From contig OX597821.1 of assembly GCA_951406725.2 (NCBI GenBank), forward strand, positions 33,480,001 through 33,544,000: 64,000 nucleotides of DNA. The letters are read 5' to 3'. Of this stretch, positions 1-64,000 are shown piece by piece (position 1 is the stretch's first letter; the number at the start of each line of letters is the position of its first letter). The DNA is from Octopus vulgaris (lineage: Eukaryota). The notes under the pieces were generated by a model. That model searched no databases. It was not told the DNA's origin and saw only the letters and a program-made list of their open reading frames with translations. A program made the translations under genes and the position numbers.

Positions 1-53
1 TATTAAAAACGGACGCATTAGATGATGTAAACCTGTAAGAAATAAAAAAAATA

Positions 54-229
54 GGCGTAACTTCGGTATAAGTGCCGGATACATTTCAAGAAAGTGTTGT
101 TTTTTTTTATATATATTGGGGTTAGGGTTAGGGATAGGGTTTGTGTTAGGGTTAGAGTGGGAGAAAAGAGTTTCTGTTATCTTCGGAAATGTAAACAAAG
201 TCACGTGTGTACTTATACCGAAGGATCAC
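54..229. mobile_element. MITE family A (short TIR element with internal TTAGGG-like repeats)
   Basis: Inverted repeats CTTCGGTATAAGT (61-73) / ACTTATACCGAAG (211-223); GGGTTAGGGTTAGGG inside; homologous copy at 4890-5061. Confidence 0.7.
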
Positions 230-324
230 TAAAATACTTTTATAAATTAATATCCACCGTTTGAACTTTTGTGACGAGTAAATAAAACGCATTATAGAAA
301 AGAAAGAAATATTTCATACTGCTT

Positions 325-545
325 AAGGCGGCGAGCTGGCAGAAACGTTAGCTTAGCGGTGTTTCGTCCGCCGTTACGTTCTGAGTTCAAATTCCGCCGA
401 GGTCGACTTTGTCTTTCATTCTTTCGGGGTCGATAAATTAAGTACCAGTTACGCATTGGAGACGAAGTAATCGACTTAATCCGTTTCTCTCTCCTTGTTT
501 GTCCCCTCTGTGTGTAGCCCCTTGTGGGTAGTAAAGAAATAGGTA
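325..545 (+). mobile_element. tRNA-derived SINE (AAGGCGGCGAGCTGGCAG family)
   Basis: Head AAGGCGGCGAGCTGGCAGAA, B-box-like GAGTTCAAATTCC, core GAGGTCGACTTTG.CTTTCAT.CTTTCGGGGTCGATAAATTAAGTACCAG; further copies near 13000, 61730, 62464, 63120. Confidence 0.85.
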
Positions 546-1469
546 TTTCGTCCATCCTTACGTTCGGAGGTCAAATTCCGCCTTTCATCCCTTTTGGGAT
601 TACTCTAATAATAAAAAGAATACATAATCCAAAAATATCTAAAACTATCTTAGGGTGGGATTTGAGAAAAACTTCGCTGTTATTTCTAGCAGGTCGAGCA
701 ATCAAAGTGGCGGGTTCATCACTGGAGAGACAGTAAGCATATCGATCATAATATAGCAAATTAATATTTAATCGTCTGTTTGTTTTTTTCTTTTTCGTCT
801 GTGTTCAGGTCCCAACTGTCCACTTTCGTGTATATTCAAATTAGATTAGTATCTACTATGCTTCCTTACTAGCATGACGGAGACGTAACCCCACTTCCCA
901 CATTTTTTTTACGGAAACTTGCGTTTTCGGTTGTGGAGGTTCCAATTCTGAAAAAAAATGGCTAAATTCCCATCTACAAAATTTCAATTTTTCAAAAAAA
1001 AAAAGAAGGAAAAAAACCAACCCCCACCTCTCGATTCTACGGCTTTCAAGCAAGCTATCCACATGCTAGAAATAACAGCCAAATCTCACACAAACTCTTT
1101 TTGACACATACATATATACTCTGCATCGAATGCCTTGCTGTATAAGTCTTTGCCTTTCCCTTGGACAACATTGGTGGCATGGAGAGGGTACGCTGGTATG
1201 CACAGGTGACTGCTGGTCTTCCATAAACAAATTTGCCCAGACTTGTGTCTTGGAGGGGAACTTACTAGGTGCAATCTCATGGTCATTCATGACCGAAGGG
1301 GATCTTTACCCTTTTCCCCTACAAAATATTAGTAACCACACAGGTCCTCTACAAAAACCTGCACTACCGCACCTCCTTCTCATAGATCATTCTCTTGTCC
1401 GCTGGCATGAAGCTGACCCCACCCCCACAGGACTTGTAGTTCTGCGATGTACATGGCAACCTCAATAGA

Positions 1470-1655
1470 CAGGTGGTATGAAAAAAAAAGCACCCAGTCC
1501 ATGTTGTAAAGTGGTTCATATTAGGAAGGGCATCTAGCCATAAATAGGAGACAAAACACAGACATTGGAGCACAGTGCAGTTCTTGGACACATCGGATCC
1601 TGTCAAACAGTCCAGCCCAGGCCAGCAAGGAACATGGATGTTTGATGGTGATGAT
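1470..1655 (+). repeat. SINE/LINE-tail repeat ending in (GAT)n
   Basis: AGGAAGGGCATC.AGC core and GAT-type tail shared with 9710-10040 (-) and 13640-13831 (+). Confidence 0.6.
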
Positions 1656-2019
1656 TTATATATTTTTTGTGAAAATGTTCCCGAATATAACAACACGACA
1701 ATCAAGGTAATAATGAACATAATTATAAGCATGCGTGTATGTATAGATAGTAAATTGATTACATATTTCTTTCATTATTTTGTCGCAGTTTTTTTTTTGG
1801 TTTTTTATTTTCACCCAACAAATTCCTACATGATGAAAAACTACACTACCTGAAGCATATATGAAGAAAATTTTAATTTCTCCCCTCGCCACTCCAATTT
1901 CTTCATTTTTACCTTTTCTTCGAATTTTTTAAAATCCACATAGAAATTCTACGTGGATTTAAAAAAAAATTGAAAACAGTTTAGTCGAGCAAATCGACCC
2001 CAGAACTTACTTTTTGTAA

Positions 2020-2295
2020 ACCAAGTACTTATTCTATCGGTCTCTTTATCCGAACCGCTAAGATGCGGGGACGTAAACACACCAGCATCGGTTGTCAAGC
2101 GATGTTGGGGGTGGGGACAAACACAGACACACATATACGACGGGCTTCTTCCAGTTTCCGTCCACCAAATCCACTTACAAGGCCTTGGTCAGCCCGAGGC
2201 TATAGTAGAAGACACTTGCCCAAGGTGCTACGCAATGGGACTGAACCCGGCTCCATGTGGTTGGTAAGCAAGCTACTTACCACACAGCCACTCCT
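2020..2295 (-). mobile_element. tRNA-derived CORE-like SINE (GGAGTGGCTGTGTGGTAAG family)
   Basis: Minus strand reads GGAGTGGCTGTGTGGTAAGTAGCTTGC...GGGTTCAGTCCC...CACCTTGGGCAAGTGTCTT; related copies at 14113, 56155, 59040, 60785. Confidence 0.85.
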
Positions 2296-2987
2296 TTTTG
2301 GAAAGTTTCCCTTTATTTTAATAACATAATTTTCTGTTAATATATGATTTTCTCTTACACAAACACGCATCGATTTTTGATTTCGAAATATTTAAAAAAA
2401 TTGGAAATTATAAAGAGAAACAAATGGCAGAATCGGACTGTCCATATTTTAAAACCAAATACTTTTTTAAAAATCGAACAATAATGAAAAATTTGGGAAT
2501 TAGGTGGGATAATATTGAAAAAAAAAAATGTGTTGGACAATCGTATTAATTCCATTATACAGGAGACAGAATCTAAGAAATAATGAAAATTCTCAAGAAT
2601 AAAAATGTTATGAGGAGTTTTAGTTAAGTGCTTCGATCAGAACTCTGCCGACCTGTTTTTTATATTGTAATTCGTGTTTGCTGTGAGCGTAAACCTGATC
2701 TTCAATATAGAGTTAAAAGGAAGTTTTTTTCAGAAATGGTCGTTTAGCTGTTGTTTCTAGCATGTCGGGGGCAACATTTGCGTCCTCACCCTTACTTTTT
2801 TTTCAGAATTTCTTCGGATTCCTCTGTTTTCGATATAGAAGATTAGGATTTTGCAGTAGAAACTCATTTTTCAAAATTTTAATTTCCCCCTCCTCACCCC
2901 AATTTTAAAGTTTTTAACTACTTTCGAAAAAAAAAAAAAAAAATTTTAAGAAACACTTAAATCCCATCCCCCAACCTCCACTTCCTC

Positions 2988-3249
2988 GGTACTATTTAAG
3001 AAGGGTGGTGGTCACTCGCGCTAGCTAGTCGTGACTAGTCGATCCTTTGTTTTTTATGTTTTATTTACTTTGTTTTAAAAAAAATTATTGATCGCCAAAA
3101 AAATATTTACTTTGTGTAAAAAAATATTTATTTTGTGTTTTATTTACTTTGCTAGGTAGTCATTTTAGGATCGACTAGTCACGACTAGCTAGCGCGGATG
3201 CGCGACCACGCAAGTGCGCGCACTGGGACCACTCTTCTTAAATAGTACC
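2988..3249. mobile_element. MITE with nested inverted repeats
   Basis: TIR GGTACTATTTAAGAAG / CTTCTTAAATAGTACC; inner perfect 30-bp IR 3017-3046 / 3167-3196; no clear TSD. Confidence 0.75.
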
Positions 3250-3649
3250 GGAATTTAAAATTTCGAAAATGTGAATTTTGGGCAAAATCGTATTCTATAT
3301 CGAAAACAGAAATCCTAAGAGATTTTTGAAAAAAAATAATAATAAAATGTTGAAATGGGTGGTGTGTACACGCTTTGCCTTCACCGTACTTTCTTCTATT
3401 GTCCTATTTAAACATGTTTACAATATTTCTAAATTTCAGCCAATTACAAAGTTTACAAAAAGAAGGAAGAGCAGAGTGAAGATATTTTACTTTTCATATT
3501 TCAGCTTTTGCTTCGTACAAAACATTCAGTGAAATACTGACGCAACACGTCCAACGCACAGAAGACTTAACTTACGAACAGCTAAAAAGAATTTTGGCGC
3601 GTAATTTTAGCTATCGACCTGATGGAGTCAGTGAAAAAGTTCTTATTCT

Positions 3650-3687
3650 CCCGCGAAAAAGATATCACGTGATATCTTTTTCGCGGG
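3650..3687. promoter_or_regulatory. Perfect 38-bp palindrome centred on an E-box (CACGTG)
   Basis: CCCGCGAAAAAGATATCAC|GTGATATCTTTTTCGCGGG; second CACGTG near 3714 and GC-box-like GGCGGGGG near 3725; about 0.9 kb upstream of the ATG at 4611. The regulatory role is inferred. Confidence 0.45.
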
Positions 3688-4610
3688 GTTTAAGTTTCTA
3701 CAACTATTTTGTTCACGTGTATTAGGCGGGGGGAGGGGATGTTGTATTCGTTTTCCCTGTCATTGACAGCATGGTTACCTTTCGACATTCAACATGCTGC
3801 TCCGGTTATACATGAATTGCACAATGAAGATTCGGGATTTTTTCTTATTCAGTTTAAATAATCTTTGTACGGACAATTCGCACTGCTCAATAATATAAAA
3901 CGAAGATAAATTATTTGGCAATCTTACGGACCGTAACATCGCCAATATTTTATTTATTCTACAGGAACCGTCCACCCTTACCAACCACTTCCTATTCGTT
4001 TCTATAAACATTTTTTTGTTTTTTGTAACACTGATGATTTGAAACGAAAACATGATACTAAAAGGAATATCGCTTTAAAAGTATTAATTTCACTGTGAAC
4101 ATTTCTATACATTTGAAATAATAACGAGGCCAAATCAATGGACATGCATTAATTCACGCACGGACAATTTTTTATACTATACTCGTGATTGTTTTTGCCT
4201 GCTATGTTTACTGCAAAGAAAACTATCTGGACAACATAAGCTGTTTATGTTCATAAATATATTTACGAATTCACCACTGATTGCCCTTGCTGGAGTTTGT
4301 TTACCTGCCATATTCAAGTAGTAACAAAAAAAAAAAAAAAATTACTGAGTAGGTTGCATGGGCAAAGTTATTTCCGTGAAATAGCGAAACGGTTGGTGCG
4401 CATATGAAACCCATACAAAGCAGTCGAGGAAATGAAAAAACTTAAACACACTTGCTTAGATATAAAGAACAGTTGCTACATTATATAGATTTTATTGCAA
4501 GTTATTTATTTGAAATTTTTTCGATTGTAGACTTGGTGAATACATCAGAAAAAAAAACCTCTACATTTTGTTTCGCTGTACATTTTGTGATATAGTTACC
4601 ACCGACAACC

Positions 4611-4818
4611 ATGTTAGCTGACCCTGTGGAGACTGTCGGACATTTGAGTTTCACCACTCGACCAAAGCGTCTTAGAATTTGTGGTGATGGTAGTACCTAC
4701 AATCATCGACATAACGATGTTAGCGGATCTGGTTGTAAAACCTTAGAATTACAGGGTGTTATTGATCTTCTCAAACAATACGATGACTACGAAGGTGGCG
4801 TCAACTGCAGTATTTGCG
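4611..4818 (+). CDS. C2H2 zinc-finger protein, coding exon 1 (MLADPVETV...GGVNCSIC-G)
   Basis: ACC-ATG start context; open frame ending in CxxC; canonical GTAAGT donor at 4819 in phase 1, matching the acceptor at 16263. Confidence 0.8.
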
Positions 4819-4889
4819 GTAAGTCAGTTTATTTTAGCTTATCGTTCACATACACTTGCATATTTGCTGTAATTTCTTTTCATAAATAT

Positions 4890-5061
4890 GGGTGTAACTT
4901 CGGTATAGGTACCGGAAGTACCGGATACATTTCAAGAAAGTGTTTTTTTTTTTAATATATATATATATGGGGCTTAAGGTTAGGAGTGGGAGAAAAGGGT
5001 TTCTGTTATCTTCAGAAAGGTAAACAACGCCACTTACGGTACCTATACCGAAGGATCGCCC
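4890..5061. mobile_element. MITE family A, second copy (intronic)
   Basis: TIR GGGTGTAACTTCGGTATAGGTACCG / CGGTACCTATACCGAAGGATCGCCC; internal homology to 54-229. Confidence 0.75.
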
Positions 5062-5087
5062 GTGGCAATCTTACGGTTCTAGTATAT

Positions 5088-6238
5088 CGCATTTTCAAAA
5101 TTTCAATTTCTCCCTCGGAATTTTTTTTCTTTCCGGAAATACGTAGAAAAATAAGATAGTGATTCTGAAAAAAATTGGTTTGTAAAATTTCAGTTTTCCA
5201 AAACACATACACACACAGTGGAGGCGCAATGACCCAGTGGTTAGGGCAGCGGACTCGCAGTCATAGGATCGCGGTTTCGATTCCCAGACCGGGCGTTGAG
5301 AGTGTTTATTGAGCAAAAACACCTAAAGCTCCAGGGGATGGTGGTGATCCCTGTTGTACTCTTTCACCACAACTTTCTCTCACTCTTACTTCCTGTTTGT
5401 TGTACCTGTATTTCAAAGGGCCGGCCTTGTCACTCTCTGTGTCACGCTGAATATCCCCAAGGTTACACGTGTCTGTGGAGTGCTCAGCCACTTACACGTT
5501 AATTTCACGAGCAGGCTGTTCCGTTGATTCGGATCAACCGGAACCCTCGTCGTCGTAACCGACGGAGTGCTTCCATCCCATATACACACACACGCCTTCA
5601 AGCAGGCTATCCACATGCTAGAAATAACAGCCAAATCTCACAAACCTGCGATAACAATGTAATCAAACTACTCTCCTTTCTGCAAAGATTTCTTTCGGAG
5701 TAATTGCCAAAATTAAAGTTTTTTTTTTTTTCTCCTTAACTTTCGAAACAACCGTTCATTTTTCACATTTAGACGGCGGGATGGCTGGGGAATTTTAGGT
5801 CGGAATTTTTCATAAAAAATTAAATTAAAATTTGAATTTGTTTATTTATTTTCCATATTCTAAATCTCCGTATTTTCCCACATAGATTGATGGGGGAAAA
5901 TTTCGAAAAAAAGTTTAAAAGAAAAAAAACTTTAATTTCACATGAATTACTTATTTATATTAGTGCGGCGGGAAATTACTCTGAAAGAAATCTTTGCAGA
6001 AAGGTGAGTAGATTGATTACATTGTTATCGCAGGTTTGTGGGGTTTGGCTGTTATTTCTAGCATGTGGATAGCCTGCTTGAAGGCCTGGGGCTATATATA
6101 TGTTTATATATATTGAAATTTTACAAACCTTTTTTTTTTTTCAGAGTCGTAATCTTATTTTTCTATGTATTTCGCAAAAAAATTAATAAATTCCGGGAAG
6201 GGTGGGGAGTGGGGGTAATTGAAATTTTGAAAACGCGA
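5088..6238. repeat. Large foldback (inverted repeat) with a SINE inserted in the left arm
   Basis: 5594-5705 is the near-perfect reverse complement of 5974-6085; 5088-5200 pairs more loosely with 6110-6238. Confidence 0.8.
5218..5578 (+). mobile_element. tRNA-derived SINE
   Basis: tRNA-like head GGAGGCGCAATGACCCAGTGGTTAGGGCAGCGGACTCGC...GGTTTCGATTCC; flanked by CATACACACACA-like repeats (probable TSD). Confidence 0.8.
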
Positions 6239-7149
6239 TTTTTTTGAAAAAATACTTTTCGGAATCGGATCCTCCCATAACTAAAAAACGAGGGATTCCT
6301 GGAAAAAAAATTCAGGCACTGTCATGCTTTTAGTTGTCAGAAGTGAAAGTATATAGCCATTTTACCGGAAGTTATGACGGAAAAATTAGATCTTGTGAAT
6401 TTTCCGAAAGTCCCTCCCCACCCCCAGGATCGTCAGCGTACATTTTTTTCATATTCGTTTTCCACACACTACGTAACCCCCACCCCCTTAGCTGATTTTT
6501 TTTTTGTTCCCGGGTGAAGGTCTTTATATTGACCAAACAAAATTAGATTTGACTGTTATTTCTAGCATGTGCATAGACTGCTTGAAGGCTGCTTACCATC
6601 ACACACACACACCACTTGCAAAGTTTCACTTTTACCGTCGCAGTTAACGCATGAGCAATGGCGAAAAGGGTTTCAAAACTTCCTGTTTATGCCGTAGATT
6701 GCGAGGGGAGGTTTTTTTTTTTTTTTTTTTTTTTCTTTGGAATTTTTTCAGAATCACAGTATGGGGGTGGTTTCAAAATGCCGATTCACCCCCCCCCCCC
6801 CATCACCCTCTTTTTAATTTTTTCTCTACACAAACCTCTGTTTTCGATTACGGAGAATACGAATCTGCAAAAAAATTGGCAAAAGTCGGTATTTTGAAAT
6901 TCCCCCCTCACACTACTGAGTGAAAAATGAAGAAATTGGGGGTGGGATATTTCAAAATACCGATTTTTGGAAATAAAAAAAAATTTTTAAAGCAATAATT
7001 GCGAGAAAATGTGTGTGTGGGGGGGGGGCTACACCATTCCTCTCCCCTGCAGTATGCGTCATAAACACGGAGTTTTATGGGAACATTTTTTTCTGACGGG
7101 TGGGAAGAGGACTTTCGAAGAGAAAGAAATTCATAAATTATTTTTTTTT

Positions 7150-8420
7150 GTTTGAACTCAACCACAAACTGTTCAGATGGAAACAGTCTATCTCCAACAT
7201 CTTAAGGAAGGAATCGAAAATAACTCCAAACTTAACCAAGGCACAATATAAAACACTGACCAAACTAAAAAGCAAAAATCTTGTATACTTACCATCAGAT
7301 AGATATAGGAAAAGAAATATGCGTGATTTCTTGTGAACTATATGATAGACTAGCACTAGAATATTTAAGCAATGACAGGCTATATTCTGAAGTGACAGAT
7401 ATAAGTGCGACCAGCATTGAGGAGCGAATTAACACCGTATGGACGGACATCTGTAGACGGAGGCAAATACATAATAAATTTAAGAACAACTTCATCACCA
7501 AGAACAGTAGAATACCCAGATTTTATCACCTCATTAAAACACATAAGAATAGCGACACGATCCAGATTAGACCCATCGTCTTCAGCGTGGAAGGACCTCT
7601 ATTTAAAATATCCTGGTTACTTTCTCACATCCTGAAACCCATACTCTCCACCTTTCCTGGACACGTCAAGACTCCGAAGTCATCAAAAGACTGCACCAGG
7701 AGCCCCTACACTAACTCAGGCAAAACAGATATGCCCTTAGTCTTGACGTTGTCTCATTGTACACAACGGTGCCAGCACACTCAGCGGTCAACCTATTGAC
7801 TGACTGCATAATATCGTCCAACATCCAATGCTTCAAACTTACCGCAGCTGATATACTTAAACTTTTGTCCATCGTGGACAACACCTACTTCTATTTCCAG
7901 GACCACATACACAGACAACAGGTTTCCCTATGGGATCCAGTCTGTCGGGCCTACTAGCCATCACTTATATGAACCATCTGGAACGTCGAGCACTTAACAT
8001 CTGCCGCTCATGCGCCTTTTTCACCAGATACGTAGATGACATCCCCATACTCACATCCTCCCGTGAAGAGACTGATAGAATATTACGACGTTCAATAGCA
8101 TGGACATGAACATGAAGTTCACTACAGAACATCCCGACATCACTGGATAACTATCAATACTTGACTTCAAACTAAATATAACGAAAGAAGGGGAGATCCA
8201 CACCGAGTTCTACAGGAAAGCAGCCAGTAGAGATATGTTTGTCCAGTACAATTCAGCACTTCCACTCGGTGCCAAAATAGGACACGCTAGAAATGTATCC
8301 AGGGTAAGTGCAGCAGAACGGAGGACAAGGTAACCCACACTACATGCTTCCTAGATATATTGAAAACCAACAGGTATCCTAGATCCATTGTAAGTCGGAT
8401 TATGTGCCCAGGACAACCAA
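7150..8420 (+). mobile_element. Degenerate Penelope-like retroelement RT fragment
   Basis: PRFYHLIKTHK..IRPIV, DVVSLYT, MGS, RYVDD motifs spread across frameshifted frames. Confidence 0.8.
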
Positions 8421-9709
8421 CATGCCGAACCATAAGAATAAACTTTGCCAAAATATTTCATGACATAGTTGAAAAATGGAGAGTGTCTAGTGGCATTGTC
8501 TGAGATGGTACCACTTATTGCTCTGGCATGGAACTAGCATCAATCACTGTCCGGTGTGTTTCTGAAGACATAAATGCTCATGAGGATTTTCTTGGTTTTT
8601 ATAATTCTCCTGACTTACAGGATAGCTTCTTCACCAAGGATCAAAACACTGCAATGCCAAAAGAAGTGTGTAGAGGATCTTTTCTGTTTGATTTTCACTT
8701 TACAATTCCTTCAATTTTGTCCCAATTGATTTCAAAAACGTGTACTGTCCACATGAACTAAATCAACAATATGTTAATCCAACATTTCACAAAACTTTAT
8801 TCATTAAAACTCCCATTGTTGAATGTTTTGTTGTCATAATGTCATCATGTACAAAATGCCAGCTTCCAAATCCTGTTTTCTGATTGTGTGAGAATGATCA
8901 AACTTTAAACCTCTGTAACATTTTTCTAAAGTTTTTCTGGAACGAGTGAATAACATCAGATTCAGCGTGGAAAATTACACCAATATATAAAATATGAAAA
9001 ATTTCAGAAAGTGAAGCCAAGCAGAAAAGATCCTAATATTTAAAAATGAACTTCATTTGGTCACATTCCATGAGAATATATTGGTCAGCTTATTAACTTT
9101 TCAGCCGACCCTCATGATAAAAAGTTATTATTGAATCTCTGTTTGTTTTGGTATTGAGATTGGAAAAATCCTCCTTGTTTGTAAAAATGTTGTTCCCGGG
9201 CCACTGTGTGTATATGAATTGAACATGTGTGAGAGAGAGTGTGAAGGTGTGTAATGTTATGTATGTGTAAGTGGCACTCTCTCACAAACATTTTTTCATA
9301 TACACGCACATACATATATACATATGCATACATCCTTTTTGTATGTATGTATTTGGTTGGCATTTTTTGGGGGTTTTTTTTTTCTGCATGTATGTTCTAA
9401 GTGGCTGGGGTTCATTCTTACCTGCTTCCTTTGTTTCTGTAAAATCCAAGTTAGAATGCATGTGTGAGTGAGTGAAGATATGTGTTCTGATTTTTTTTTT
9501 GTTTTGTTTTATTTACATGTATGTCTAAGTGGCTAAGGTTCGTTCTTGCTTCATTTGTTTCTCTAATATCCAGCTTAACATGCTCTTCTATATTTTAGAA
9601 CTGTTGAAGTAAATTTCTGTGAAAATGTTTTGTGTGCTGTAATTTTTCGGGGGTGGGATTCAGAATCTCAGTTTAATGATTGCCAGTTCAAAAGGTACTA
9701 CTAATGAAT

Positions 9710-10040
9710 TCATCATCATCATCGTTTAACATTCGCTTTCCATGCTAGCATGAGTTGGACGATTTGACTGAGGACTGGCGAACCAGATGGCTGCACCAGG
9801 CTCCAATCTGATCTGGCACAGTTTCTACAGCTGGATGCCCTTCTTAACGCCAACCACTCCGAGTGGGTGCTTTTACGTGCCACCAGCCCCAGAGCCAGTC
9901 AGGCGGTACTGGCAACGGCCACGCCCAAATGTTTTTTTTATGTGCCACCTGCACACCGGCACAAGTGCCAGTAAGGTGACGTTGGTAACAAACTGACTCA
10001 AATGGTGCTTTTTATGTGCCACTGCCAGTTAGCCGCTCAG
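9710..10040 (-). repeat. (GAT)n-tailed SINE-like repeat
   Basis: CATCATCATCGTTTAAC..CGCTTTCCATGCTAGCATG; inverted homolog of 13640-13831. Confidence 0.75.
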
Positions 10041-10069
10041 GCAGAACCGTTAAACAAAATCTCAAATGG

Positions 10070-11560
10070 TCATAGTCCTTTGGTGGCTTTTTACATATAC
10101 AATATATGAATTTACTATAGTTAAATTAACTAAAAACAACAAAATGTGCCTCCACCATGTCTTCCCAAGTCAACCAACTGGGTAATATGCTCGATGTTGG
10201 TTGGATTTATCAACCCCACTCATATATTTGTTATAACAAATATTCACTAGTGGTTTCATCTCAGCGCCAACACCAGGTTGTTCATTAGAAGACAGAAATA
10301 AAATCTGTCTTTTGTCTTTGAAAGCAGTAACTAAAATATTTTCTTTTTGCATTTGTAAAATGTCCCCTCTTTTTTTTTTTAGTTTTGTTTTAATTTCACG
10401 GGGGTAAACCTTTACAGTTTCCCATAACAGTACTGTACGTCTAAGTACTTACATGGGCAAGATTTTCTGCCAAAGCCACTGAAGAATAAAAAAAAACGAT
10501 CAAAATAGAGGTGTTGGTGCTGATGGTTCAGTAAGAGACCATACTACATCATGTCCCAATCTACGTGGTCCGTTTCCATTATATTTTTTTACCTGTGTAA
10601 ACATCAAAGTTTACACAATATCCAGTCTCTGATTCATAAACTTTCCATACCTTGATCTCCCATTCAGTAGGTTTAGCAGGCATGTACTGCCGAAAATGTA
10701 CTCTGCCCTTATAGCCCATCATGGCTTCATCTACACTGAGATTTTTCCCAGGTAGATACACAGCTTTATAATTATTAACAAGTAAATCAATTACAGGGCG
10801 TACTTTGTACAGGGGATCGTAGTCTGGGTCGTTTTTGCTTGGGGTCATTGGCAGAATCAGTTAAATGCAAATACTGAGTTATTTTCGATTACCTTGTCTT
10901 CGGCATTATACTTGAGATATATGGATTGCCATACCTTATATCAGGACTCCAGTAGTTCCAGTCGAGGAAGCTGTTTAACACCAAACATAATATTGATTGT
11001 AAAAAAAACGCTCTCATTTCCGCAGTATAAGTTGGCTGCCATAGTGGATCGTTTCTTCCGTGAATAGAAATTAAACGTTGCACATATTTGTTTCTTTCCT
11101 CTGCAACATTTTCAAAAAAAACTTTCTGGTAAAAATTAAAATAGTCCAGTGGTTGAGCATCAGGAGGTAAATTGTGTTGTGGACCAGTGTTTTCTGTGAA
11201 ATCAGGAATAGTGATTGGGCATTGTAATCTTGAACCATGTTGCCATGTTTATGATATCACTTTCGTTTCCAAAATCTTCCTCATCTGATGAATATTCACT
11301 AATATCGATATCAGATTTGTCCGAAGACAAAATACTCTTGTTTTCATTTATATTTTCTATATCGTCAAGAGTAAAACCTTCAAAGTCGGAATCGCTACTT
11401 GCTGATGCCATTTCTTTAACAACTAAGGTACACACTTCTCTTCAGACATTGAAAATAAAAAGTAAATTAGCATTTAGAATTTGCAAATTTTGGGTAATTT
11501 TATCCAGTCGAAAGCCACAGGTATATAGATACCTGTTTCCGTAGTAACAAGCCATGCTAT
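10070..11560 (-). mobile_element. Degenerate piggyBac (PGBD4-like) transposase
   Basis: Acidic N-terminus SDSDFEGF; DPLYKVRP..LSVDEAMMGYKGR..FRQYMPAKP; YNKYMSGVDKSNQ; many frameshifts. Confidence 0.9.
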
Positions 11561-11715
11561 TACCATGCTACCGAGCCATGTGGGTTATTTTCATGTGTGT
11601 AACACAAATTTGCAATGATTTTTTGAAAAGTCCAAAAAATATAAAAATTATGTGATCGGAATTATTGTAACGTGCATGGAATAAATAAATATAAAATTAC
11701 ATATTTCCATTAATT

Positions 11716-12990
11716 TTAGGCTAAATTAATGCATTTTATGAAATTCATAGAAGTATTATTTTTGTTATAACATTGGCGACAAAATTCCTGCAATAAAGAA
11801 CCAGACACTCCATGCATATTGTGATAATTTGCCTTTGTATGATCCCACATACCTTCCACTATGTTCATGTGAATTGTTGCATCATTGAGATCAATGAAGC
11901 TCGCACTGTGGTTCACACTAGAATGATGTGCCAGGGCATTATATGCCTACCAACAGTCTGTAATTTAGTTCCTGGCTGCATGTGTCTGGTAATTATAGGC
12001 AACAACGTGGCTGCACTTATGTCTTGAACAGGGTCTAAAACGCATTACTGTGTTTAGTCATTCGAAGAACCCAGTGGCCTTGCCGATAGCGACTGCGATG
12101 ATACCTCCTGGGCATAAACTTAGATTCATCAATTTCAACAACTACATTCTGTTCTCCAAGTTGTACAGAATTATCAGTGCACAACGTGGCACAAATATCG
12201 CGGAGGTAATTGTACCAATTATCAAATGGTTCGGATCTTTACGGTTTGAATGGCAGTTTTTAACATAATTTCTAGGTAGCTAGAAAATTTTAAACTTCGT
12301 ATACTTGTAGAATGTGTTTATAAAATATGTTTTTCTCTTGGCTTTATCGAGAAAATTCTATAGTTTGTAAGATATTTGTTGGTTTTCTTCAATTTCTGCA
12401 ATCTCAACCAATCGGTGACATCTTTTGAGGTAAAAAGCATTCTGTGCCATATGAATATGTCCCTCGTTTAAGAAACAGATTGGGTTTATTTACATTTATG
12501 AAGAAAAAAAGATACCCTTCCCCCCACCCCTAACCCTAAAATAGATTGATACTAGGGTCATAATTATGGGTGACAATTTCATATGACACCACTAGAAAAA
12601 ACTGCCGTTCAAACCGAAAAGATCCAATGGTTCTGATGCAATTCCAATTTCACTCATTACAACATACTGCAATCCATATTGGGCCAGTGATACATCAACT
12701 CTAAGAGGAGTCAACAGTGAATGGGCACCCCCAAAAAACGGGATCCTGTCTAATGCTTTGATAACTATGGCTAACAAAACACCTCCACATTTTTCCTTCG
12801 GATTCTCTATAGCACAGTGAAAGAAACACACTGGTTACAGCATTCTGAAGAATTGTGGATCAATCCTACAGGTGCCAGGGATTGGATCATTGAATTCTTG
12901 TCTTTTATTATGACATGAATGTCTTGTAGATTGGAATTTAATTTCAGACCATTCGTTAATAGAGATGACAGATTCAACTATCCTATATCG
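11716..12990 (-). mobile_element. Degenerate Merlin/IS1595-like transposase interrupted by a MITE
   Basis: WYNYLRDIC..VVEIDESKF..RRYHR and NHSASFID..HMNIVEGMWDH motifs; the frame GIASEP|FDNW is restored when the MITE and one TSD copy are removed. Confidence 0.8.
12233..12625. mobile_element. MITE family B (GGATCTTTTCGGTTTGAACGGCAG TIR), 8-bp TSD AATGGTTC
   Basis: ~28-bp TIRs; TSD at 12225-12232 and 12626-12633; CCCTAACCCTAA inside. Confidence 0.92.
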
Positions 12991-12999
12991 TCCAGCCAT

Positions 13000-13148
13000 C
13001 CGAGGTCAACTTTGCCTTTCATCCTTTCGGGGTCGATAAATTAAGTACCAGTTACGCACTGGGGTCGATGTAATCGACTTAATCCCTTTGTTTGTCCCCT
13101 CTATGCTTAGCCCCTTGTGGGCAATAAAGAAAAAAAAAGAAATAGGTA
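13000..13148 (+). mobile_element. 5'-truncated SINE (same family as 325-545)
   Basis: CGAGGTCAACTTTGCCTTTCATCCTTTCGGGGTCGATAAATTAAGTACCAG core. Confidence 0.8.
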
Positions 13149-13639
13149 GGGTTTGAAGTGGGTGTGTTAAAAGGAATCTCTCTTTCACACACACGTGCAC
13201 ATGCTAACCTGCTAACAAAGGATGCATGTAAAAACGAACCCCAGCCACTTAGACATACATGCAAAAAAAAAACATCTGAACACACACCTTCACTCACTCT
13301 TTCTCTCTTTGGTGCGCATGTATACAAAAAAATATGTATGTACGTACGTGTATATGAATGATGTGTGTGTAAGAGAGAGGAAGTGAGTGCCACTTATACA
13401 TACAAAAAAATACACATATGACATCGCACACCATCACTCACTATTTCTCTCTCTCTGAGACATGCACTTACATCCATTTCATATACACATACATACATTT
13501 TCACTTTCTCCTCTCTTTCAACTTCCTGCTCTCACTTCAAAGCAAATGTTGCCTTCCTCTCTTTCCGGTTCTACTCTTGAAAGCAAGTTGTCACCTTCCA
13601 AAGAAAAGTAAAGAAATAAATTTTTACGGAAATTGGTCT

Positions 13640-13831
13640 GGCACCTATGTCGGTGGCACATAAAATCACCCACTACACTCTCGGAGTGGTTGGCGTTAGG
13701 AAGGGCATCCAGCTGTAGAAACACTGCCAGATCTGACTGGCCTGGTGCAGCCTTCGGGCTCCCCAGACCCCAGTTGAACCGTCCAACCCATGCTAGCATG
13801 GAAAGCGGACGTTAAACGATGATGATGATGA
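13640..13831 (+). repeat. (GAT)n-tailed SINE-like repeat
   Basis: ...CATGCTAGCATGGAAAGCGGACGTTAAACGATGATGATG. Confidence 0.75.
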
Positions 13832-14112
13832 TAATACCACATGCTTTCATGACAACTTTGCTAACAGTAACAAAAGAATGCCACATATTTTGCCCCAAAA
13901 AATTTCTGTAAAAAGTGAAAAATTGGAGGTAGGGATTGAAATTTTGAAATGCTGATTTTTGCCAATGTTTTTAGATTCGGAATCTCTGTAACCAAAAACA
14001 TGGGTTCCTGTAGAAAAAAATAAGAAAAGAATGGAAGCAGTTGTGGTGATGGTCTGGATTTATTTGGTAGATTGAAACTGAAAAGAAGCAGTCATATGGA
14101 TATATCTTTCAT

Positions 14113-14428
14113 ATAGGTGCAAGCATGCCCATGTGGTAAGAAACTTGCTTCTCAAGTACATGGTTCTGGGTTCAGTTCCACTGCATGGCACCCTGGGCAA
14201 GTGTTTTCTTCTATAGCTTTGTAAGTGGATTTGGTAGATGGAGACTGAAAAAGCCCGTCATATAGAGTGTGGTTGTGTGTTTACATCTCCGTAGTTTAGT
14301 GATTCGGGACCCATAGAATAAGTACTAGGCTTTAAAAAATAAGGCCTAGCATCAATATTTTGACTAAAACCCTTCAGGGCAGTGTCCCAGCATGGCCATG
14401 GTCAAACAACTGAAACCAGTAAAAGAAA
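14113..14428 (+). mobile_element. tRNA-derived CORE-like SINE with LINE-like tail
   Basis: Head ATGTGGTAAGAAACTTGC..GGGTTCAGTTCC; tail GGCAGTGTCCCAGCATGGCC..CTGAAAC. Confidence 0.8.
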
Positions 14429-15303
14429 TGTGTAGCCTCATGTAGACAGTGTTTAATCAGACATGTTTGTTTCCAGTTTTCCATGAAAAACATTTATGGT
14501 TATGAGAAAATATCTTGCTTGGAAAAAGCTGAGGTTTGGCAACAGGAAGAGCATCCAATCATAGGAAATCTTCCTCAGTAAATTCTGTCTACCCCATGAA
14601 AGTATAGAATATTGGTGACAATATGCCAAGTTGCTATGCAGTTTCTGTCTGATTTTACTGTGGTCAACTGGAGGCAATAGTAGAGGGTATTTTGCCAAGG
14701 TTTGTGCAATGGGGCTGGACTTCCCCACACAACCCTGCCTGTATTTAAATTGAGAAGGTGAAGACATAAAATGAAAGCACCCAGCATAACACATTTATTG
14801 GTTCTTAAGTTTGGTTTCATAGAAATGCCCATTAGTGTATAGTAGGTATTAAATGAAAATGTCTTGCTTATTCCAGGTTGACTAGGTAAGATGCGTACTT
14901 AGTCTTAAGAACCAGCAGAAAAATAACCTTTCCAGCGTGAACTAGTCCATTTGCAATCACTGGGCATAGGGAATAAAGCGATCGAAAAAAAAAACTAGTT
15001 TTGTATTTTTTCAAGTTTGTTTTATTATTTAGTATATGCAAGTTTACAAAACTCTTAAAATGACATAGTAGAGTAGGTGTGAAAGGCCAGATCTTGTCGG
15101 TTTAAACACTAAAACAATGGGTCATAACCATTTTATTTATGGCCCCCTTTGATAACTTTTTTGCCCCCTCCCACCTTTTGATGTTTAAAAACCATTTTTA
15201 TTGATACTTCTTTCATAATTTCTATTTTGTTTTTCACACATTCACATTGTGTAGTTTGAAGTATGTAAAATGTTAGGAAAAGAAACTGCTGTTTCTAGCA
15301 ATA

Positions 15304-15894
15304 CATGGTCTGATCAATAAGTATCCGGACTATTGCTATAGTAACCTGTGTATCTTTTTGTTCAGCTGAAAGTATTTTGGCACTAACTTGGCAGACAAGA
15401 GTCTCATACCCAAATCTTCAGTGATAATGGACTGAACTGAACTATAACTAATCTGCACATCCTCTGGTAACTCATGGATGGTGATTTGACAATTTCCCCT
15501 CACAGCTGTATGCACATCAGTGATGTTTTTCTCAGTTCTGCTAGTTGCTGGTCTCCCAGAACATTTGTCGATATCAGCATTTTTTCAGCCATCTTGGAAA
15601 TGTCTAAACCATTCGTACACTTTTGTGCAGCTCATACACTCCTCTCCATACACTTTTTGCAACTTTGCATAGGTATTGCTATGACAACTTTCTCTGTCAT
15701 GGTCAATGCAACAATCACACGCTACACACCTTCCTTCCAAGCACTGCTGTAATCAGTGGAAGTGAGCTAGAACGTTAAAACTTAGTGCGCATACACAGCA
15801 GAGTTCAAAGTCAATCTGTGCCGAGTAGCTTCACTCTGTGTGCTTTAGCTTCGTTACTATGGCAACAGTCCGGATACTTATTGATCAGACCTCA
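15304..15894 (-). mobile_element. Internally deleted mariner element
   Basis: ~40-bp TIR (GGTCTGATCAATAAGTATCCGGACT..TGC.ATAGTAAC), TA at both flanks, degenerate mariner-like N-terminal coding remnant. Confidence 0.8.
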
Positions 15895-16263
15895 TAAATA
15901 CATCTAAATCAAATTTTTTCATAGACCCTTAAAATACTACTGTGGATCCCCAAATTTACTATTTTACTTGCATGTTCTAAAAATAAAGTCAAATCACCAA
16001 AATCCCCAAAGATATGAAAATAATGCATGATTAATTCAGATATGTGAATAAACAGGCAATATATTTGACGGAATAACCTGAATGCTAAGGGTTAAAGGCA
16101 TGCAATGTGGTTTGAACTGAGAACCTGTGTATGTGATACTAGTCAGCTTGAGTATTCTCAGTTGATTCACTTTTGTAGGTAAATCGCCCAAACACTTTAA
16201 CCTCATGGCTTTTGTGCTTTAACACTAATGTTTACGTCTTGGTTCTTTTTTTTTTACTTGTAG

Positions 16264-16580
16264 GTAAACTCTACAAGAGCAAAGTATGTTTCATTAAGCA
16301 CATTTGGGAACACAGCATCTACTGGGACCTCTTTGAAGGTGAAAAGAACCACGATAGAGTCCTTTCCATACAGGCAGCTATCATCCTTTACAGTAAATAC
16401 CAAGGAGAACCGACAGCCGACGGGTTGCTGTCCCACCTGTTGGTCACAGCTCCTAACAGCCACGAAAAGAAACGAGAGAAAGAGTCTCTTGAGCAGTGCG
16501 AAATGAAAGCTTCAAAGGCGAAAACAGAGAAGAGGACAGTGTCTCCTTTGAAACGAAAGAAGTCCTTTGAAGATTTGTGA
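16264..16580 (+). CDS. C2H2 zinc-finger protein, coding exon 2 (GKLYKSKVCFIKHIWEH...KRKKSFEDL*)
   Basis: Branch-like CTAAT, poly-T tract and TAG acceptor (16261-16263); phase 1 completes G-GT; the joined motif CSICGKLYKSKVCFIKHIWEH = C-x2-C-x12-H-x3-H; total 525 nt = 174 aa + stop; basic NLS-like C-terminus. Confidence 0.82.
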
Positions 16581-16988
16581 GTAACAGCCATAGAGTAATT
16601 TTTCAATTTAAGGTAAATGGGAAAAATTTGAAGGAAAATTGTTTGTTGAAAACAACTGTTGGCTGATGGATTAAATTATCTGTCAGCATTTTTGTCCCTT
16701 TTTTTTTCTGAATTTTCATATAATTTTCATATAATTTTTCATCCCTCCGGGATTAAAATGAATACCGGTGGTAATGTATTAGTCAATTCAATTGACTATG
16801 CTAAGTTAACCTTTTTTTTTCTTGAGTAAATAGTTTCTGATCAGGATGCCCACATAAGTTGGAATTTTTCTGTTTTGATGGGGATTTTTCAGATTTTTTT
16901 TTCTCCTTCTTGACAACACCCTTGGAAATGATCTTTTGAGCAAAAAGAAGAAGAAACGTCCCCCATCATTTCCAAGAGTTTTGTTTAA

Positions 16989-18012
16989 CCCTTTCGTTAC
17001 CAAACCGCCCGAATTTACCTATTCATATTTAAATGAGAATATCAGAGCAAATCTCTTCAGTACATTTGTGAAAACACGTATTATACTTCGTAAACAGTTC
17101 AACTACAGTTTTGTACAATAATCGAAGTGTAATTTTAATTCCGTGAATTTTGGGAGATTTTTTTCCGAAATTTGTTCCTATTGTGTTTTCAAAATTTGTA
17201 ATTCTGACAAAAAATGGATACGAATTTCATTATATCAAGCAGCGAGTCAGAATTCGAAGGATTTTCTACTGAAGACCTTCATAAATCTAACTCTATGACT
17301 GAAAAAAAAAAAGCACATGGTATTTGATAATGAATCTGATGTTTCATTTTCTGAAAGTGAAAACAGTGAATCTGAGATCTCCGATAGCGATAAAGAAAAC
17401 GAATTGGCACCTGAATGGAGTGAAAATTTAAAAACTGTTTCTTTCGGTGATTTTTCTGCAGAAACTGGACCAAGCCACAGACTTTCCCAGAAGGGTAAAG
17501 CCTTAGGCTATTTCTATTTACTTTTTCGAATGAGCCTATTTGAAATCATTACAGCGAAAACGAACCGTTATGCTAAACGTAAACAAAACGAAAGAAAGGA
17601 TAGTTTATTTCCCACAACCTTAAATGAAATTAAGGCCTATTTTGCCATAAATATTATTATGGGTATCAGAAAGTTACCCAGAATAACAAATTCTATCATA
17701 AAATTTTGTTGTATACCCAATTGAATATTAGCTAATATTTTCTATAGCGATGTTTGAACAAAATTTTAATAATTTTATATTTTGTGGAATTTACCTGTAT
17801 CTACCTGCAAATAGAGTCACTTTGTGACAAAAATTATAGTATAGAATTGGTTGAGAATATTTCATTAAATTATCTTCCAAAAATCAGATTAATATATCGA
17901 TAAATAAAAAAGTTATAGTTGTTTAATGAAACCAGACTAAATTTATGAACGTTAGAAATTAATTGAAACACATAAGGGGTGTAATTTGGTCAGAAATATA
18001 GTAACGAAAGGG
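16989..18012 (+). mobile_element. Non-autonomous piggyBac with intact ends
   Basis: TTAA TSD on both sides; TIR CCCTTTCGTTAC / GTAACGAAAGGG; N-terminal transposase remnant (ESEFEGF, TNRYA, EIKAYFAINIIMGI). Confidence 0.92.
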
Positions 18013-18859
18013 TTAAAAACAAATCTGAAAAATACCTGGCAAAACGGAGAAATTCCACTTACATAGGTATCCTGATCCGAAACTCCATCCCCAAGTTTCA
18101 TTAATACCAAAACAATCAAAAACCACTAAAACTACACTATCATTACATTTTTACCATGAAAACCACACCATCACTGCAATCAAAACTATATTCTATCGCT
18201 ACCTTATCATCTTCATGAATGAAGACTTCTATGAAAATGTTGAAATATGTTAAACATGTTTTTTTTATGAAAGGCTGTGATATTTTATTTATTTATTTGT
18301 TGTTTTTTTTTCCTTCTTTCTACATTCCCTCCAATTTGCTATTATAGTTTATTGTCAATAACCCTTATTTTCCAAAAGTGTTGGTTGGTATTTTTCTGGA
18401 AGGTTGAGCAACCACAGTTTTTTTTTTTTTTTCTTTTTTTTACCTTCTTTCCACGAGGATAATTTCTTGAAGGTATACAAACCTCTACATTTTCACTTGA
18501 TTTACATAAATACAAAACACATTTCTCTCTCACATTTCTCCACCCCTGAAGTCATGGCTGGGATACTTTCAAATCCTGTATGTTCAATCAAGGTTGACAT
18601 AGTTCTAATCAACATTTTCATTTGAAAAAAAAAAAATAATCATTTAACCTGCCTCTACACTACATCATCATCATCATCATCGTGTGGCAGCTATGTTTCC
18701 TGTCACCTCCACAGTCTTATGAGAATGATTTTAGTGAATTCCCTGTATTTTCTAGTTTCTGTATATGTGAATATGCATACTAGTGTGTGTTTGTGTACAA
18801 TTGTTTAAATATGAGCTTGTCTTAAGATTTTGCAGAAACCTTCATTGCTTCTATCTTTT

Positions 18860-19055
18860 ACTTGTTTCACTCATTAGACAGCAGTCTTACGTCGGCACTG
18901 CCTTAAATTTTTAGTCAAATGAATCGAACCGAGACTTTTTAATCTTTCGTTAAGAAGTGGTACTTATTCTGTTGATCTCTTGCTGAACTACTAAGTCACA
19001 GGTGCACAAACACACCAACACAAGGTTGTCAAGTGGTGGTGAGGGGGACAAACAG

Positions 19056-19057
<2 letters not shown>
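18860..19057 (-). mobile_element. SINE 3' half followed by (CA)n(TA)n
   Basis: Homology to the tail region of the 2020-2295 and 59040 family. Confidence 0.65.
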
Positions 19058-19107
<50 letters not shown>

Positions 19108-19111
<4 letters not shown>

Positions 19112-20005
19112 AAAAAATGAAGTTTGAAAATGCTGCTATATTAGACAAATTTTAATTTAACATGTTTCGGTTCTTGAAATGACGAACCTTATCAAAAAAA
19201 ATTTTTTTATATATAATAAAGAGAGTCCATGCTATATGTTTAAAGAGTATGATGTAATAGTTCATAATTGTGACATATATTCAATAGAGTCAAATATAAA
19301 AAATTCATATATAATATTCAATAGAGTCAAATATAAAAAAATTCATATATAATATTCAATAGTCAAATATAAAAAATTCATATATAATAAAGAGAGTCCA
19401 TGCTATATGTTTAAAGAGTATGATGTAATAGTTCATAATTGCACTGTTCACTTGCATCATATAGTTCCAAACCAATCAAAACCCAGTCTCAACGAATATA
19501 GTGAAAAGACTCCTAACTGTATCCTGTTAGGAAACCAACCAAGCCACGGAAGAAACATGTCATCATTTTTTTGACGTATCGAAATTAGATCTGACCCATG
19601 ACTGTATCCTGTTAGGTGGCTAGTCCAGCAGAACGAGTAGTTTGACCACGGAAGAAAGACGTCATCAATGTTTTGACGAATCAGAATCGGGTCTGACCCA
19701 TAGCTGTATCGTGTGAGGAAACCGACCAAGCAGGGTGACAATAGCTTGACCACTGAGGTAACACGTCATCAATGTTTTGATGAATCAGGATTAGATCTGC
19801 TCGCAGAGAAAGAGATCTTTTTATAAATTTTTCCTTCCCTAAGACATATCACTGTCAGCGTGAGTGACTGTTTAAGGATCTGAGAAATTGTAATTCGCCC
19901 CACCTCCATTATTATAATTCTCTCACTGTGGCCGTAGCAACAGTGACCACGGTGGTTGTGGTAGAATTTCATTTTTCTTTTTCGGAGGACCAATGTTTTG
20001 TTTTA
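19108..20005 (-). repeat. Probable Penelope-like terminal region with internal tandem repeats
   Basis: Bounded by (TA)n; hammerhead-like remnant near 19160-19198; ~35-bp tandem units at 19277-19385; ~60-bp duplication 19210/19380; ~100-bp period repeats at 19560/19660/19765. Confidence 0.45.
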
Positions 20006-20335
20006 ATATATATATATATAGATAAGAAAGTTGGTTTGTGGAAGCACGTGGGTGAATATATAAAAAAGAGTAAAGAGTGAAAAAACTACAGAAGGCTTAA
20101 ATGTTAAAAAATATATATATTTGCGTCAATATGTCTGAAGAATATTAGAAAATTAAAAAAAAAAATTTTTTTCTCTTATAATGACATAATTTAAAAGAAA
20201 GACCGGTTTCGCGTGTAGCTTTTCAAATTTCTTGCGACGTTATGATTGATTGATTGATTGATTGATTCCAGTTCCAGCCTATGAGCTGTGGCCATGCTGG
20301 GGCACCGCCATTTGGTGTTGCTACTTGGTTTCACT

Positions 20336-23297
20336 TCATGGAGGCTTTCTAGCAACTGCTATTTGGTGCATGAGAGAGTTCGATGCAGCTGCCCTCATCT
20401 GCCCCTCCTGCCGTGAAGTTGGTTCATCTGGGACACCTGACAGGAAGAGATCCAGCTTCATTTTAAAGACATCTGTATCCACCCCATGCAGGTCTCTCAG
20501 GTTCTTCGGGAGGATATTGAAGAGCTGTGGGCCTCGGAAGCCCAGGCTATCACAGAATCTTGTCCTACATCTTGATGGCAGGTTTGGAGTCCTAGGCACC
20601 ACGCAGTGGCGCCCAGTTCTGGCATTTGTGTAACTCTCGATGCCAAAGTTCAGGACACTTCCCTCCAGGATCTTCCAGATGTATATTATGGCATATCTTT
20701 CCCGCCTACGCTCCAGGGAGTATAATTTTAATCTCTTGAGTCTTTCCCAGTAGCTTACATTCTGCATAGAGGCTATCTTCTTTGTGTAGCTTCGTTGGAT
20801 CGCCTCAAGTTCTGTGATCAACTTGACACTGGATGGTGACCATAGCTGAGAGCAATAGTCAAAGTGGCTTAGGACAAGTGTCTTCCAGAGGACCATCATG
20901 GTTTCTTGTTCTCTTGTTCTAAAGGTTCTAAGAATCCAGCCAGCCAGCCGTCTACATTTCACTGTCAGTTTAGCAACATGTACATGAAAGGTCGCGTCAT
21001 CACTCATGTGAATACCCAGGTCACGCACTGATTGTGCCTCTGGGATTGCAATCCCTCCGGGTCCAGTGTATTCATTGGGTATTGCATTCAGTTTTGCATG
21101 CTGATAGTATAAAGCTTGAAACTTTCCAGCATTGAACTGCATGCTATTCTTTTCAGCCCACTTGTATATTTCGTCCAGCTCACATTGCAGGTTTTTAGTG
21201 TCCTCAGGGTTCTGTATTGCCTGTGAAACTTTTGTATCATCTGCATAACTTGTGATCGTGGATCTCTGCGTGGCTGAGGGCATGTCTGAGAGGGCCATTA
21301 TGAACAGTAGTGGTCCCAAAACAGTGCCCTGTGGAACACCACTCATTATTTGCGTGTTAATGGAAGTGGCCCCATTGGCTACTACCACCTGACTTCTATT
21401 CTTCAGAAAGTCGTGAAGCCATTCTCCTAGTTTTCCAACTATGCCAAGATCACGCAGCCTGTGACATATCATTCCGTGATCGACTTTATCGAAGGCCTTT
21501 GCGAAGTCGAGATATATGACTTCCACATTTGAGTGGTTGAGCAGTTGTTTCAGCACCCAGTCATAGTGCTGCAGGAGCTGAGTTAAGCAGCTTCTTCCTG
21601 GTCGGAAACCATGTTGGGTGTCAGGCAGCAAGTCATTTTCTTCAAGGAAGGTGATTAGTTTCCTTCTGACTATTCGTTCCATGACCTTGCTGATGTGTGA
21701 GGTCAGAGAGATAGGTCTGTAGTTCTTTGCCTCCGCTCTGCTACCTCCTTTATGAATAGGGCATATTTTACCTTCCTTCAGTCCCCTTGGAAGTTTGCCA
21801 GCTGCAAGGAAGCTCTGAAAGAGGGACTGCAGTGGTCTTGCTAAGACTCTCTTACATACTTTTAGGAGGATTGCCGGGAATCCATCGGGGCCAGTAGCTG
21901 AGTCTATTTTCATTTCATCTATAGCCTTTATTACATCGTCTTCCTTTATCTCGATGTAACTTATCGTCGCCGCCTCTGATTCTATATCTGCAGTGGTAAA
22001 GAAGTCAGTTGGATTGCTGATTTGGAAATGCCCAAGGGGTGGAGTGAAAACACTCTTGAATTGTTCATTCAGTATTTCACTTACCCTCATTGGTTTTCCT
22101 GTGAGTGTGCCATCCTTTTCAAGGAGTGGCCCTATCCTACAGTGCACTGTAGCCGTTTCTTTGGCATACCTGTAGAAAGCTCTGGGGTTAGTTTTTATGT
22201 TGTCTATAGCCCAGGCTTCTTTGTCTGCTCTTTCCTTCTCATGGGAAAGTTGCAGACAATTTTCAATTTCCAACAGTTTTATTTTCAGGCGGGACTTTTC
22301 ACTACTTTCAATTTGTTTGTTTAGGCGATTTGAAATTTTTGTACGCCGTCTCATTAAAATTTTCCTCTCTCTGGGGATTTTGTTCTTGTGTACAGTGGCC
22401 TTTCTCTCTGGGACACATTTGTAGCATATGGCTTGCATTACAGACATGAATTGTTGAAGTATCATGTCGATGTCCGGCGAGGAGAGACATTCAGGCCAGT
22501 TTTGTTTGAGGATCTCTTTCTCAATTTGTTTCCAGTTTGCCTTATTGAAGTTCAAGCTGGAAAGATTCTGAGGGTTTCTTGTAGGCTGCATGTCCGTGCT
22601 CTCTTTTGGCCCGTACATGGTCAGCTCTACCATGTTGTGATCCGAGAGTAGTGTCGGTGTCACTTTCACATTATGGATGAGATCCATATTATTTGTGAAG
22701 CAGAGATCCAGTGTGTTTACCTGCTCTGGTTGGTTGCAGTATTACTTGCTCCATGTACAGGGTGTTGGTGAGGTTCAGGAGGGACCTCGCCTGTCCACGT
22801 TCACATCTTGTCATTCCTGGGAGAGAAAGGCCCTCGGGCCATCTGACATTCGGTAGATTGAAGTCTCCCATGAGAAGTACACTTATGTGTTGTTCTAATG
22901 TGGTTAGAACTTCTTCTATTTTTAAAAGGCAGTCCTCGAACTTGCCCATATGACTTGGGGCATCTGGAGGGCGATATGTAGCACACACAACTACATCAAG
23001 TTGCCTTATGTGTACAATTAGTGTGTCACACACCGAGTTTGAGTATGACAAAAGGACCTGGGGTGTGAGGTCCCCACGGATGTACATAGCAACTCCTCCA
23101 TGACTCCTTTCTTTCCTGTCGGTCCGTAGTACAACATACTGTGGTATGTGTAATTCCGCATCTGCTATGTCCGGTTTCAGATGCGTTTCTGTGAGTGCTA
23201 TGCATAAGGCTTGATTGCATGCGACAAAGTCTCTCAGGAACGGGACTTTTGTCCTGTTACTGTGTGTTAGTAAACCTCTGATGTTCAGTAGGAGCAT
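20336..23297 (-). pseudogene. LINE ORF2 (AP endonuclease + reverse transcriptase) with one frameshift
   Basis: LNIRGL, LTETHL, MGDFNLP (APE); NYRPISLTS, QHGFR, YLDFAKAFDKV, GVPQGTVLGPLLF, YADD (RT); one extra base at ~22716-22718 breaks RAG-NTLDLCF. Confidence 0.93.
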
Positions 23298-24175
23298 CGA
23301 GGTGAGGTGTATGCTGTTGCCGGCGTTGTCCACCCTGGGTCCATCTGCTGTGGCGGTCTTGTGAACTGTGGGCAGTTCCATCTGCGAGCCTGAGCCTGAT
23401 GGAGCCAGGTTAGCTGCTGTACAATCTTTTGTGCCATGCACAAAAAAGATTCCTGCTCAGCAGCTGCCCTTTCAACAACACGTTGGTGGTTTGTGGTACG
23501 CACCACATCTGCGTACCTCCGTTTTGGGGCAGGTGATGCCTGGTCCATCCCATTTCCTTTCGGTGGTTGGTTTCTGTGGCAGGGTCCCGGATGTGCAAAG
23601 CGGCAGCCTGCACCTTCCTCTCCATGCCGGCAGGCACCTTTCAGGTAGAACCTACATACCCGTGTGCGCTGCTTGTTTCCATCCTTTTTGGCATATGGAC
23701 CGTTAGGTTTGCCTCTGTCCCTGGCTGCCTTGTCCCTTGGCTTTGTCTGAGTTTTAGCTTCAGTTTTTCCTCTTTTTTTGGCCTCTTCATCTCCATGTCC
23801 ACGGCTTTTGGAGCCGGTAGGAGCATCCGTACCTGGGTTCACCTCCCGGGCAGGCCTATCGTTGGAGTTTTCTTCCTGGGCGTCCACCAGGTGGGGGTGA
23901 CCCTCCTCATCTGCGCCCACGTCTCCATCCTTGCCATCTTTACTTTGTTCGCGTTTTTCGCTGTTAAAAATGGCATCCAGTGTGTTTATGTGCGATCTGA
24001 CAAGTGCGTATGAGCGTACGAACTCTTGCCTCTTCCGCTCTATTTGTGCTGATGTCCTTTTGAATCCTTTGTTCTTTAGTGCTGCCGCAATTATGTTACT
24101 TGGACTTTCTCCGTCAGCGCATTGCCATCCTCGCAGGAACCACACCAGTTCATCACGTTTCCAAGCTCTGGACAT
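23285..24175 (-). CDS. LINE ORF1: Myb/SANT-like N-terminus + CCCH zinc finger
   Basis: 296-aa open frame; WKRDELVWFL...GFKRTSAQIERK (trihelix-like, inferred); CRFYLKGACRHGEEGAGCRFAH. Confidence 0.75.
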   Translation of the reverse strand: MSRAWKRDELVWFLRGWQCADGESPSNIIAAALKNKGFKRTSAQIERKRQEFVRSYALVRSHINTLDAIFNSEKREQSKDGKDGDVGADEEGHPHLVDAQEENSNDRPAREVNPGTDAPTGSKSRGHGDEEAKKRGKTEAKTQTKPRDKAARDRGKPNGPYAKKDGNKQRTRVCRFYLKGACRHGEEGAGCRFAHPGPCHRNQPPKGNGMDQASPAPKRRYADVVRTTNHQRVVERAAAEQESFLCMAQKIVQQLTWLHQAQARRWNCPQFTRPPQQMDPGWTTPATAYTSPRCSY

Positions 24176-25200
24176 TCTTGATATATTATCTATCTATCTA
24201 ATTATGTTAAGTTATATTAATCCAAAGTAGGGGGGTAATAGAGAAAGAGAGCGTCTATGTACTTAAGGAGAGATTGGGAGCCAAGAGAAGAGAGCAGGAG
24301 AGAAGAGGAAGAGGAGAGATATTTTGTCTATCTATCTATCTATCTAGTTATATTAAGTTATATTAATCCAATAGTGCAATAGGGGGGTAGGGGGTAATAG
24401 AGAAAGAGAGCGTCCGTGCACTTAAGGAGAGATTGGGAGCCAAGAGAAGAGAGCAAGAGAGAAGAGGAAGAGGAGATACTGAGTGCTGAAGGAAGATAGA
24501 GAAAGCCTCTAGAGGAGAGCTGAGATAGACAGAGAAAGCGCAAAGGGAGAGAACCGAAGAGACAGACAGAGAGATCTAAACGAAGCTATTGGGCCAAGGA
24601 GGGGCGCAAGGGAGAGAACTGAAGAGACAGATAGAATTCTAAACGAAGCTATTGGGACATACATATGTATACACACACACACACACATGTACACACGTGT
24701 GCACATGCACATATATAGACAAGAGTAACAAGTGAGTATATAAAGAGACAATAATAATAATGAAACATATATAAGCATATATTACAAAACATATATAAAC
24801 ATATATTACAAAAGTAATAATAGTAAGAGATTATAAGACAATAATAATAATAAAAATGAAAAATAAAATAAAATAAAACAGCTGAAAGAAAAGAAAAGAA
24901 AGAAAGAAAAAACAGGCCAGGAGGTTTTACAGAGTTTATATATATATATGTAGTATATACATACACACATATATATATAACACACACACATATATTTAAC
25001 AAGTGATAATAATAATAGATAATAAAATAGTGTAATAATACATTTGTCCGCCGCAACAGACAAATTCTTCTATAACAAAACTATAACTAATTGCGACTAT
25101 ACCTTTAATAATAATTAAAACAGCTGAAAGAAAACACGCCAAGAAATGGCAATATATATTTATTTCGCTATAGACAATGTCTCTTAAGATAAACTACAAT

Positions 25201-25663
25201 ACGATTCTACTACTAACACACACACACACATGCACGTATATATAGATATATACGCACATACATATATAAACAGAGTAACAGGTAATTTATAGATAATAGA
25301 TTTAACGAAATTAACAGTAACAAGAATTTGTGATACGTTTTTGCGAGGATATAAACGATTCTACTACTAACACACACACACACATGCACGTATATATAGA
25401 TATATACGCACATACATATATAAACAGAGTAACAGGTAATTTATAGATAATAGATTTAACGAAATTAACAGTAACAAGAATTTGTGATACGTTTTTGCAA
25501 GGATATAAACGATTCTACTACTAACACACACACACACATGCACGTATATATAGATATATACGCACATACATATATAAACAGAGTAACAGGTAATTTATAG
25601 ATAATAGATTTAACGAAATTAACAGTAACAAGAATTTGTGATACGTTTTTGCGAGGATATAAA
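25201..25663. repeat. 3 x 154-bp near-identical tandem repeat in the LINE 5' UTR
   Basis: Unit starts ACGATTCTACTACTAACACAC at 25201, 25355, 25509. Confidence 0.95.
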
Positions 25664-25930
25664 CAGGAATTTGGGTACTTATCGACTGGAAATAAAATTA
25701 GGAGATTCCACGTGCGTATCGCTAGAAAGAGATCTTTGTGTCAAAACTTGACTTGTGGCAGAAATATATTGCGATTTTTAAGCAAATATCCAGGTACGCG
25801 TCTATAAAGTAACAATTTCCACGTTTTGTGAGTGATTTGCCAAGTTATTTCGTCGATTTTATGCAGCCCTTCTTGTTTTTTTTTATCGCAGAGAGAGACA
25901 ACACGTGTTTACTCTACGAAAGCCGGAAGT

Positions 25931-28030
25931 AATATATGTTATGTTTATGTTGAATAGAGTTTTCGTTATGTTTAAGTTCAGGAGAGTTCTAAATAAGGGA
26001 AGGTAGTGAGTGATTTCTTCCGGTGTAAGGGAGATAATCGCTTAAAAATTTTTTTCCTTTCCCTTGGTGTGAATTTCTCTGTATCAGTATGTTCGGATGG
26101 TTGAGTCTGGGCTTGTACTTTTCAATGAAGAATGTTTCCTTGTTTAGTCTAATTTGTGTTGATGATCCGAAAGCACATTGGTAAAATGGAAAGATTAAAA
26201 ATTGTGGTAGTAGTTGCTTTGCGCATTTCTCAATGTGCTCACTAAAAGGTATCATTCTATATTCTGGGAATGCAATTTGTTGTCAATGCAGTGTGCATCT
26301 ACATCTGAGTGATAGTCCCGTGGAACCCACGTAGTCTTGGTGGCAGCCCGAGCATTTTATGACATAAATTATGTTTTCAGAGGCACAAGTAAAGTTAGAT
26401 TTGATCTTGAATTTCTGTCCCTCTTTAAAGAGGAATTCTGATCCTTCTAGCAGGTTAGGGCATGTTGCACAGTTCGATCTACCACATTTGTTTTACTTTT
26501 GCATCCGTAATTTCAGAAGACAATTTTGCCTTTGTGAGAATCTTTTTAAGTGATTTAGGCTGTTTGTAGCTTTTAATGATTTGGTGTATGTTTAGAATTT
26601 CCTTTAATTTGGGGTCTTTATGAAGTATTGGTAAATTCTGGGTGATGATGGTGAAGGCTTCTTTGTTTCTGGGGTTGTATGTAGATATGTGAGGTAGTAT
26701 TTTCGGGGAAGGTGTGTTGTTGTTTTTCCTTATTACTAGGTTCCAGCCTGTGTCCTGGTGTCACTGGTCCCTGGCTAAAAAATGTTGGGTGTAATTTTGT
26801 TTGTATGAGTTGTCTGTGAGGTTGTGTGATATTGGGTCGGGGGAGTGGTGGTATTGTTGCCCCCGATCGTTGTGTGTGTGTGGGAATCTATGGTTGTTTT
26901 TGTTTGTGGTGTGTGTAAAATTTCTGTATGAGAAATATTTTTGTTTCGAACTGCTTGTATGTGGGATGTTGCTTGACATAGTGTTTTTTTGCGTTTGTCT
27001 TGTGTTTAGTGGGGACCAGTAATTTTGGTTCATGGGGTAGTAGTGACTTGTGTGTGGTGTATTTCTTATTCTAGTGTCGTTTTGTGCTGTATGGTGGTTG
27101 GGTCTGGTATTAGGATGTTGTTGGTGTGTTCTGTTTTTGGTGTAATTTATTTCATAGACGCGTCGTCTGTCAGCTAGTTCCCTGTTAGGTCTTGTGTGGT
27201 TTGCAAAGGTTGGTTGTGGGTGATTTCTGTTTTTAGTGTATGGAGGATAGTTGGGGGTTGTTCGTGGGTTGTTTGGTTTTTCTTTTTTATTTTTTGTAAT
27301 TTTCTTAAGGAAGGGATTATTTGTACCCAATTCATTTTTGGAAGAAGTCCATGTTTTTCTCCCAGCGCAGGAGAGAATTTCTCTCTTCTTTTTCACAGGT
27401 ATCCTTCCAATGATCTAATGTATTTTCGAGGGGTTGTCCCTCGGTATGTTTCTGTATTATATTGTGCATCTCCTCGTCTATGCTTTTAAATTTTTCTTCA
27501 TTTGTGGAGGCCCTTAGTCTTAGAAGCTCTATTTCTGATCTTAAATTGAACAGAGCTGACTTTTCCCTAATAGTTCTCTGTCCGTCAGGCTCAATTTTAT
27601 CTGGAATTTGCGTGGGAGGATAATTGGTGTTGAGTTCATCCATCCCTCGTAAATATCTGCTTTGTTGGAATTTTTTATCATGTTCCAGAAGGCGAGTTTT
27701 CTGTTGTGCAGGTTTGTATTCCAAATGTTTCCTATTTTTCTTTTTGCTGGGTTAATTTGGGTGTGTATGATGTCCTGCTGTGTTTCATTTGGTGCGTGTT
27801 TATTATTTTCGGATTTGTTGATGAAAATTGAATTTAGTATTGTATATAACAGTTGCAAATCCTTACTAACCTGGTCAGTGTAGCGAGTTGTATCTTCATT
27901 GCTTTTACTTTCCCGGGCGAGTAGGTTTGATTCCTTGATTTTGTTGTTCAGGTTAATAAGCTGTGTATTAATATTTTTCAGTTCTTTGAGTATGTTCTCA
28001 TTTGTGGTTTTATCCGAGGTGTTGGTCTTC
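25931..28030 (-). mobile_element. Penelope-like element, RT core deleted (GIY-YIG end retained)
   Basis: LPHISTYNP thumb-like motif, FTCASENIIYVIKC and RLNKETFFIEKYKPRLN endonuclease motifs; no RT motifs between the N-terminal ORFs and the thumb; probable terminal part lies left of the LINE (20020-20243). Confidence 0.75.
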
Positions 28031-28046
28031 TATATATATATATATA

Positions 28047-30690
28047 GCGGTAATGGATCCTTCAACACAGCCCGACCCAAACACTAGAAATAGCAGCTGC
28101 TTCTCCCTTACCTTAACAACATGCTGACCTGTCTTACTCGCTCGGTGACCTCGATCGAAACGGCAGAATCCTGCCCTGCCTGCGTACACGTCACTCCTGC
28201 CCCTTCCGGTCAGCTCCTCAGCTGCTGACGTCATCCCACACGCCACCCTGATCTTGCGCGTCGAGATCTTCTCAAGCTCGGCACCTCGTTCTACCCCTCT
28301 CCACAATCGTCGTTCGACGAAGCGACAATCCTGCGAAGGTCCAAGACGTGTCGCGGCATTCTATCCACGGAGACGTTGTTTCTAGAATTGACCGCTGTCA
28401 CCGTTCCTCTGTTCCATTGAGACATACAGCGCGCCTTTGGTGGCTTAACCCAGACTTCCTCCCCTATTTTCACGTAAGCAGGTTCCTTCTCTTCTTCGTG
28501 GCCCTCCAGCGCTTTACTCGGGTGCCTGCATTCATATTTAAATACAGCTCTCTGCGGCACAGATTCTTCAGCTTGTCCGGATTGGGGAGACAAGTTGTAC
28601 CAACTAACTGCTTCGAGTGGCGAAATGTGCCCTCTTTCCGCTGTGGCCTTGACTGTCCGATGATGCCTCTCTATGATCCCGTTACCGCTGGGCCTATACG
28701 CTGCTCTGAACAAGTGACACACCTTCCACCGGTTAAGCATATCCCTCAATGCGCCGCCCCGTTGTCCATTAGCAGTTCTTCCACGGGACCTCTCTCTAAA
28801 AATATGCCGTTCAAGATCTGCGCAATCTCGTCAGCAATGCCTGTTCTCAACTCCCTCCACATGGCCAGCCGGCCCGGCCCGCAGTTGACCATGGAGAGAT
28901 ACATTCCCTGGTGGTAGTGCGTCACATCCACAGCTAGCCTTTTCCAGTTGTGCTCCACCGAAAGGTTTCCTTGCTCATGCCCACACGGAAAAAGGTCAAT
29001 GGACTGACACCTGTCGCAGCTCCCGACCACTTTCCGGATGCTTCTCCTTGTGATGTCAGCATCAATTTTCTTCGCCAGATACAGGGTCCTGTCCACACCC
29101 AAGTGATGCATACCATGCAGTCTCTTCAGTTCAGAGTCATCCAACTGACACGCCACAGCTATCCCTTTCCGGGCCTCCTCCAGTTTCTCCAACCACACCC
29201 ATTTCACCCTGGTCAGTGCATCCGCCCTGTTTTTCTCCGAAGGCACGAAAACCACATTCAGCTTCAGTCCAAACTCGGCGATCAATTCTCCTAGACGGTG
29301 CTTCACCAACATCTCCGCAGCACCTTTCATCCAAACTCTCCTTACACCGGTGATCACTCCGCCCGCTACCTCCTCCTCCCAAGAGACAAGAACCCCTTCC
29401 TCGATTCACCTCTCCACCTCGTCTTCAAACTCGACCCTGGCGTGGCCTTTCAGGGTATGCTGGTAGCAGCTCACTCTGTTTTTCAGCATCGGGGGCTCGT
29501 CCTTCCATCGCCACTCTATCGTCCACCGCTGACCATCAAATGCCGCCTGAAAATCTTTGTCCTCGATGGTGTAAGTGGCGCAGTCCCTCACGGGGCTCTG
29601 CTCTCTCTGGCGATCCTGACTCACAGTGCACATGCCCCCACGCTTCCGAATGTGACCTCATCTCCCACAATACTGACGCCACCGAGGCAGTTGATGGTGT
29701 CCATCACCACATCAACCCCATCTATCACGCGTTCAGCCACAATTACCTGCAGCCTTAGCGTTGCGCCTCCCACCACTATCTCTACCTTGCTGCTGCTTTT
29801 GCAATGGATTTCGCTGCCGTCGACAGCTCAGACGCTACTTGCCCCATTCCATTTCTTTGTCACTCTTGAAGTCACACGGGTGGTCTTGCAGCCCGTATCC
29901 ACGAGGGCCTTGAACATCTTCCCCTTGGCCTCGACATCAATTAATGGCAGCATCTCCAAAAGCGCCTCTACTCGTTTGCGGGGCAAGTTCGAGAGGCAGC
30001 AACTTCCCTGCGGTCGTTTCCCTGGTCGCAATCACGTGCGATGTGCCCTGTCTGCCTGCATTGATAGCAAACGGGCCCCGGTTGCGTACACTCCCTCACC
30101 ATGTGCAACCCCTGACATCTAAAACACTGACCTGAGAACGGCTGCTGTCGTTGCACGGTAGACTTCTGCACGTCTTTCTCCAGCCGTCAGCTGTCTTTAC
30201 ACAGCTCCGTCACCGCCATCGCTATCGCCTTCCACCCAGAGTGTGGCATCAACACGTGGGCTTGAGTCACAAGTTCGCTCAGTGCCATCTTTTTACTCCC
30301 AGGCAATTGTTGTAGGTGAATCCCTACGTCATCGGGGAACCCATTTACGAATGCCAGTTGCGCTGCTCACTCCAGCCCTTCTCCGTAAACCCAGCCAGCG
30401 TCGCTAACCTTTGAACTTCTGCCACGTAGTCGTCCACCTGTCCTCCCGTCCATTGAATCGTACCCAGCTTAGGAAAAGCTGTATACTCACACTCGGTGTA
30501 AGCATCCCTCAGACGTTGCTCTATCTTTTCCTCGCTCAGACGTTCTTCCTCCTCCATCTCAAGATATAGTGTCAACACGCTCCCTTCCAAATACAGCGCC
30601 ATAAGACTTGCCACATCGCTTATACCTTGCAGTCTTGCCACCAGCCTGATTTTATGAATCCAGGCCACTACATCGCCTTCACCATTAAAG
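28047..30690 (-). mobile_element. Gypsy family G1 remnant: gag-PR-(RT deleted)-RH-IN-PPT-3'LTR
   Basis: Twin CCHC knuckles, ALVDTGC protease, NRADALTR, H-H-C-C and DNG..GNGIIER integrase motifs; PPT AAGATCAGGGTGGCG before LTR start TGTGGGATGACGTCAGC. Confidence 0.9.
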
Positions 30691-32233
30691 GGGAAGGGAG
30701 TGAGGTAGCAGAGAGAAGAAAGAGGAAAGAAGAAGAGAAGAGGAGGGAAGAGAGTAGGAGTGAAAAGATGAAGGACTGAAGAGAAGTAGGAGTTGGGGTG
30801 GGTTAGATGAAAAGGGGGGAAGAGTTGAGACCAAATGGCGTAAAAGAGCGAAGAGAGAAGATTAATCCCTGTTTAAGGCGCAAAACGGGAATCCGGATGG
30901 CCTCTGTGCAGGGACAATCCGAACACAGACAGGTGTTGCAAGGAGTGACCGGTGGAGCAGAAATGGCATGAGACCGGTGTGTCATTGGCAAGGCGAATGT
31001 CACGTAGGTGTTCGCGAACCGGTCAGCCAAGCGATGTACAGGGAATGGCAGAGAGAGCTGGAGGTGCAGGTGAAGGAGTTGATGATGCGATAGGGTCGAT
31101 GATGGGTGCCAGTGAGGAGGGTGGTGTTGGAGAGGTAAGGGCAAGTGCGGCAAGGTGGGCGGGAGCAGGGGAACAAGCCAGGTTGGGAGGTAGGGTCAGG
31201 GAAGAAGCTGTGGACCAAGAGGTCTCGTAGGTTATGGGCTCATTTGAAGGAGGGGAGGAGTCAGTTAGGGAAGATGTGTGATGTGGACGGGTCGGACTGG
31301 AGATGCCGGAAAGCTCTAAGAATGGTGCATTGGAGAGGTAGGGTCGTGGGGTGGTAAGTGAGGGGAAAAGGGAGGCGGGAGACTACAGGGCAGGTTCGGG
31401 GGAAGAGAGTAGATGCACGGTCTACGGAACGTGCTCTGGCAAGGGCGGTGTGGTTAGTGGTGAGGGGGTATCCACGTAGGATGAAGTGCGAGCCATGAGT
31501 TGAGACTGAGTCTCAAAGTCATGGTCGTCACTACAGAGTGTACGTAGACAGAGGAATAGGGGATGGAAAGCTTGGTGTGTTTGGGGTGGGAGGAAGAGAA
31601 GTTTAGGTATGAGTGTGAGTCTATGTGTTTGTAGTGAATGGAGGTGGTAAGAGTGGAGTGATGAATGCTGACCGAAATGTCGAGGAAGGAGACAGAGGTG
31701 TTGGAGATGGTGGAGGTGAAGTGGAGGGCAGGATGGAAGGATTGAACGAAAGAGAGGAAGGAATCTAGATGTTCACGGGAGAGTGAGGTGGCACCGATAA
31801 TGTCATCAATGTAACGACCGTATTGTTCGGGAGTGGGACCAGTGAAATTAGAGAATATTTGGGGCTCAACATAGCCAACAAACAGGTTCGCATAGTTGGG
31901 GCCCATTCGCGTTCCCATGGCCACTCCCGAGACCTGTTGGTAGAACTCGCCCGCGAATGAGAAGCAGTTGAGTGAAAGGACAAGTTCGGCCAGACGAATG
32001 AGTGTGGAGGTGTCGGGTTCGGGATTGAGGCAGAGGTCGAGAAAGTGTTGAAGGGCCCGCAGTCCTTTGTGGTGAGGGATGACGGTATAGAGGCTCTGGA
32101 TGTCCATAGTAAAAAGTATTTTGGAGGATCCGGGAGGAAAGGAGAAAGAGTTGAAAAGTCGGAGAGCATGGTTGGTGTCGTGGATGTGGGAGGGAAGAGA
32201 CGCCACTAGGGGGCAAGGACACGGTCGAGGTAT
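30691..32233 (-). mobile_element. Neptune-like Penelope element (RT + Cys motif + GIY-YIG remnant), cassette copy 1
   Basis: TMDIQSLYT, GVAMGTRMGPNYANLF, RYIDD; PCSRPPCRTC linker. Confidence 0.9.
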
Positions 32234-32681
32234 GTTTAACCTTGGTCAATTGTCATTGCTTCAGCTCAACATTTTGGGGCTGAAAGATGTAGTCGGTGGG
32301 CCAAATCCAAAAAGGGCCTTATTTATTGAGTTGGTTGCACCCACTTCCCTGCAACTTTAGTTTGATGGTACCACATTGTTCCTGGGTCTACGGGGATGAC
32401 ATTTTCACTTGTCATTAGGGCAACAGCTTTTTTATAAGTAAAGGTGAGTCTTGAGGCGATTAAAAGTGGAAATTTGTGATACACAGGTAACCATTGGAAA
32501 TATTTGTCTATTAACGCCCTAGATGTCACTGAAATGAAGGAAATATACCTCTTTACCATACCCATGGTGAATTTTTTTCATTTTCCATTGCCCAAAATTA
32601 GAAAATCTCGACAATTTGTCTGAAAAAACGCCCATTTTTTAATGTTTTTTCACAGTATATTGACTTTCATTCCCATTTTGT

Positions 32682-33092
32682 TTACCATTCCCCTCCTCTC
32701 CTCATCTCTGAATAAAAAATCGACGCTATTATCCACTCTGGTTCTATCGATGGTGGGATTCTTCCCACCCTAATTCTGGCAATTCGTTTGTCCAAACTGT
32801 TTGGCATCAAAATCCATTTCTCTCCCTGTATCAGCCTGTTGGAGGTATTTTCCGCCTCCTCTTCTGATACAAGGGTTACCACCATCGACACATATCTCTT
32901 CCCTCTCGTAAAGAACGTTATGCTGTTTCCTATCAGTTCTTCCAAAATTTCTTCTATTTCTTCCTGCGGTGTGTATTCAGTTTGTCTATTTTTATTTGAA
33001 AATGATCTGAAAATGACGGTCTTCTTTTCCATTTTAACTTTTTCCTCCTGTGGCAGAGTCATTTTTATATTTGACCCATCCTTTTCTACCAT
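32682..33092 (-). mobile_element. L1/Tx1-like ORF1 fragment, cassette copy 1
   Basis: RRM-like pattern (FFTRGKRY..VVTL..EEEAE; RIRVGRIPP.IEPEWI); near-identical copies at 35026, 37509, 40056. Family assignment is inferred. Confidence 0.5.
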
Positions 33093-33587
33093 ACTGTAAT
33101 ATTTCTGTATCAGAAAAGGAGCAACTGGTACAGAAGGAGATCTGTAAATTGATTTTTGTTGACGGGATGGTCACCCTGACAGTGGGGTACTCTAGCCACT
33201 GACATTGAAATGTCTATCCGTGGGGGCGATCTCCTAATTGGCAACAGTCATCACCCCACCTCCACACCCCAGTGCAGCAGGCCTGTCTGTTCTAGTGATC
33301 TTCGACTGCAGTAATCGTCGTCTGTCGAAGCGACAATCCTGCCAAGGTCCAAGACTTGTCGTGGCATTCCATCCATGGAGACGTTGTTTCTGGAATTGAC
33401 CGCCGTCACCGTTCCTCTGCTCCATTGAGACGTACAGCGCGCCTTTGGTGGCTTAACCCAGACTTCCTCCCCTATTTTCACACAGACGGGCCCCTTCTCT
33501 TTCTCGTGACCCGGCGCTTTGCTCGGGTGCCTCCATTCATATTTGAATACAGCTCTCTGTGGCACAGATTCCTCAGCTTGTCCAGAT
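33093..33587 (-). mobile_element. Helentron endonuclease fragment fused to Gypsy integrase C-terminal fragment
   Basis: RTDR...GGGVMTV (APE-like) to ~33312; EEVWVKPPKARC..NSRNNVS (G1 integrase tail) 33313-33587. Confidence 0.75.
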
Positions 33588-34576
33588 CGGTCTCGTAGGT
33601 TATGGGCTCGTTTGAAAGAGGGGAGGGCTCGGTTAGGGAAGAGGTGTGATGTGGACGGGTTGGACTGGAGATGCCGGAAAGCTCTAAGAATGGTGCGTTG
33701 GAGAGGTAGGGTGGTGGGGTGGAAAGTGAGGGGAGACTACAGGGCATGTTCGGGGGGAGAGAGTAGATGCACGGTCTACGGAACGTGCTCTGGCAAGGGC
33801 GGTGTGGATAGTGGTGAGGGGGTATCCACGTAGGATGAAGTGGCAAGCCACGAGTTGAGACTGAGTCTCAAAGTCATGGTCGTCACTACAGAGCCTACTT
33901 AGACGGAGGGATAGGGGATGGAAAGTTTGGGGTGGGAGGAAGAGAAGTTTAGGTATGAGTGTGAGTCTGTGTGTTTGTAGTGAATGGAGGTGGTAAGAGT
34001 GGAGTGATGAATGCTGACCGAAATGTCAAGGAAGGAGACAGAGGTGTAGGAGATAGTGGAGGGCAGGATGGAAGGATTGAACGAAAGAGAGGAAGGAATC
34101 TAGATGTTCACGGGAGAGTGAGGTGGCACCGATAATGTCATCAATGTAACGACCGTATTGTTCGGGAGTGGGACCAGTGAAATTAGAGAATATTTGGGGC
34201 TCAACATAGCCAACAAACAGGTTCGCATAGTTGGGGCCCATTCGCGTTCCCATGGCCACTCCCGCGAACGAGAAGCTGTTGGTAGAACTCACCCGCGAAT
34301 GAGAAGCAGTTGAGAGAAAGGACAAGTTCGGCCAGACGAATGAGTGTGGAGGTGTCGGGTTCGGGGTTGAGGCAGAGGTCGAGAAAGTGTTGAAGGGCCC
34401 GCAGTCCTTCGTGGTGAGGGATGACGGTATAGAGGCTCTGGATGTCCATAGTAAAAAGTATTTTGGAGGAGCCGGGAGGAAAGGAGAAAGAGTTGAAAAG
34501 CCGGAGAGCATGGTTGGTGTCGTGGATGTGGGAGGGAAGAGACGCCACTAGGGGGGCAAGGACACGGTCGAGGTAT
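33588..34576 (-). mobile_element. Penelope-like RT fragment, cassette copy 2
   Basis: Near-identical to 31220-32233. Confidence 0.9.
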
Positions 34577-35025
34577 GTTTAACCTTGGTCAATTGTCATT
34601 GCTTCAGCTCAACATTTTGGGGCTGAAAGATGTAGTCGGTGGGCCAAATCCAAAAAGGGCCTTATTTATTGAGTTGGTTGCACCCACTTCCCTGCAACTT
34701 TAGTTTGATGGTTCCACATTGTTCCTGGGTCTACGGGGATGACATTTTCACTTGTCATTAGGGCAACAGCTTCTTTTATAAGTAAAGGTGAGTCTTGAGG
34801 CGATTAAAAGTGGAAATTTGTGATACACAGGTAACTATTGGAAATATTTGTCTATTAACGCCCTTGATGTCACTGAAATGAAGGAAATATACCTCTTTAC
34901 CATACCCATGGTGAATTTTTTTCATTTTCCATTGCCCAAAATTAGAAAATCTCGCCAATTTGTCTGAAAAAACGCCCATTTTTTAATGTTTTTTCACAGT
35001 ATATTGACTTTCATTCCCATTTTGT

Positions 35026-36350
35026 TTACCATTCCCCTCCTCTCCTCTTCTCTGAATAAAAAATCGACGCTATTATCCACTCTGGTTCTATCGATGATAG
35101 GATTCTTCCCACCCTAATTCTGGCAATTCGTTTGTCCAAACTGTTTGGCATCAAAATCCATTTCTCTCCCTGTATCAGCCTGTTGGAGGTATTTTCCGCC
35201 TCCTCTTCTGATACAAGGGTTACCACCATCGACGCATATCTCTTCCCTCTCGTAAAGAACGTTATGCTGTTTCCTATCAGTTCTTCCAAAATTTCTTCTA
35301 TTTCTTTCTGCAGTGTGTATTCAGTTTGTCTATTTTTATTTGAAAATGATCTGAAAATGACGGTCTTCTTTTCCATTTTAACTTTTACCTCCTGTGGCAG
35401 AGTCATTTTTATATTTGACCCATCCTTTTCTACCATACTGTAATATTTCTGTATCAGAAAAGGAGCAACTGGTACAGAAGGAGATCTGTAAATTGATTTT
35501 TGTTGACGGGATGGTCACCCTGACAGTGGGGTACTCTAAGCCACTGACATTGAAATGTCTATCCGTGGGGGCGATCTCCTGCTTGGCAACAGTCATCACC
35601 CCACCTCCACACCCCAGTGCAGCAGGCCTGTCTGTTCTAGTGATCTTCGACTGCACAGTAAGATGGATGCTACTTGTTGATTCTGCTTCAAGAACGCTTC
35701 CACGAAACAAAAAACATATCAATATTTTGAAGAGTGTTATCTGCTTTCAAGTCTTGTTCATGTTGAAAGTAGGACCTGATTTTGAGCAGTCTAATCTGCA
35801 GTCCTCCATGAATAACTGTGGGAGCAGCAGAAGGCAAAGTTTCAGACAGCGTTTGCCGTCGAAGCCTCTCCATTTCACGAACAACAGATGGACTAGTGCG
35901 GATTGCAGTGGCATCAGATCCAAGCAAGAAGAGGCCACTGAAGTGTTGGACACAACTGAAGGCAACATATGCCTGGCCATGCATGAAGGAACTTTTTCCT
36001 TGCATGGCAACAACAATCTTATCCATGGTCTTGCCCTGGACTTTATATATGGTACAACCCCAGTCCAGTGAGAGAGGAAATTACGAACGCTTTGCTTCCA
36101 CAGATTGTCTACCCCTCCTGGTATAGAGCTGAACATCCATTCATTTGATGGGAACTACTCCCGGGAATGACCTCTTGTACTGGCTGTCAGCGATGGCCTG
36201 CTTACCTACCCATTCACTGTCAAATTTGATGAGGATTGTATGGATGTCACTACCAGTGTTGTCGATCGGGACAACTGTACCACAGACGCCATTTGCCAAA
36301 CTGTCAGAGACGTCTATGTTGACAGTTATCATCACTCTAGTGCTAACTGC
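35026..36350 (-). mobile_element. ORF1 fragment + Helentron PIF1-helicase/endonuclease fragment, cassette copy 2
   Basis: NIDVSDSLANG..GTV and HGQAYVAFS helicase motifs followed by the IRSY..H..DL..D APE start. Confidence 0.8.
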
Positions 36351-37872
36351 TAAAGTCATGGCCGTCACTACAGAGCCTACGTAGACGGAGGAATTGGGAA
36401 TAGGGGATGGAAAGCTTGGTGTGTTTGGGGTGGGAGGAAGAGAAGTTTAGGTATGAGTGTGAGTCTGTGTTTGTAGTGAATGGAGGTGGTAAGAGTGGAG
36501 TGATGAATGCTGACCGAAATGTCGAGGAAGGAGACAGAGGTGTTGGAGATAGTGCAGGTGAAATGGAGGGAAGGATTGAACGAAAGAGAGGAAGGAATCT
36601 AGATGTTCACGGGAGAGTGAGGTGGCACCGATAATGTCGTCAATGTAACGACCGTATAGTTCGGGAGTGGGACCAGTGAAACTAGAGAATATTTGGGCCT
36701 CAACATAGCCAATGAACAGGTTGGCATAGTTGGGGCCCATTCGTGTTCCCATGGCCACTCCCGTGAACATGTTGGTAGAACTCGCCCGCGAACGAGAAGC
36801 AGTTGAGAGAAAGGACAAGTTCGGCCAGACGAATGAGTGTGGAGGTGTCGGGTTCGGGGTTGAGGCAGAGGTCGAGAAAGTGTTGAAGGGCCCGCAGTCC
36901 TTCATGGTGAGGGATGACGGTATAGAGGCTCTGGATGTCCATAGTAAAAAGTATTTTGGAGGAAAGGAGAAAGAGTTGAAAAGCCGGAGAGCATGGTTGG
37001 TGTCGTGGATGTGGGAGGGAAGAGACGCCACTAGGGGGGCAAGGACACGGTCGAGGTATGTTTAACCTTGGTCAATTGTCATTGCTTCAGCTCAACATTT
37101 TGTGGCTGAAAGATGTAGTCGGTAGGCCAAATCCAAAAAGGGCCTTATTTATTGAGTTGGTTGCACCCACTTCCCTGCAACTTTAGTTTGATGGTACCAC
37201 ATTGTTCCTGGGTCTACGGGGATGACATTTTCACTTGTCATTAGGGCAACAGCTTTTTTTATAAGTAAAGGTGAGTCTTGAGGCGATTAAAAGTGGAAAT
37301 TTGTGATACACAGGTAACCATTGGAAATATTTGTCTATTAACGCCCTTGATGTCACTGAAATGAAGGAAATATACCTCTTTACCATACCCATGGTGAATT
37401 TTTTTCATTTTCCATTGCCCAAAATTAGAAAATCTCGCCAATTTGTCTGAAAAAACGCCCATTTTTTAATGTTTTTTCACAGTATATTGACTTTCATTCC
37501 CATTTTGTTTACCATTCCCCTCCTCTCCTCATCTCTGAATAAAAAATCGACGCTATTATCCACTCTGGTTCTATCGATGGTGGGATTCTTCCCACCTTAA
37601 TTCTGGCAATTCATTTGTCCAAACTGTTTGGCATCAAAATCCATTTCTCTCCCTGTATCAGCCTGTTGGAGGTATTTTCCGCCTCCTCTTCTGATACAAG
37701 GGTTACCACCATCGACGCATATCTCTTCCCTCTCGTAAAGAACGTTATGCTGTTCCCTATCTGTTCTTCCAAAATTTCTTCTATTTCTTCCTGCGGTGTG
37801 TATTCAGTTTGTCTATTTTTATTTGAAAATGATCTGAAAATGACGGTCTTCTTTTCCATTTTAACTTTTTCT
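36351..37872 (-). mobile_element. Penelope RT + linker + ORF1 fragment, cassette copy 3
   Basis: Same order and junctions as copies 1, 2 and 4. Confidence 0.85.
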
Positions 37873-37957
37873 TCGTCTAAAGTCCCCAGACAGCAAGACA
37901 ATGGCACCCCACCCCCATCTATTTGTGGCTTCCCTCTATGTCTCGTAAAGTTCTGTC

Positions 37958-38615
37958 TATAGTGTGTGTGAGATTCGAATATAAAGGTACTTACCTTCTC
38001 TTCGCTCTGATGGAGACCCTTCAGTGGTAATGTATCCTTTGACACAGCCCCGACCCAAACACTAAAGATAGCAGCTGCTTCACCCAACCTTAGCAACGTC
38101 TTCACACGTCGACAACCCTCGTTCGAAACGCCGAGGTCAGCGCTCGCTGCGCGCTTAACGGCTGCCCCTTCCAGTTGACCCCAGTTCCGGTCCCCAGCTG
38201 CTGATGTCATCCCATACGCCACCCTGATCTTAAAGATCACAATCTCTCTACTCCATGTCGTAGTCCACCGTCCAACCGGGAGGGCGCCTTGAGCGTCGAG
38301 ATTTTCTCAAGCTGGACACTTCGTTCTCCCCCTCTCCATAATCGTCGTCCGTCGAAGCGACAGTCCTGCCAAGGTCCAAGACGTGTCGTGGCATTCCATC
38401 CATGGAGACGTTGTTTCTGGAATTGACCGCCGTCACCATTCCTCTGCTCCATTGAGACGTACAGCGCGCCTTTGGTGGCTTAACCCAGACTTCCTCCCCT
38501 ATTTTCACGCAGATGGGCCTCTTCTCTTTATGGTGACCCTCCGGCGCTTTGCTCGGGTGCCTCCATTCATATTTGAATACAGCTCTCTGTGGCACAGATT
38601 CCTCAGCTTGTCCAG
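37958..38615 (-). mobile_element. Gypsy G1 3' LTR, PPT and integrase tail
   Basis: LTR homologous to 44254-44471; PPT ATCAGGGTGGCG; VWVKPPKARC. Confidence 0.85.
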
Positions 38616-40466
38616 ATCGGTCTCGTAGGTTATGGGCTCGTTTGAAGGTGGGGAGGGCTCGGTTAGGGAAGAGGTGTGATGTGGACGGGTCGGACTGGAG
38701 ATGCCGGAAAGCTCTAAGAATGGTGCATTGGAGAGGTAGGGTCGTGGGGTGGTAAGTGAGGGGAAAAGGGAGGCGGGAGACTACAGGGCATGTTCGGGGG
38801 GAGAGAGTAGATGCACGGTCTACGGAACGTGCTCTGGCAAGGGCGGTGTGGATAGTGGTGAGGGGTATCCACGTAGGATGAAGTGGCAAGCCACGAGTTG
38901 AGACTGAGTCTCAAAGTCATGGTTGTCACTACAGAGCCTACGTAGACGGAGGAATCGGGGATGGAAAGCTTGGTGTGTTTGGGGTGGGAGGAAGAGAAGT
39001 TTAGGTATGAGTGTGAGTCTGTGTGTTTGTAGTGAATGGAGGTGGTAAGAGTGGAGTGATGAATGCTGACCGAAATGTCGAGGAAGGAGACAGAGGTGGA
39101 GGGCAGGATGGAAGGATTGAACGAAAGAGAGGAAGGAATCTAGATGTTCACGGGAGAGTGAGGTGGCACCGATAATGTCATCAATGTAACGACCGTATTG
39201 TTCGGGAGTGGGACCAGTGAAATTAGAGAATATTTGGGGCTCAACATAGCCAACAAACAGGTTCGCATAGTTGGGGCCCATTCGCGTTCCCATGGCCACT
39301 CCCGAACATGTTGGTAGAACTCGCCCGCGAATGAGAAGCAGTTGAGAGAAAGGACAAGTTCGGCCAGACGAATGAGTGTGGAGGTGTCGGGTTCGGGATT
39401 GAGGCAGAGGTCGAGAAAGTGTTGAAGGGCCCGCAGTCCTTTGTGGTGAGGGATGACGGTATAGAGGCTCTGGATGTCCATAGTAAAAAGTATTTTGGAG
39501 GAGCCGGGAGGAAAGGAGAAAGAGTTGAAAAGTCGGAGAGCATGGTTGGTGTCGTGGATGTGGGAGGGAAGAGACGCCACTAGGGGGCAAGGACACGGTC
39601 GAGGTATGTTTAACCTTGGTCAATTGTCATTGCTTCAGCTCAACATTTTGTGGCTGAAAGATGTAGTCGGTGGGCCAAATCCAAAAAGGGCCTTATTTAT
39701 TGAGTTGGTTGCACCCACTTCCCTGCAACTTTAGTTTGATGGTACCACATTGTTCCTGGGTCTACGGGGATGACATTTTCACTTGTCATTAGGGCAACAG
39801 CTTTTTTATAAGTAAAGGTGAGTCTTGAGGCGATTAAAAGTGGAAATTTGTGATACACAGGTAACCATTGGAAATATTTGTCTATTAACGCCCTAGATGT
39901 CACTGAAATGAAGGAAATATACCTCTTTACCATACCCATGGTGAATTTTTTTCATTTTCCATTGCCCAAAATTAGAAAATCTCGCCAATTTGTCTGAAAA
40001 AACGCCCATTTTTTAATGTTTTTTCACAGTATATTGATTTTCATTCCCATTTTGTTTACCATTCCCCTCCTCTCCTCATCTCTGAATAAAAAATCGACGC
40101 TATTATCCACTCTGGTTCTATCGATGGTGGGATTCTTCCCACCCTAATTCTGGCAATTCGTTTGTCCAAACTGTTTGGCATCAAAATCCATTTCTCTCCC
40201 TGTATCAGCCTGTTGGAGGTATTTTCCGCCTCCTCTTCTGATACAAGGGTTACCACTATCGACGCATATCTCTTCCCTCTCGTAAAGAACGTTATGCTGT
40301 TTCCTATCTGTTCTTCCAAAATTTCTTCTATTTCTTCCTGCGGTGTGTATTCAGTTTGTCTATTTTTATTTGAAAATGATCTGAAAATGACGGTCTTCTT
40401 TTCCATTTTAACTTTTTCCTCCTCTGTCAGAGTCATTTTTATATTTGACCCATCCTTTTCTACCAT
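38616..40466 (-). mobile_element. Penelope RT + linker + ORF1 fragment, cassette copy 4
   Basis: Near-identical to copies 1-3. Confidence 0.88.
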
Positions 40467-41900
40467 ACTGTAATATTTCTGTATCAGAAAAGGAGCAACT
40501 GGTACAGAAGAAGATCTGTAAATTGATTTTTGTTGACGGGATGGTCACCCTGACAGTGGGGTACTCTAAGCCACTGACATTGAAATGTCTATCCGTGGGG
40601 GCGATCTCCTTCTTGGCAACAGTCATACCCCACCTCACCCCAGTGCAGCAGGCCTGTCTGTTCTACTGATCTTCGACTGCAGTAAGATGGATGCTACTTG
40701 TTGATTCTGCTTCAAGAACGCTTCCACGAAACAAAAACTACATCAACATTTTGAAGAGTGTTATCTGCTTTCAAGTCTTGTTCATGTTGAAAGTAGGACC
40801 TGGTTTTGAGTAGTCTGATCTGCAGTCCTCCATGAATAACTGTGGGAGAAGCAGAAGGCAAAGTTTCAGACGACGTTTGCCGTCGAAGCCTGTCCATTTA
40901 ATGAACAACAGATGGTCTAGTGCGGATTGCAGTGGCATCAGATCCAAGCAAGAAGAGGCCACTGAAGTGTTGGACACAACTGAAGGCAACATATGCCTGG
41001 CCAAGCATGAAGGAACTTTTTCCTTGCATGGCAACGACAATCTTATCCATGGTCTTGCCCTGGACTTTATATATGGTGCAACCCCAGGCCAGTGAGAGAG
41101 GAAGTTACGAATGCTTTGCTTCCACAGATCGTCTACCCCTCCTGGTATAGAGCTGAACATTCAGTCATTTGATGGGAACTACTCCCATGAATGACCTCTT
41201 GTACTGGCTGTCAGCGATGACCTGCTAACAACCCATTCACTGTCAAATTTGATGAGGGTTGTATGGATGCCACTACCAGTGTTGTCGATCCTGACAACTG
41301 TACCACAGACGCCATTTGCCAAACTGTCAGAGACGTCTATGTTGACAGTTATCATCATTCTAGTGCTAACTGCTACAGACAGTACTTCCCTGAGGTCGCC
41401 AGTATCTGATGCCTTCGTGTAAATGGCAACATCAGTAAGGCCAGTCTGGACGGCTTTCTTTTTGTCGATAGCTTTGATGTCATAAATCAGGTGAAACAGC
41501 TTGAGGTGTTCTGTGTTGTGTTCATCAACCTCTTTGTTCGTCTTAAACACGTGAAAGGCGTTCACTTGGTAGTCAGTGTCTTCTTTGGTGATGACTCTGG
41601 TCTTAAGCAAGGTTATACCATCTTCCATGCAGGCAGCTGTCCTGACCCTCGTCAATAATTGGGCCAAACGTTGATCTTCCTTTTGTCGCATGCTCTCTGT
41701 GAGTTCCATCACTTTGAAGTTTTCCTCCTACAGAGATCCATGGAAGCAGGTGTAGTTGTCTCTCAGGAAGCCGAAGACGTGATTCTGGCCTACAGGTTGC
41801 AGTTGATAGAGATCCCCAACGGCCATCACACTGACTCCTCCAAATCGTGAATCTGGGTCAGAGTTCCTGCAGCTGTCTTGAATAATGGCAGAAATGCTCT
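40467..41900 (-). mobile_element. Helentron PIF1 helicase + AP endonuclease remnant
   Basis: [57 protein letters not shown] motifs, then APE motifs. Confidence 0.88.
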
Positions 41901-43159
41901 GCCCGAGCCAGTTTCGTGGGGCAGAGCGTGTGATCTGAAGGAAGGTGATTTTGTCTGTCCTGTTATGCAACAAGGCGGCCATCGCCTCCCTTGCATCAAC
42001 TTAAGGTGGCACTTCTTTCACCCTTACACGAGCAGTTTGTCTCCCCATGTAGGTTGGCAGAAGGGTACTAGTATCGTAGACTGGTCCCGGTTTGCGCACT
42101 AGCCAGACGTAGGTACTCGATCCTACGAGGTGACTTGCGTGATTCACGCATGCGCGTTCCACCCCCTGCAATTTCACTAAGGAAAATTTTTTTTTTTAAT
42201 TCGGATTTTATGTTTCTTATAGCGGTTTAAAGGACACGATTAAAATATTCAACATACGTGGTCGTTCAGTTAGCCCCCACACCCCCACCCAAAGGAAAAA
42301 TTCTTTTTTTAAATTCGTTGGTCGGGTTTGTTTCGACCTGCTGGAATTGGAATTTTCGAAAAGTAAAAATTTTGCATTATGTAGTTTGTTATTGTGTTCA
42401 AGTGAACATTTTTCTGTGTGGCGACACAGCAGTGAAAAAATGTTATAAAATAGGGATTTTCATAGAAAAAAAGCAGCTTTTTTATGTAAATAATTTTTGG
42501 TGTTAACATGGTCCAATTTGAATTTTATCTTCTACGGAAGAAAGAGCAACCCTTCTTCTATCATACTCTCAATTTTGGTCAACTTGCGCTGCAGGGTCTC
42601 GGAGGAGATAGTGTTAGTTGAAGGCTACCAAACCTGCCGCTCAACAATTGACAACTGAAGTACACTACCAAAATTTAGCGACAGAAAATAAATTAAAAAC
42701 CAATTCACCTTTTCTATTGAGTTATGGCAATTCGACCGTCGGTGTGTGTTTGCAAATGTGTTCGAATGAGAAACTGAATATTGTTTGGCACCCTTTTTAC
42801 TAATAACAAACACACACACGTGTGTGTGTGTGTGTTTGAGTTCTTTGTATGTAGTTGTTAGGACACGATTAAAATATTCAACATACATGGTTGCAATTTT
42901 TACTAAGGGAAAATTTTTTTTTAAAATTCGGATTTTTTGCGTGGAATCAAGTACTTTGACCTCCTTACCCTAATATGCTACAAATCCCATATTTTGGTTC
43001 CGAAAAGGGGTTGGCGAATTGGATTTTTTTTTTTTTTCGTTGAATGAATTGCGGTTCGAAAAATGGAGTGGGGTGATATAGAAAGAGTGTATAATTGGTG
43101 TATTCGTTTCTATGCAACAATTTAAATGATTTATACGAATAAACAGAAATATATGTTGT

Positions 43160-43672
43160 ACATACCTTCATTTTCTTGTCTTCTCTGTCCCATCCTCCGA
43201 AAACCCATCTCTCCTGTGGCATCCTACCTCTGTTATATTTTCTCTTGCACATCATGGATTCATCAATTTCCACGATGTGCCCGACCCCACCAATTTGGTA
43301 CGGGTTAATGACAAGATTGTGACTACAGATGTCACGCATGTATTGAAACCACTGAATAACAGTAGTTTTGGCCAATCCAGTCAATTCTATTGTTGATGAT
43401 ATTGGTATGTTGTTACTCCATAAAACTGTTACATGTATGAAGTCACGTAATTTTATTTTAGGGTTTTCCAGGTGGGATTTCTTCCTAATAGATACTTTTT
43501 CACCTTTGTGTGTTGGGCAGCGAAATATTTTTTCTTCGTTGTATTTTATGAGAGTCATTTCTCTCTGACATTGCACACAATGCGGAGATACATCATTCAA
43601 AACTTTCTTTTCCTTTAGGAAGGAATATGTGGTATCGAAATCTCGGACGATACTATACATATCATACATCAT
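43160..43672 (-). mobile_element. Merlin/IS1595-like transposase, N-terminal half
   Basis: CxxC..C..H Zn ribbon; QWFQYMRDIC; IGGVGHIVEIDES..KRKYNRGR..WVFGG; GTATGT donor where homology stops. Confidence 0.88.
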
Positions 43673-43734
43673 ATTTAATAATAATATTTTTTTAGCAAAG
43701 TAAATAATTTTTTAAACTTAAATAATAATTTTTT

Positions 43735-44471
43735 CAACACGCGGGCCTGAGTCACATGTTCGCTCAGCGCCATCTTTTTAATCCCGGGCAATCGTTGTCG
43801 GTGAATCCCTACATAGTTGGGGAACCCATTTACAAATGCCAGCCGCGCTGCTCTCTCCAGCCCTTCTCCCGTAAACCCAGCCAGCGTCACTCACCTTCTA
43901 ACTTCTGCCGCGTACTCGTCCACCTGTCCTCCTGTACATCTGATCACACCCAGCTTAGCAAAAGCTGTGTATTCACATTCTGTGTAGGCATCCCGCAAAC
44001 GTAGCTCTATCTTTTCCTCGCTCAGGCGTTCCTCCTCCTCAATTCTCAAGGTATAGCGTTAACGCGCTCCCTTCTAAATACAGCGCCATAAGACTTGCCA
44101 CATCGCTTATACCTTGCAGTCTTGCCACCAACCTGACTTTATGAATCCAGGCCACTACATCGCCTTCACCATTAAAGGGTCTGATGATGTCGCTGGCGAT
44201 CCTAATTTTCGCAGACATTGTGGTGACGACTTATGTGGAGTGCCGAAATAGCTTGTAGTGTGTGCGAGATTCGAATATAAAGGCACCTACCTTCTCTTTG
44301 CTCTGATGGAGACCCTTCAGTGGTAACGGATCCTTCGACACAGCCCCGACCCGAATGCTAAAGATAGCAGCTGCTTCACCCAACCTTAGCAACGTCGACG
44401 GCCCTTGTTCGTAAGGCCGATATCGCCGCTCGCTGCGCGCACCTCACGGCTGCTGCTGACGTCATCCCACA
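43735..44471 (-). mobile_element. Gypsy G1 5' LTR (44254-44471), PBS and gag fragment
   Basis: TG...CA LTR; FNGEGDVVAWIHKVRLVARLQG gag start. Confidence 0.88.
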
Positions 44472-44489
44472 CCGTCTAATGCCTCAAGG

Positions 44490-44760
44490 GCAACCTTATG
44501 AGCCATTGTGCATTCATCCCAAACAATCAGCATTGTGGTTGCAAACAGGCATTGGTGAACTTGCGAGGTTAAGGGGATGCTTAAACGTAGAGTGTGCAGT
44601 CCTACCACCAGGGAGCAGAGTAGCAGCTATGCCCAAAGTTGTCACAGCTATTGCCACCTTTATGACCCTGGACTTGCTGAACGACAGTGTCGTAGGCATG
44701 CTTCTGGTCAGGTGGCTGGAGTGCCTCATTGATCTGTACCTGTGCGGATAGTTCAGTAAT
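44490..44760 (-). mobile_element. Helitron PIF1 helicase fragment
   Basis: IAVTTLGIAATLLPGGRTAHSTFKHPLNL. Confidence 0.85.
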
Positions 44761-45139
44761 ATATCATAAGATGTTTCCCGAACAATCTCAGAAGGGAGAT
44801 CATTTGAAGTAGGCTTTGCAGCGTGGGGCAAGCTTTTAAGTGGTCATTATGTGACTGCCTAAAGCTAAAGTCTTGTTTCCAATCTCAATTAGCGCTAGGT
44901 TGTATATTGTATCAGCACTAGGCTGTACATTGTATTGGTGAAACCATACTCAATTTCATTTTTACCAAATAATTTACAAAGGAGGGAATGGGTTATTTCC
45001 CTTGGAAGCTTAAAAATAATTACAACCACTGTTCAACTGCACCCAAATGTTGTTGTTCCACCGTTTACCCAAATATTTTTCGAAATCAATTTATATTTAA
45101 AACCTCCCCAGACACATATGCAATGTGCGTGTTAAGTTT

Positions 45140-46782
45140 AAGAAAAATTGGTCAAGCTGTTTTGGCACAAAACAAAGACATACCGATACACAAACACATA
45201 TTTTCAGTTTTAATATGTAAGACTAACTTAAGGTAACCTGCTCTACGCACGGGTGAGGGTGTGGTTGTTTCTTTTGCTTACTTTCTGTTTCTTATCACCA
45301 CATTCTCCCTCTGTGTTTCTCTCTCCTTTCTCACTTTGCCACTCTCTTACACTTTATCTTTCTCTATCTATCTCTCTCCCATTTATAAAATAGAAAAGAT
45401 CTTGAGTAAGTTGAGAAAGAACATGTTTTGAAAGATCAATCATAAATATCAGGCAGTGACAACGGAAAGCACACTAACCTTTTGTACTTGCTACTATTTG
45501 AATGATTAAAAATAAGGAAAAAAAGGATTTCTTTGTTAAATTTAGTACTTATTTTGGAAATTTTTCAACGATTAACCATGCAAATGAAAGCTCTAAACAC
45601 AGGCTACATGCAGCTGTAAATTTCTTTCAGAGAAAATGAAAGCTGTAAACAATAAAAAATAAAAGGCAAAAATACGTAAAAATGAGAAATTTATTTCAAC
45701 TTCAAAAATCTTGCCTTAATTTTCAAAATTTTGAACCCATTTTCTGCACTTAAATTACAAATCCGCTTCCACTTTACCATGTTGAAAATTTGATTGAAAT
45801 CGGGCAAAAGGTGTCCAATCTAGACCCCAGGTGTCTTCAAAAATCAATAAAATCCCCATTTTCACACCAAAGCAACCACTATAGCGCCGCAAAAGTGTCC
45901 TAATCAATTTCTCACCTCAAGTTACCCCCTCCTGTAAATCTTAATCCCCATTTAGACCCCGTTTTACATAAAGATCCAATTTGTATCAACGTTCGCCTTC
46001 TTCATTTTATGGATAGGATTAGATGCCAATTGCACTAATCTCGAGGGGCTTAGAGTTCCCTTGAATCTTCTCACCATAGCAACCGCATCTTTCCAGATGG
46101 TGGGTTTTGATCTACTCAGCTCTCTGCCTCATTACGCCTTCTATTCATGTGTCAATTTTCAGCTCGATCTGACCACTGGTCTGCCCGCCAACCTCTGACG
46201 TAGCAAAATGTGCACACAATTTTACGCACAATTTTAACCCGAAGCCTCTTTTATATATATAGATAGCAGAGAAACCCGGTCTTGCTTGGGATTAAAATAG
46301 TTTATCATTGTTTTATTTGTTTCGGTATTATAACTCGATTTCATTTGGGTCTACGTGGGCCACACTTTAAAGATGAGGAATTTTGCCCTAGAGGTCACAC
46401 CTTTCAATTGAGCAAACTCAATTGGTGTGCAAATTTTCAGCTGAATCCGACCATATTTACTAACACTTTTGCCTGTATAACTGCTTGTGAGACAACGTCT
46501 GCCCTTTTCACAAATATGTAGTAGACCTACAGAGATACCCAGCCTTGCTTGGGATTAAAATGGCATAGTTTTTTATTGTCTTACTTGTTTGGTTAATATA
46601 ACCCAATTTCATTCGAGTCTAATTGGGCCACATTTTAAAAGATGAGGAATTTTGTCCTAGAGGTCATGCCTTTCATTTGAGAGAAAAATAGTTGCCATGC
46701 AAACTCGCCAGCACTTTTAACATAGGTGTGCATATTTTCAGCTCAACCGACCACATAATGCAGAGATAATATATATATATAC

Positions 46783-46790
<8 letters not shown>
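45140..46790 (+). mobile_element. Tandem non-autonomous Helentron-associated (HINE/DINE-like) elements
   Basis: Repeated heads ACCC.G.CTTGCTTGGG at ~46275 and ~46540; 46263-46520 and 46527-46780 are homologous tandem units; ends resemble TATATAGAT. Confidence 0.5.
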
Positions 46791-46822
<32 letters not shown>

Positions 46823-46824
<2 letters not shown>

Positions 46825-48777
46825 CGGAAGGTTTACGAAAATAAACAAAAGACAAAGGCAGGTGGACTACAAACAAATAATGTATTAGTATGCCGCTCAG
46901 GAATAGAAATAAAACAAGTCTTTTATGTTTCGAGCCTACGCTCTTCGACAGAAAGATACACAGAAAAGAAACAAGGAGAGAAAAAAAATTGCGTGTAGGG
47001 GCTAACGATCCAACATGGCGTTCTGATTTCAGAAGTCAGAGATCGGAGGTCAGACGTTATATGCTAGAGGGATAGTAGGGGAGATAACAGGGTCAAGTGA
47101 CCTCGCTCCAACCTGAAGGTGCATGTGTGCATAAGAGAGTATGTATGTGCATGTGGAAGAGGGCTGGTGGTTTGGACATGTGTATGATGTGATGTGTAAT
47201 GTCGTATGGTGTAGTGTAGTGTGGTGTGGGGAGGAGGGGAGTGAGGGAGCAGAGAGAAAGAAAGAGGGAGGAAGGGGGAGAAGAAGGGAGGAGGGAAAGA
47301 GAGTAGGGTGAAAAGATGAAGGACTGAAGAGAAGTAGGAGTCTGGGTGGGTTAGATGTAAAGGGGGGGAGGGATGAAAATGGCGTAAAAGAGCGAAGAGA
47401 GAAGATTAATCCCTGTTCACGGCGCAAACGGGAATCCGAATGGCCTCTGCAAGGACAATCCGAACACAGACAGGTGTTCCAAGGAGTGACTGGTGGAGCA
47501 GAAATGGCATGAGACGGAGGTATTCCGCGAACTGGTCAGCCAAGCGGTGTCCCGTTTGTCCGATGTACAGAGAATGGCAGAGAGAGCAGGAGATGCAATA
47601 GATGATATTGCTGGAGGTGCAGGTGAAGGAGTCGAGGGTGCGATAGGGTCGGTGATGGGTGCCAGTGAGGAGGGTGGCGTTGGAGAGGTAAGGGCAAGTG
47701 CGGCAACGTGGGCGGGAGCAGGGGAACAAGCCAGGTTGGGAGGTAGGGTCAGGGAAGAAGCTGTGGACCAAGAGGTCTCGTAGGTTATGGGTTCATTTGA
47801 AAGAGGGGAGGGGTCGGTTAGGGAAGAGGTGTAAAGTGGACGGGTCAGACTGGAGATGCCGGAAAGCTCTAAGAATGATGCGTTGGAGAGGTAAGGTCGT
47901 GGGGTGGTAAGTGAGGGGAAAAGGGAGGCAGGAGACTACAGGGCGGGTTCGGGGGGAGAGAGCAGATGCACGGTCTACGGAACGTGCTCTGGCAAGGGCA
48001 GTGTGGATAGTGGTGAGGGGATATCCACGTAGGGTGAAGTGGCGAGCCATGAGTTGAGACTGAGTCTCAAAGTCATGGTCATCACTACAGAACCGACGTA
48101 GACGGAGGAATAGGGGATGGAAAGCTTAGTGTGTTTGGGGTGGGAGGAAGAGAAGTTTAGGTATGAGTGTGAGTCTGTGTGTTTGTAGTGAATGGAGGTG
48201 GTAAGAGTGGAGGATGAATGCTGACCGAAATGTCGAGGAAGGAGACAGAGGTGTAGGAGATAGTGGAGGGCAGGATGGAAGGATTGAACGAAAGAGAGGA
48301 AGGAATCTAGATGTTCACGGGAGAGTGAGGTGGCACCGATAATGTCGTCAATGTAACGACCGTATAGTTCGGGAGTGGGACCAGTGAAACTAGAGAATAT
48401 TTGGGCCTCAACATAGCCAACAAACAGGTTCGCATAGTTGGGGCCCATTCGTGTTCCCATGGCCACTCCCGTGAACATGTTGGTAGAACTCGCCTGCGAA
48501 CGAGAAGCAGTTCAGAGAAAGGACAAGTTTGTCCAGACGAATGAGTGTGGAGGTGTCGGGTTCAGGGTTGACGCAGAGGTCGAGAAAGTGTTGAAGGGCC
48601 TGCAGTCCTTCGTGGTGAGGCATGACGGTATAGAGGCTCTGGATGTCCATTGTAAAAAGTATTTTGGAGGAGCCGGGAGGAAAGGAGAAAGAGTTGAAAA
48701 GCCGGAGAGCATGGTTGGTGTCGTGGATGTGGGAGGGAAGAGACGCCACTAGGGGGGCAAAGACACGGTCAAGGTAT
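46823..48777 (-). mobile_element. Neptune-like Penelope element with 3' terminus, cassette copy 5
   Basis: RT motifs; CSRPRCRTC; SNIIYCISCSLCHSLYIGQTGHRLADQFAE GIY-YIG; terminus abuts (TA)n. Confidence 0.9.
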
Positions 48778-49096
48778 GTTTAACCCTGGTCAATTGTCAT
48801 TGCTTCAGCTCAACATTTTGTGGCTGAAAGATGTAGTCGGTGGGCCAAATCCAAAAAGGGCCTTATTTATTGAGTTGGTTGCACCCCCTTCCCTGCAACT
48901 TTAGTTTGATGGTACCACATTGTTCCTGGGTCTACGGGGATGACATTTTCACTTGTCATTAGGGCGGAGGTCGAGAAAGTGTTGAAGTGCCCACAGTCCT
49001 TTGTGGTGAGGGATGACGGTATAGAGAATCTGGATGTCCATAGTAAAAAGTATTTTGGAGGAGCCGGGAGGAAAGGAGAAAGAGTTGAAAAGATGG

Positions 49097-49950
49097 TTGC
49101 AGGGTCGTGGGTCCAGAATGGTGGAATTTTCAAGGAAATCGGCGCTTGGAATGCCATGTCAATCGGAGGTATTAAGTTGGCCGCTGGATTGTATTTGTTG
49201 GAGTTCTTAAATGTTTTATTGTAGGGTGATGTGCAAGCTGTAATTCTTCAACGCGGTTGATGAAGCTGGTTCCGGGGAAGGCCGCAATTCGTTTGACGGG
49301 GTCACTAAATGTAGAGGATATGTGTGTATGTAAACAAATACATAAACCGTTTCATGATTAAAAAGAATTTATTTACAGGGTTATAAGTACACTACATACA
49401 AATGTAAGCAAATGCTACGAATTGCTTGTATAGAGCACATATTAAAAATGAATATGTTTGTGTGTGTGTGTGTGTTTCATTCGAAACAGTAGTCGATAGA
49501 CACTGTGAGCATTTCTCTCTGTCTGTCGTCTGCCAAAAACTTGGGGCGAGATAGATCTGTCTGCTGCCGTCTCTCCGCTGCAATTGTCCTTTTCTCTGTT
49601 TTCCCCCTTGTATTTATAATATTTGATTTCTTTGGGTTTGTATGTGGGTGATGCAGTCATGTGTTGATGTATGCATTTCATTTAGGAAGATGGATAAGTT
49701 AAGAGTTTGGAACTTAGGCAAAAAAAACTTGCACAAACCTTGCTGGCCATCGAACTGTTCTTCCCGATTTGGTGTGTCGGGGTTGTGCAGAATGTGTGGT
49801 GTTTGCTGGAGTTGTTGAGTCTGTTCGAGGAAAGGAGGGAACTGAATGTAAGTCAGGAGGGCAGACGCTGGAGAAAAAGCTGCTTGAAAATTTTTTCCGG
49901 GAGGCTCTCATCTCCAAGAAGGTGGGACGGCGTTTTGTCACCCAACTCTT
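49097..49950 (-). mobile_element. Rearranged CsRN1-like Gypsy LTR/PBS/gag fragments
   Basis: ISLKIPPFWTHDPA gag start; PBS TAGTGACCCCG; duplicate of 53405-54495. Confidence 0.8.
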
Positions 49951-52458
49951 CTAGCATCACACCAGACGGTCCCGCATTTCGTCTTGGGCATGTACCAGTT
50001 CCCCCTGACCGGGTCTTCCGCTCTTGTCCTCTCTAGGATCTCCTGCATCATCGCCACCGTCCCTTCTCCCACCTTTTTCGCCCCACCTCTCTCCTTCTGC
50101 TCGTCTCTTGGTGTAACTACACGCCATGCGCAGCCATCCAGCGATCGGGTAGTGACTGACCAACTTCCCACACACCGAGAACAGCTCTCTCCTGCTGACG
50201 CTGGAACTCAGCTCTGGGATTTCATTTCCTCTCCGGAACACCAATTCACCTGATCTATCTCTTCGCAGCTTCAGCCCCAGCGCAGCTCCCCTTCAATCGA
50301 CTCCGGTGGCTTAGCAATCAGTCCGAACTTCTCCAGATGTCTCACTACCTCGTCGGCTGGCACTACAGTTTCGTCCACCAAAATGTCATCAATGTAGGAG
50401 CTGGTGGCCTTTCTAATCTTGCCGTCTTTCCCTAGGACGGACCTAAGCACTTCCGCCATGATCTTCGGAGCGGAATTCAGCCCGAAACCCAGCCTGGTTA
50501 GACAGTACGTCCGGCCCTTGTACCGCACCAGCTGATATCGCCATAGTTTGTCGCTCACATGGAGCTGCAAGTATGCCGATCTCAAGTCGACAATCGTCGC
50601 TGCCTCAGTCGACTGTCTCCACTTACGTAATGCCTCACCACAAACGTCTGTCGCCTCACCTCCCGTGTGACACGATATGTGCTGGTTTAGCTCCCTGAAG
50701 TCCAGCACCGGTCTGACTTTTCCCTTCGTAGGCTGCACCACCGCCATCAAGGGTAGCACTCCGCCCGCTACCTCCTCCTTCCAAGGGACAAGGACCCCTT
50801 CCTCGATCCACCTCTCCACCTCGTCTTCAAACTCAACCCTGGCGTGGCCTTTCAGGGTATGCTGGTAACTGCTCACCCTGTTCTCCAGTGTCGAGGGCTC
50901 GTCCTTCCATTTCCACTCTATCATCCACCGCTGACCATCGAATGCCGCCTGAAAGTCTTTGTCCTCGATGGTGTAAGCGGTGCAGTCCCTCGCGGGGCTC
51001 TGCTCCCTCTGGCGATCCTGACTCGCAGTGCACGACGCCCCACGCTTCCGAACGTGACCTCATTTCCCACAACACTGACGCCACCGAGGCAGTTGATGGC
51101 GTCCATCCCCATCACCACATCAACTCCATTTATCACGCGTTCGGCCACAATTGCCTGTAGCCTTAGCATCGCGCCGCGCACCACTATCTCTACCTTGCTG
51201 CTGCCTCTGCAACGGATTTCGCTGCCGTCGACCGCCCAGACACTACACACCCCGTTCAATTCCTTCGTCACCCTCAAAGTCACCAGGTTGGTCGTACAGC
51301 CTGTATCCACAAGGGCCTTGAACGTCTCCCCCTCGGCCTCCACGTCAATCAATGGCAGCGTCTCCAATAGCGCCTCTGCTCCTTTGAGGGGAAAGTTCGA
51401 GAGGCAGCAACTTCCCCGCGGTCGTTTCCCTGGCCGCAATCACGGGCAATGTGCCCTGTCTGCCTGCATCGATAGCAAACGGGCCCCGGCTGCGTACAGT
51501 CCCGCACCATGTGCGGTCCCTGGCATCTAAAACACTGTCCTGAGAACGGCTGCTCTCGTTGCACAGTGGGCTTCTGTACCTCTTTCTCGGGACGTCGTCC
51601 GTCTTTACGCGCCTCCGTCACCGCCATCGCTATCGCCTTCCGCCCAGAGTGTCTCGTCAACCCGCGAGCATGAGTTACAAGTTCGCTCAATGGCATCTTT
51701 TTGACCCCGGGCAGTCGTTGTAGGTGAATCCCTACATCATCAGGGAACCCATTCACGAACGCCAGTCGGGCTGCTCTCTCCAGTCCTTCTCTGGCAAACC
51801 CGGCCAGAGTCGCTAGCCTTCTAGCTTCCGATGCAAAATCATTCACCTGGCCTCCCGTCCACCTGATTGCACCTAGCGAAAGCTGTGTACTCGCATTCCG
51901 TGTATGCGTCACACAAGCGCCGCTCTATATTCTCATCGCAGAGCCGTTCTTCTTCATCCATCTCTAGGTAAAGCGACAACGCACTCCCTTCCAAATACAG
52001 CGCCATAAGACTCGCCACGTCACTTATGCCCTGCAGTCTCGCCACCAGCCTGATTTTCTGAATCCAGGCCACTACATCGCCTTCGCCGTTAAAGTCTGAC
52101 GACGTCACTGGCGATCCTAATTTTTGCAGACATCGTGTTGAAAAAAAATGTGAATGTTTACGAACTGCCGAAATAGCTTGTAGTGAGTGTATGCGATTTG
52201 AATATAGAGGCACCTACCTTCTCTTCGTGGTGACGGAGATCCTCCAGAGATGGCTGGTCCTTCCTCACAGCCCTACCCGAACACTAACAATAGCAGCTGC
52301 TAGCCCCAAACCCTTTAGCGACTTCCTCGCACGTCTTGTCGCCAGCACGACCCACGTTGGAAAGGTCAACTTCCACCCCCTGCGCACGCTTGACGGCTGA
52401 CCCCTTCCGCTTGCCCCAGCTTCTGGTCAACGCACCCCGCTGCTGACGTCATCCCACA
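49951..52458 (-). mobile_element. Gypsy G1 5' part: LTR (52179-52458), PBS, gag, protease, RT
   Basis: Twin CCHC, ALVDTGC, VRPVLDFRELN, DLRSAYLQL, RLGFGLNSAP, YIDD; frameshifted between domains. Confidence 0.92.
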
Positions 52459-53404
52459 GAGCACATATTAAAAATGAATATGTTTGTGTGTTTCATTCGA
52501 AACAGTAGTCGATAGACACTGTGAGCATTTCTCTCTGTCTGTCGTCTGCCAAAAACTTGGGGCGAGATAGATCTGTCTGCTGCCGTGTCTCCGCTGCGAT
52601 TGTCCTTTTCTCTGTTTTCCCCCTTGTATTTATAATATTTGTGACAGCTAGAAAAACAGACATATCGCAACAGAAACAGTGCTTATTTAGGTCATCACTT
52701 GTCCAGTTGAACTTAGCCTGACATGGCTGAGGTCGCAGGTCAAAGGGAGATGATCAATCACTTTTTGACAGAACAAAGGGATTCTTACTTTCGCGCCTTT
52801 GATTGCATTGTCTTGAGCGACCAAGGGTTCTTGGATTCGATTTCAAATCTAGGCTTAGAGAAGGAAGTGCTAATTCTTACACTACCCCCTTCTAGTGAGG
52901 AAGCCACAGAGATCGAACGATATTGGAATGTTATTTTTTTGTGCGTATGCAGAAAAAATTTACACATTGTAACAGACAAATGAACAATAAAAATATGAAG
53001 CAAAGGTTTACTGTTTGTGTGTGCTATATGGTGGGCAATACGTATATGTACCCAGGCAGAAATATGTTGGCGTGTTGAAAGAGATGTGCGTCTATTGATT
53101 ACTCGACCCACTAGATGTCTAATAGTGGCAAGGTGTCTTTCAGTGGCGAAAAAGATCGAGTGGTAGCACACAGGAGAATATGACTTGTAAATGTGTGTGA
53201 ACATACAAAAAATATATTTACAAGAAGGCAAAACATTTTAAAGAGAAAACAAAACATATGTACTTGCAAAAAAATGAAAGAAATGTTCATCGAAAAAGTT
53301 CGTTTGTGAAATGTTCCGTAAATGTTCATACAGACAGTTTTTCGTTGATGTGGAACAACGTTTTTGTTTTCATTTTTTTTTCTTTATGTACACGAATTGT
53401 CTTT

Positions 53405-54495
53405 GATTTCTTTGTTGGGTTTGTATGTGGGTGATGCAGTTATGTGAGTTATGTGTTGATGTATGCATTTCATTTAGGAAGATGAATAAGTTAAGAGTTC
53501 GGAACTTACCCAAAAAACTTGCACAAACCTTGCTGGCCATCGAACTGTTCTTCCTGATTTGGTGTGTCGGGGTTGTGCAGAATCTGTGCTGTTTGCTGGA
53601 GTTGTTGAGTCTGTTCGAGGAAAGGAGGGAACTGAATGTAAGTCAGGAGGGCAGACGCTGGAGAAAAAGCTGCTTGAAAATTTTTTCCGGTAGGCTCTCA
53701 TCTCCAAGAAGGTGGGACAGCGTTTTGTCACCCAACTCTTCCAATATCAGAAGCTGGTGAAGTCGTTTCTGTTGAGATTCGGAGGTTCTATCTATCAGAG
53801 TGGTTTTAAAAGTGTCATACGACACAGAACCCGGTGGTGCCATGATAAGATCGCCGAAGACGTTTGTGATTTCCAGCGACAGAGAACTGATAACATGCAA
53901 AAGTTGAGACGCATCGCTCAGTATTCGGTTAGAGGAAAACTCTGCCTCTATATGGTAAAACCATAATGCAGGGTCGTGGGTCAAGAATGGTGGAATTTTC
54001 AAGGAAATCGGCGCTTGGAATGCCATGTCAATCGGAGGTATTAAGTTGGCTGCTGGATTGGATTCGTTTGATTTCTTAAATGTTTTATTGTAGGGTGATG
54101 TGCAAGCTGTAATTATTCAACGCGGTTGATGAAGCTGGTCCGGGGAAGGCCGCAATTCGTTTGACGGGGTCACTAAATGTAGTGGATATGTGTGTATGTA
54201 AACAAATACATAAACCGTTTCATGATTAAAAAGAATTTATTTACAGGGTTATAAGTACACTACATACAAATGTAAGCAAATGCTACGAATTGCTTGTATA
54301 GAGCACATTAAAAATGAATATGTTTGTGTGTGTGTGTGTGTTTCATTCGAAACAGTAGTCGATAGACACTGTGAGCATTTCTCTCTGTCTGTCGTCTGCC
54401 AAAAACTTGGGGCCAGATAGATCTGTCTGCTGCCATGTCTCCGCTGCGATTGTCCCTTCTCTGTTTTCCCCCTTGTATTTGTAATATTTGTGACA
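53405..54495 (-). mobile_element. CsRN1-like Gypsy 5' LTR (54178-54495), tRNA-Trp-type PBS and gag
   Basis: LTR TGTCAC...CTACA; PBS TAGTGACCCCG (near TGGTGACCCCG); KIPPF..DPALWFYHIEAEF..LFLQRLP gag. Confidence 0.85.
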
Positions 54496-54728
54496 GCTAG
54501 AAAAACAGACATATCATCGCAACAGAAACAGTGCTTATTTAGGTCATCACTTGTCCAGTTGAACTTAGCCTGCCATGGCTGAGGTCGCAGGTCAAAGGGA
54601 GATGATCAATCACTTTTTGACAGAACAAAGGGATTCTTACTTTGGCGCCTTTGATTGCATTGTTTTGAGCGACTGAGGGTTCTTGGATTCGATTTCAAAT
54701 CTAGGCTTAGAGAAGGAAGTGCTAATTC
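54496..54728. repeat. Duplicated LTR-flanking segment
   Basis: Near-identical to 52647-52876, i.e. a segmental duplication including the LTR edge. Confidence 0.85.
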
Positions 54729-55605
54729 ATAATATTTGTTCTCATGATTGTGTGGTGTTCGTGACGATAATAAAAGTCTCTATGAATGCAGACAGACATA
54801 CAGAGAGAGGGAGGTGGTGGGAGAAAGAGTGACAGAGGTGGCGGGGGAAAGATAGTGGAAGCTGTCAAATGTCGTTATAGAGAGAGAGAGAGAGACGATG
54901 AAGACAGGAACAAGCAGAATTATAATATGATATATATCGTCACAAAATGTTAGGATTGAATACACATTGATATTAAAGAATTATACTGAAAATAAAAAAA
55001 GTTTCTTCAAAATTTTAACACCCAAAATGCAAGAAACAGAATCAAATTATCATTGTAAATGACTATCTAGTATCTTTTAGATACTTTCAACAGTAGCTGA
55101 ATAATTTGGTACAGAAACTTTGAATGCTACTTTCTTTTTTACAATTTTATTTTCGTAGTCCATTGCAGTCTAGTCTGGATTTAACATTCTCTATCTTAGT
55201 CGTCCATGTTCATTCTTATCTTTGTTGATCCTAACTTAGAGAGTGAGATGTGTTCTATTGTTTGCCATGATGTATCCTACAAAAGATTTTACATGTAAAA
55301 GAATACATTCATAAAAGTTTCCCTTGATTTAGTTCTTTTGGATTGAAACACTTCATTTAACAATCTTCAAATGTAAACTTCATAGGTTGTTTGTGCACAT
55401 TGTCTTTCAATTTGAAAGATGATGCAATACGTGCAGCAGAAACCATTCGCCTTGGCCAAGGTGATGCAATTCACGGCTCATGCAAAATGATTGCAGATTA
55501 CACTTATTACAGTTGGCTCTGATGCAGTCCACTATATTTGCATGATCTTGTCATTATTAATTCTGAATGTAATTTATAGTGTACAGCTAATTCTTAATTT
55601 GAATA

Positions 55606-55800
55606 TTCAATTCAATTCAATTCAATTTTTATTGGCTCAAAAACCAAAAGCAAGGCCATGTAGGGGGACAGGGAGTTATGTACAGGGAGGGTGGTCATAC
55701 AAAGAGTTCATGCCATTTCTGGTCGAGAGAGACTTTGAACCCAGCGGTCGTCGGCATCTTCACTATCTCGTCCAGCAGCTTATTCCACGGATCTGCAATA
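55606..55800 (-). mobile_element. CR1-type LINE 3' fragment with (TTGAA)n tail
   Basis: PWNKLLDEIV....FKVSLD C-terminal motif, then a tandem pentamer tail. Confidence 0.7.
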
Positions 55801-56154
55801 CTTACAGACACTTCTATTGTTGTTTAGTTTATTTGATTATGTTCTATTATAAATAACAATTAAATAAACTATGTATTTTCTATCAAATAAACAGTATAAT
55901 ATTTCATTTTTGGATTTGGTTTGCAAGATTCTTTATGTGAGTTCGTGTGTTGAAGCATATTTTGTTGTGTCTGGAGAGAGTTGTTTTCTTTTTGTGCCTT
56001 ATAATTTAACACACTCACTGGAAAAATTTTCACTTATTCCTTATTTTTATTTTCCTAAAATTTTCGTTGTGTCTTGCAACCTTTTCAATGATCTTGACTC
56101 TCAGTATAATATTTTTGAGGAGTCAGAGTTAACCAATTTTCACCGACTCCGACT

Positions 56155-56390
56155 CCTAAAACACCAACATGGATGTGTCAAACGGTGGTGGGGGTGGACA
56201 AACATAGACACAGACATGCACGCGCACACACACACACATGAGTTTCTTTCAGTTTCCATCTGCCAAATCCACTCATAAAGCTTTGGTTAGCCCAAGGCTA
56301 TAGTAGAAAACACCCAAGGTGCCACACAGTGGGACTGAACTTGGAACTATGGGGTTGGAAAGTAAACTCTTACCACACAGCCATGCCTAC
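56155..56390 (-). mobile_element. CORE-like SINE
   Basis: Homologous to 2020-2295. Confidence 0.75.
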
Positions 56391-56459
56391 AACTTTTTTT
56401 TTTCTTACCACATGCATTCAGTCATGCTCACATACACATGATCACACAAGCATGCAGGC

Positions 56460-56922
56460 AATCACTGACGATCACATGCACTCACTCACTCACTTTGACG
56501 ATCACACTCACTCACTCACACTGATGATCACACTCACTCAATCTGACGATCACACACACTCACTCACTCTGACGATCACACTCACTAACTCACTCACTCT
56601 GACGATCACACTCACTCACTCACTCTGACGATCACACTCACTCACTCACACTGACGATCACACTCACTCACTCACTCAATCTGACGATCACACTCACTCA
56701 TTCACTCAATCTGACGATCACACTCACTCATTCACTCAATCTGACGATCACACTCACTCATTCACTCAATCTGACGATCACACTCACTCATTCACTCAAT
56801 CTGACGATCACACTCACTCACTTTGACAATCACACTCACTCTGACAGTCACACTCACTCACTCACTCACTCTGACGATCACACTCACTCATTCACTCACA
56901 CTGACAATCACTCACTCACACT
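56460..56922. repeat. Minisatellite CTGACGATCA(CACT)n, ~20-30-bp variable units
   Basis: Direct inspection. Confidence 0.95.
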
Positions 56923-57273
56923 GTAATATACTTCCTATTCTTACCAACCAACATGGTGCTTGACCAGCGAAAATAGCAACCAAAGACACTTCTCTCAATG
57001 ATCCAGTCCATTTCATTGTAACTACTAGTTACCCTTGTAAACTGTTTGATTAGCTTGTAGTTTTGATTCACCTCTGGAACAAACCTTTTTCAGGGTGTAT
57101 ATCTTTCCCACGAAACCTCTGCAATCTTTTTTTATTCTATTTTTATTTTGACATTGACTATTATTTGTCAAAGAATTTGACACCAGTTTGCTTTTCTGCT
57201 AGATTTTTTTTGTTACTGTAAACTATTATGTTCATTATAAATAAATCATCAGTATTTTGTTATTATACTTTAA

Positions 57274-57631
57274 GGATATTTTCGGTTTGAACGGCAGGTT
57301 TTAACATAATTTCTAGGTAACTAAAAAATTGAGAAAATTCTATAGTTTGTAAGATATTTGTTGTTTTTTTTTTCTTCAATTTCTACAATTTTAACCAATC
57401 ACTGACGTCTATTGAGGTAAAAAAACAAACATTATGTGCCGTATGAATATGTCCCTCGTTTAAGAAACAGATTGGGTTTATTTACATTTGTGAAGAAAAA
57501 AAGATACCCACCCCCCACTCCTAACCCTAAAATTGATTTAAATGCAATAGATCGATACTAGGGTCATAATTATGGGTGACAATTTCATATGACACCGCTA
57601 GAAAAAACTGCTGTTCAAACCGAAAAGATCC
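57274..57631. mobile_element. MITE family B, flanked by a 51-bp direct repeat
   Basis: Same TIRs; 57223-57273 equals 57632-57682 with 2 mismatches. Confidence 0.9.
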
Positions 57632-58127
57632 CTATCATGTTCATTACAAATAAATCATCAGTATTTTGTTATTATACTTTAAATAAATATTATTTGCTTT
57701 TTCAAACTATCTTTTATATTATTCCCACCGGTGATTTTTTTTTATATATATATATATTTATTTTTAGTTATTTTGTTAATACATACATATGTGTGAGTTA
57801 TGTATTCTTGAAATAAATTCCTTATTTTTCTTCTTATTTTTGTTTTGTCTTTACTAATCATACTTCCATGGGAGGATTAGTGTTCACAGAAGTAATTGGA
57901 TAATCTGCAAACAGTATTTTTTTCTTTTTCATTCTCAGTTCAAATCCTGTGGAAATTGATGTTTACCATCCCTCAGGGATTGAGATGTGGTTTTAAAACC
58001 CATTTTAATGTTCAGTCAGTTCTATATTTCTTGAAAAATAGAGGTACATAATTGATTTTTGGTAGAATCTTTGGTTCTGATGCCTTTCCTGATTTTTTTT
58101 TGATTTTTTTTTTTATCTGAACCAGAA

Positions 58128-58626
58128 GTGATCACCTTGAGTATAATACGAAGGGGATTTTTAGGGGGCTGTACCTCTGAAAAACCTAAACCGTGTGTAT
58201 AATACGCACCCCTTCTCTAACATGAGTCAAGGAGGTTTATATAACATCCTTGGTTTGTAAAAATGTATACAGTAACGTCCTTTTCTTATTGTTGTATATA
58301 TAACATAATGCAAACGTGTAGCTTTTTTGTGCATTTTGTTTGCAGAAAATAAAGAAATAACAGTAATAACGTTTAATAAATGTTGCTTATTGCAAGTTAT
58401 GGATGATTCTTTTATGACTTCATTGCTTTCAGGCTTAGCTTAAGGTATTTTTGCGCCCGACATCACAAAATGCGTTTGAATAAACATTGCCGGACAGCAA
58501 ACAGAGACTCGGACATTGCTTAGAAAATACTTTTCATTTTTAACTTCATATGTAGGATGCACTAGGGATTTTGACCTATAAATTTTGGGGAAAACATGCA
58601 GATTATATTCTCGAGGATTTACGGTA
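58128..58626. mobile_element. pogo/Tigger-like MITE
   Basis: Right end CTCGAGGATTTACGG-TA; degenerate left end CTTGAGTATAATACG. Confidence 0.5.
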
Positions 58627-59039
58627 TGTGTGTGCGCCTACCACATTTTGTTAGTTGTCGGAGCACTGCATCCTTCAAAACTTCCATGCTTCCTGAGATT
58701 CGCCAACACTACACTTGATTTTCTTCCCTCCATACACACACAAGCATGTATCTGACTCATACATTGTTCGCTTTCCAGACATTTCTACATTACTGCATAT
58801 ACTTTATATGCACTTTCTGACAAGTTGTGGTGCACCTGAGCACTGTATACAATAATTTCATTATTATTATTATTTTCTTACAAATTCCGATATTGTCGCA
58901 GTCAACAGCATCTAAAATGTATTTGTAGAAAATTTCATTAGAAAGTACTTTGGGTGGCGGGGTAAATTATGAAGAAACAGAAAGCGTCTCGTGTGAATTA
59001 TCCGAAACTTCTCTCACCCCACTATCTGATAGGGTATCC

Positions 59040-59335
59040 CTTGTTTCAGTCATAAGACTGCGGCCATGCTGGGGCACAGCCTTGAGGAATTTTAGTTGAA
59101 ATAATTGACCCCAGTACTTATCATATATTTAAGTTATTTATTGTATCGGTCTCTTGCCGAACTGCTAAGTTATGGGGGCGTAAACAAACCAACATCGGTT
59201 GTCAAGCGGTGTCGGGACACGCACTAGATAGATAGATATTGATAGATACACAACTGACTTCTTTCAGTTTCCATGTACCAGATCTAATTACAAGGCTTTG
59301 GTTAGGAAGCGAGCTTCTTACCACACAGTTGTGCT
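59040..59335 (-). mobile_element. CORE-like SINE with LINE-like tail
   Basis: GTTTCAGTCATAAGACTGCGGCCATGCTGGGGCACAGCC tail plus family body. Confidence 0.8.
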
Positions 59336-59449
59336 TGCTTATCTGTCGAAAATTACTTTAAAGAAAATATCCCCCCCACCTTTTTTTTTTTTTTCCTGAA
59401 AGAAATAATGTCAGGATGGGCACTGAAGTAAGTATACTAGAAAAACATT

Positions 59450-59866
59450 GGATCTTTTCGGTTTGAACGGCAGTTTTTTCTAGCGGTGTCATATGAAATT
59501 GTCACCCATAATTATGACCCTAGTATCGATCTATTGCATTTCAATCTGTTTTAGGGTTAGGGTTAGCAGTGTGGGGAAGGGTATCTTTTTTTCTTCACAA
59601 ATGTAAATAAACCCAATCTGTTTCTTAAACGAGAGACATATTCATACGAAACAGAATGCTTTTTACCTCAATGGACGTCATTGATTGGTTGAAATTGCAG
59701 AAATTGAAGGAAAAAAACAACAAATATTTTACAAACTATAGAATTTTCTCAATAAAGCCAAGAGAAAAAGCTGTTTTATAAACACATTCTACGAGTATAC
59801 GAAGTTAAAATTTTTTTAGTTACCTAGAAATTATGTTAAAAACTGCCGCTCAAACCGAAAAGATCC
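59450..59866. mobile_element. MITE family B (inverted orientation), 7-bp TSD AAACATT
   Basis: TIRs; TTAGGGTTAGGGTTAG inside. Confidence 0.92.
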
Positions 59867-60091
59867 AAACATTTGACTATGAGAAAAAGAAAAAAAAGAC
59901 CCCCAGAAGTTGGGCGTAATAAATCTCTCCTACTTGGACAAGCAAGTCTGGTCAAACGCTATTCCTGTCCACCCATTTCCACTAACAAAATGCTGGACAC
60001 AAGTGGAAGACTTACCTAACGTGCTGCAGTGTGGGGCTGAACCTGGAATCACGTGGCCGACAAACTAACTTCCCAGTATCCAACATCCGTC

Positions 60092-60501
60092 GGATCTTTT
60101 CGGTTTGAACGGCAGTTTTTAACATAATTTCTAGGTAACTAAAAAAATTTTAAACTTCGTATACTGGTAGAATGTGTTTATAAAACATCTTTTTCTCTTG
60201 GCTTTATTGAGAAAATTCTATAGTTTGTAACATATTTGTTGTTTTTTTCTGCAATTTTAACCAATCACTGACGTCTATTGAGGTAAAAAAAACATTCTGT
60301 GCCGTATGAATATGTCCCTCGTTTAAGAAACAGATTGGGTTTATTTACATTTGTGAAGAAAAAAAGATACCCTTCCCCCCACTGCTAACCCTAACCCTAA
60401 AACAGATTGAAATGCAATAGATCGATACTAGGGTCATAATTATGGGTGACAATTTCATATGACACCGCTAGAAAAAACTGCCGGTCAAACCGAAAAGATC
60501 C
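60092..60501. mobile_element. MITE family B, 8-bp TSD CATCCGTC
   Basis: TIRs; TSD at 60084-60091 and 60502-60509. Confidence 0.92.
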
Positions 60502-60784
60502 CATCCGTCTCTACCTGTTTCTATTTTAATATTTCCCCCATTTTTCTTAATTTCATTGACACTCTGAAGCTGTGTTCATAGATTGTAGTTGAAATCGCAG
60601 TTATCTCCCTTGGACCTGCTGCACGGACTGATTCTTTTCGTATTAATTACGACGTGGTCGCTCGATGTGCTAGAATTTACTAGTTGCAAATAACCCTTGA
60701 AATTATGTTTTACTGCCTTAAAAAGGATGAATTTGATAATGAGGTCTTAGATTGCACTGGCTAGCAAGAAAAGAAAAGAAAGAT

Positions 60785-61145
60785 ATAGCTGTGTGTTAAG
60801 CGTGCTTTCCAATTATGATTTCCGGGTTCAGTCCCACCGCATGGCACCTTGGGCAATATATTTTCTACTATAGCCTCGGGCCGACTAAATCTTTGTGAGC
60901 GGATTTGGTAGACGGAAACTGAAAGAAGGCCATCATATATATGTGTGTATGTTTGTCCCCACACCCCGTCACCACTTGATAACCAGCGTTGGTGTGTTTA
61001 CATCCCTGTAATCTAGCGATTCGGCAAAAGAGACCGATAGAATAAGTACTATGCTTAGAAAATAAGATCTAGGGCTGGATTTGTTTGACTAAACCCCTTC
61101 AGGGCGGTGCGCCAGCAGTCAAATGACTGAAACAAGTAAAAGAAT
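60785..61145 (+). mobile_element. CORE-like SINE, near full length
   Basis: CCGGGTTCAGTCCC..GGCACCTTGGGCAA; tail GGCGGTGCGCCAGCAGTCAAATGACTGAAACAAG. Confidence 0.85.
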
Positions 61146-61219
61146 AGTCACAGCTTGCTATTAATCATAGGTTTACTTGGTGAGGCCTCACCCCAGGTTA
61201 ATTAGCAAGGAATTCTTTT

Positions 61220-62300
61220 TTTTTATTCTTACATTCCGTTGTTTTTGTCCTCTTCTGTATATCAACAATCTACTTGCCGTCACGTTCATAAACACCGTCT
61301 CTTATACAGAGGATACAACCCTTCATTTCCCCATAAATTTTCCTAACTTTTTTTTTATCCACGCCAAACCTACACACCTCATGCTAAACCTGCGCTGGTT
61401 CTATGAACGGAGTAGTCGAAAGAAGCCCCCAGATGGAGTAATATACCAAATTTGTCTCTTTCAAAAGCAAAGAAGCACAAATGCCACTCAAATCAAGACA
61501 TCATCACACTACATCCCCCTTGATCATGAGTAGCACTCAACTAGAGCCCTCACGGTCACTGTAAATGTTAGGCACTGAGGAACAATCTCGGCGAAAACAC
61601 ACCTTCAAAATATTTACGGTAGTATTCCAAAGACTGACCCTTCTCTTCAAGGCCAAAATATCAGCCCACAAATACTGACTCTACAAAGCAGAAAGCCCTG
61701 CAAAAAGTGTCTTACTCCTACACCTTTTTCTGTCCTATTTCTTTACTACCCACAAGGGACTAAACACAGAAGGTACAAACAAGGACAGACAAACGGATTA
61801 AGTCAATTACATCGACCCCAGTGCGTAACTGGTACTTATTTAATCAACCCCGAAAGGATGAAAAGCAAAATCGACCTCGGCGGAATTTGAACTCGGAACA
61901 TAGCGGCAAACGAAATACCGCTAAGCATTTCACCCGCCGTGCTAACGTTTCTGCCAGCTCGCCGCCTTCAGTCCTACTACTGTTTTGCACAGAGACATCC
62001 TATAAGTGCTTCATCCAGAGAAAGGCCTTTAGACTGATTAACGTAGCTACTCTAACATATTTCAGCCTCTGGACTACAGGCATGCTATCTCTCCTCTCTT
62101 AGCCTTTTCTACTGGTATTACAATAGCTTCCGTTCCTCGGGACTGGCCGGTCTCAGTTTACTCAGGTAATCTCAACTAACTCGTCTTTCCTCTTCTCATC
62201 CTTCTTCTATCCTACTACTAAGGCTCTGCACTACCCACTATACTCAGCCATTCCCCTTCAGAACGTTGGGCCTCTACAATACTCTCCTTGCTCATATCTT
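61220..62300 (+). mobile_element. Highly degenerate LINE RT remnant interrupted by a SINE (61730-61970, minus)
   Basis: LLYINNL...SYTEDTTL resembles LYINDL..YADD.TL. Confidence 0.45.
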
Positions 62301-62409
62301 TCTGATATATCATGGCCGCTGTTTCTTCTCCCAGGCACTAAAAACTAGCATTAAAAAGAAAGGATAAAATCTTTTCTCCTGCAAAGCATAGGGACTCAAA
62401 TTTGGAGGA

Positions 62410-62790
62410 AGGGATTAAGTCGATTATATCGACCCCAATGCGTAATTGGTACTTATTTAATGGAAGGCGGCGAGCTGGCAGAAGCGTTAGCACGCCGGGC
62501 GAAATGCTTTGCGGTATTTCGTCTGCCGTTACGTTGTGAGTTCAAATTCCGCCGAGGTCGACTTTGCCTTTCATCCTTTCGGGGTCGATAAATTAAGCAC
62601 CAATTACGCACTGGGGTCGATGTAATCGACTTAATACCTATGTCTGTCCTTGTTTAGCCCCTTGTGGGTAATAAAGAAATAGGTACTTATTTAATCGACC
62701 CCCGAAAGGATGAAAGGCAGAGTCCACCCCGGCGGAGTTTGAACTCAAAACGTAGCGACGGGCGAAATACCACTGCCAGCTTGCCGCCTT
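62410..62790 (+). mobile_element. Nested SINEs (plus copy 62464-62685 inside a minus copy)
   Basis: Full head AAGGCGGCGAGCTGGCAGAAGCGTTAGCACGCCGGGCG; GGTACTTATTTAAT duplicated on both sides. Confidence 0.8.
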
Positions 62791-64000
62791 CGTAAAATAG
62801 GATAAAATAAAAATTATATCTGCAAATTAGCAGCGCAGTTGGTGATAGAAATTTATGCCCAAAGACAAATACCATGCAACGAGCCAATGAAGGACCCTCT
62901 ACGTAGTCACTCAGAAATACCAGCCAGATCTCTGTAATTCATACCCCAAAGCAGCGGTTCCGAAGGTGTACCTCATCGCACATAGGGTTGCTGAGAGCTC
63001 CGCAATAATAATGATAATTATTATTATTATATCTGAATTTTGACACAAGGCTTGGAATTTTATGGGAAAGGTAAGTCAATTACATAGGACAGCTGTACTC
63101 AACTGTTATTTATTCTATTGACTCTGAAAGGCAAAGTCGACCTCGGCAGAATTTGAATTGAATGTAAAGAGTCGGAAGAAATGCCACTAACCATTTTTTT
63201 TCCCAACATGCTAACAATCCTTCCAGCTCGCCAGCTTTAATAACCGCTCAAATAAGTACCAGGCTAAAAAAGAAAATAAATACTGGGATCAATTTGTTCG
63301 ACTGAACCCATCAAGGCGGTGCCACAGTATAACGATTGAAACAAGTAATGTATTGTGTTATCTCGACGTATTTAGTCTCGTCAGAAAATTAGGCCTCAAT
63401 AGCGCCTGTTTGGAATGTTTAAATGAGGCTCAAAACGTCAGTTATTAGATCGGAAACGAAGGTAACATTGTAAATTAAAAATAAAGTGGATGCTTTAATG
63501 GTGGGTAAGTGTCCTCCTTGCTAAAAAGGTAAATTTTGGTTGCTATTCTTAGCATGTCAAACGACATCTTTGACACACGTATCACTCATCGTTATTTATA
63601 CAGCAGTTACATGTAATCTTCACTCTATATGTAGGCGGCCTGATCAGGTTTGAATGAAGCGTCACTGACTGGGCAAACGGTTCGGTTCCACGGTTGGTAT
63701 TCAATCGACTGGGCAAGATGTAAATCTCTTATAGCAAGCTTCTCAGGGTGGTGGTCCGCGAGCCATCAGCTACGGGTACGCGGCGAGTTTCCAGAAAAAG
63801 AAAAGAAATATTATAAAATGTTTATGTAATAATGTATTATTTGTTTAGAAAATAAATAAAAGATTTTAAAAATTGTCAAGTTTTATTTCATTATATATAT
63901 TGTTTCCAGTATAAATTAGTACAACTATGAAATATTACCGGTCCCTGGCACATGGGGGGGGGGGACTGCCAGTATGCCACATCAAATAGTTTGAGAAGCA

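What the first reader, a model, noticed from the sequence alone, without database searches (positions are those of the whole stretch)
19108..55800. Candidate uni-strand (flamenco-like) piRNA cluster: ~36 kb of diverse TE fragments in one orientation
Seen: every coding TE piece here is on the minus strand: CR1-type LINE, two Penelope families, Gypsy G1 (several divergent copies), CsRN1-like Gypsy, L1-like ORF1, Helentron, Helitron, Merlin and a second CR1. With about 10-11 independent lineages, a coin-flip null gives roughly 1 in 500-1000. SINEs are abundant in both flanks, but I see none inside. A + strand gene sits immediately upstream. Established: uni-strand piRNA clusters such as Drosophila flamenco are long transcripts of antisense TE fragments. 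Inference: a + strand transcript here would be an antisense catalogue against many TE classes, i.e. a cephalopod piRNA master locus.
Basis: partly seen in the sequence, partly recalled or inferred. Interest (0 to 1): 0.85.

Follow-up and report, generated by a model that had tools for sequence, protein, structure and literature searches.

The report
Octopus one-way transposon array, piRNA candidate
In an octopus genome, 37 kb just behind an ordinary gene is packed with pieces of eleven transposon families that all point the same way and lacks the short repeats common elsewhere; it appears to be transcribed and likely serves as a one-strand source of transposon-silencing piRNAs, which is untested.

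Summary
In 19,101-55,800 every orientable transposon piece is on the minus strand: 343 protein matches minus, 0 plus, from 11 families and at least 13 separate captures. In 35 random 40-kb windows the strands are balanced, 52 plus and 46 minus. The SINE-free gap is 37.1 kb; the longest in those windows was 20.8 kb. Three Gypsy copies are each closer to dispersed relatives (92, 95, 98%) than to one another, so co-oriented capture was repeated over time. About 26% of the array is local duplication. Contigs of three RNA-like runs from three studies bridge a joint found only here, but they show no strand and RNA is the tool's guess. No small-RNA data could be reached. A second co-oriented, SINE-poor array lies at G000:C6:75.37-75.44 Mb (17 minus, 2 plus), so 'master locus' is not supported. 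Best reading: a uni-strand piRNA precursor locus (0.6), possibly read through from the upstream gene. Earlier scan notes describe such layouts in two other genomes.

The parts
4611..4818 (+). Coding exon 1 of a conserved uncharacterised C2H2-finger gene
   Evidence: ATG and GT donor read from the sequence; 69+1+104 codons give the 174 aa of P0001
16264..16580 (+). Last coding exon with stop codon; candidate host gene for read-through
   Evidence: 99% identical to Octopus sinensis LOC118764541; homologues from molluscs to Trichoplax, 46 proteins
16990..18020 (+). piggyBac remnant in sense orientation between gene and array (ends approximate, read from sequence)
   Evidence: DDE_Tnp_1_7 E 1.2e-9 on 17299-17721
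19101..20009 (-). 3' end of a third Penelope family; left edge of the array
   Evidence: 98-99% and 89-90% to L213/L214, whose GIY-YIG (both) and RT (L213) matches lie on the strand equal to window minus
20243..24190 (-). Near full-length LINE (ORF1 with CCCH finger, endonuclease, RT); CR1 clade label is recalled, no tree built
   Evidence: RVT_1 E 2.5e-30, Exo_endo_phos_2 E 2.2e-6; 95% to copies in random window R21
25992..28030 (-). Penelope A pieces (GIY-YIG end and N-terminal part, RT missing)
   Evidence: GIY-YIG motif read by eye, no Pfam hit; protein and DNA relatives in random windows
28046..30691 (-). Gypsy G1 copy 1 (LTR, integrase, protease, part of gag; RT deleted)
   Evidence: best dispersed relative 92%; 85% to copy 4, 89% to copy 3
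30692..41880 (-). Locally duplicated chimeric block, four copies at 95-97%: Penelope B RT, terminal repeat of a CXC-domain DNA element (not orientable), L1-like ORF1, Helentron-like PIF1 piece, G1 integrase/LTR pieces
   Evidence: self-comparison; joined form only at the 4 in-window copies among 40 scored candidates; relatives L025, L026, L182
43172..43713 (-). Merlin/IS1595-type transposase fragment
   Evidence: relative L179 has DDE_Tnp_IS1595 E 1.8e-20 in the same orientation; Atlas 0.94
43734..44470 (-). Gypsy G1 copy 3 (gag and 5' LTR)
   Evidence: best dispersed relative 95%; 78-89% to in-locus copies
44475..45225 (-). Helitron-type PIF1 fragment
   Evidence: PIF1 E 1.1e-6; dispersed relatives, joint with the G1 LTR seen only here among 40 scored
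46821..49092 (-). Penelope B, older duplicate with its 3' end
   Evidence: 90% to 30692-32421; 3' part matches R25 beside its Penelope hit
49948..52460 (-). Gypsy G1 copy 4 (5' LTR, gag, protease, RT), young
   Evidence: 39 dispersed relatives at 95-98% among 40 scored; Pfam hits
52458..54731 (-).
   Evidence: DUF7041 E 1.4e-21; relatives up to 93%
55628..55800 (-). 3' end of a second CR1-type LINE; right edge of the array
   Evidence: C-terminal RT motif read by eye; relatives 84-92%
19064..56158 (.). Gap free of high-copy SINE-like elements, 37,094 bp

Best explanation
The 37-kb array is a transposon archive in which every orientable piece lies on the minus strand, and it likely works as a uni-strand piRNA cluster: a predicted plus-strand long RNA would be antisense to all of them and would be cut into piRNAs that silence the related elements elsewhere. 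Shown: co-orientation of 11 families, repeated separate captures, growth by local direct duplication, absence of SINEs, and close targets elsewhere in the genome. Likely: transcription. Inferred: the plus strand, piRNA processing, selection for antisense insertions, and the promoter, most simply read-through from the upstream C2H2 gene.
For: Orientation: 343 minus and 0 plus matches, against 52 plus, 46 minus and 73 same-strand to 83 opposite-strand pairs in 35 random windows. Eleven families on one strand give 1 in 1,024 by coin flip; 13 captures give 1 in 4,096. G1 copies 1, 3 and 4 are 92, 95 and 98% to dispersed copies but 78-89% to each other. Live-looking targets exist: 39 G1 relatives at 95-98% and LINE copies at 95%. 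The SINE gap (37.1 kb against at most 20.8 kb), GC (0.449 against 0.323-0.389) and T-over-A skew (0.066 against -0.056 to 0.053) all lie outside the 35 controls. RNA-guess runs X1, X3 and X7, from three studies, cover 30, 29 and 25 of 30 bins of 37,880-46,760. All three bridge the joint near 40,060; X3 also bridges 40,487; X1 also bridges 41,880, 44,473 and 45,225. Their whole contig sets are only 61-118 Mb, and single-copy parts stand roughly 8-58 times higher relative to a high-copy repeat than in the DNA-sized run X18 (table 2, a rough measure). Octopus bimaculoides has Piwi and about 5,700 small-RNA loci (PMC12479628).
Against: No piRNA and no transcript strand were seen. No run is on record as RNA, and no silent control stretch could be laid. 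LTRs at about 52.2-52.5 kb and 54.2-54.7 kb could drive minus-strand (sense) RNA that would give the same contigs. 26% of the array is duplication, so pieces overstate events. The genome holds about 70,000 such windows and the share with 11 or more orientable families is only bounded (0 of 35), so a genome-wide chance level is not fixed. A sense piggyBac remnant lies between gene and array. 22 AATAAA sit on the plus strand inside the array against 25 on minus, so one continuous read-through would have to pass them. The SINE gap may partly reflect youth: only 39 of 315 SINE copies had a best match of 95% or more. The protein library was seeded from this locus, which inflates its coverage here.
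Confidence: 0.6

Rival explanations
1. A transposon nest or insertion hotspot that grew by nested insertion and tandem duplication, with co-orientation from chance or insertion mechanics and RNA from the elements' own LTR promoters (minus strand, sense to the elements). No host defence role.
For: 9,479 bp are local duplicates and all long internal repeats are direct. A young 5' LTR is present, 98.5% to the LTR of an intact copy. Contigs show no strand.
Against: The bias spans LINE, Penelope, LTR, Helitron and DDE classes, which insert by unrelated mechanisms (established knowledge). Of 5 windows chosen around relatives of the same families, 4 had ordinary SINE counts and no such array. Three G1 captures at different ages all agree in strand.
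Confidence: 0.2
2. The array lies in a long plus-strand transcript (read-through tail, lncRNA or intron), and sense insertions were purged because their poly(A) and splice signals disturb it; no piRNAs are made.
For: A plus-strand gene ends 2.5 kb upstream, and only ATTAAA, no AATAAA, lies on plus between its stop and 19,214. Transcription is likely. Antisense bias of transposons inside transcription units is established knowledge (recalled).
Against: AATAAA is not depleted on plus (22 against 25). This does not explain why coding transposon pieces are so dense here (up to 7 pieces in random windows) while SINEs, which are the class most often embedded in octopus lncRNAs (PMC9115989 passage), are missing.
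Confidence: 0.15
3. One composite mobile unit, or a chain of reverse-transcriptase template switches, copied many sense RNAs in one event, so the pieces are not independent.
For: Short truncated pieces abut directly, without matching element halves on both sides.
Against: The joined forms occur only at this locus among the 40 scored candidates of each search. Pieces differ in age, 80-99% to their nearest relatives. LTRs and terminal repeats of DNA elements are included.
Confidence: 0.05

Closest known systems
Drosophila flamenco and flam-like uni-strand clusters (PMC10643416, PMC10495008; passages read)
   Same: Dense transposon remnants in one orientation, young Gypsy content, local duplications. 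Such loci were first picked from strand bias alone, and both candidate species with small-RNA data made one-strand piRNAs.
   Different: There the bias is driven only by Gypsy, 79% antisense in D. melanogaster, and the flam-syntenic clusters quoted are 227-1,085 kb. Here it covers all orientable classes in 37 kb. piRNAs are not shown here.
[quoted passage not shown]
   Same: Densely packed antisense transposon fragments directly behind an intact host gene on the opposite strand.
   Different: Described in mouse, human and hamster with read-through RNA and piRNAs shown. Here read-through is untested, and a sense piggyBac remnant lies in between.
Molluscan piRNA clusters of Lymnaea, Crassostrea and six other species (PMC6128900, PMC11067994; passages read)
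   Same: Enriched for young Gypsy and DNA transposons, with a make-up unlike the genome average; Penelope, Gypsy, Helitron and L1 in scallop clusters.
   Different: Defined from small RNA; 2.7-17 kb in PMC11067994. The passages read give no one-strand layout per cluster, and PMC11067994 has no octopus or cephalopod mention.
Aedes aegypti unidirectional flamenco-like cluster (PMC7161354; search listing only)
   Same: A one-direction cluster outside Drosophila, by its title.
   Different: It holds non-retroviral viral elements; none was recognised here.

Membership tests
Uni-strand piRNA cluster | High density of transposon remnants in one orientation | tested here: met
   343 minus, 0 plus; about 86% of the array assigned to transposon pieces by hand-set intervals; balanced controls
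Uni-strand piRNA cluster | Transcribed as long RNA | tested here: inconclusive
   Contigs of three RNA-guess runs bridge locus-specific joints, the longest 1,005 nt; none spans the stretch; RNA is not on record
Uni-strand piRNA cluster | Transcript runs antisense to the elements (plus strand) | not testable with these tools
   Only contigs were served; no canonical splice joint and no editing skew over the DNA run
Uni-strand piRNA cluster | Produces 1U, phased, Piwi-bound 24-32-nt RNAs from one strand | not testable with these tools
   No small-RNA reads reachable; the supplement search of PMC12479628 showed only protein rows for this species (2 of 5 hits seen)
Uni-strand piRNA cluster | Sequence close enough to dispersed young elements to target them | tested here: met
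   G1 95-98%, LINE 95%, third Penelope end 98-99%; older pieces match at only 80-89% over their length
flam-like cluster (van Lopik definition) | Strand bias confined to Gypsy elements; hundreds of kb | tested here: not met
   Bias covers LINE, Penelope, Helitron and Merlin types as well; 37 kb
piC-DoG | Intact host gene directly upstream, opposite to the elements | tested here: met
   Gene ends at 16,580 on plus; array starts at 19,101
piC-DoG | Read-through transcript joining host exons to the array | not tested

The most novel reading that the evidence does not exclude
Octopus genomes carry a family of one-strand, SINE-excluding piRNA clusters that archive every transposon class in antisense, and this one is fed by read-through from a conserved housekeeping-type gene: an invertebrate piC-DoG, found from sequence alone, with a sister array on C6.
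Probability: 0.3. Interest if true: 0.7.

Novelty: new member of a known kind. Interest (0 to 1): 0.47.

Why it matters
No cephalopod piRNA cluster was described at locus level in the papers my searches returned. Two concrete loci with unique joints make a direct test possible with existing octopus small-RNA libraries. If true, they show that one-strand antisense archives extend to molluscs, need not be Gypsy-specific, and can be found by strand bias plus SINE absence. If read-through holds, a cluster origin described in mammals would reach invertebrates.

Tried and rejected
Run search: no RNA holder listed on record; this blank is not used as evidence. The strand column of the contigs was not used, because contig orientation is arbitrary. 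A>G against T>C as an editing clue to strand gave no excess over the DNA run (X1 29/31, X3 26/35, X7 19/26, X18 41/45). No canonical splice joint was listed. Bins without cover in X3 and X7 are not read as silence. Contigs at 40,612-40,778 and 40,639-41,094 lie inside one Helentron-like piece and were dropped as junction evidence; X1 record 4 (95%) may come from a dispersed G1 copy and was dropped too. Assembly artefact was rejected: copies differ by 3-10% and DNA-run depth rises on the duplicated parts, about 300-370 against 29-52 (rough). Rfam gave 0 matches and ARAGORN 0 genes. Pfam alone did not name the Penelope A, L1-like, Merlin or most Helentron ORFs. The 32,290-32,682 piece is a terminal repeat and was left unoriented. 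One plus 'LTR' hit at C6 overlaps the plus Penelope copy and was dropped from that count. Searching papers for the gene's identifiers gave 0. Not tested: whether the array lies in an intron of a farther gene; element clades by tree; independence of the G1 piece at 37,960-38,620.
Full report
Setting. The window is G000:C8:33,480,001-33,544,000 of a 2.80-Gb assembly. The gene upstream of the finding is 99% identical over exon 2 to a protein of Octopus sinensis whose cluster also holds O. vulgaris and O. bimaculoides members, so the animal is an octopus of the vulgaris/sinensis group. The gene has two coding exons (4611-4818, 16,264-16,580, plus), read from the sequence, which add up to the 174 aa on record.

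Observation: strand. Pfam on 104 ORFs of the window put every transposon domain inside 19,108-55,800 on minus. A library of natural ORFs from the window, from six Tc1 loci, from random windows and from relatives gave 343 minus and 0 plus matches there, 91 of them from queries taken outside the locus. A wider library gave 26 merged pieces, all minus. The families are two CR1-type LINEs, three Penelope families, two Gypsy families, an L1-like ORF1, a Helentron-like and a Helitron-like helicase, and a Merlin-type transposase. Merlin and Helentron were confirmed through relatives. The third Penelope, at 19,101-20,009, is new to the list. The L1-like label is weak. Several non-coding pieces cannot be oriented.

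Observation: controls. Thirty-five 40-kb windows were drawn at random from 15 large contigs (35 of 40 drawn were fetched). They hold 46 plus and 42 minus pieces, or 52 and 46 with the wider library, with 73 same-strand and 83 opposite-strand pairs and at most 7 pieces in a window. High-copy short elements average 16 per 40 kb; the longest gap in the controls was 20,819 bp and in the 200 kb of flanks 12,174 bp, against 37,094 bp here. GC (0.449) and T-over-A skew (0.066) also lie outside all 35 controls. The library was seeded from the locus, so its coverage here is inflated, but the strand balance of the controls is not affected.

Independence. About 26% of the array (9,479 of 36,693 bp) is later copies of local direct duplications, so pieces must not be counted as events. 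A Penelope-terminal repeat-ORF1-Helentron block occurs four times at 95-97%, and its joined form was found nowhere else among 40 scored candidates. The Gypsy G1 copies, however, are separate captures: copies 1, 3 and 4 are 92, 95 and 98% like their best dispersed relatives but only 78-89% like each other. That gives 11 families and at least 13 events, or 1 in 1,024 to 1 in 4,096 by coin flip. With about 70,000 windows in the genome and only 0 of 35 as a bound on how many are this dense, the genome-wide chance level remains open.

Transcription. No listed run is on record as RNA. Three RNA-guess runs from three studies and one DNA-sized run were laid on 37,880-46,760 at 92% likeness (4 of 24 listed runs, chosen as the best holders of different studies). 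The RNA-guess runs cover 30, 29 and 25 of 30 bins. The joint near 40,060 is bridged in all three (X1 39,583-40,418, 3 differences; X3 39,607-40,610, 2 differences; X7 40,003-40,301, 2 differences). X3 also bridges 40,487, and X1 bridges 41,880, 44,473 and 45,225. These runs assemble to only 61-118 Mb in all. The ratio of a high-copy repeat bin to a single-copy bin is 345, 901 and 1,303 in them against 10,800-20,100 in the DNA-sized run, which argues against plain DNA carry-over; depth of contigs is a rough measure, and no silent stretch could be laid. Contigs give no strand, and editing skew and splice joints gave none either.

A sister locus. Two searches hit C6 37 kb apart on one strand. That region holds 17 minus and 2 plus coding pieces of Penelope, Gypsy, LINE, Helitron, hAT and Merlin types, with SINE gaps of 43 and 25 kb. 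Four other windows chosen around relatives of the same families showed ordinary SINE counts and no such array. So the layout is rare but not unique, which supports a class of loci and speaks against a single master locus.

Mechanism. Shown: one-way orientation, repeated capture, local duplication, SINE absence and close targets (39 G1 relatives at 95-98%; LINE copies at 95%). Likely: transcription. Inferred: a plus-strand precursor is cut into antisense piRNAs, insertions in antisense are kept, and duplications raise their dose. The promoter is most simply that of the upstream gene, since only ATTAAA lies between its stop and 19,214. Against this stand a sense piggyBac remnant in between, 22 AATAAA on plus inside the array, and LTRs that could drive sense RNA from the right. 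The SINE gap may reflect selection, since SINE-matching piRNAs would hit host RNAs (inference), or partly youth (39 of 315 SINE copies at 95% or more). I give the piRNA reading 0.6, a transposon nest 0.2, a plain long transcript 0.15 and a single composite unit 0.05.

Comparison. It works like flamenco in layout but fails that group's Gypsy-only bias and size (PMC10643416; PMC10495008). It matches the layout of mammalian piC-DoGs (PMC11615739), with read-through untested. Its mixed content fits molluscan clusters (PMC6128900; PMC11067994). Octopus has Piwi and piRNA-sized RNA (PMC12479628). For these papers and PMC9115989 I saw passages around search terms, not whole texts; PMC7161354 and PMC11400887 only as listings. 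Of the one supplement searched I saw 2 of 5 hits; unseen supplements or deposited data could hold octopus cluster coordinates. Searches returned no locus-level description of a cephalopod piRNA cluster; subscription journals are mostly not covered. Two earlier scan notes report similar layouts in other genomes without RNA data; I did not test them.

Verdict. The feature is real and beyond the controls. It is best filed as a candidate new member of a known kind, the uni-strand piRNA cluster, with membership unproven until small RNAs are mapped. Interest 0.47.

Noticed in passing
G000:C6:75,365,001-75,442,000 (L207, L208, L187-L191, L209): Second co-oriented array: 17 minus and 2 plus coding pieces (15 and 2 without the two that led me there), with several Penelope families, three Gypsy copies (two with LTR pairs at 99.3%), LINEs, a Helitron PIF1 and a hAT transposase; SINE gaps of 43 and 25 kb. 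More intact elements than the C8 array. Left edge and neighbouring genes not seen.
   Followed up: partly
window 4611-4818 and 16,264-16,580: Uncharacterised 174-aa protein with one C2H2 finger split by an 11.4-kb intron, conserved from Trichoplax and cnidarians to molluscs, annelids and ticks, with no Pfam family and no paper naming its identifiers.
   Followed up: partly
L025:335-1225 (G000:C4, about 101.93 Mb): DNA element with about 400-bp terminal inverted repeats some 4.3 kb apart and an ORF ending in a Tesmin/TSO1-like CXC domain; class not established.
   Followed up: partly
window 20,262-20,315: The LINE's 3' tail resembles, by eye, the end of an abundant flanking SINE-like element (for example near 59,040-59,100), suggesting a LINE/SINE partner pair.
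   Followed up: no
window 25,201-25,664 and 56,465-56,919: A 154-bp unit in three near-identical copies inside the array, and a CTCA-rich minisatellite just beyond its right edge.
   Followed up: no
window 59,447-60,504: Two copies of a 420-bp element in inverted orientation, 94% alike, about 230 bp apart.
   Followed up: no
window 7269-8330, 10,892-11,248, 11,728-12,217: In the gene's intron: a Penelope piece on plus, a piggyBac piece and a Merlin-like piece on minus, so orientation is mixed outside the array.
   Followed up: yes

Follow-up and report, generated by a model that had tools for sequence, protein, structure and literature searches.

A site complementary to the 5' end of tRNA-Phe adjoins the LTR in a divergent lineage of LTR retrotransposons from Octopus vulgaris and other animals

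Here, we describe a candidate primer-binding site of 12 nt that directly adjoins the 5' LTR in a divergent group of LTR retrotransposons and is complementary to the first 12 nucleotides of the host tRNA-Phe. It was found in a window of 64,000 nucleotides of the Octopus vulgaris genome (assembly GCA_951406725.2, contig OX597821.1, positions 33,480,001 to 33,544,000), which is the whole stretch of DNA that was analysed and to which the coordinates below refer. The position, sequence, conservation and boundaries of the site are read directly from the DNA; the feature is real, defines the lineage and is apparently undescribed. Comparison of the sequences suggests that the primer is probably a 5' piece of tRNA-Phe.

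The window contains two copies of the element that carry the site, both truncated and both on the minus strand. Read on that strand, the LTR end of either copy is followed by AGCTATTTCGGC with a spacer of 0 nt. In copy A, the 5' LTR (44254..44471, TG...CA), which at 218 bp falls short of the ~275 bp seen in complete relatives, adjoins the site at 44242..44253, and gag starts 24 nt beyond it; only the 5' part of gag is present (43734..44218, ATG at 44218-44216), as the element ends abruptly at 43734. Copy B has a 5' LTR of 280 bp (52179..52458), the same 12-mer at 52167..52178 and, 34 nt further on, gag and pol (49941..52133, gag ATG at 52133-52131) with a zinc-knuckle region, protease, RT and DUF7047, and it is broken and cut off where RNase H begins. 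Alignment of a complete relative and its proteins to the window showed that gag and pol of both copies run from the LTR towards lower coordinates. The initial annotation had reported an identical 12-mer next to the 5' LTR end in two otherwise diverged copies, and this is exact at both places, the copies being 78% identical over 662 aligned nt. Three further pieces lie on the same strand, namely a 5'-truncated third copy with gag-pol-integrase remnants (28253..30692) that has neither a 5' LTR nor a primer site, a 3' LTR of the same group (37960..38216) and a truncated 3' LTR (28046..28240). Both 3' LTRs are preceded by a polypurine tract and neither is followed by the 12-mer; since it is lacking behind the LTR at 37960..38216, the 12-mer is not part of the LTR. 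Besides the two exact copies, no match to the 12-mer with fewer than two mismatches was found in the window.

The site is highly conserved within the host genome. The LTR end together with the site has 279 exact genome matches, compared with 3 for a reversed control. In the first 100 of these 279 junctions, the LTRs fall into at least 21 clusters and the leaders are unrelated, yet the 12-mer is constant; gag lies directly downstream in 92 of them, and the 8 junctions without a gag match are LTR-leader remnants or rearranged. No insertion with a retained primer was found among these 100. Complete copies are ~4.2 kb long with ~275-bp TG...CA LTRs, a polypurine tract, 5-bp target duplications and unrelated flanks, and the position of the LTR end is set by the 3' LTR ends and the target duplications. 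LTR pairs are up to 100% identical, so that the site marks a large, young lineage. Among the 30 closest DNA look-alikes, including the window's own copy, 22 sites are exact and 8 differ by one transition. As the query used for this comparison itself contained the site, an unbiased sample was drawn by DUF7047 instead, its selection being independent of the site (38 of the 150 matches listed, about every fourth one). The junction is present in 31 of these 38 copies, with 24 exact sites, 6 with one mismatch and 1 with two, while 6 of the remaining 7 lack the gag start and 1 is deleted across the junction. At one locus (L306, ~601-660), 7 nt separate the LTR end and primer site from a second, inverted copy of that LTR end, which is perhaps a fold-back product of reverse transcription.

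The match to tRNA-Phe was examined against the genes of the host itself. A tRNA-start pattern has 94 matches in the 2.8-Gb genome and 0 for the control. ARAGORN identified tRNA-Phe(GAA) genes in 10 of 10 loci taken from these matches, and all begin with a 12-mer complementary to the site, so that the 12/12 complement claimed earlier for metazoan tRNA-Phe holds for nt 1-12 of the host tRNA. Of the host tRNA types, 11 were sampled, and in this incomplete set the sole perfect match of the site is at position 1 of tRNA-Phe, while neither tRNA 3' ends nor internal stretches match it. The annotation was also right that there is no TGG-type site, since the 12-mer pairs with the start of the tRNA and not with its CCA-3' end, and no better match to another RNA 3' end appeared among the 11 types. 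The extent of conservation ends at tRNA nt 1. While base -1 is A in every host tRNA-Phe gene listed, the base after the site is A in 50, G in 19, T in 17 and C in 14 of the first 100 of the 279 junctions. As this base is free and independent of base -1 in the tRNA genes, the pairing partner ends at tRNA nt 1. Pairing with the leader of a pre-tRNA was rejected because T stands next to the site in so few of these copies, and the 13-letter string quoted in the initial annotation (44241-44253) is correct in its 12-mer, but its 13th base does not belong to the site. The 12-bp duplex has an energy of -18.7 kcal/mol, compared with -23.6 kcal/mol for the folded tRNA, with which it would have to compete; this counts against the reading of the site as a primer-binding site for this tRNA. 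About 45 of the tRNA-Phe-start matches lie at almost exact 200-bp spacing in G000:C18:30147732-30157146, likely a tandem array of tRNA genes. In two element junctions, the site deviates by one base and in this form exactly complements a minor variant of the host tRNA-Phe gene (loci L139, L140/L241 and L143, L145), which could reflect copying of the primer or a plain transition.

Relatives of the element occur in several groups of animals. Among 7992 scored candidates, 921 pol homologues were found at E<=1e-20; the named ones come from molluscs and crustaceans, the closest named one among the homologues listed being from Argonauta, and a further one comes from a sea spider. By profile search, 78 loci were obtained, 75 from metagenomes and 3 from genome bins, with pol identities of 33-57%. 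The gag start is visible in 37 of these 78 foreign loci, 2 of which lie at a contig edge, and in all 35 others AGCTAT stands directly behind the apparent LTR end, which in most of the foreign loci was judged from terminal CA-like bases. Apart from the last three LTR bases, the flanks on either side of the site are unconserved. The second half of the site varies, reading TTCGGC in 11 of 29 distinct foreign junctions, CGCGGC in 9, CACGGC in 3, CCCGGC in 2, CCGGGC in 2, and CACGCG and TTCGTC in 1 each. In the common variants, the changes are confined to two bases, which face tRNA positions 6 and 5; three distinct junctions vary at other positions. Variability across the family had been named at the outset as an observation that would speak against the primer reading; the site proved constant across the host LTR clusters, and it varies in the foreign loci mainly opposite those two positions. 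Only 3 site variants with C opposite tRNA position 6 were found in the octopus genome. Since the common variants would mispair with tRNA-Phe of this host, other tRNA-Phe starts are predicted in their own hosts, and it is a prediction from the sequences that the site tracks the tRNA-Phe of each host.

One element with the CC variant is present in jellyfish-associated runs, where the contigs switch to flanking DNA at the LTR end and no other letter occurs inside the site among the best-supported rows (4 runs, 3 studies); one loose end in these runs is a decayed copy. Members of the lineage therefore come from molluscs and crustaceans, from a sea spider and from a jellyfish sample. In an integrase tree of 41 rows, which left out 6 foreign loci with a short or no integrase match and all loci without a visible site, the 7 site states change 10 times, compared with a minimum of 6 and a shuffled mean of 19.5. 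The site states are clustered on this tree yet switch repeatedly. Two unrelated families share the CC variant, one of them being sister to the TT elements of this genome (95/87), and the contig names of one series hint at a possible common host for the two. At four loci (L106:1958-1969, L107:71-82, L121:690-701 and L136:372-383), AGCTAT is kept and the distal half of the site is altered. The form found in L121 and L136 is one mismatch away from the start of this host's tRNA-Lys(TTT), so the primer may not always be tRNA-Phe, and a switch to the 5' end of another tRNA is possible there. No tRNA was found by ARAGORN in the 48 foreign loci scanned, out of 78, and no relative was found in viral contigs. 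Group elements also occur in contigs of bacterial genome bins (L136-L138), and these three prokaryote matches are probably eukaryotic contamination.

The element is an LTR retrotransposon by its direct TG...CA LTRs, target duplication, polypurine tract, gag with two CCHC knuckles and pol with an integrase. The order of pol is PR-RT-DUF7047-RH-IN, with a RVT_3/RNase_H-type domain, in which the acidic residues of RNase H are discernible in the translation, and a DDE integrase (rve); the PR-RT-RH-IN order is common to Ty3/Gypsy, BEL/Pao, Troyka and retroviruses. The name 'Gypsy' given in the initial annotation could not be upheld. At E<=0.001, neither of the 2 pol proteins matches PF17917 or PF17919, nor does any of the 120 homologues listed, and the RT is 21-27% identical to host Gypsy RTs. 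In an RT tree with few, host-only references and a LINE root that is a long branch, 23 group RTs fall outside the clade of 12 host PF17917-type RTs (99/99), a clade joining 2 BEL RTs (94/96), and this position makes the label doubtful. Canonical Ty3/Gypsy elements (Metaviridae) of the same genome share the TG...CA LTRs, polypurine tract, CCHC gag and PR-RT-RH-IN order with this group. However, they score >100 bits on PF17917, where this group has no match and carries DUF7047 with the RVT_3/RNase_H-type domain, and TGG sites were found in 14 of 16 ordinary Gypsy stretches taken as a control, one of the other two having no LTR pair and one a decayed pair. In six host Gypsy RTs (L197, L199, L202, L203, L206 and L208), SQDD or IADD stands in place of YxDD.

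Other assignments were considered and rejected. BEL/Pao does not fit, as there is no PF05380 (Peptidase_A17) match and the RT stands apart from the 2 host BEL RTs. The RT and RNase H of this group presumably share a motif likeness with DIRS elements. A DIRS-like origin was rejected on the rve DDE integrase and the direct LTRs; the recombinase matches examined had no RT motif, and the RT tree included no DIRS RT. One such match, a 583-aa tyrosine recombinase frame with no adjoining RT (L259:2553-4304, minus strand), we take to belong probably to a Crypton-type DNA transposon. Troyka/Kuafuorterviruses are likewise a divergent marine-animal LTR lineage long placed under Gypsy, but excerpts of PMC12440569 and PMC11673190 give 3-bp duplications, CG...CG ends and (I/V/L)ADD, whereas the present elements have duplications of 5 bp, ends of the form TG...CA and, in most cases, YIDD. 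The group is a divergent LTR lineage of open rank, and may be among the clades of PMC6238403 that are unnamed or called MolGy. The ESM Atlas gave only unnamed RT clusters, and the PDB weak matches with retroviral integrases first.

To prime minus-strand synthesis, a primer must end at the LTR end, which would place the 3'-OH on nt 12 of the tRNA, or, should the invariant AG be a spacer that pairs by accident, on nt 10-11. With the 3'-OH at the LTR edge and conservation ending at nt 1, the primer would most likely be the first 12 nucleotides of the tRNA. The idea of the initial annotation, priming by a 5' tRNA piece cut near nt 10-12, came through the refutation tests that were run as a plausible reading of the sequence; an end at nt 10 did not, because pairing reaches nt 12, barring the case that an invariant spacer is formed by the two bases nearest the LTR. 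We propose that Gag, which has two CCHC knuckles, would unfold tRNA-Phe at the acceptor and D stems and anneal nt 1-12 to the site. The RNase H of the element would then cut the tRNA after nt 12 in trans, in a Tf1-like manner, and leave the 3'-OH at the LTR edge. Finally, plus-strand synthesis would reach the 5' end of the primer and copy it, which would account for the sharp boundary at tRNA nt 1 and for the repeated resetting of the site to the host tRNA. In Tf1, the primer is 11 nt long. A cut by RNase H is favoured for two reasons: Tf1 obtains its primer likewise, as a 5' RNA piece released by an RT RNase H cut (excerpts of PMC4600332, including the Levin 1996 title), and very distant hosts share one and the same end point. 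Copying of the primer cannot be general, since a passage of PMC7472051 and a reference title in PMC5371799 state that Ty1 and Ty3 do not inherit the primer sequence. We lean, with modest confidence, towards the joint reading that a 12-nt 5' piece of tRNA-Phe primes minus-strand synthesis and that the element's own RNase H makes the cut. It is a more tentative suggestion that the group is an animal-wide LTR lineage, possibly of superfamily rank (with its DUF7047 pol), defined by a fourth mode of priming in which the 5' end of tRNA-Phe is captured, the element's RNase H makes a cut after nt 12 and the site is rewritten from the host tRNA in every round. A conserved helper or second tRNA contact was not found (of 13 LTRs, 2 scored above all 60 shuffles and 11 failed to), and 7 folds gave no common RNA fold around the site.

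The main rival to a cut by the element's RNase H is a primer made by the host. A 5' tRNA-Phe fragment (a 5' tRF, a 5' half or a miscut of RNase P) would anneal by nt 1-12, and its unpaired 3' tail would be trimmed to the duplex. This fits the whole sequence evidence equally well, a free fragment needs no unfolding of the tRNA, and Ty5 primes from the 3' end of a host RNase P-mediated internal cleavage, as described in part of PMC5371799. However, the same fragment or the same trimming would be required in cephalopod, cnidarian and other hosts, and the end lies precisely at nt 12 in every one of the 35 foreign loci, from which we infer that the ruler belongs to the element. We regard a host-made primer as rather unlikely. 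It is a distinctly improbable alternative that the site serves to bind the 5' end of the tRNA in packaging, folding or dimerisation, or that its partner is some other small RNA, while the true 3'-OH comes from elsewhere; the RNA screen covers 11 host tRNA types only, which leaves room for such a partner, but synthesis has to begin at the LTR edge, which is precisely where the pairing stops, and the junction has no second candidate site. Self-priming as in Tf1/sushi, with a coincidental tRNA match, is very improbable and was rejected on the LTR sequences. The zero spacer and short site resemble Tf1-type elements (excerpts of PMC4600332), but the longest pairing run in 13 LTRs is 7-9 nt and is equalled by 22-98 of 100 shuffles, in agreement with the earlier claim of no complement inside the LTR, and the site is constant across LTRs of so many clusters. 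That the 12-mer is chance or the remnant of a tRNA gene used as insertion target is scarcely credible: the plus strand does look like a tRNA gene start followed by TG, but both readings are refuted by the internal position of the 12-mer between LTR and gag, the unrelated flanks and 5-bp duplications of complete copies, the 3' LTRs without it, the lack of any tRNA gene found in the window, and the junction counts against the reversed control.

The proposed priming by the tRNA 5' end has likenesses to two known systems. Tf1/sushi elements (S. pombe Tf1 and S. japonicus Tj1; parts of PMC4600332 and PMC6317226) also have a short LTR-adjoining site that pairs with an RNA 5' end needing a cut for its 3'-OH, but there it is the 5' end of the element's own transcript, whereas here it is that of a host tRNA and the LTR holds no complement. 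Half-tRNA priming (copia, Ty5, Osser, Bianca and fungal Helenus/Copia; sections of PMC6317226, PMC10886601 and PMC5371799) likewise uses a 3'-truncated tRNA without TGG/CCA pairing. In those Copia-type elements, the site pairs with the anticodon stem-loop, in contrast to nt 1-12 (the 5' strand of the acceptor stem into the D stem) in the present elements of PR-RT-RH-IN order, for which the best match among the 11 host tRNA types is at position 1 of tRNA-Phe. Ajax is primed by tRNA-Leu's 3' end, according to a passage of PMC10886601.

No account of a site that matches the 5' end of a tRNA came up in the literature searched, in line with the remark in the initial annotation that the mode was not recognised as described; subscription papers, Repbase Reports, GyDB and unseen supplements were outside the scope of this search, and the 12-mer is absent from the papers checked for it. 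An earlier description is unlikely, though quite conceivable. By term search, the accessible text of the Troyka paper (PMC12440569) mentions neither PBS nor tRNA, and that of the chaetognath 'deep-branching' paper (PMC2678813) has nothing on primers. The available parts of surveys of molluscs, crustaceans and annelids (PMC6238403, PMC3587641 and PMC8220671) give no such site, with 0 occurrences of PBS or tRNA in PMC6238403. At least one recent metazoan survey considers tRNA 3' ends only, as far as the excerpt of PMC13524379 goes, so that a site of this kind would be missed by it. A survey of plant elements distinguishes three types of LTR primer, whole tRNA, half tRNA and self primer (part of PMC6317226). 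If our reading is true, a tRNA 5' dodecamer would be a fourth type, one that might form a bridge from tRNA priming to Tf1-type cleavage priming, and 5' tRNA fragments would gain a concrete, testable role.

The window also contains other repeats. Units of ~2.3-2.5 kb with RT remnants, apparently LINE-like, are tandemly amplified at 30692-41381 and 47233-48965 and are interleaved with duplicated integrase pieces of the LTR element described here. A LINE-type element lies at 20336-24193 on the minus strand; it comprises an ORF with a CCCH zinc finger, an endonuclease and an RT frame of 801 aa.
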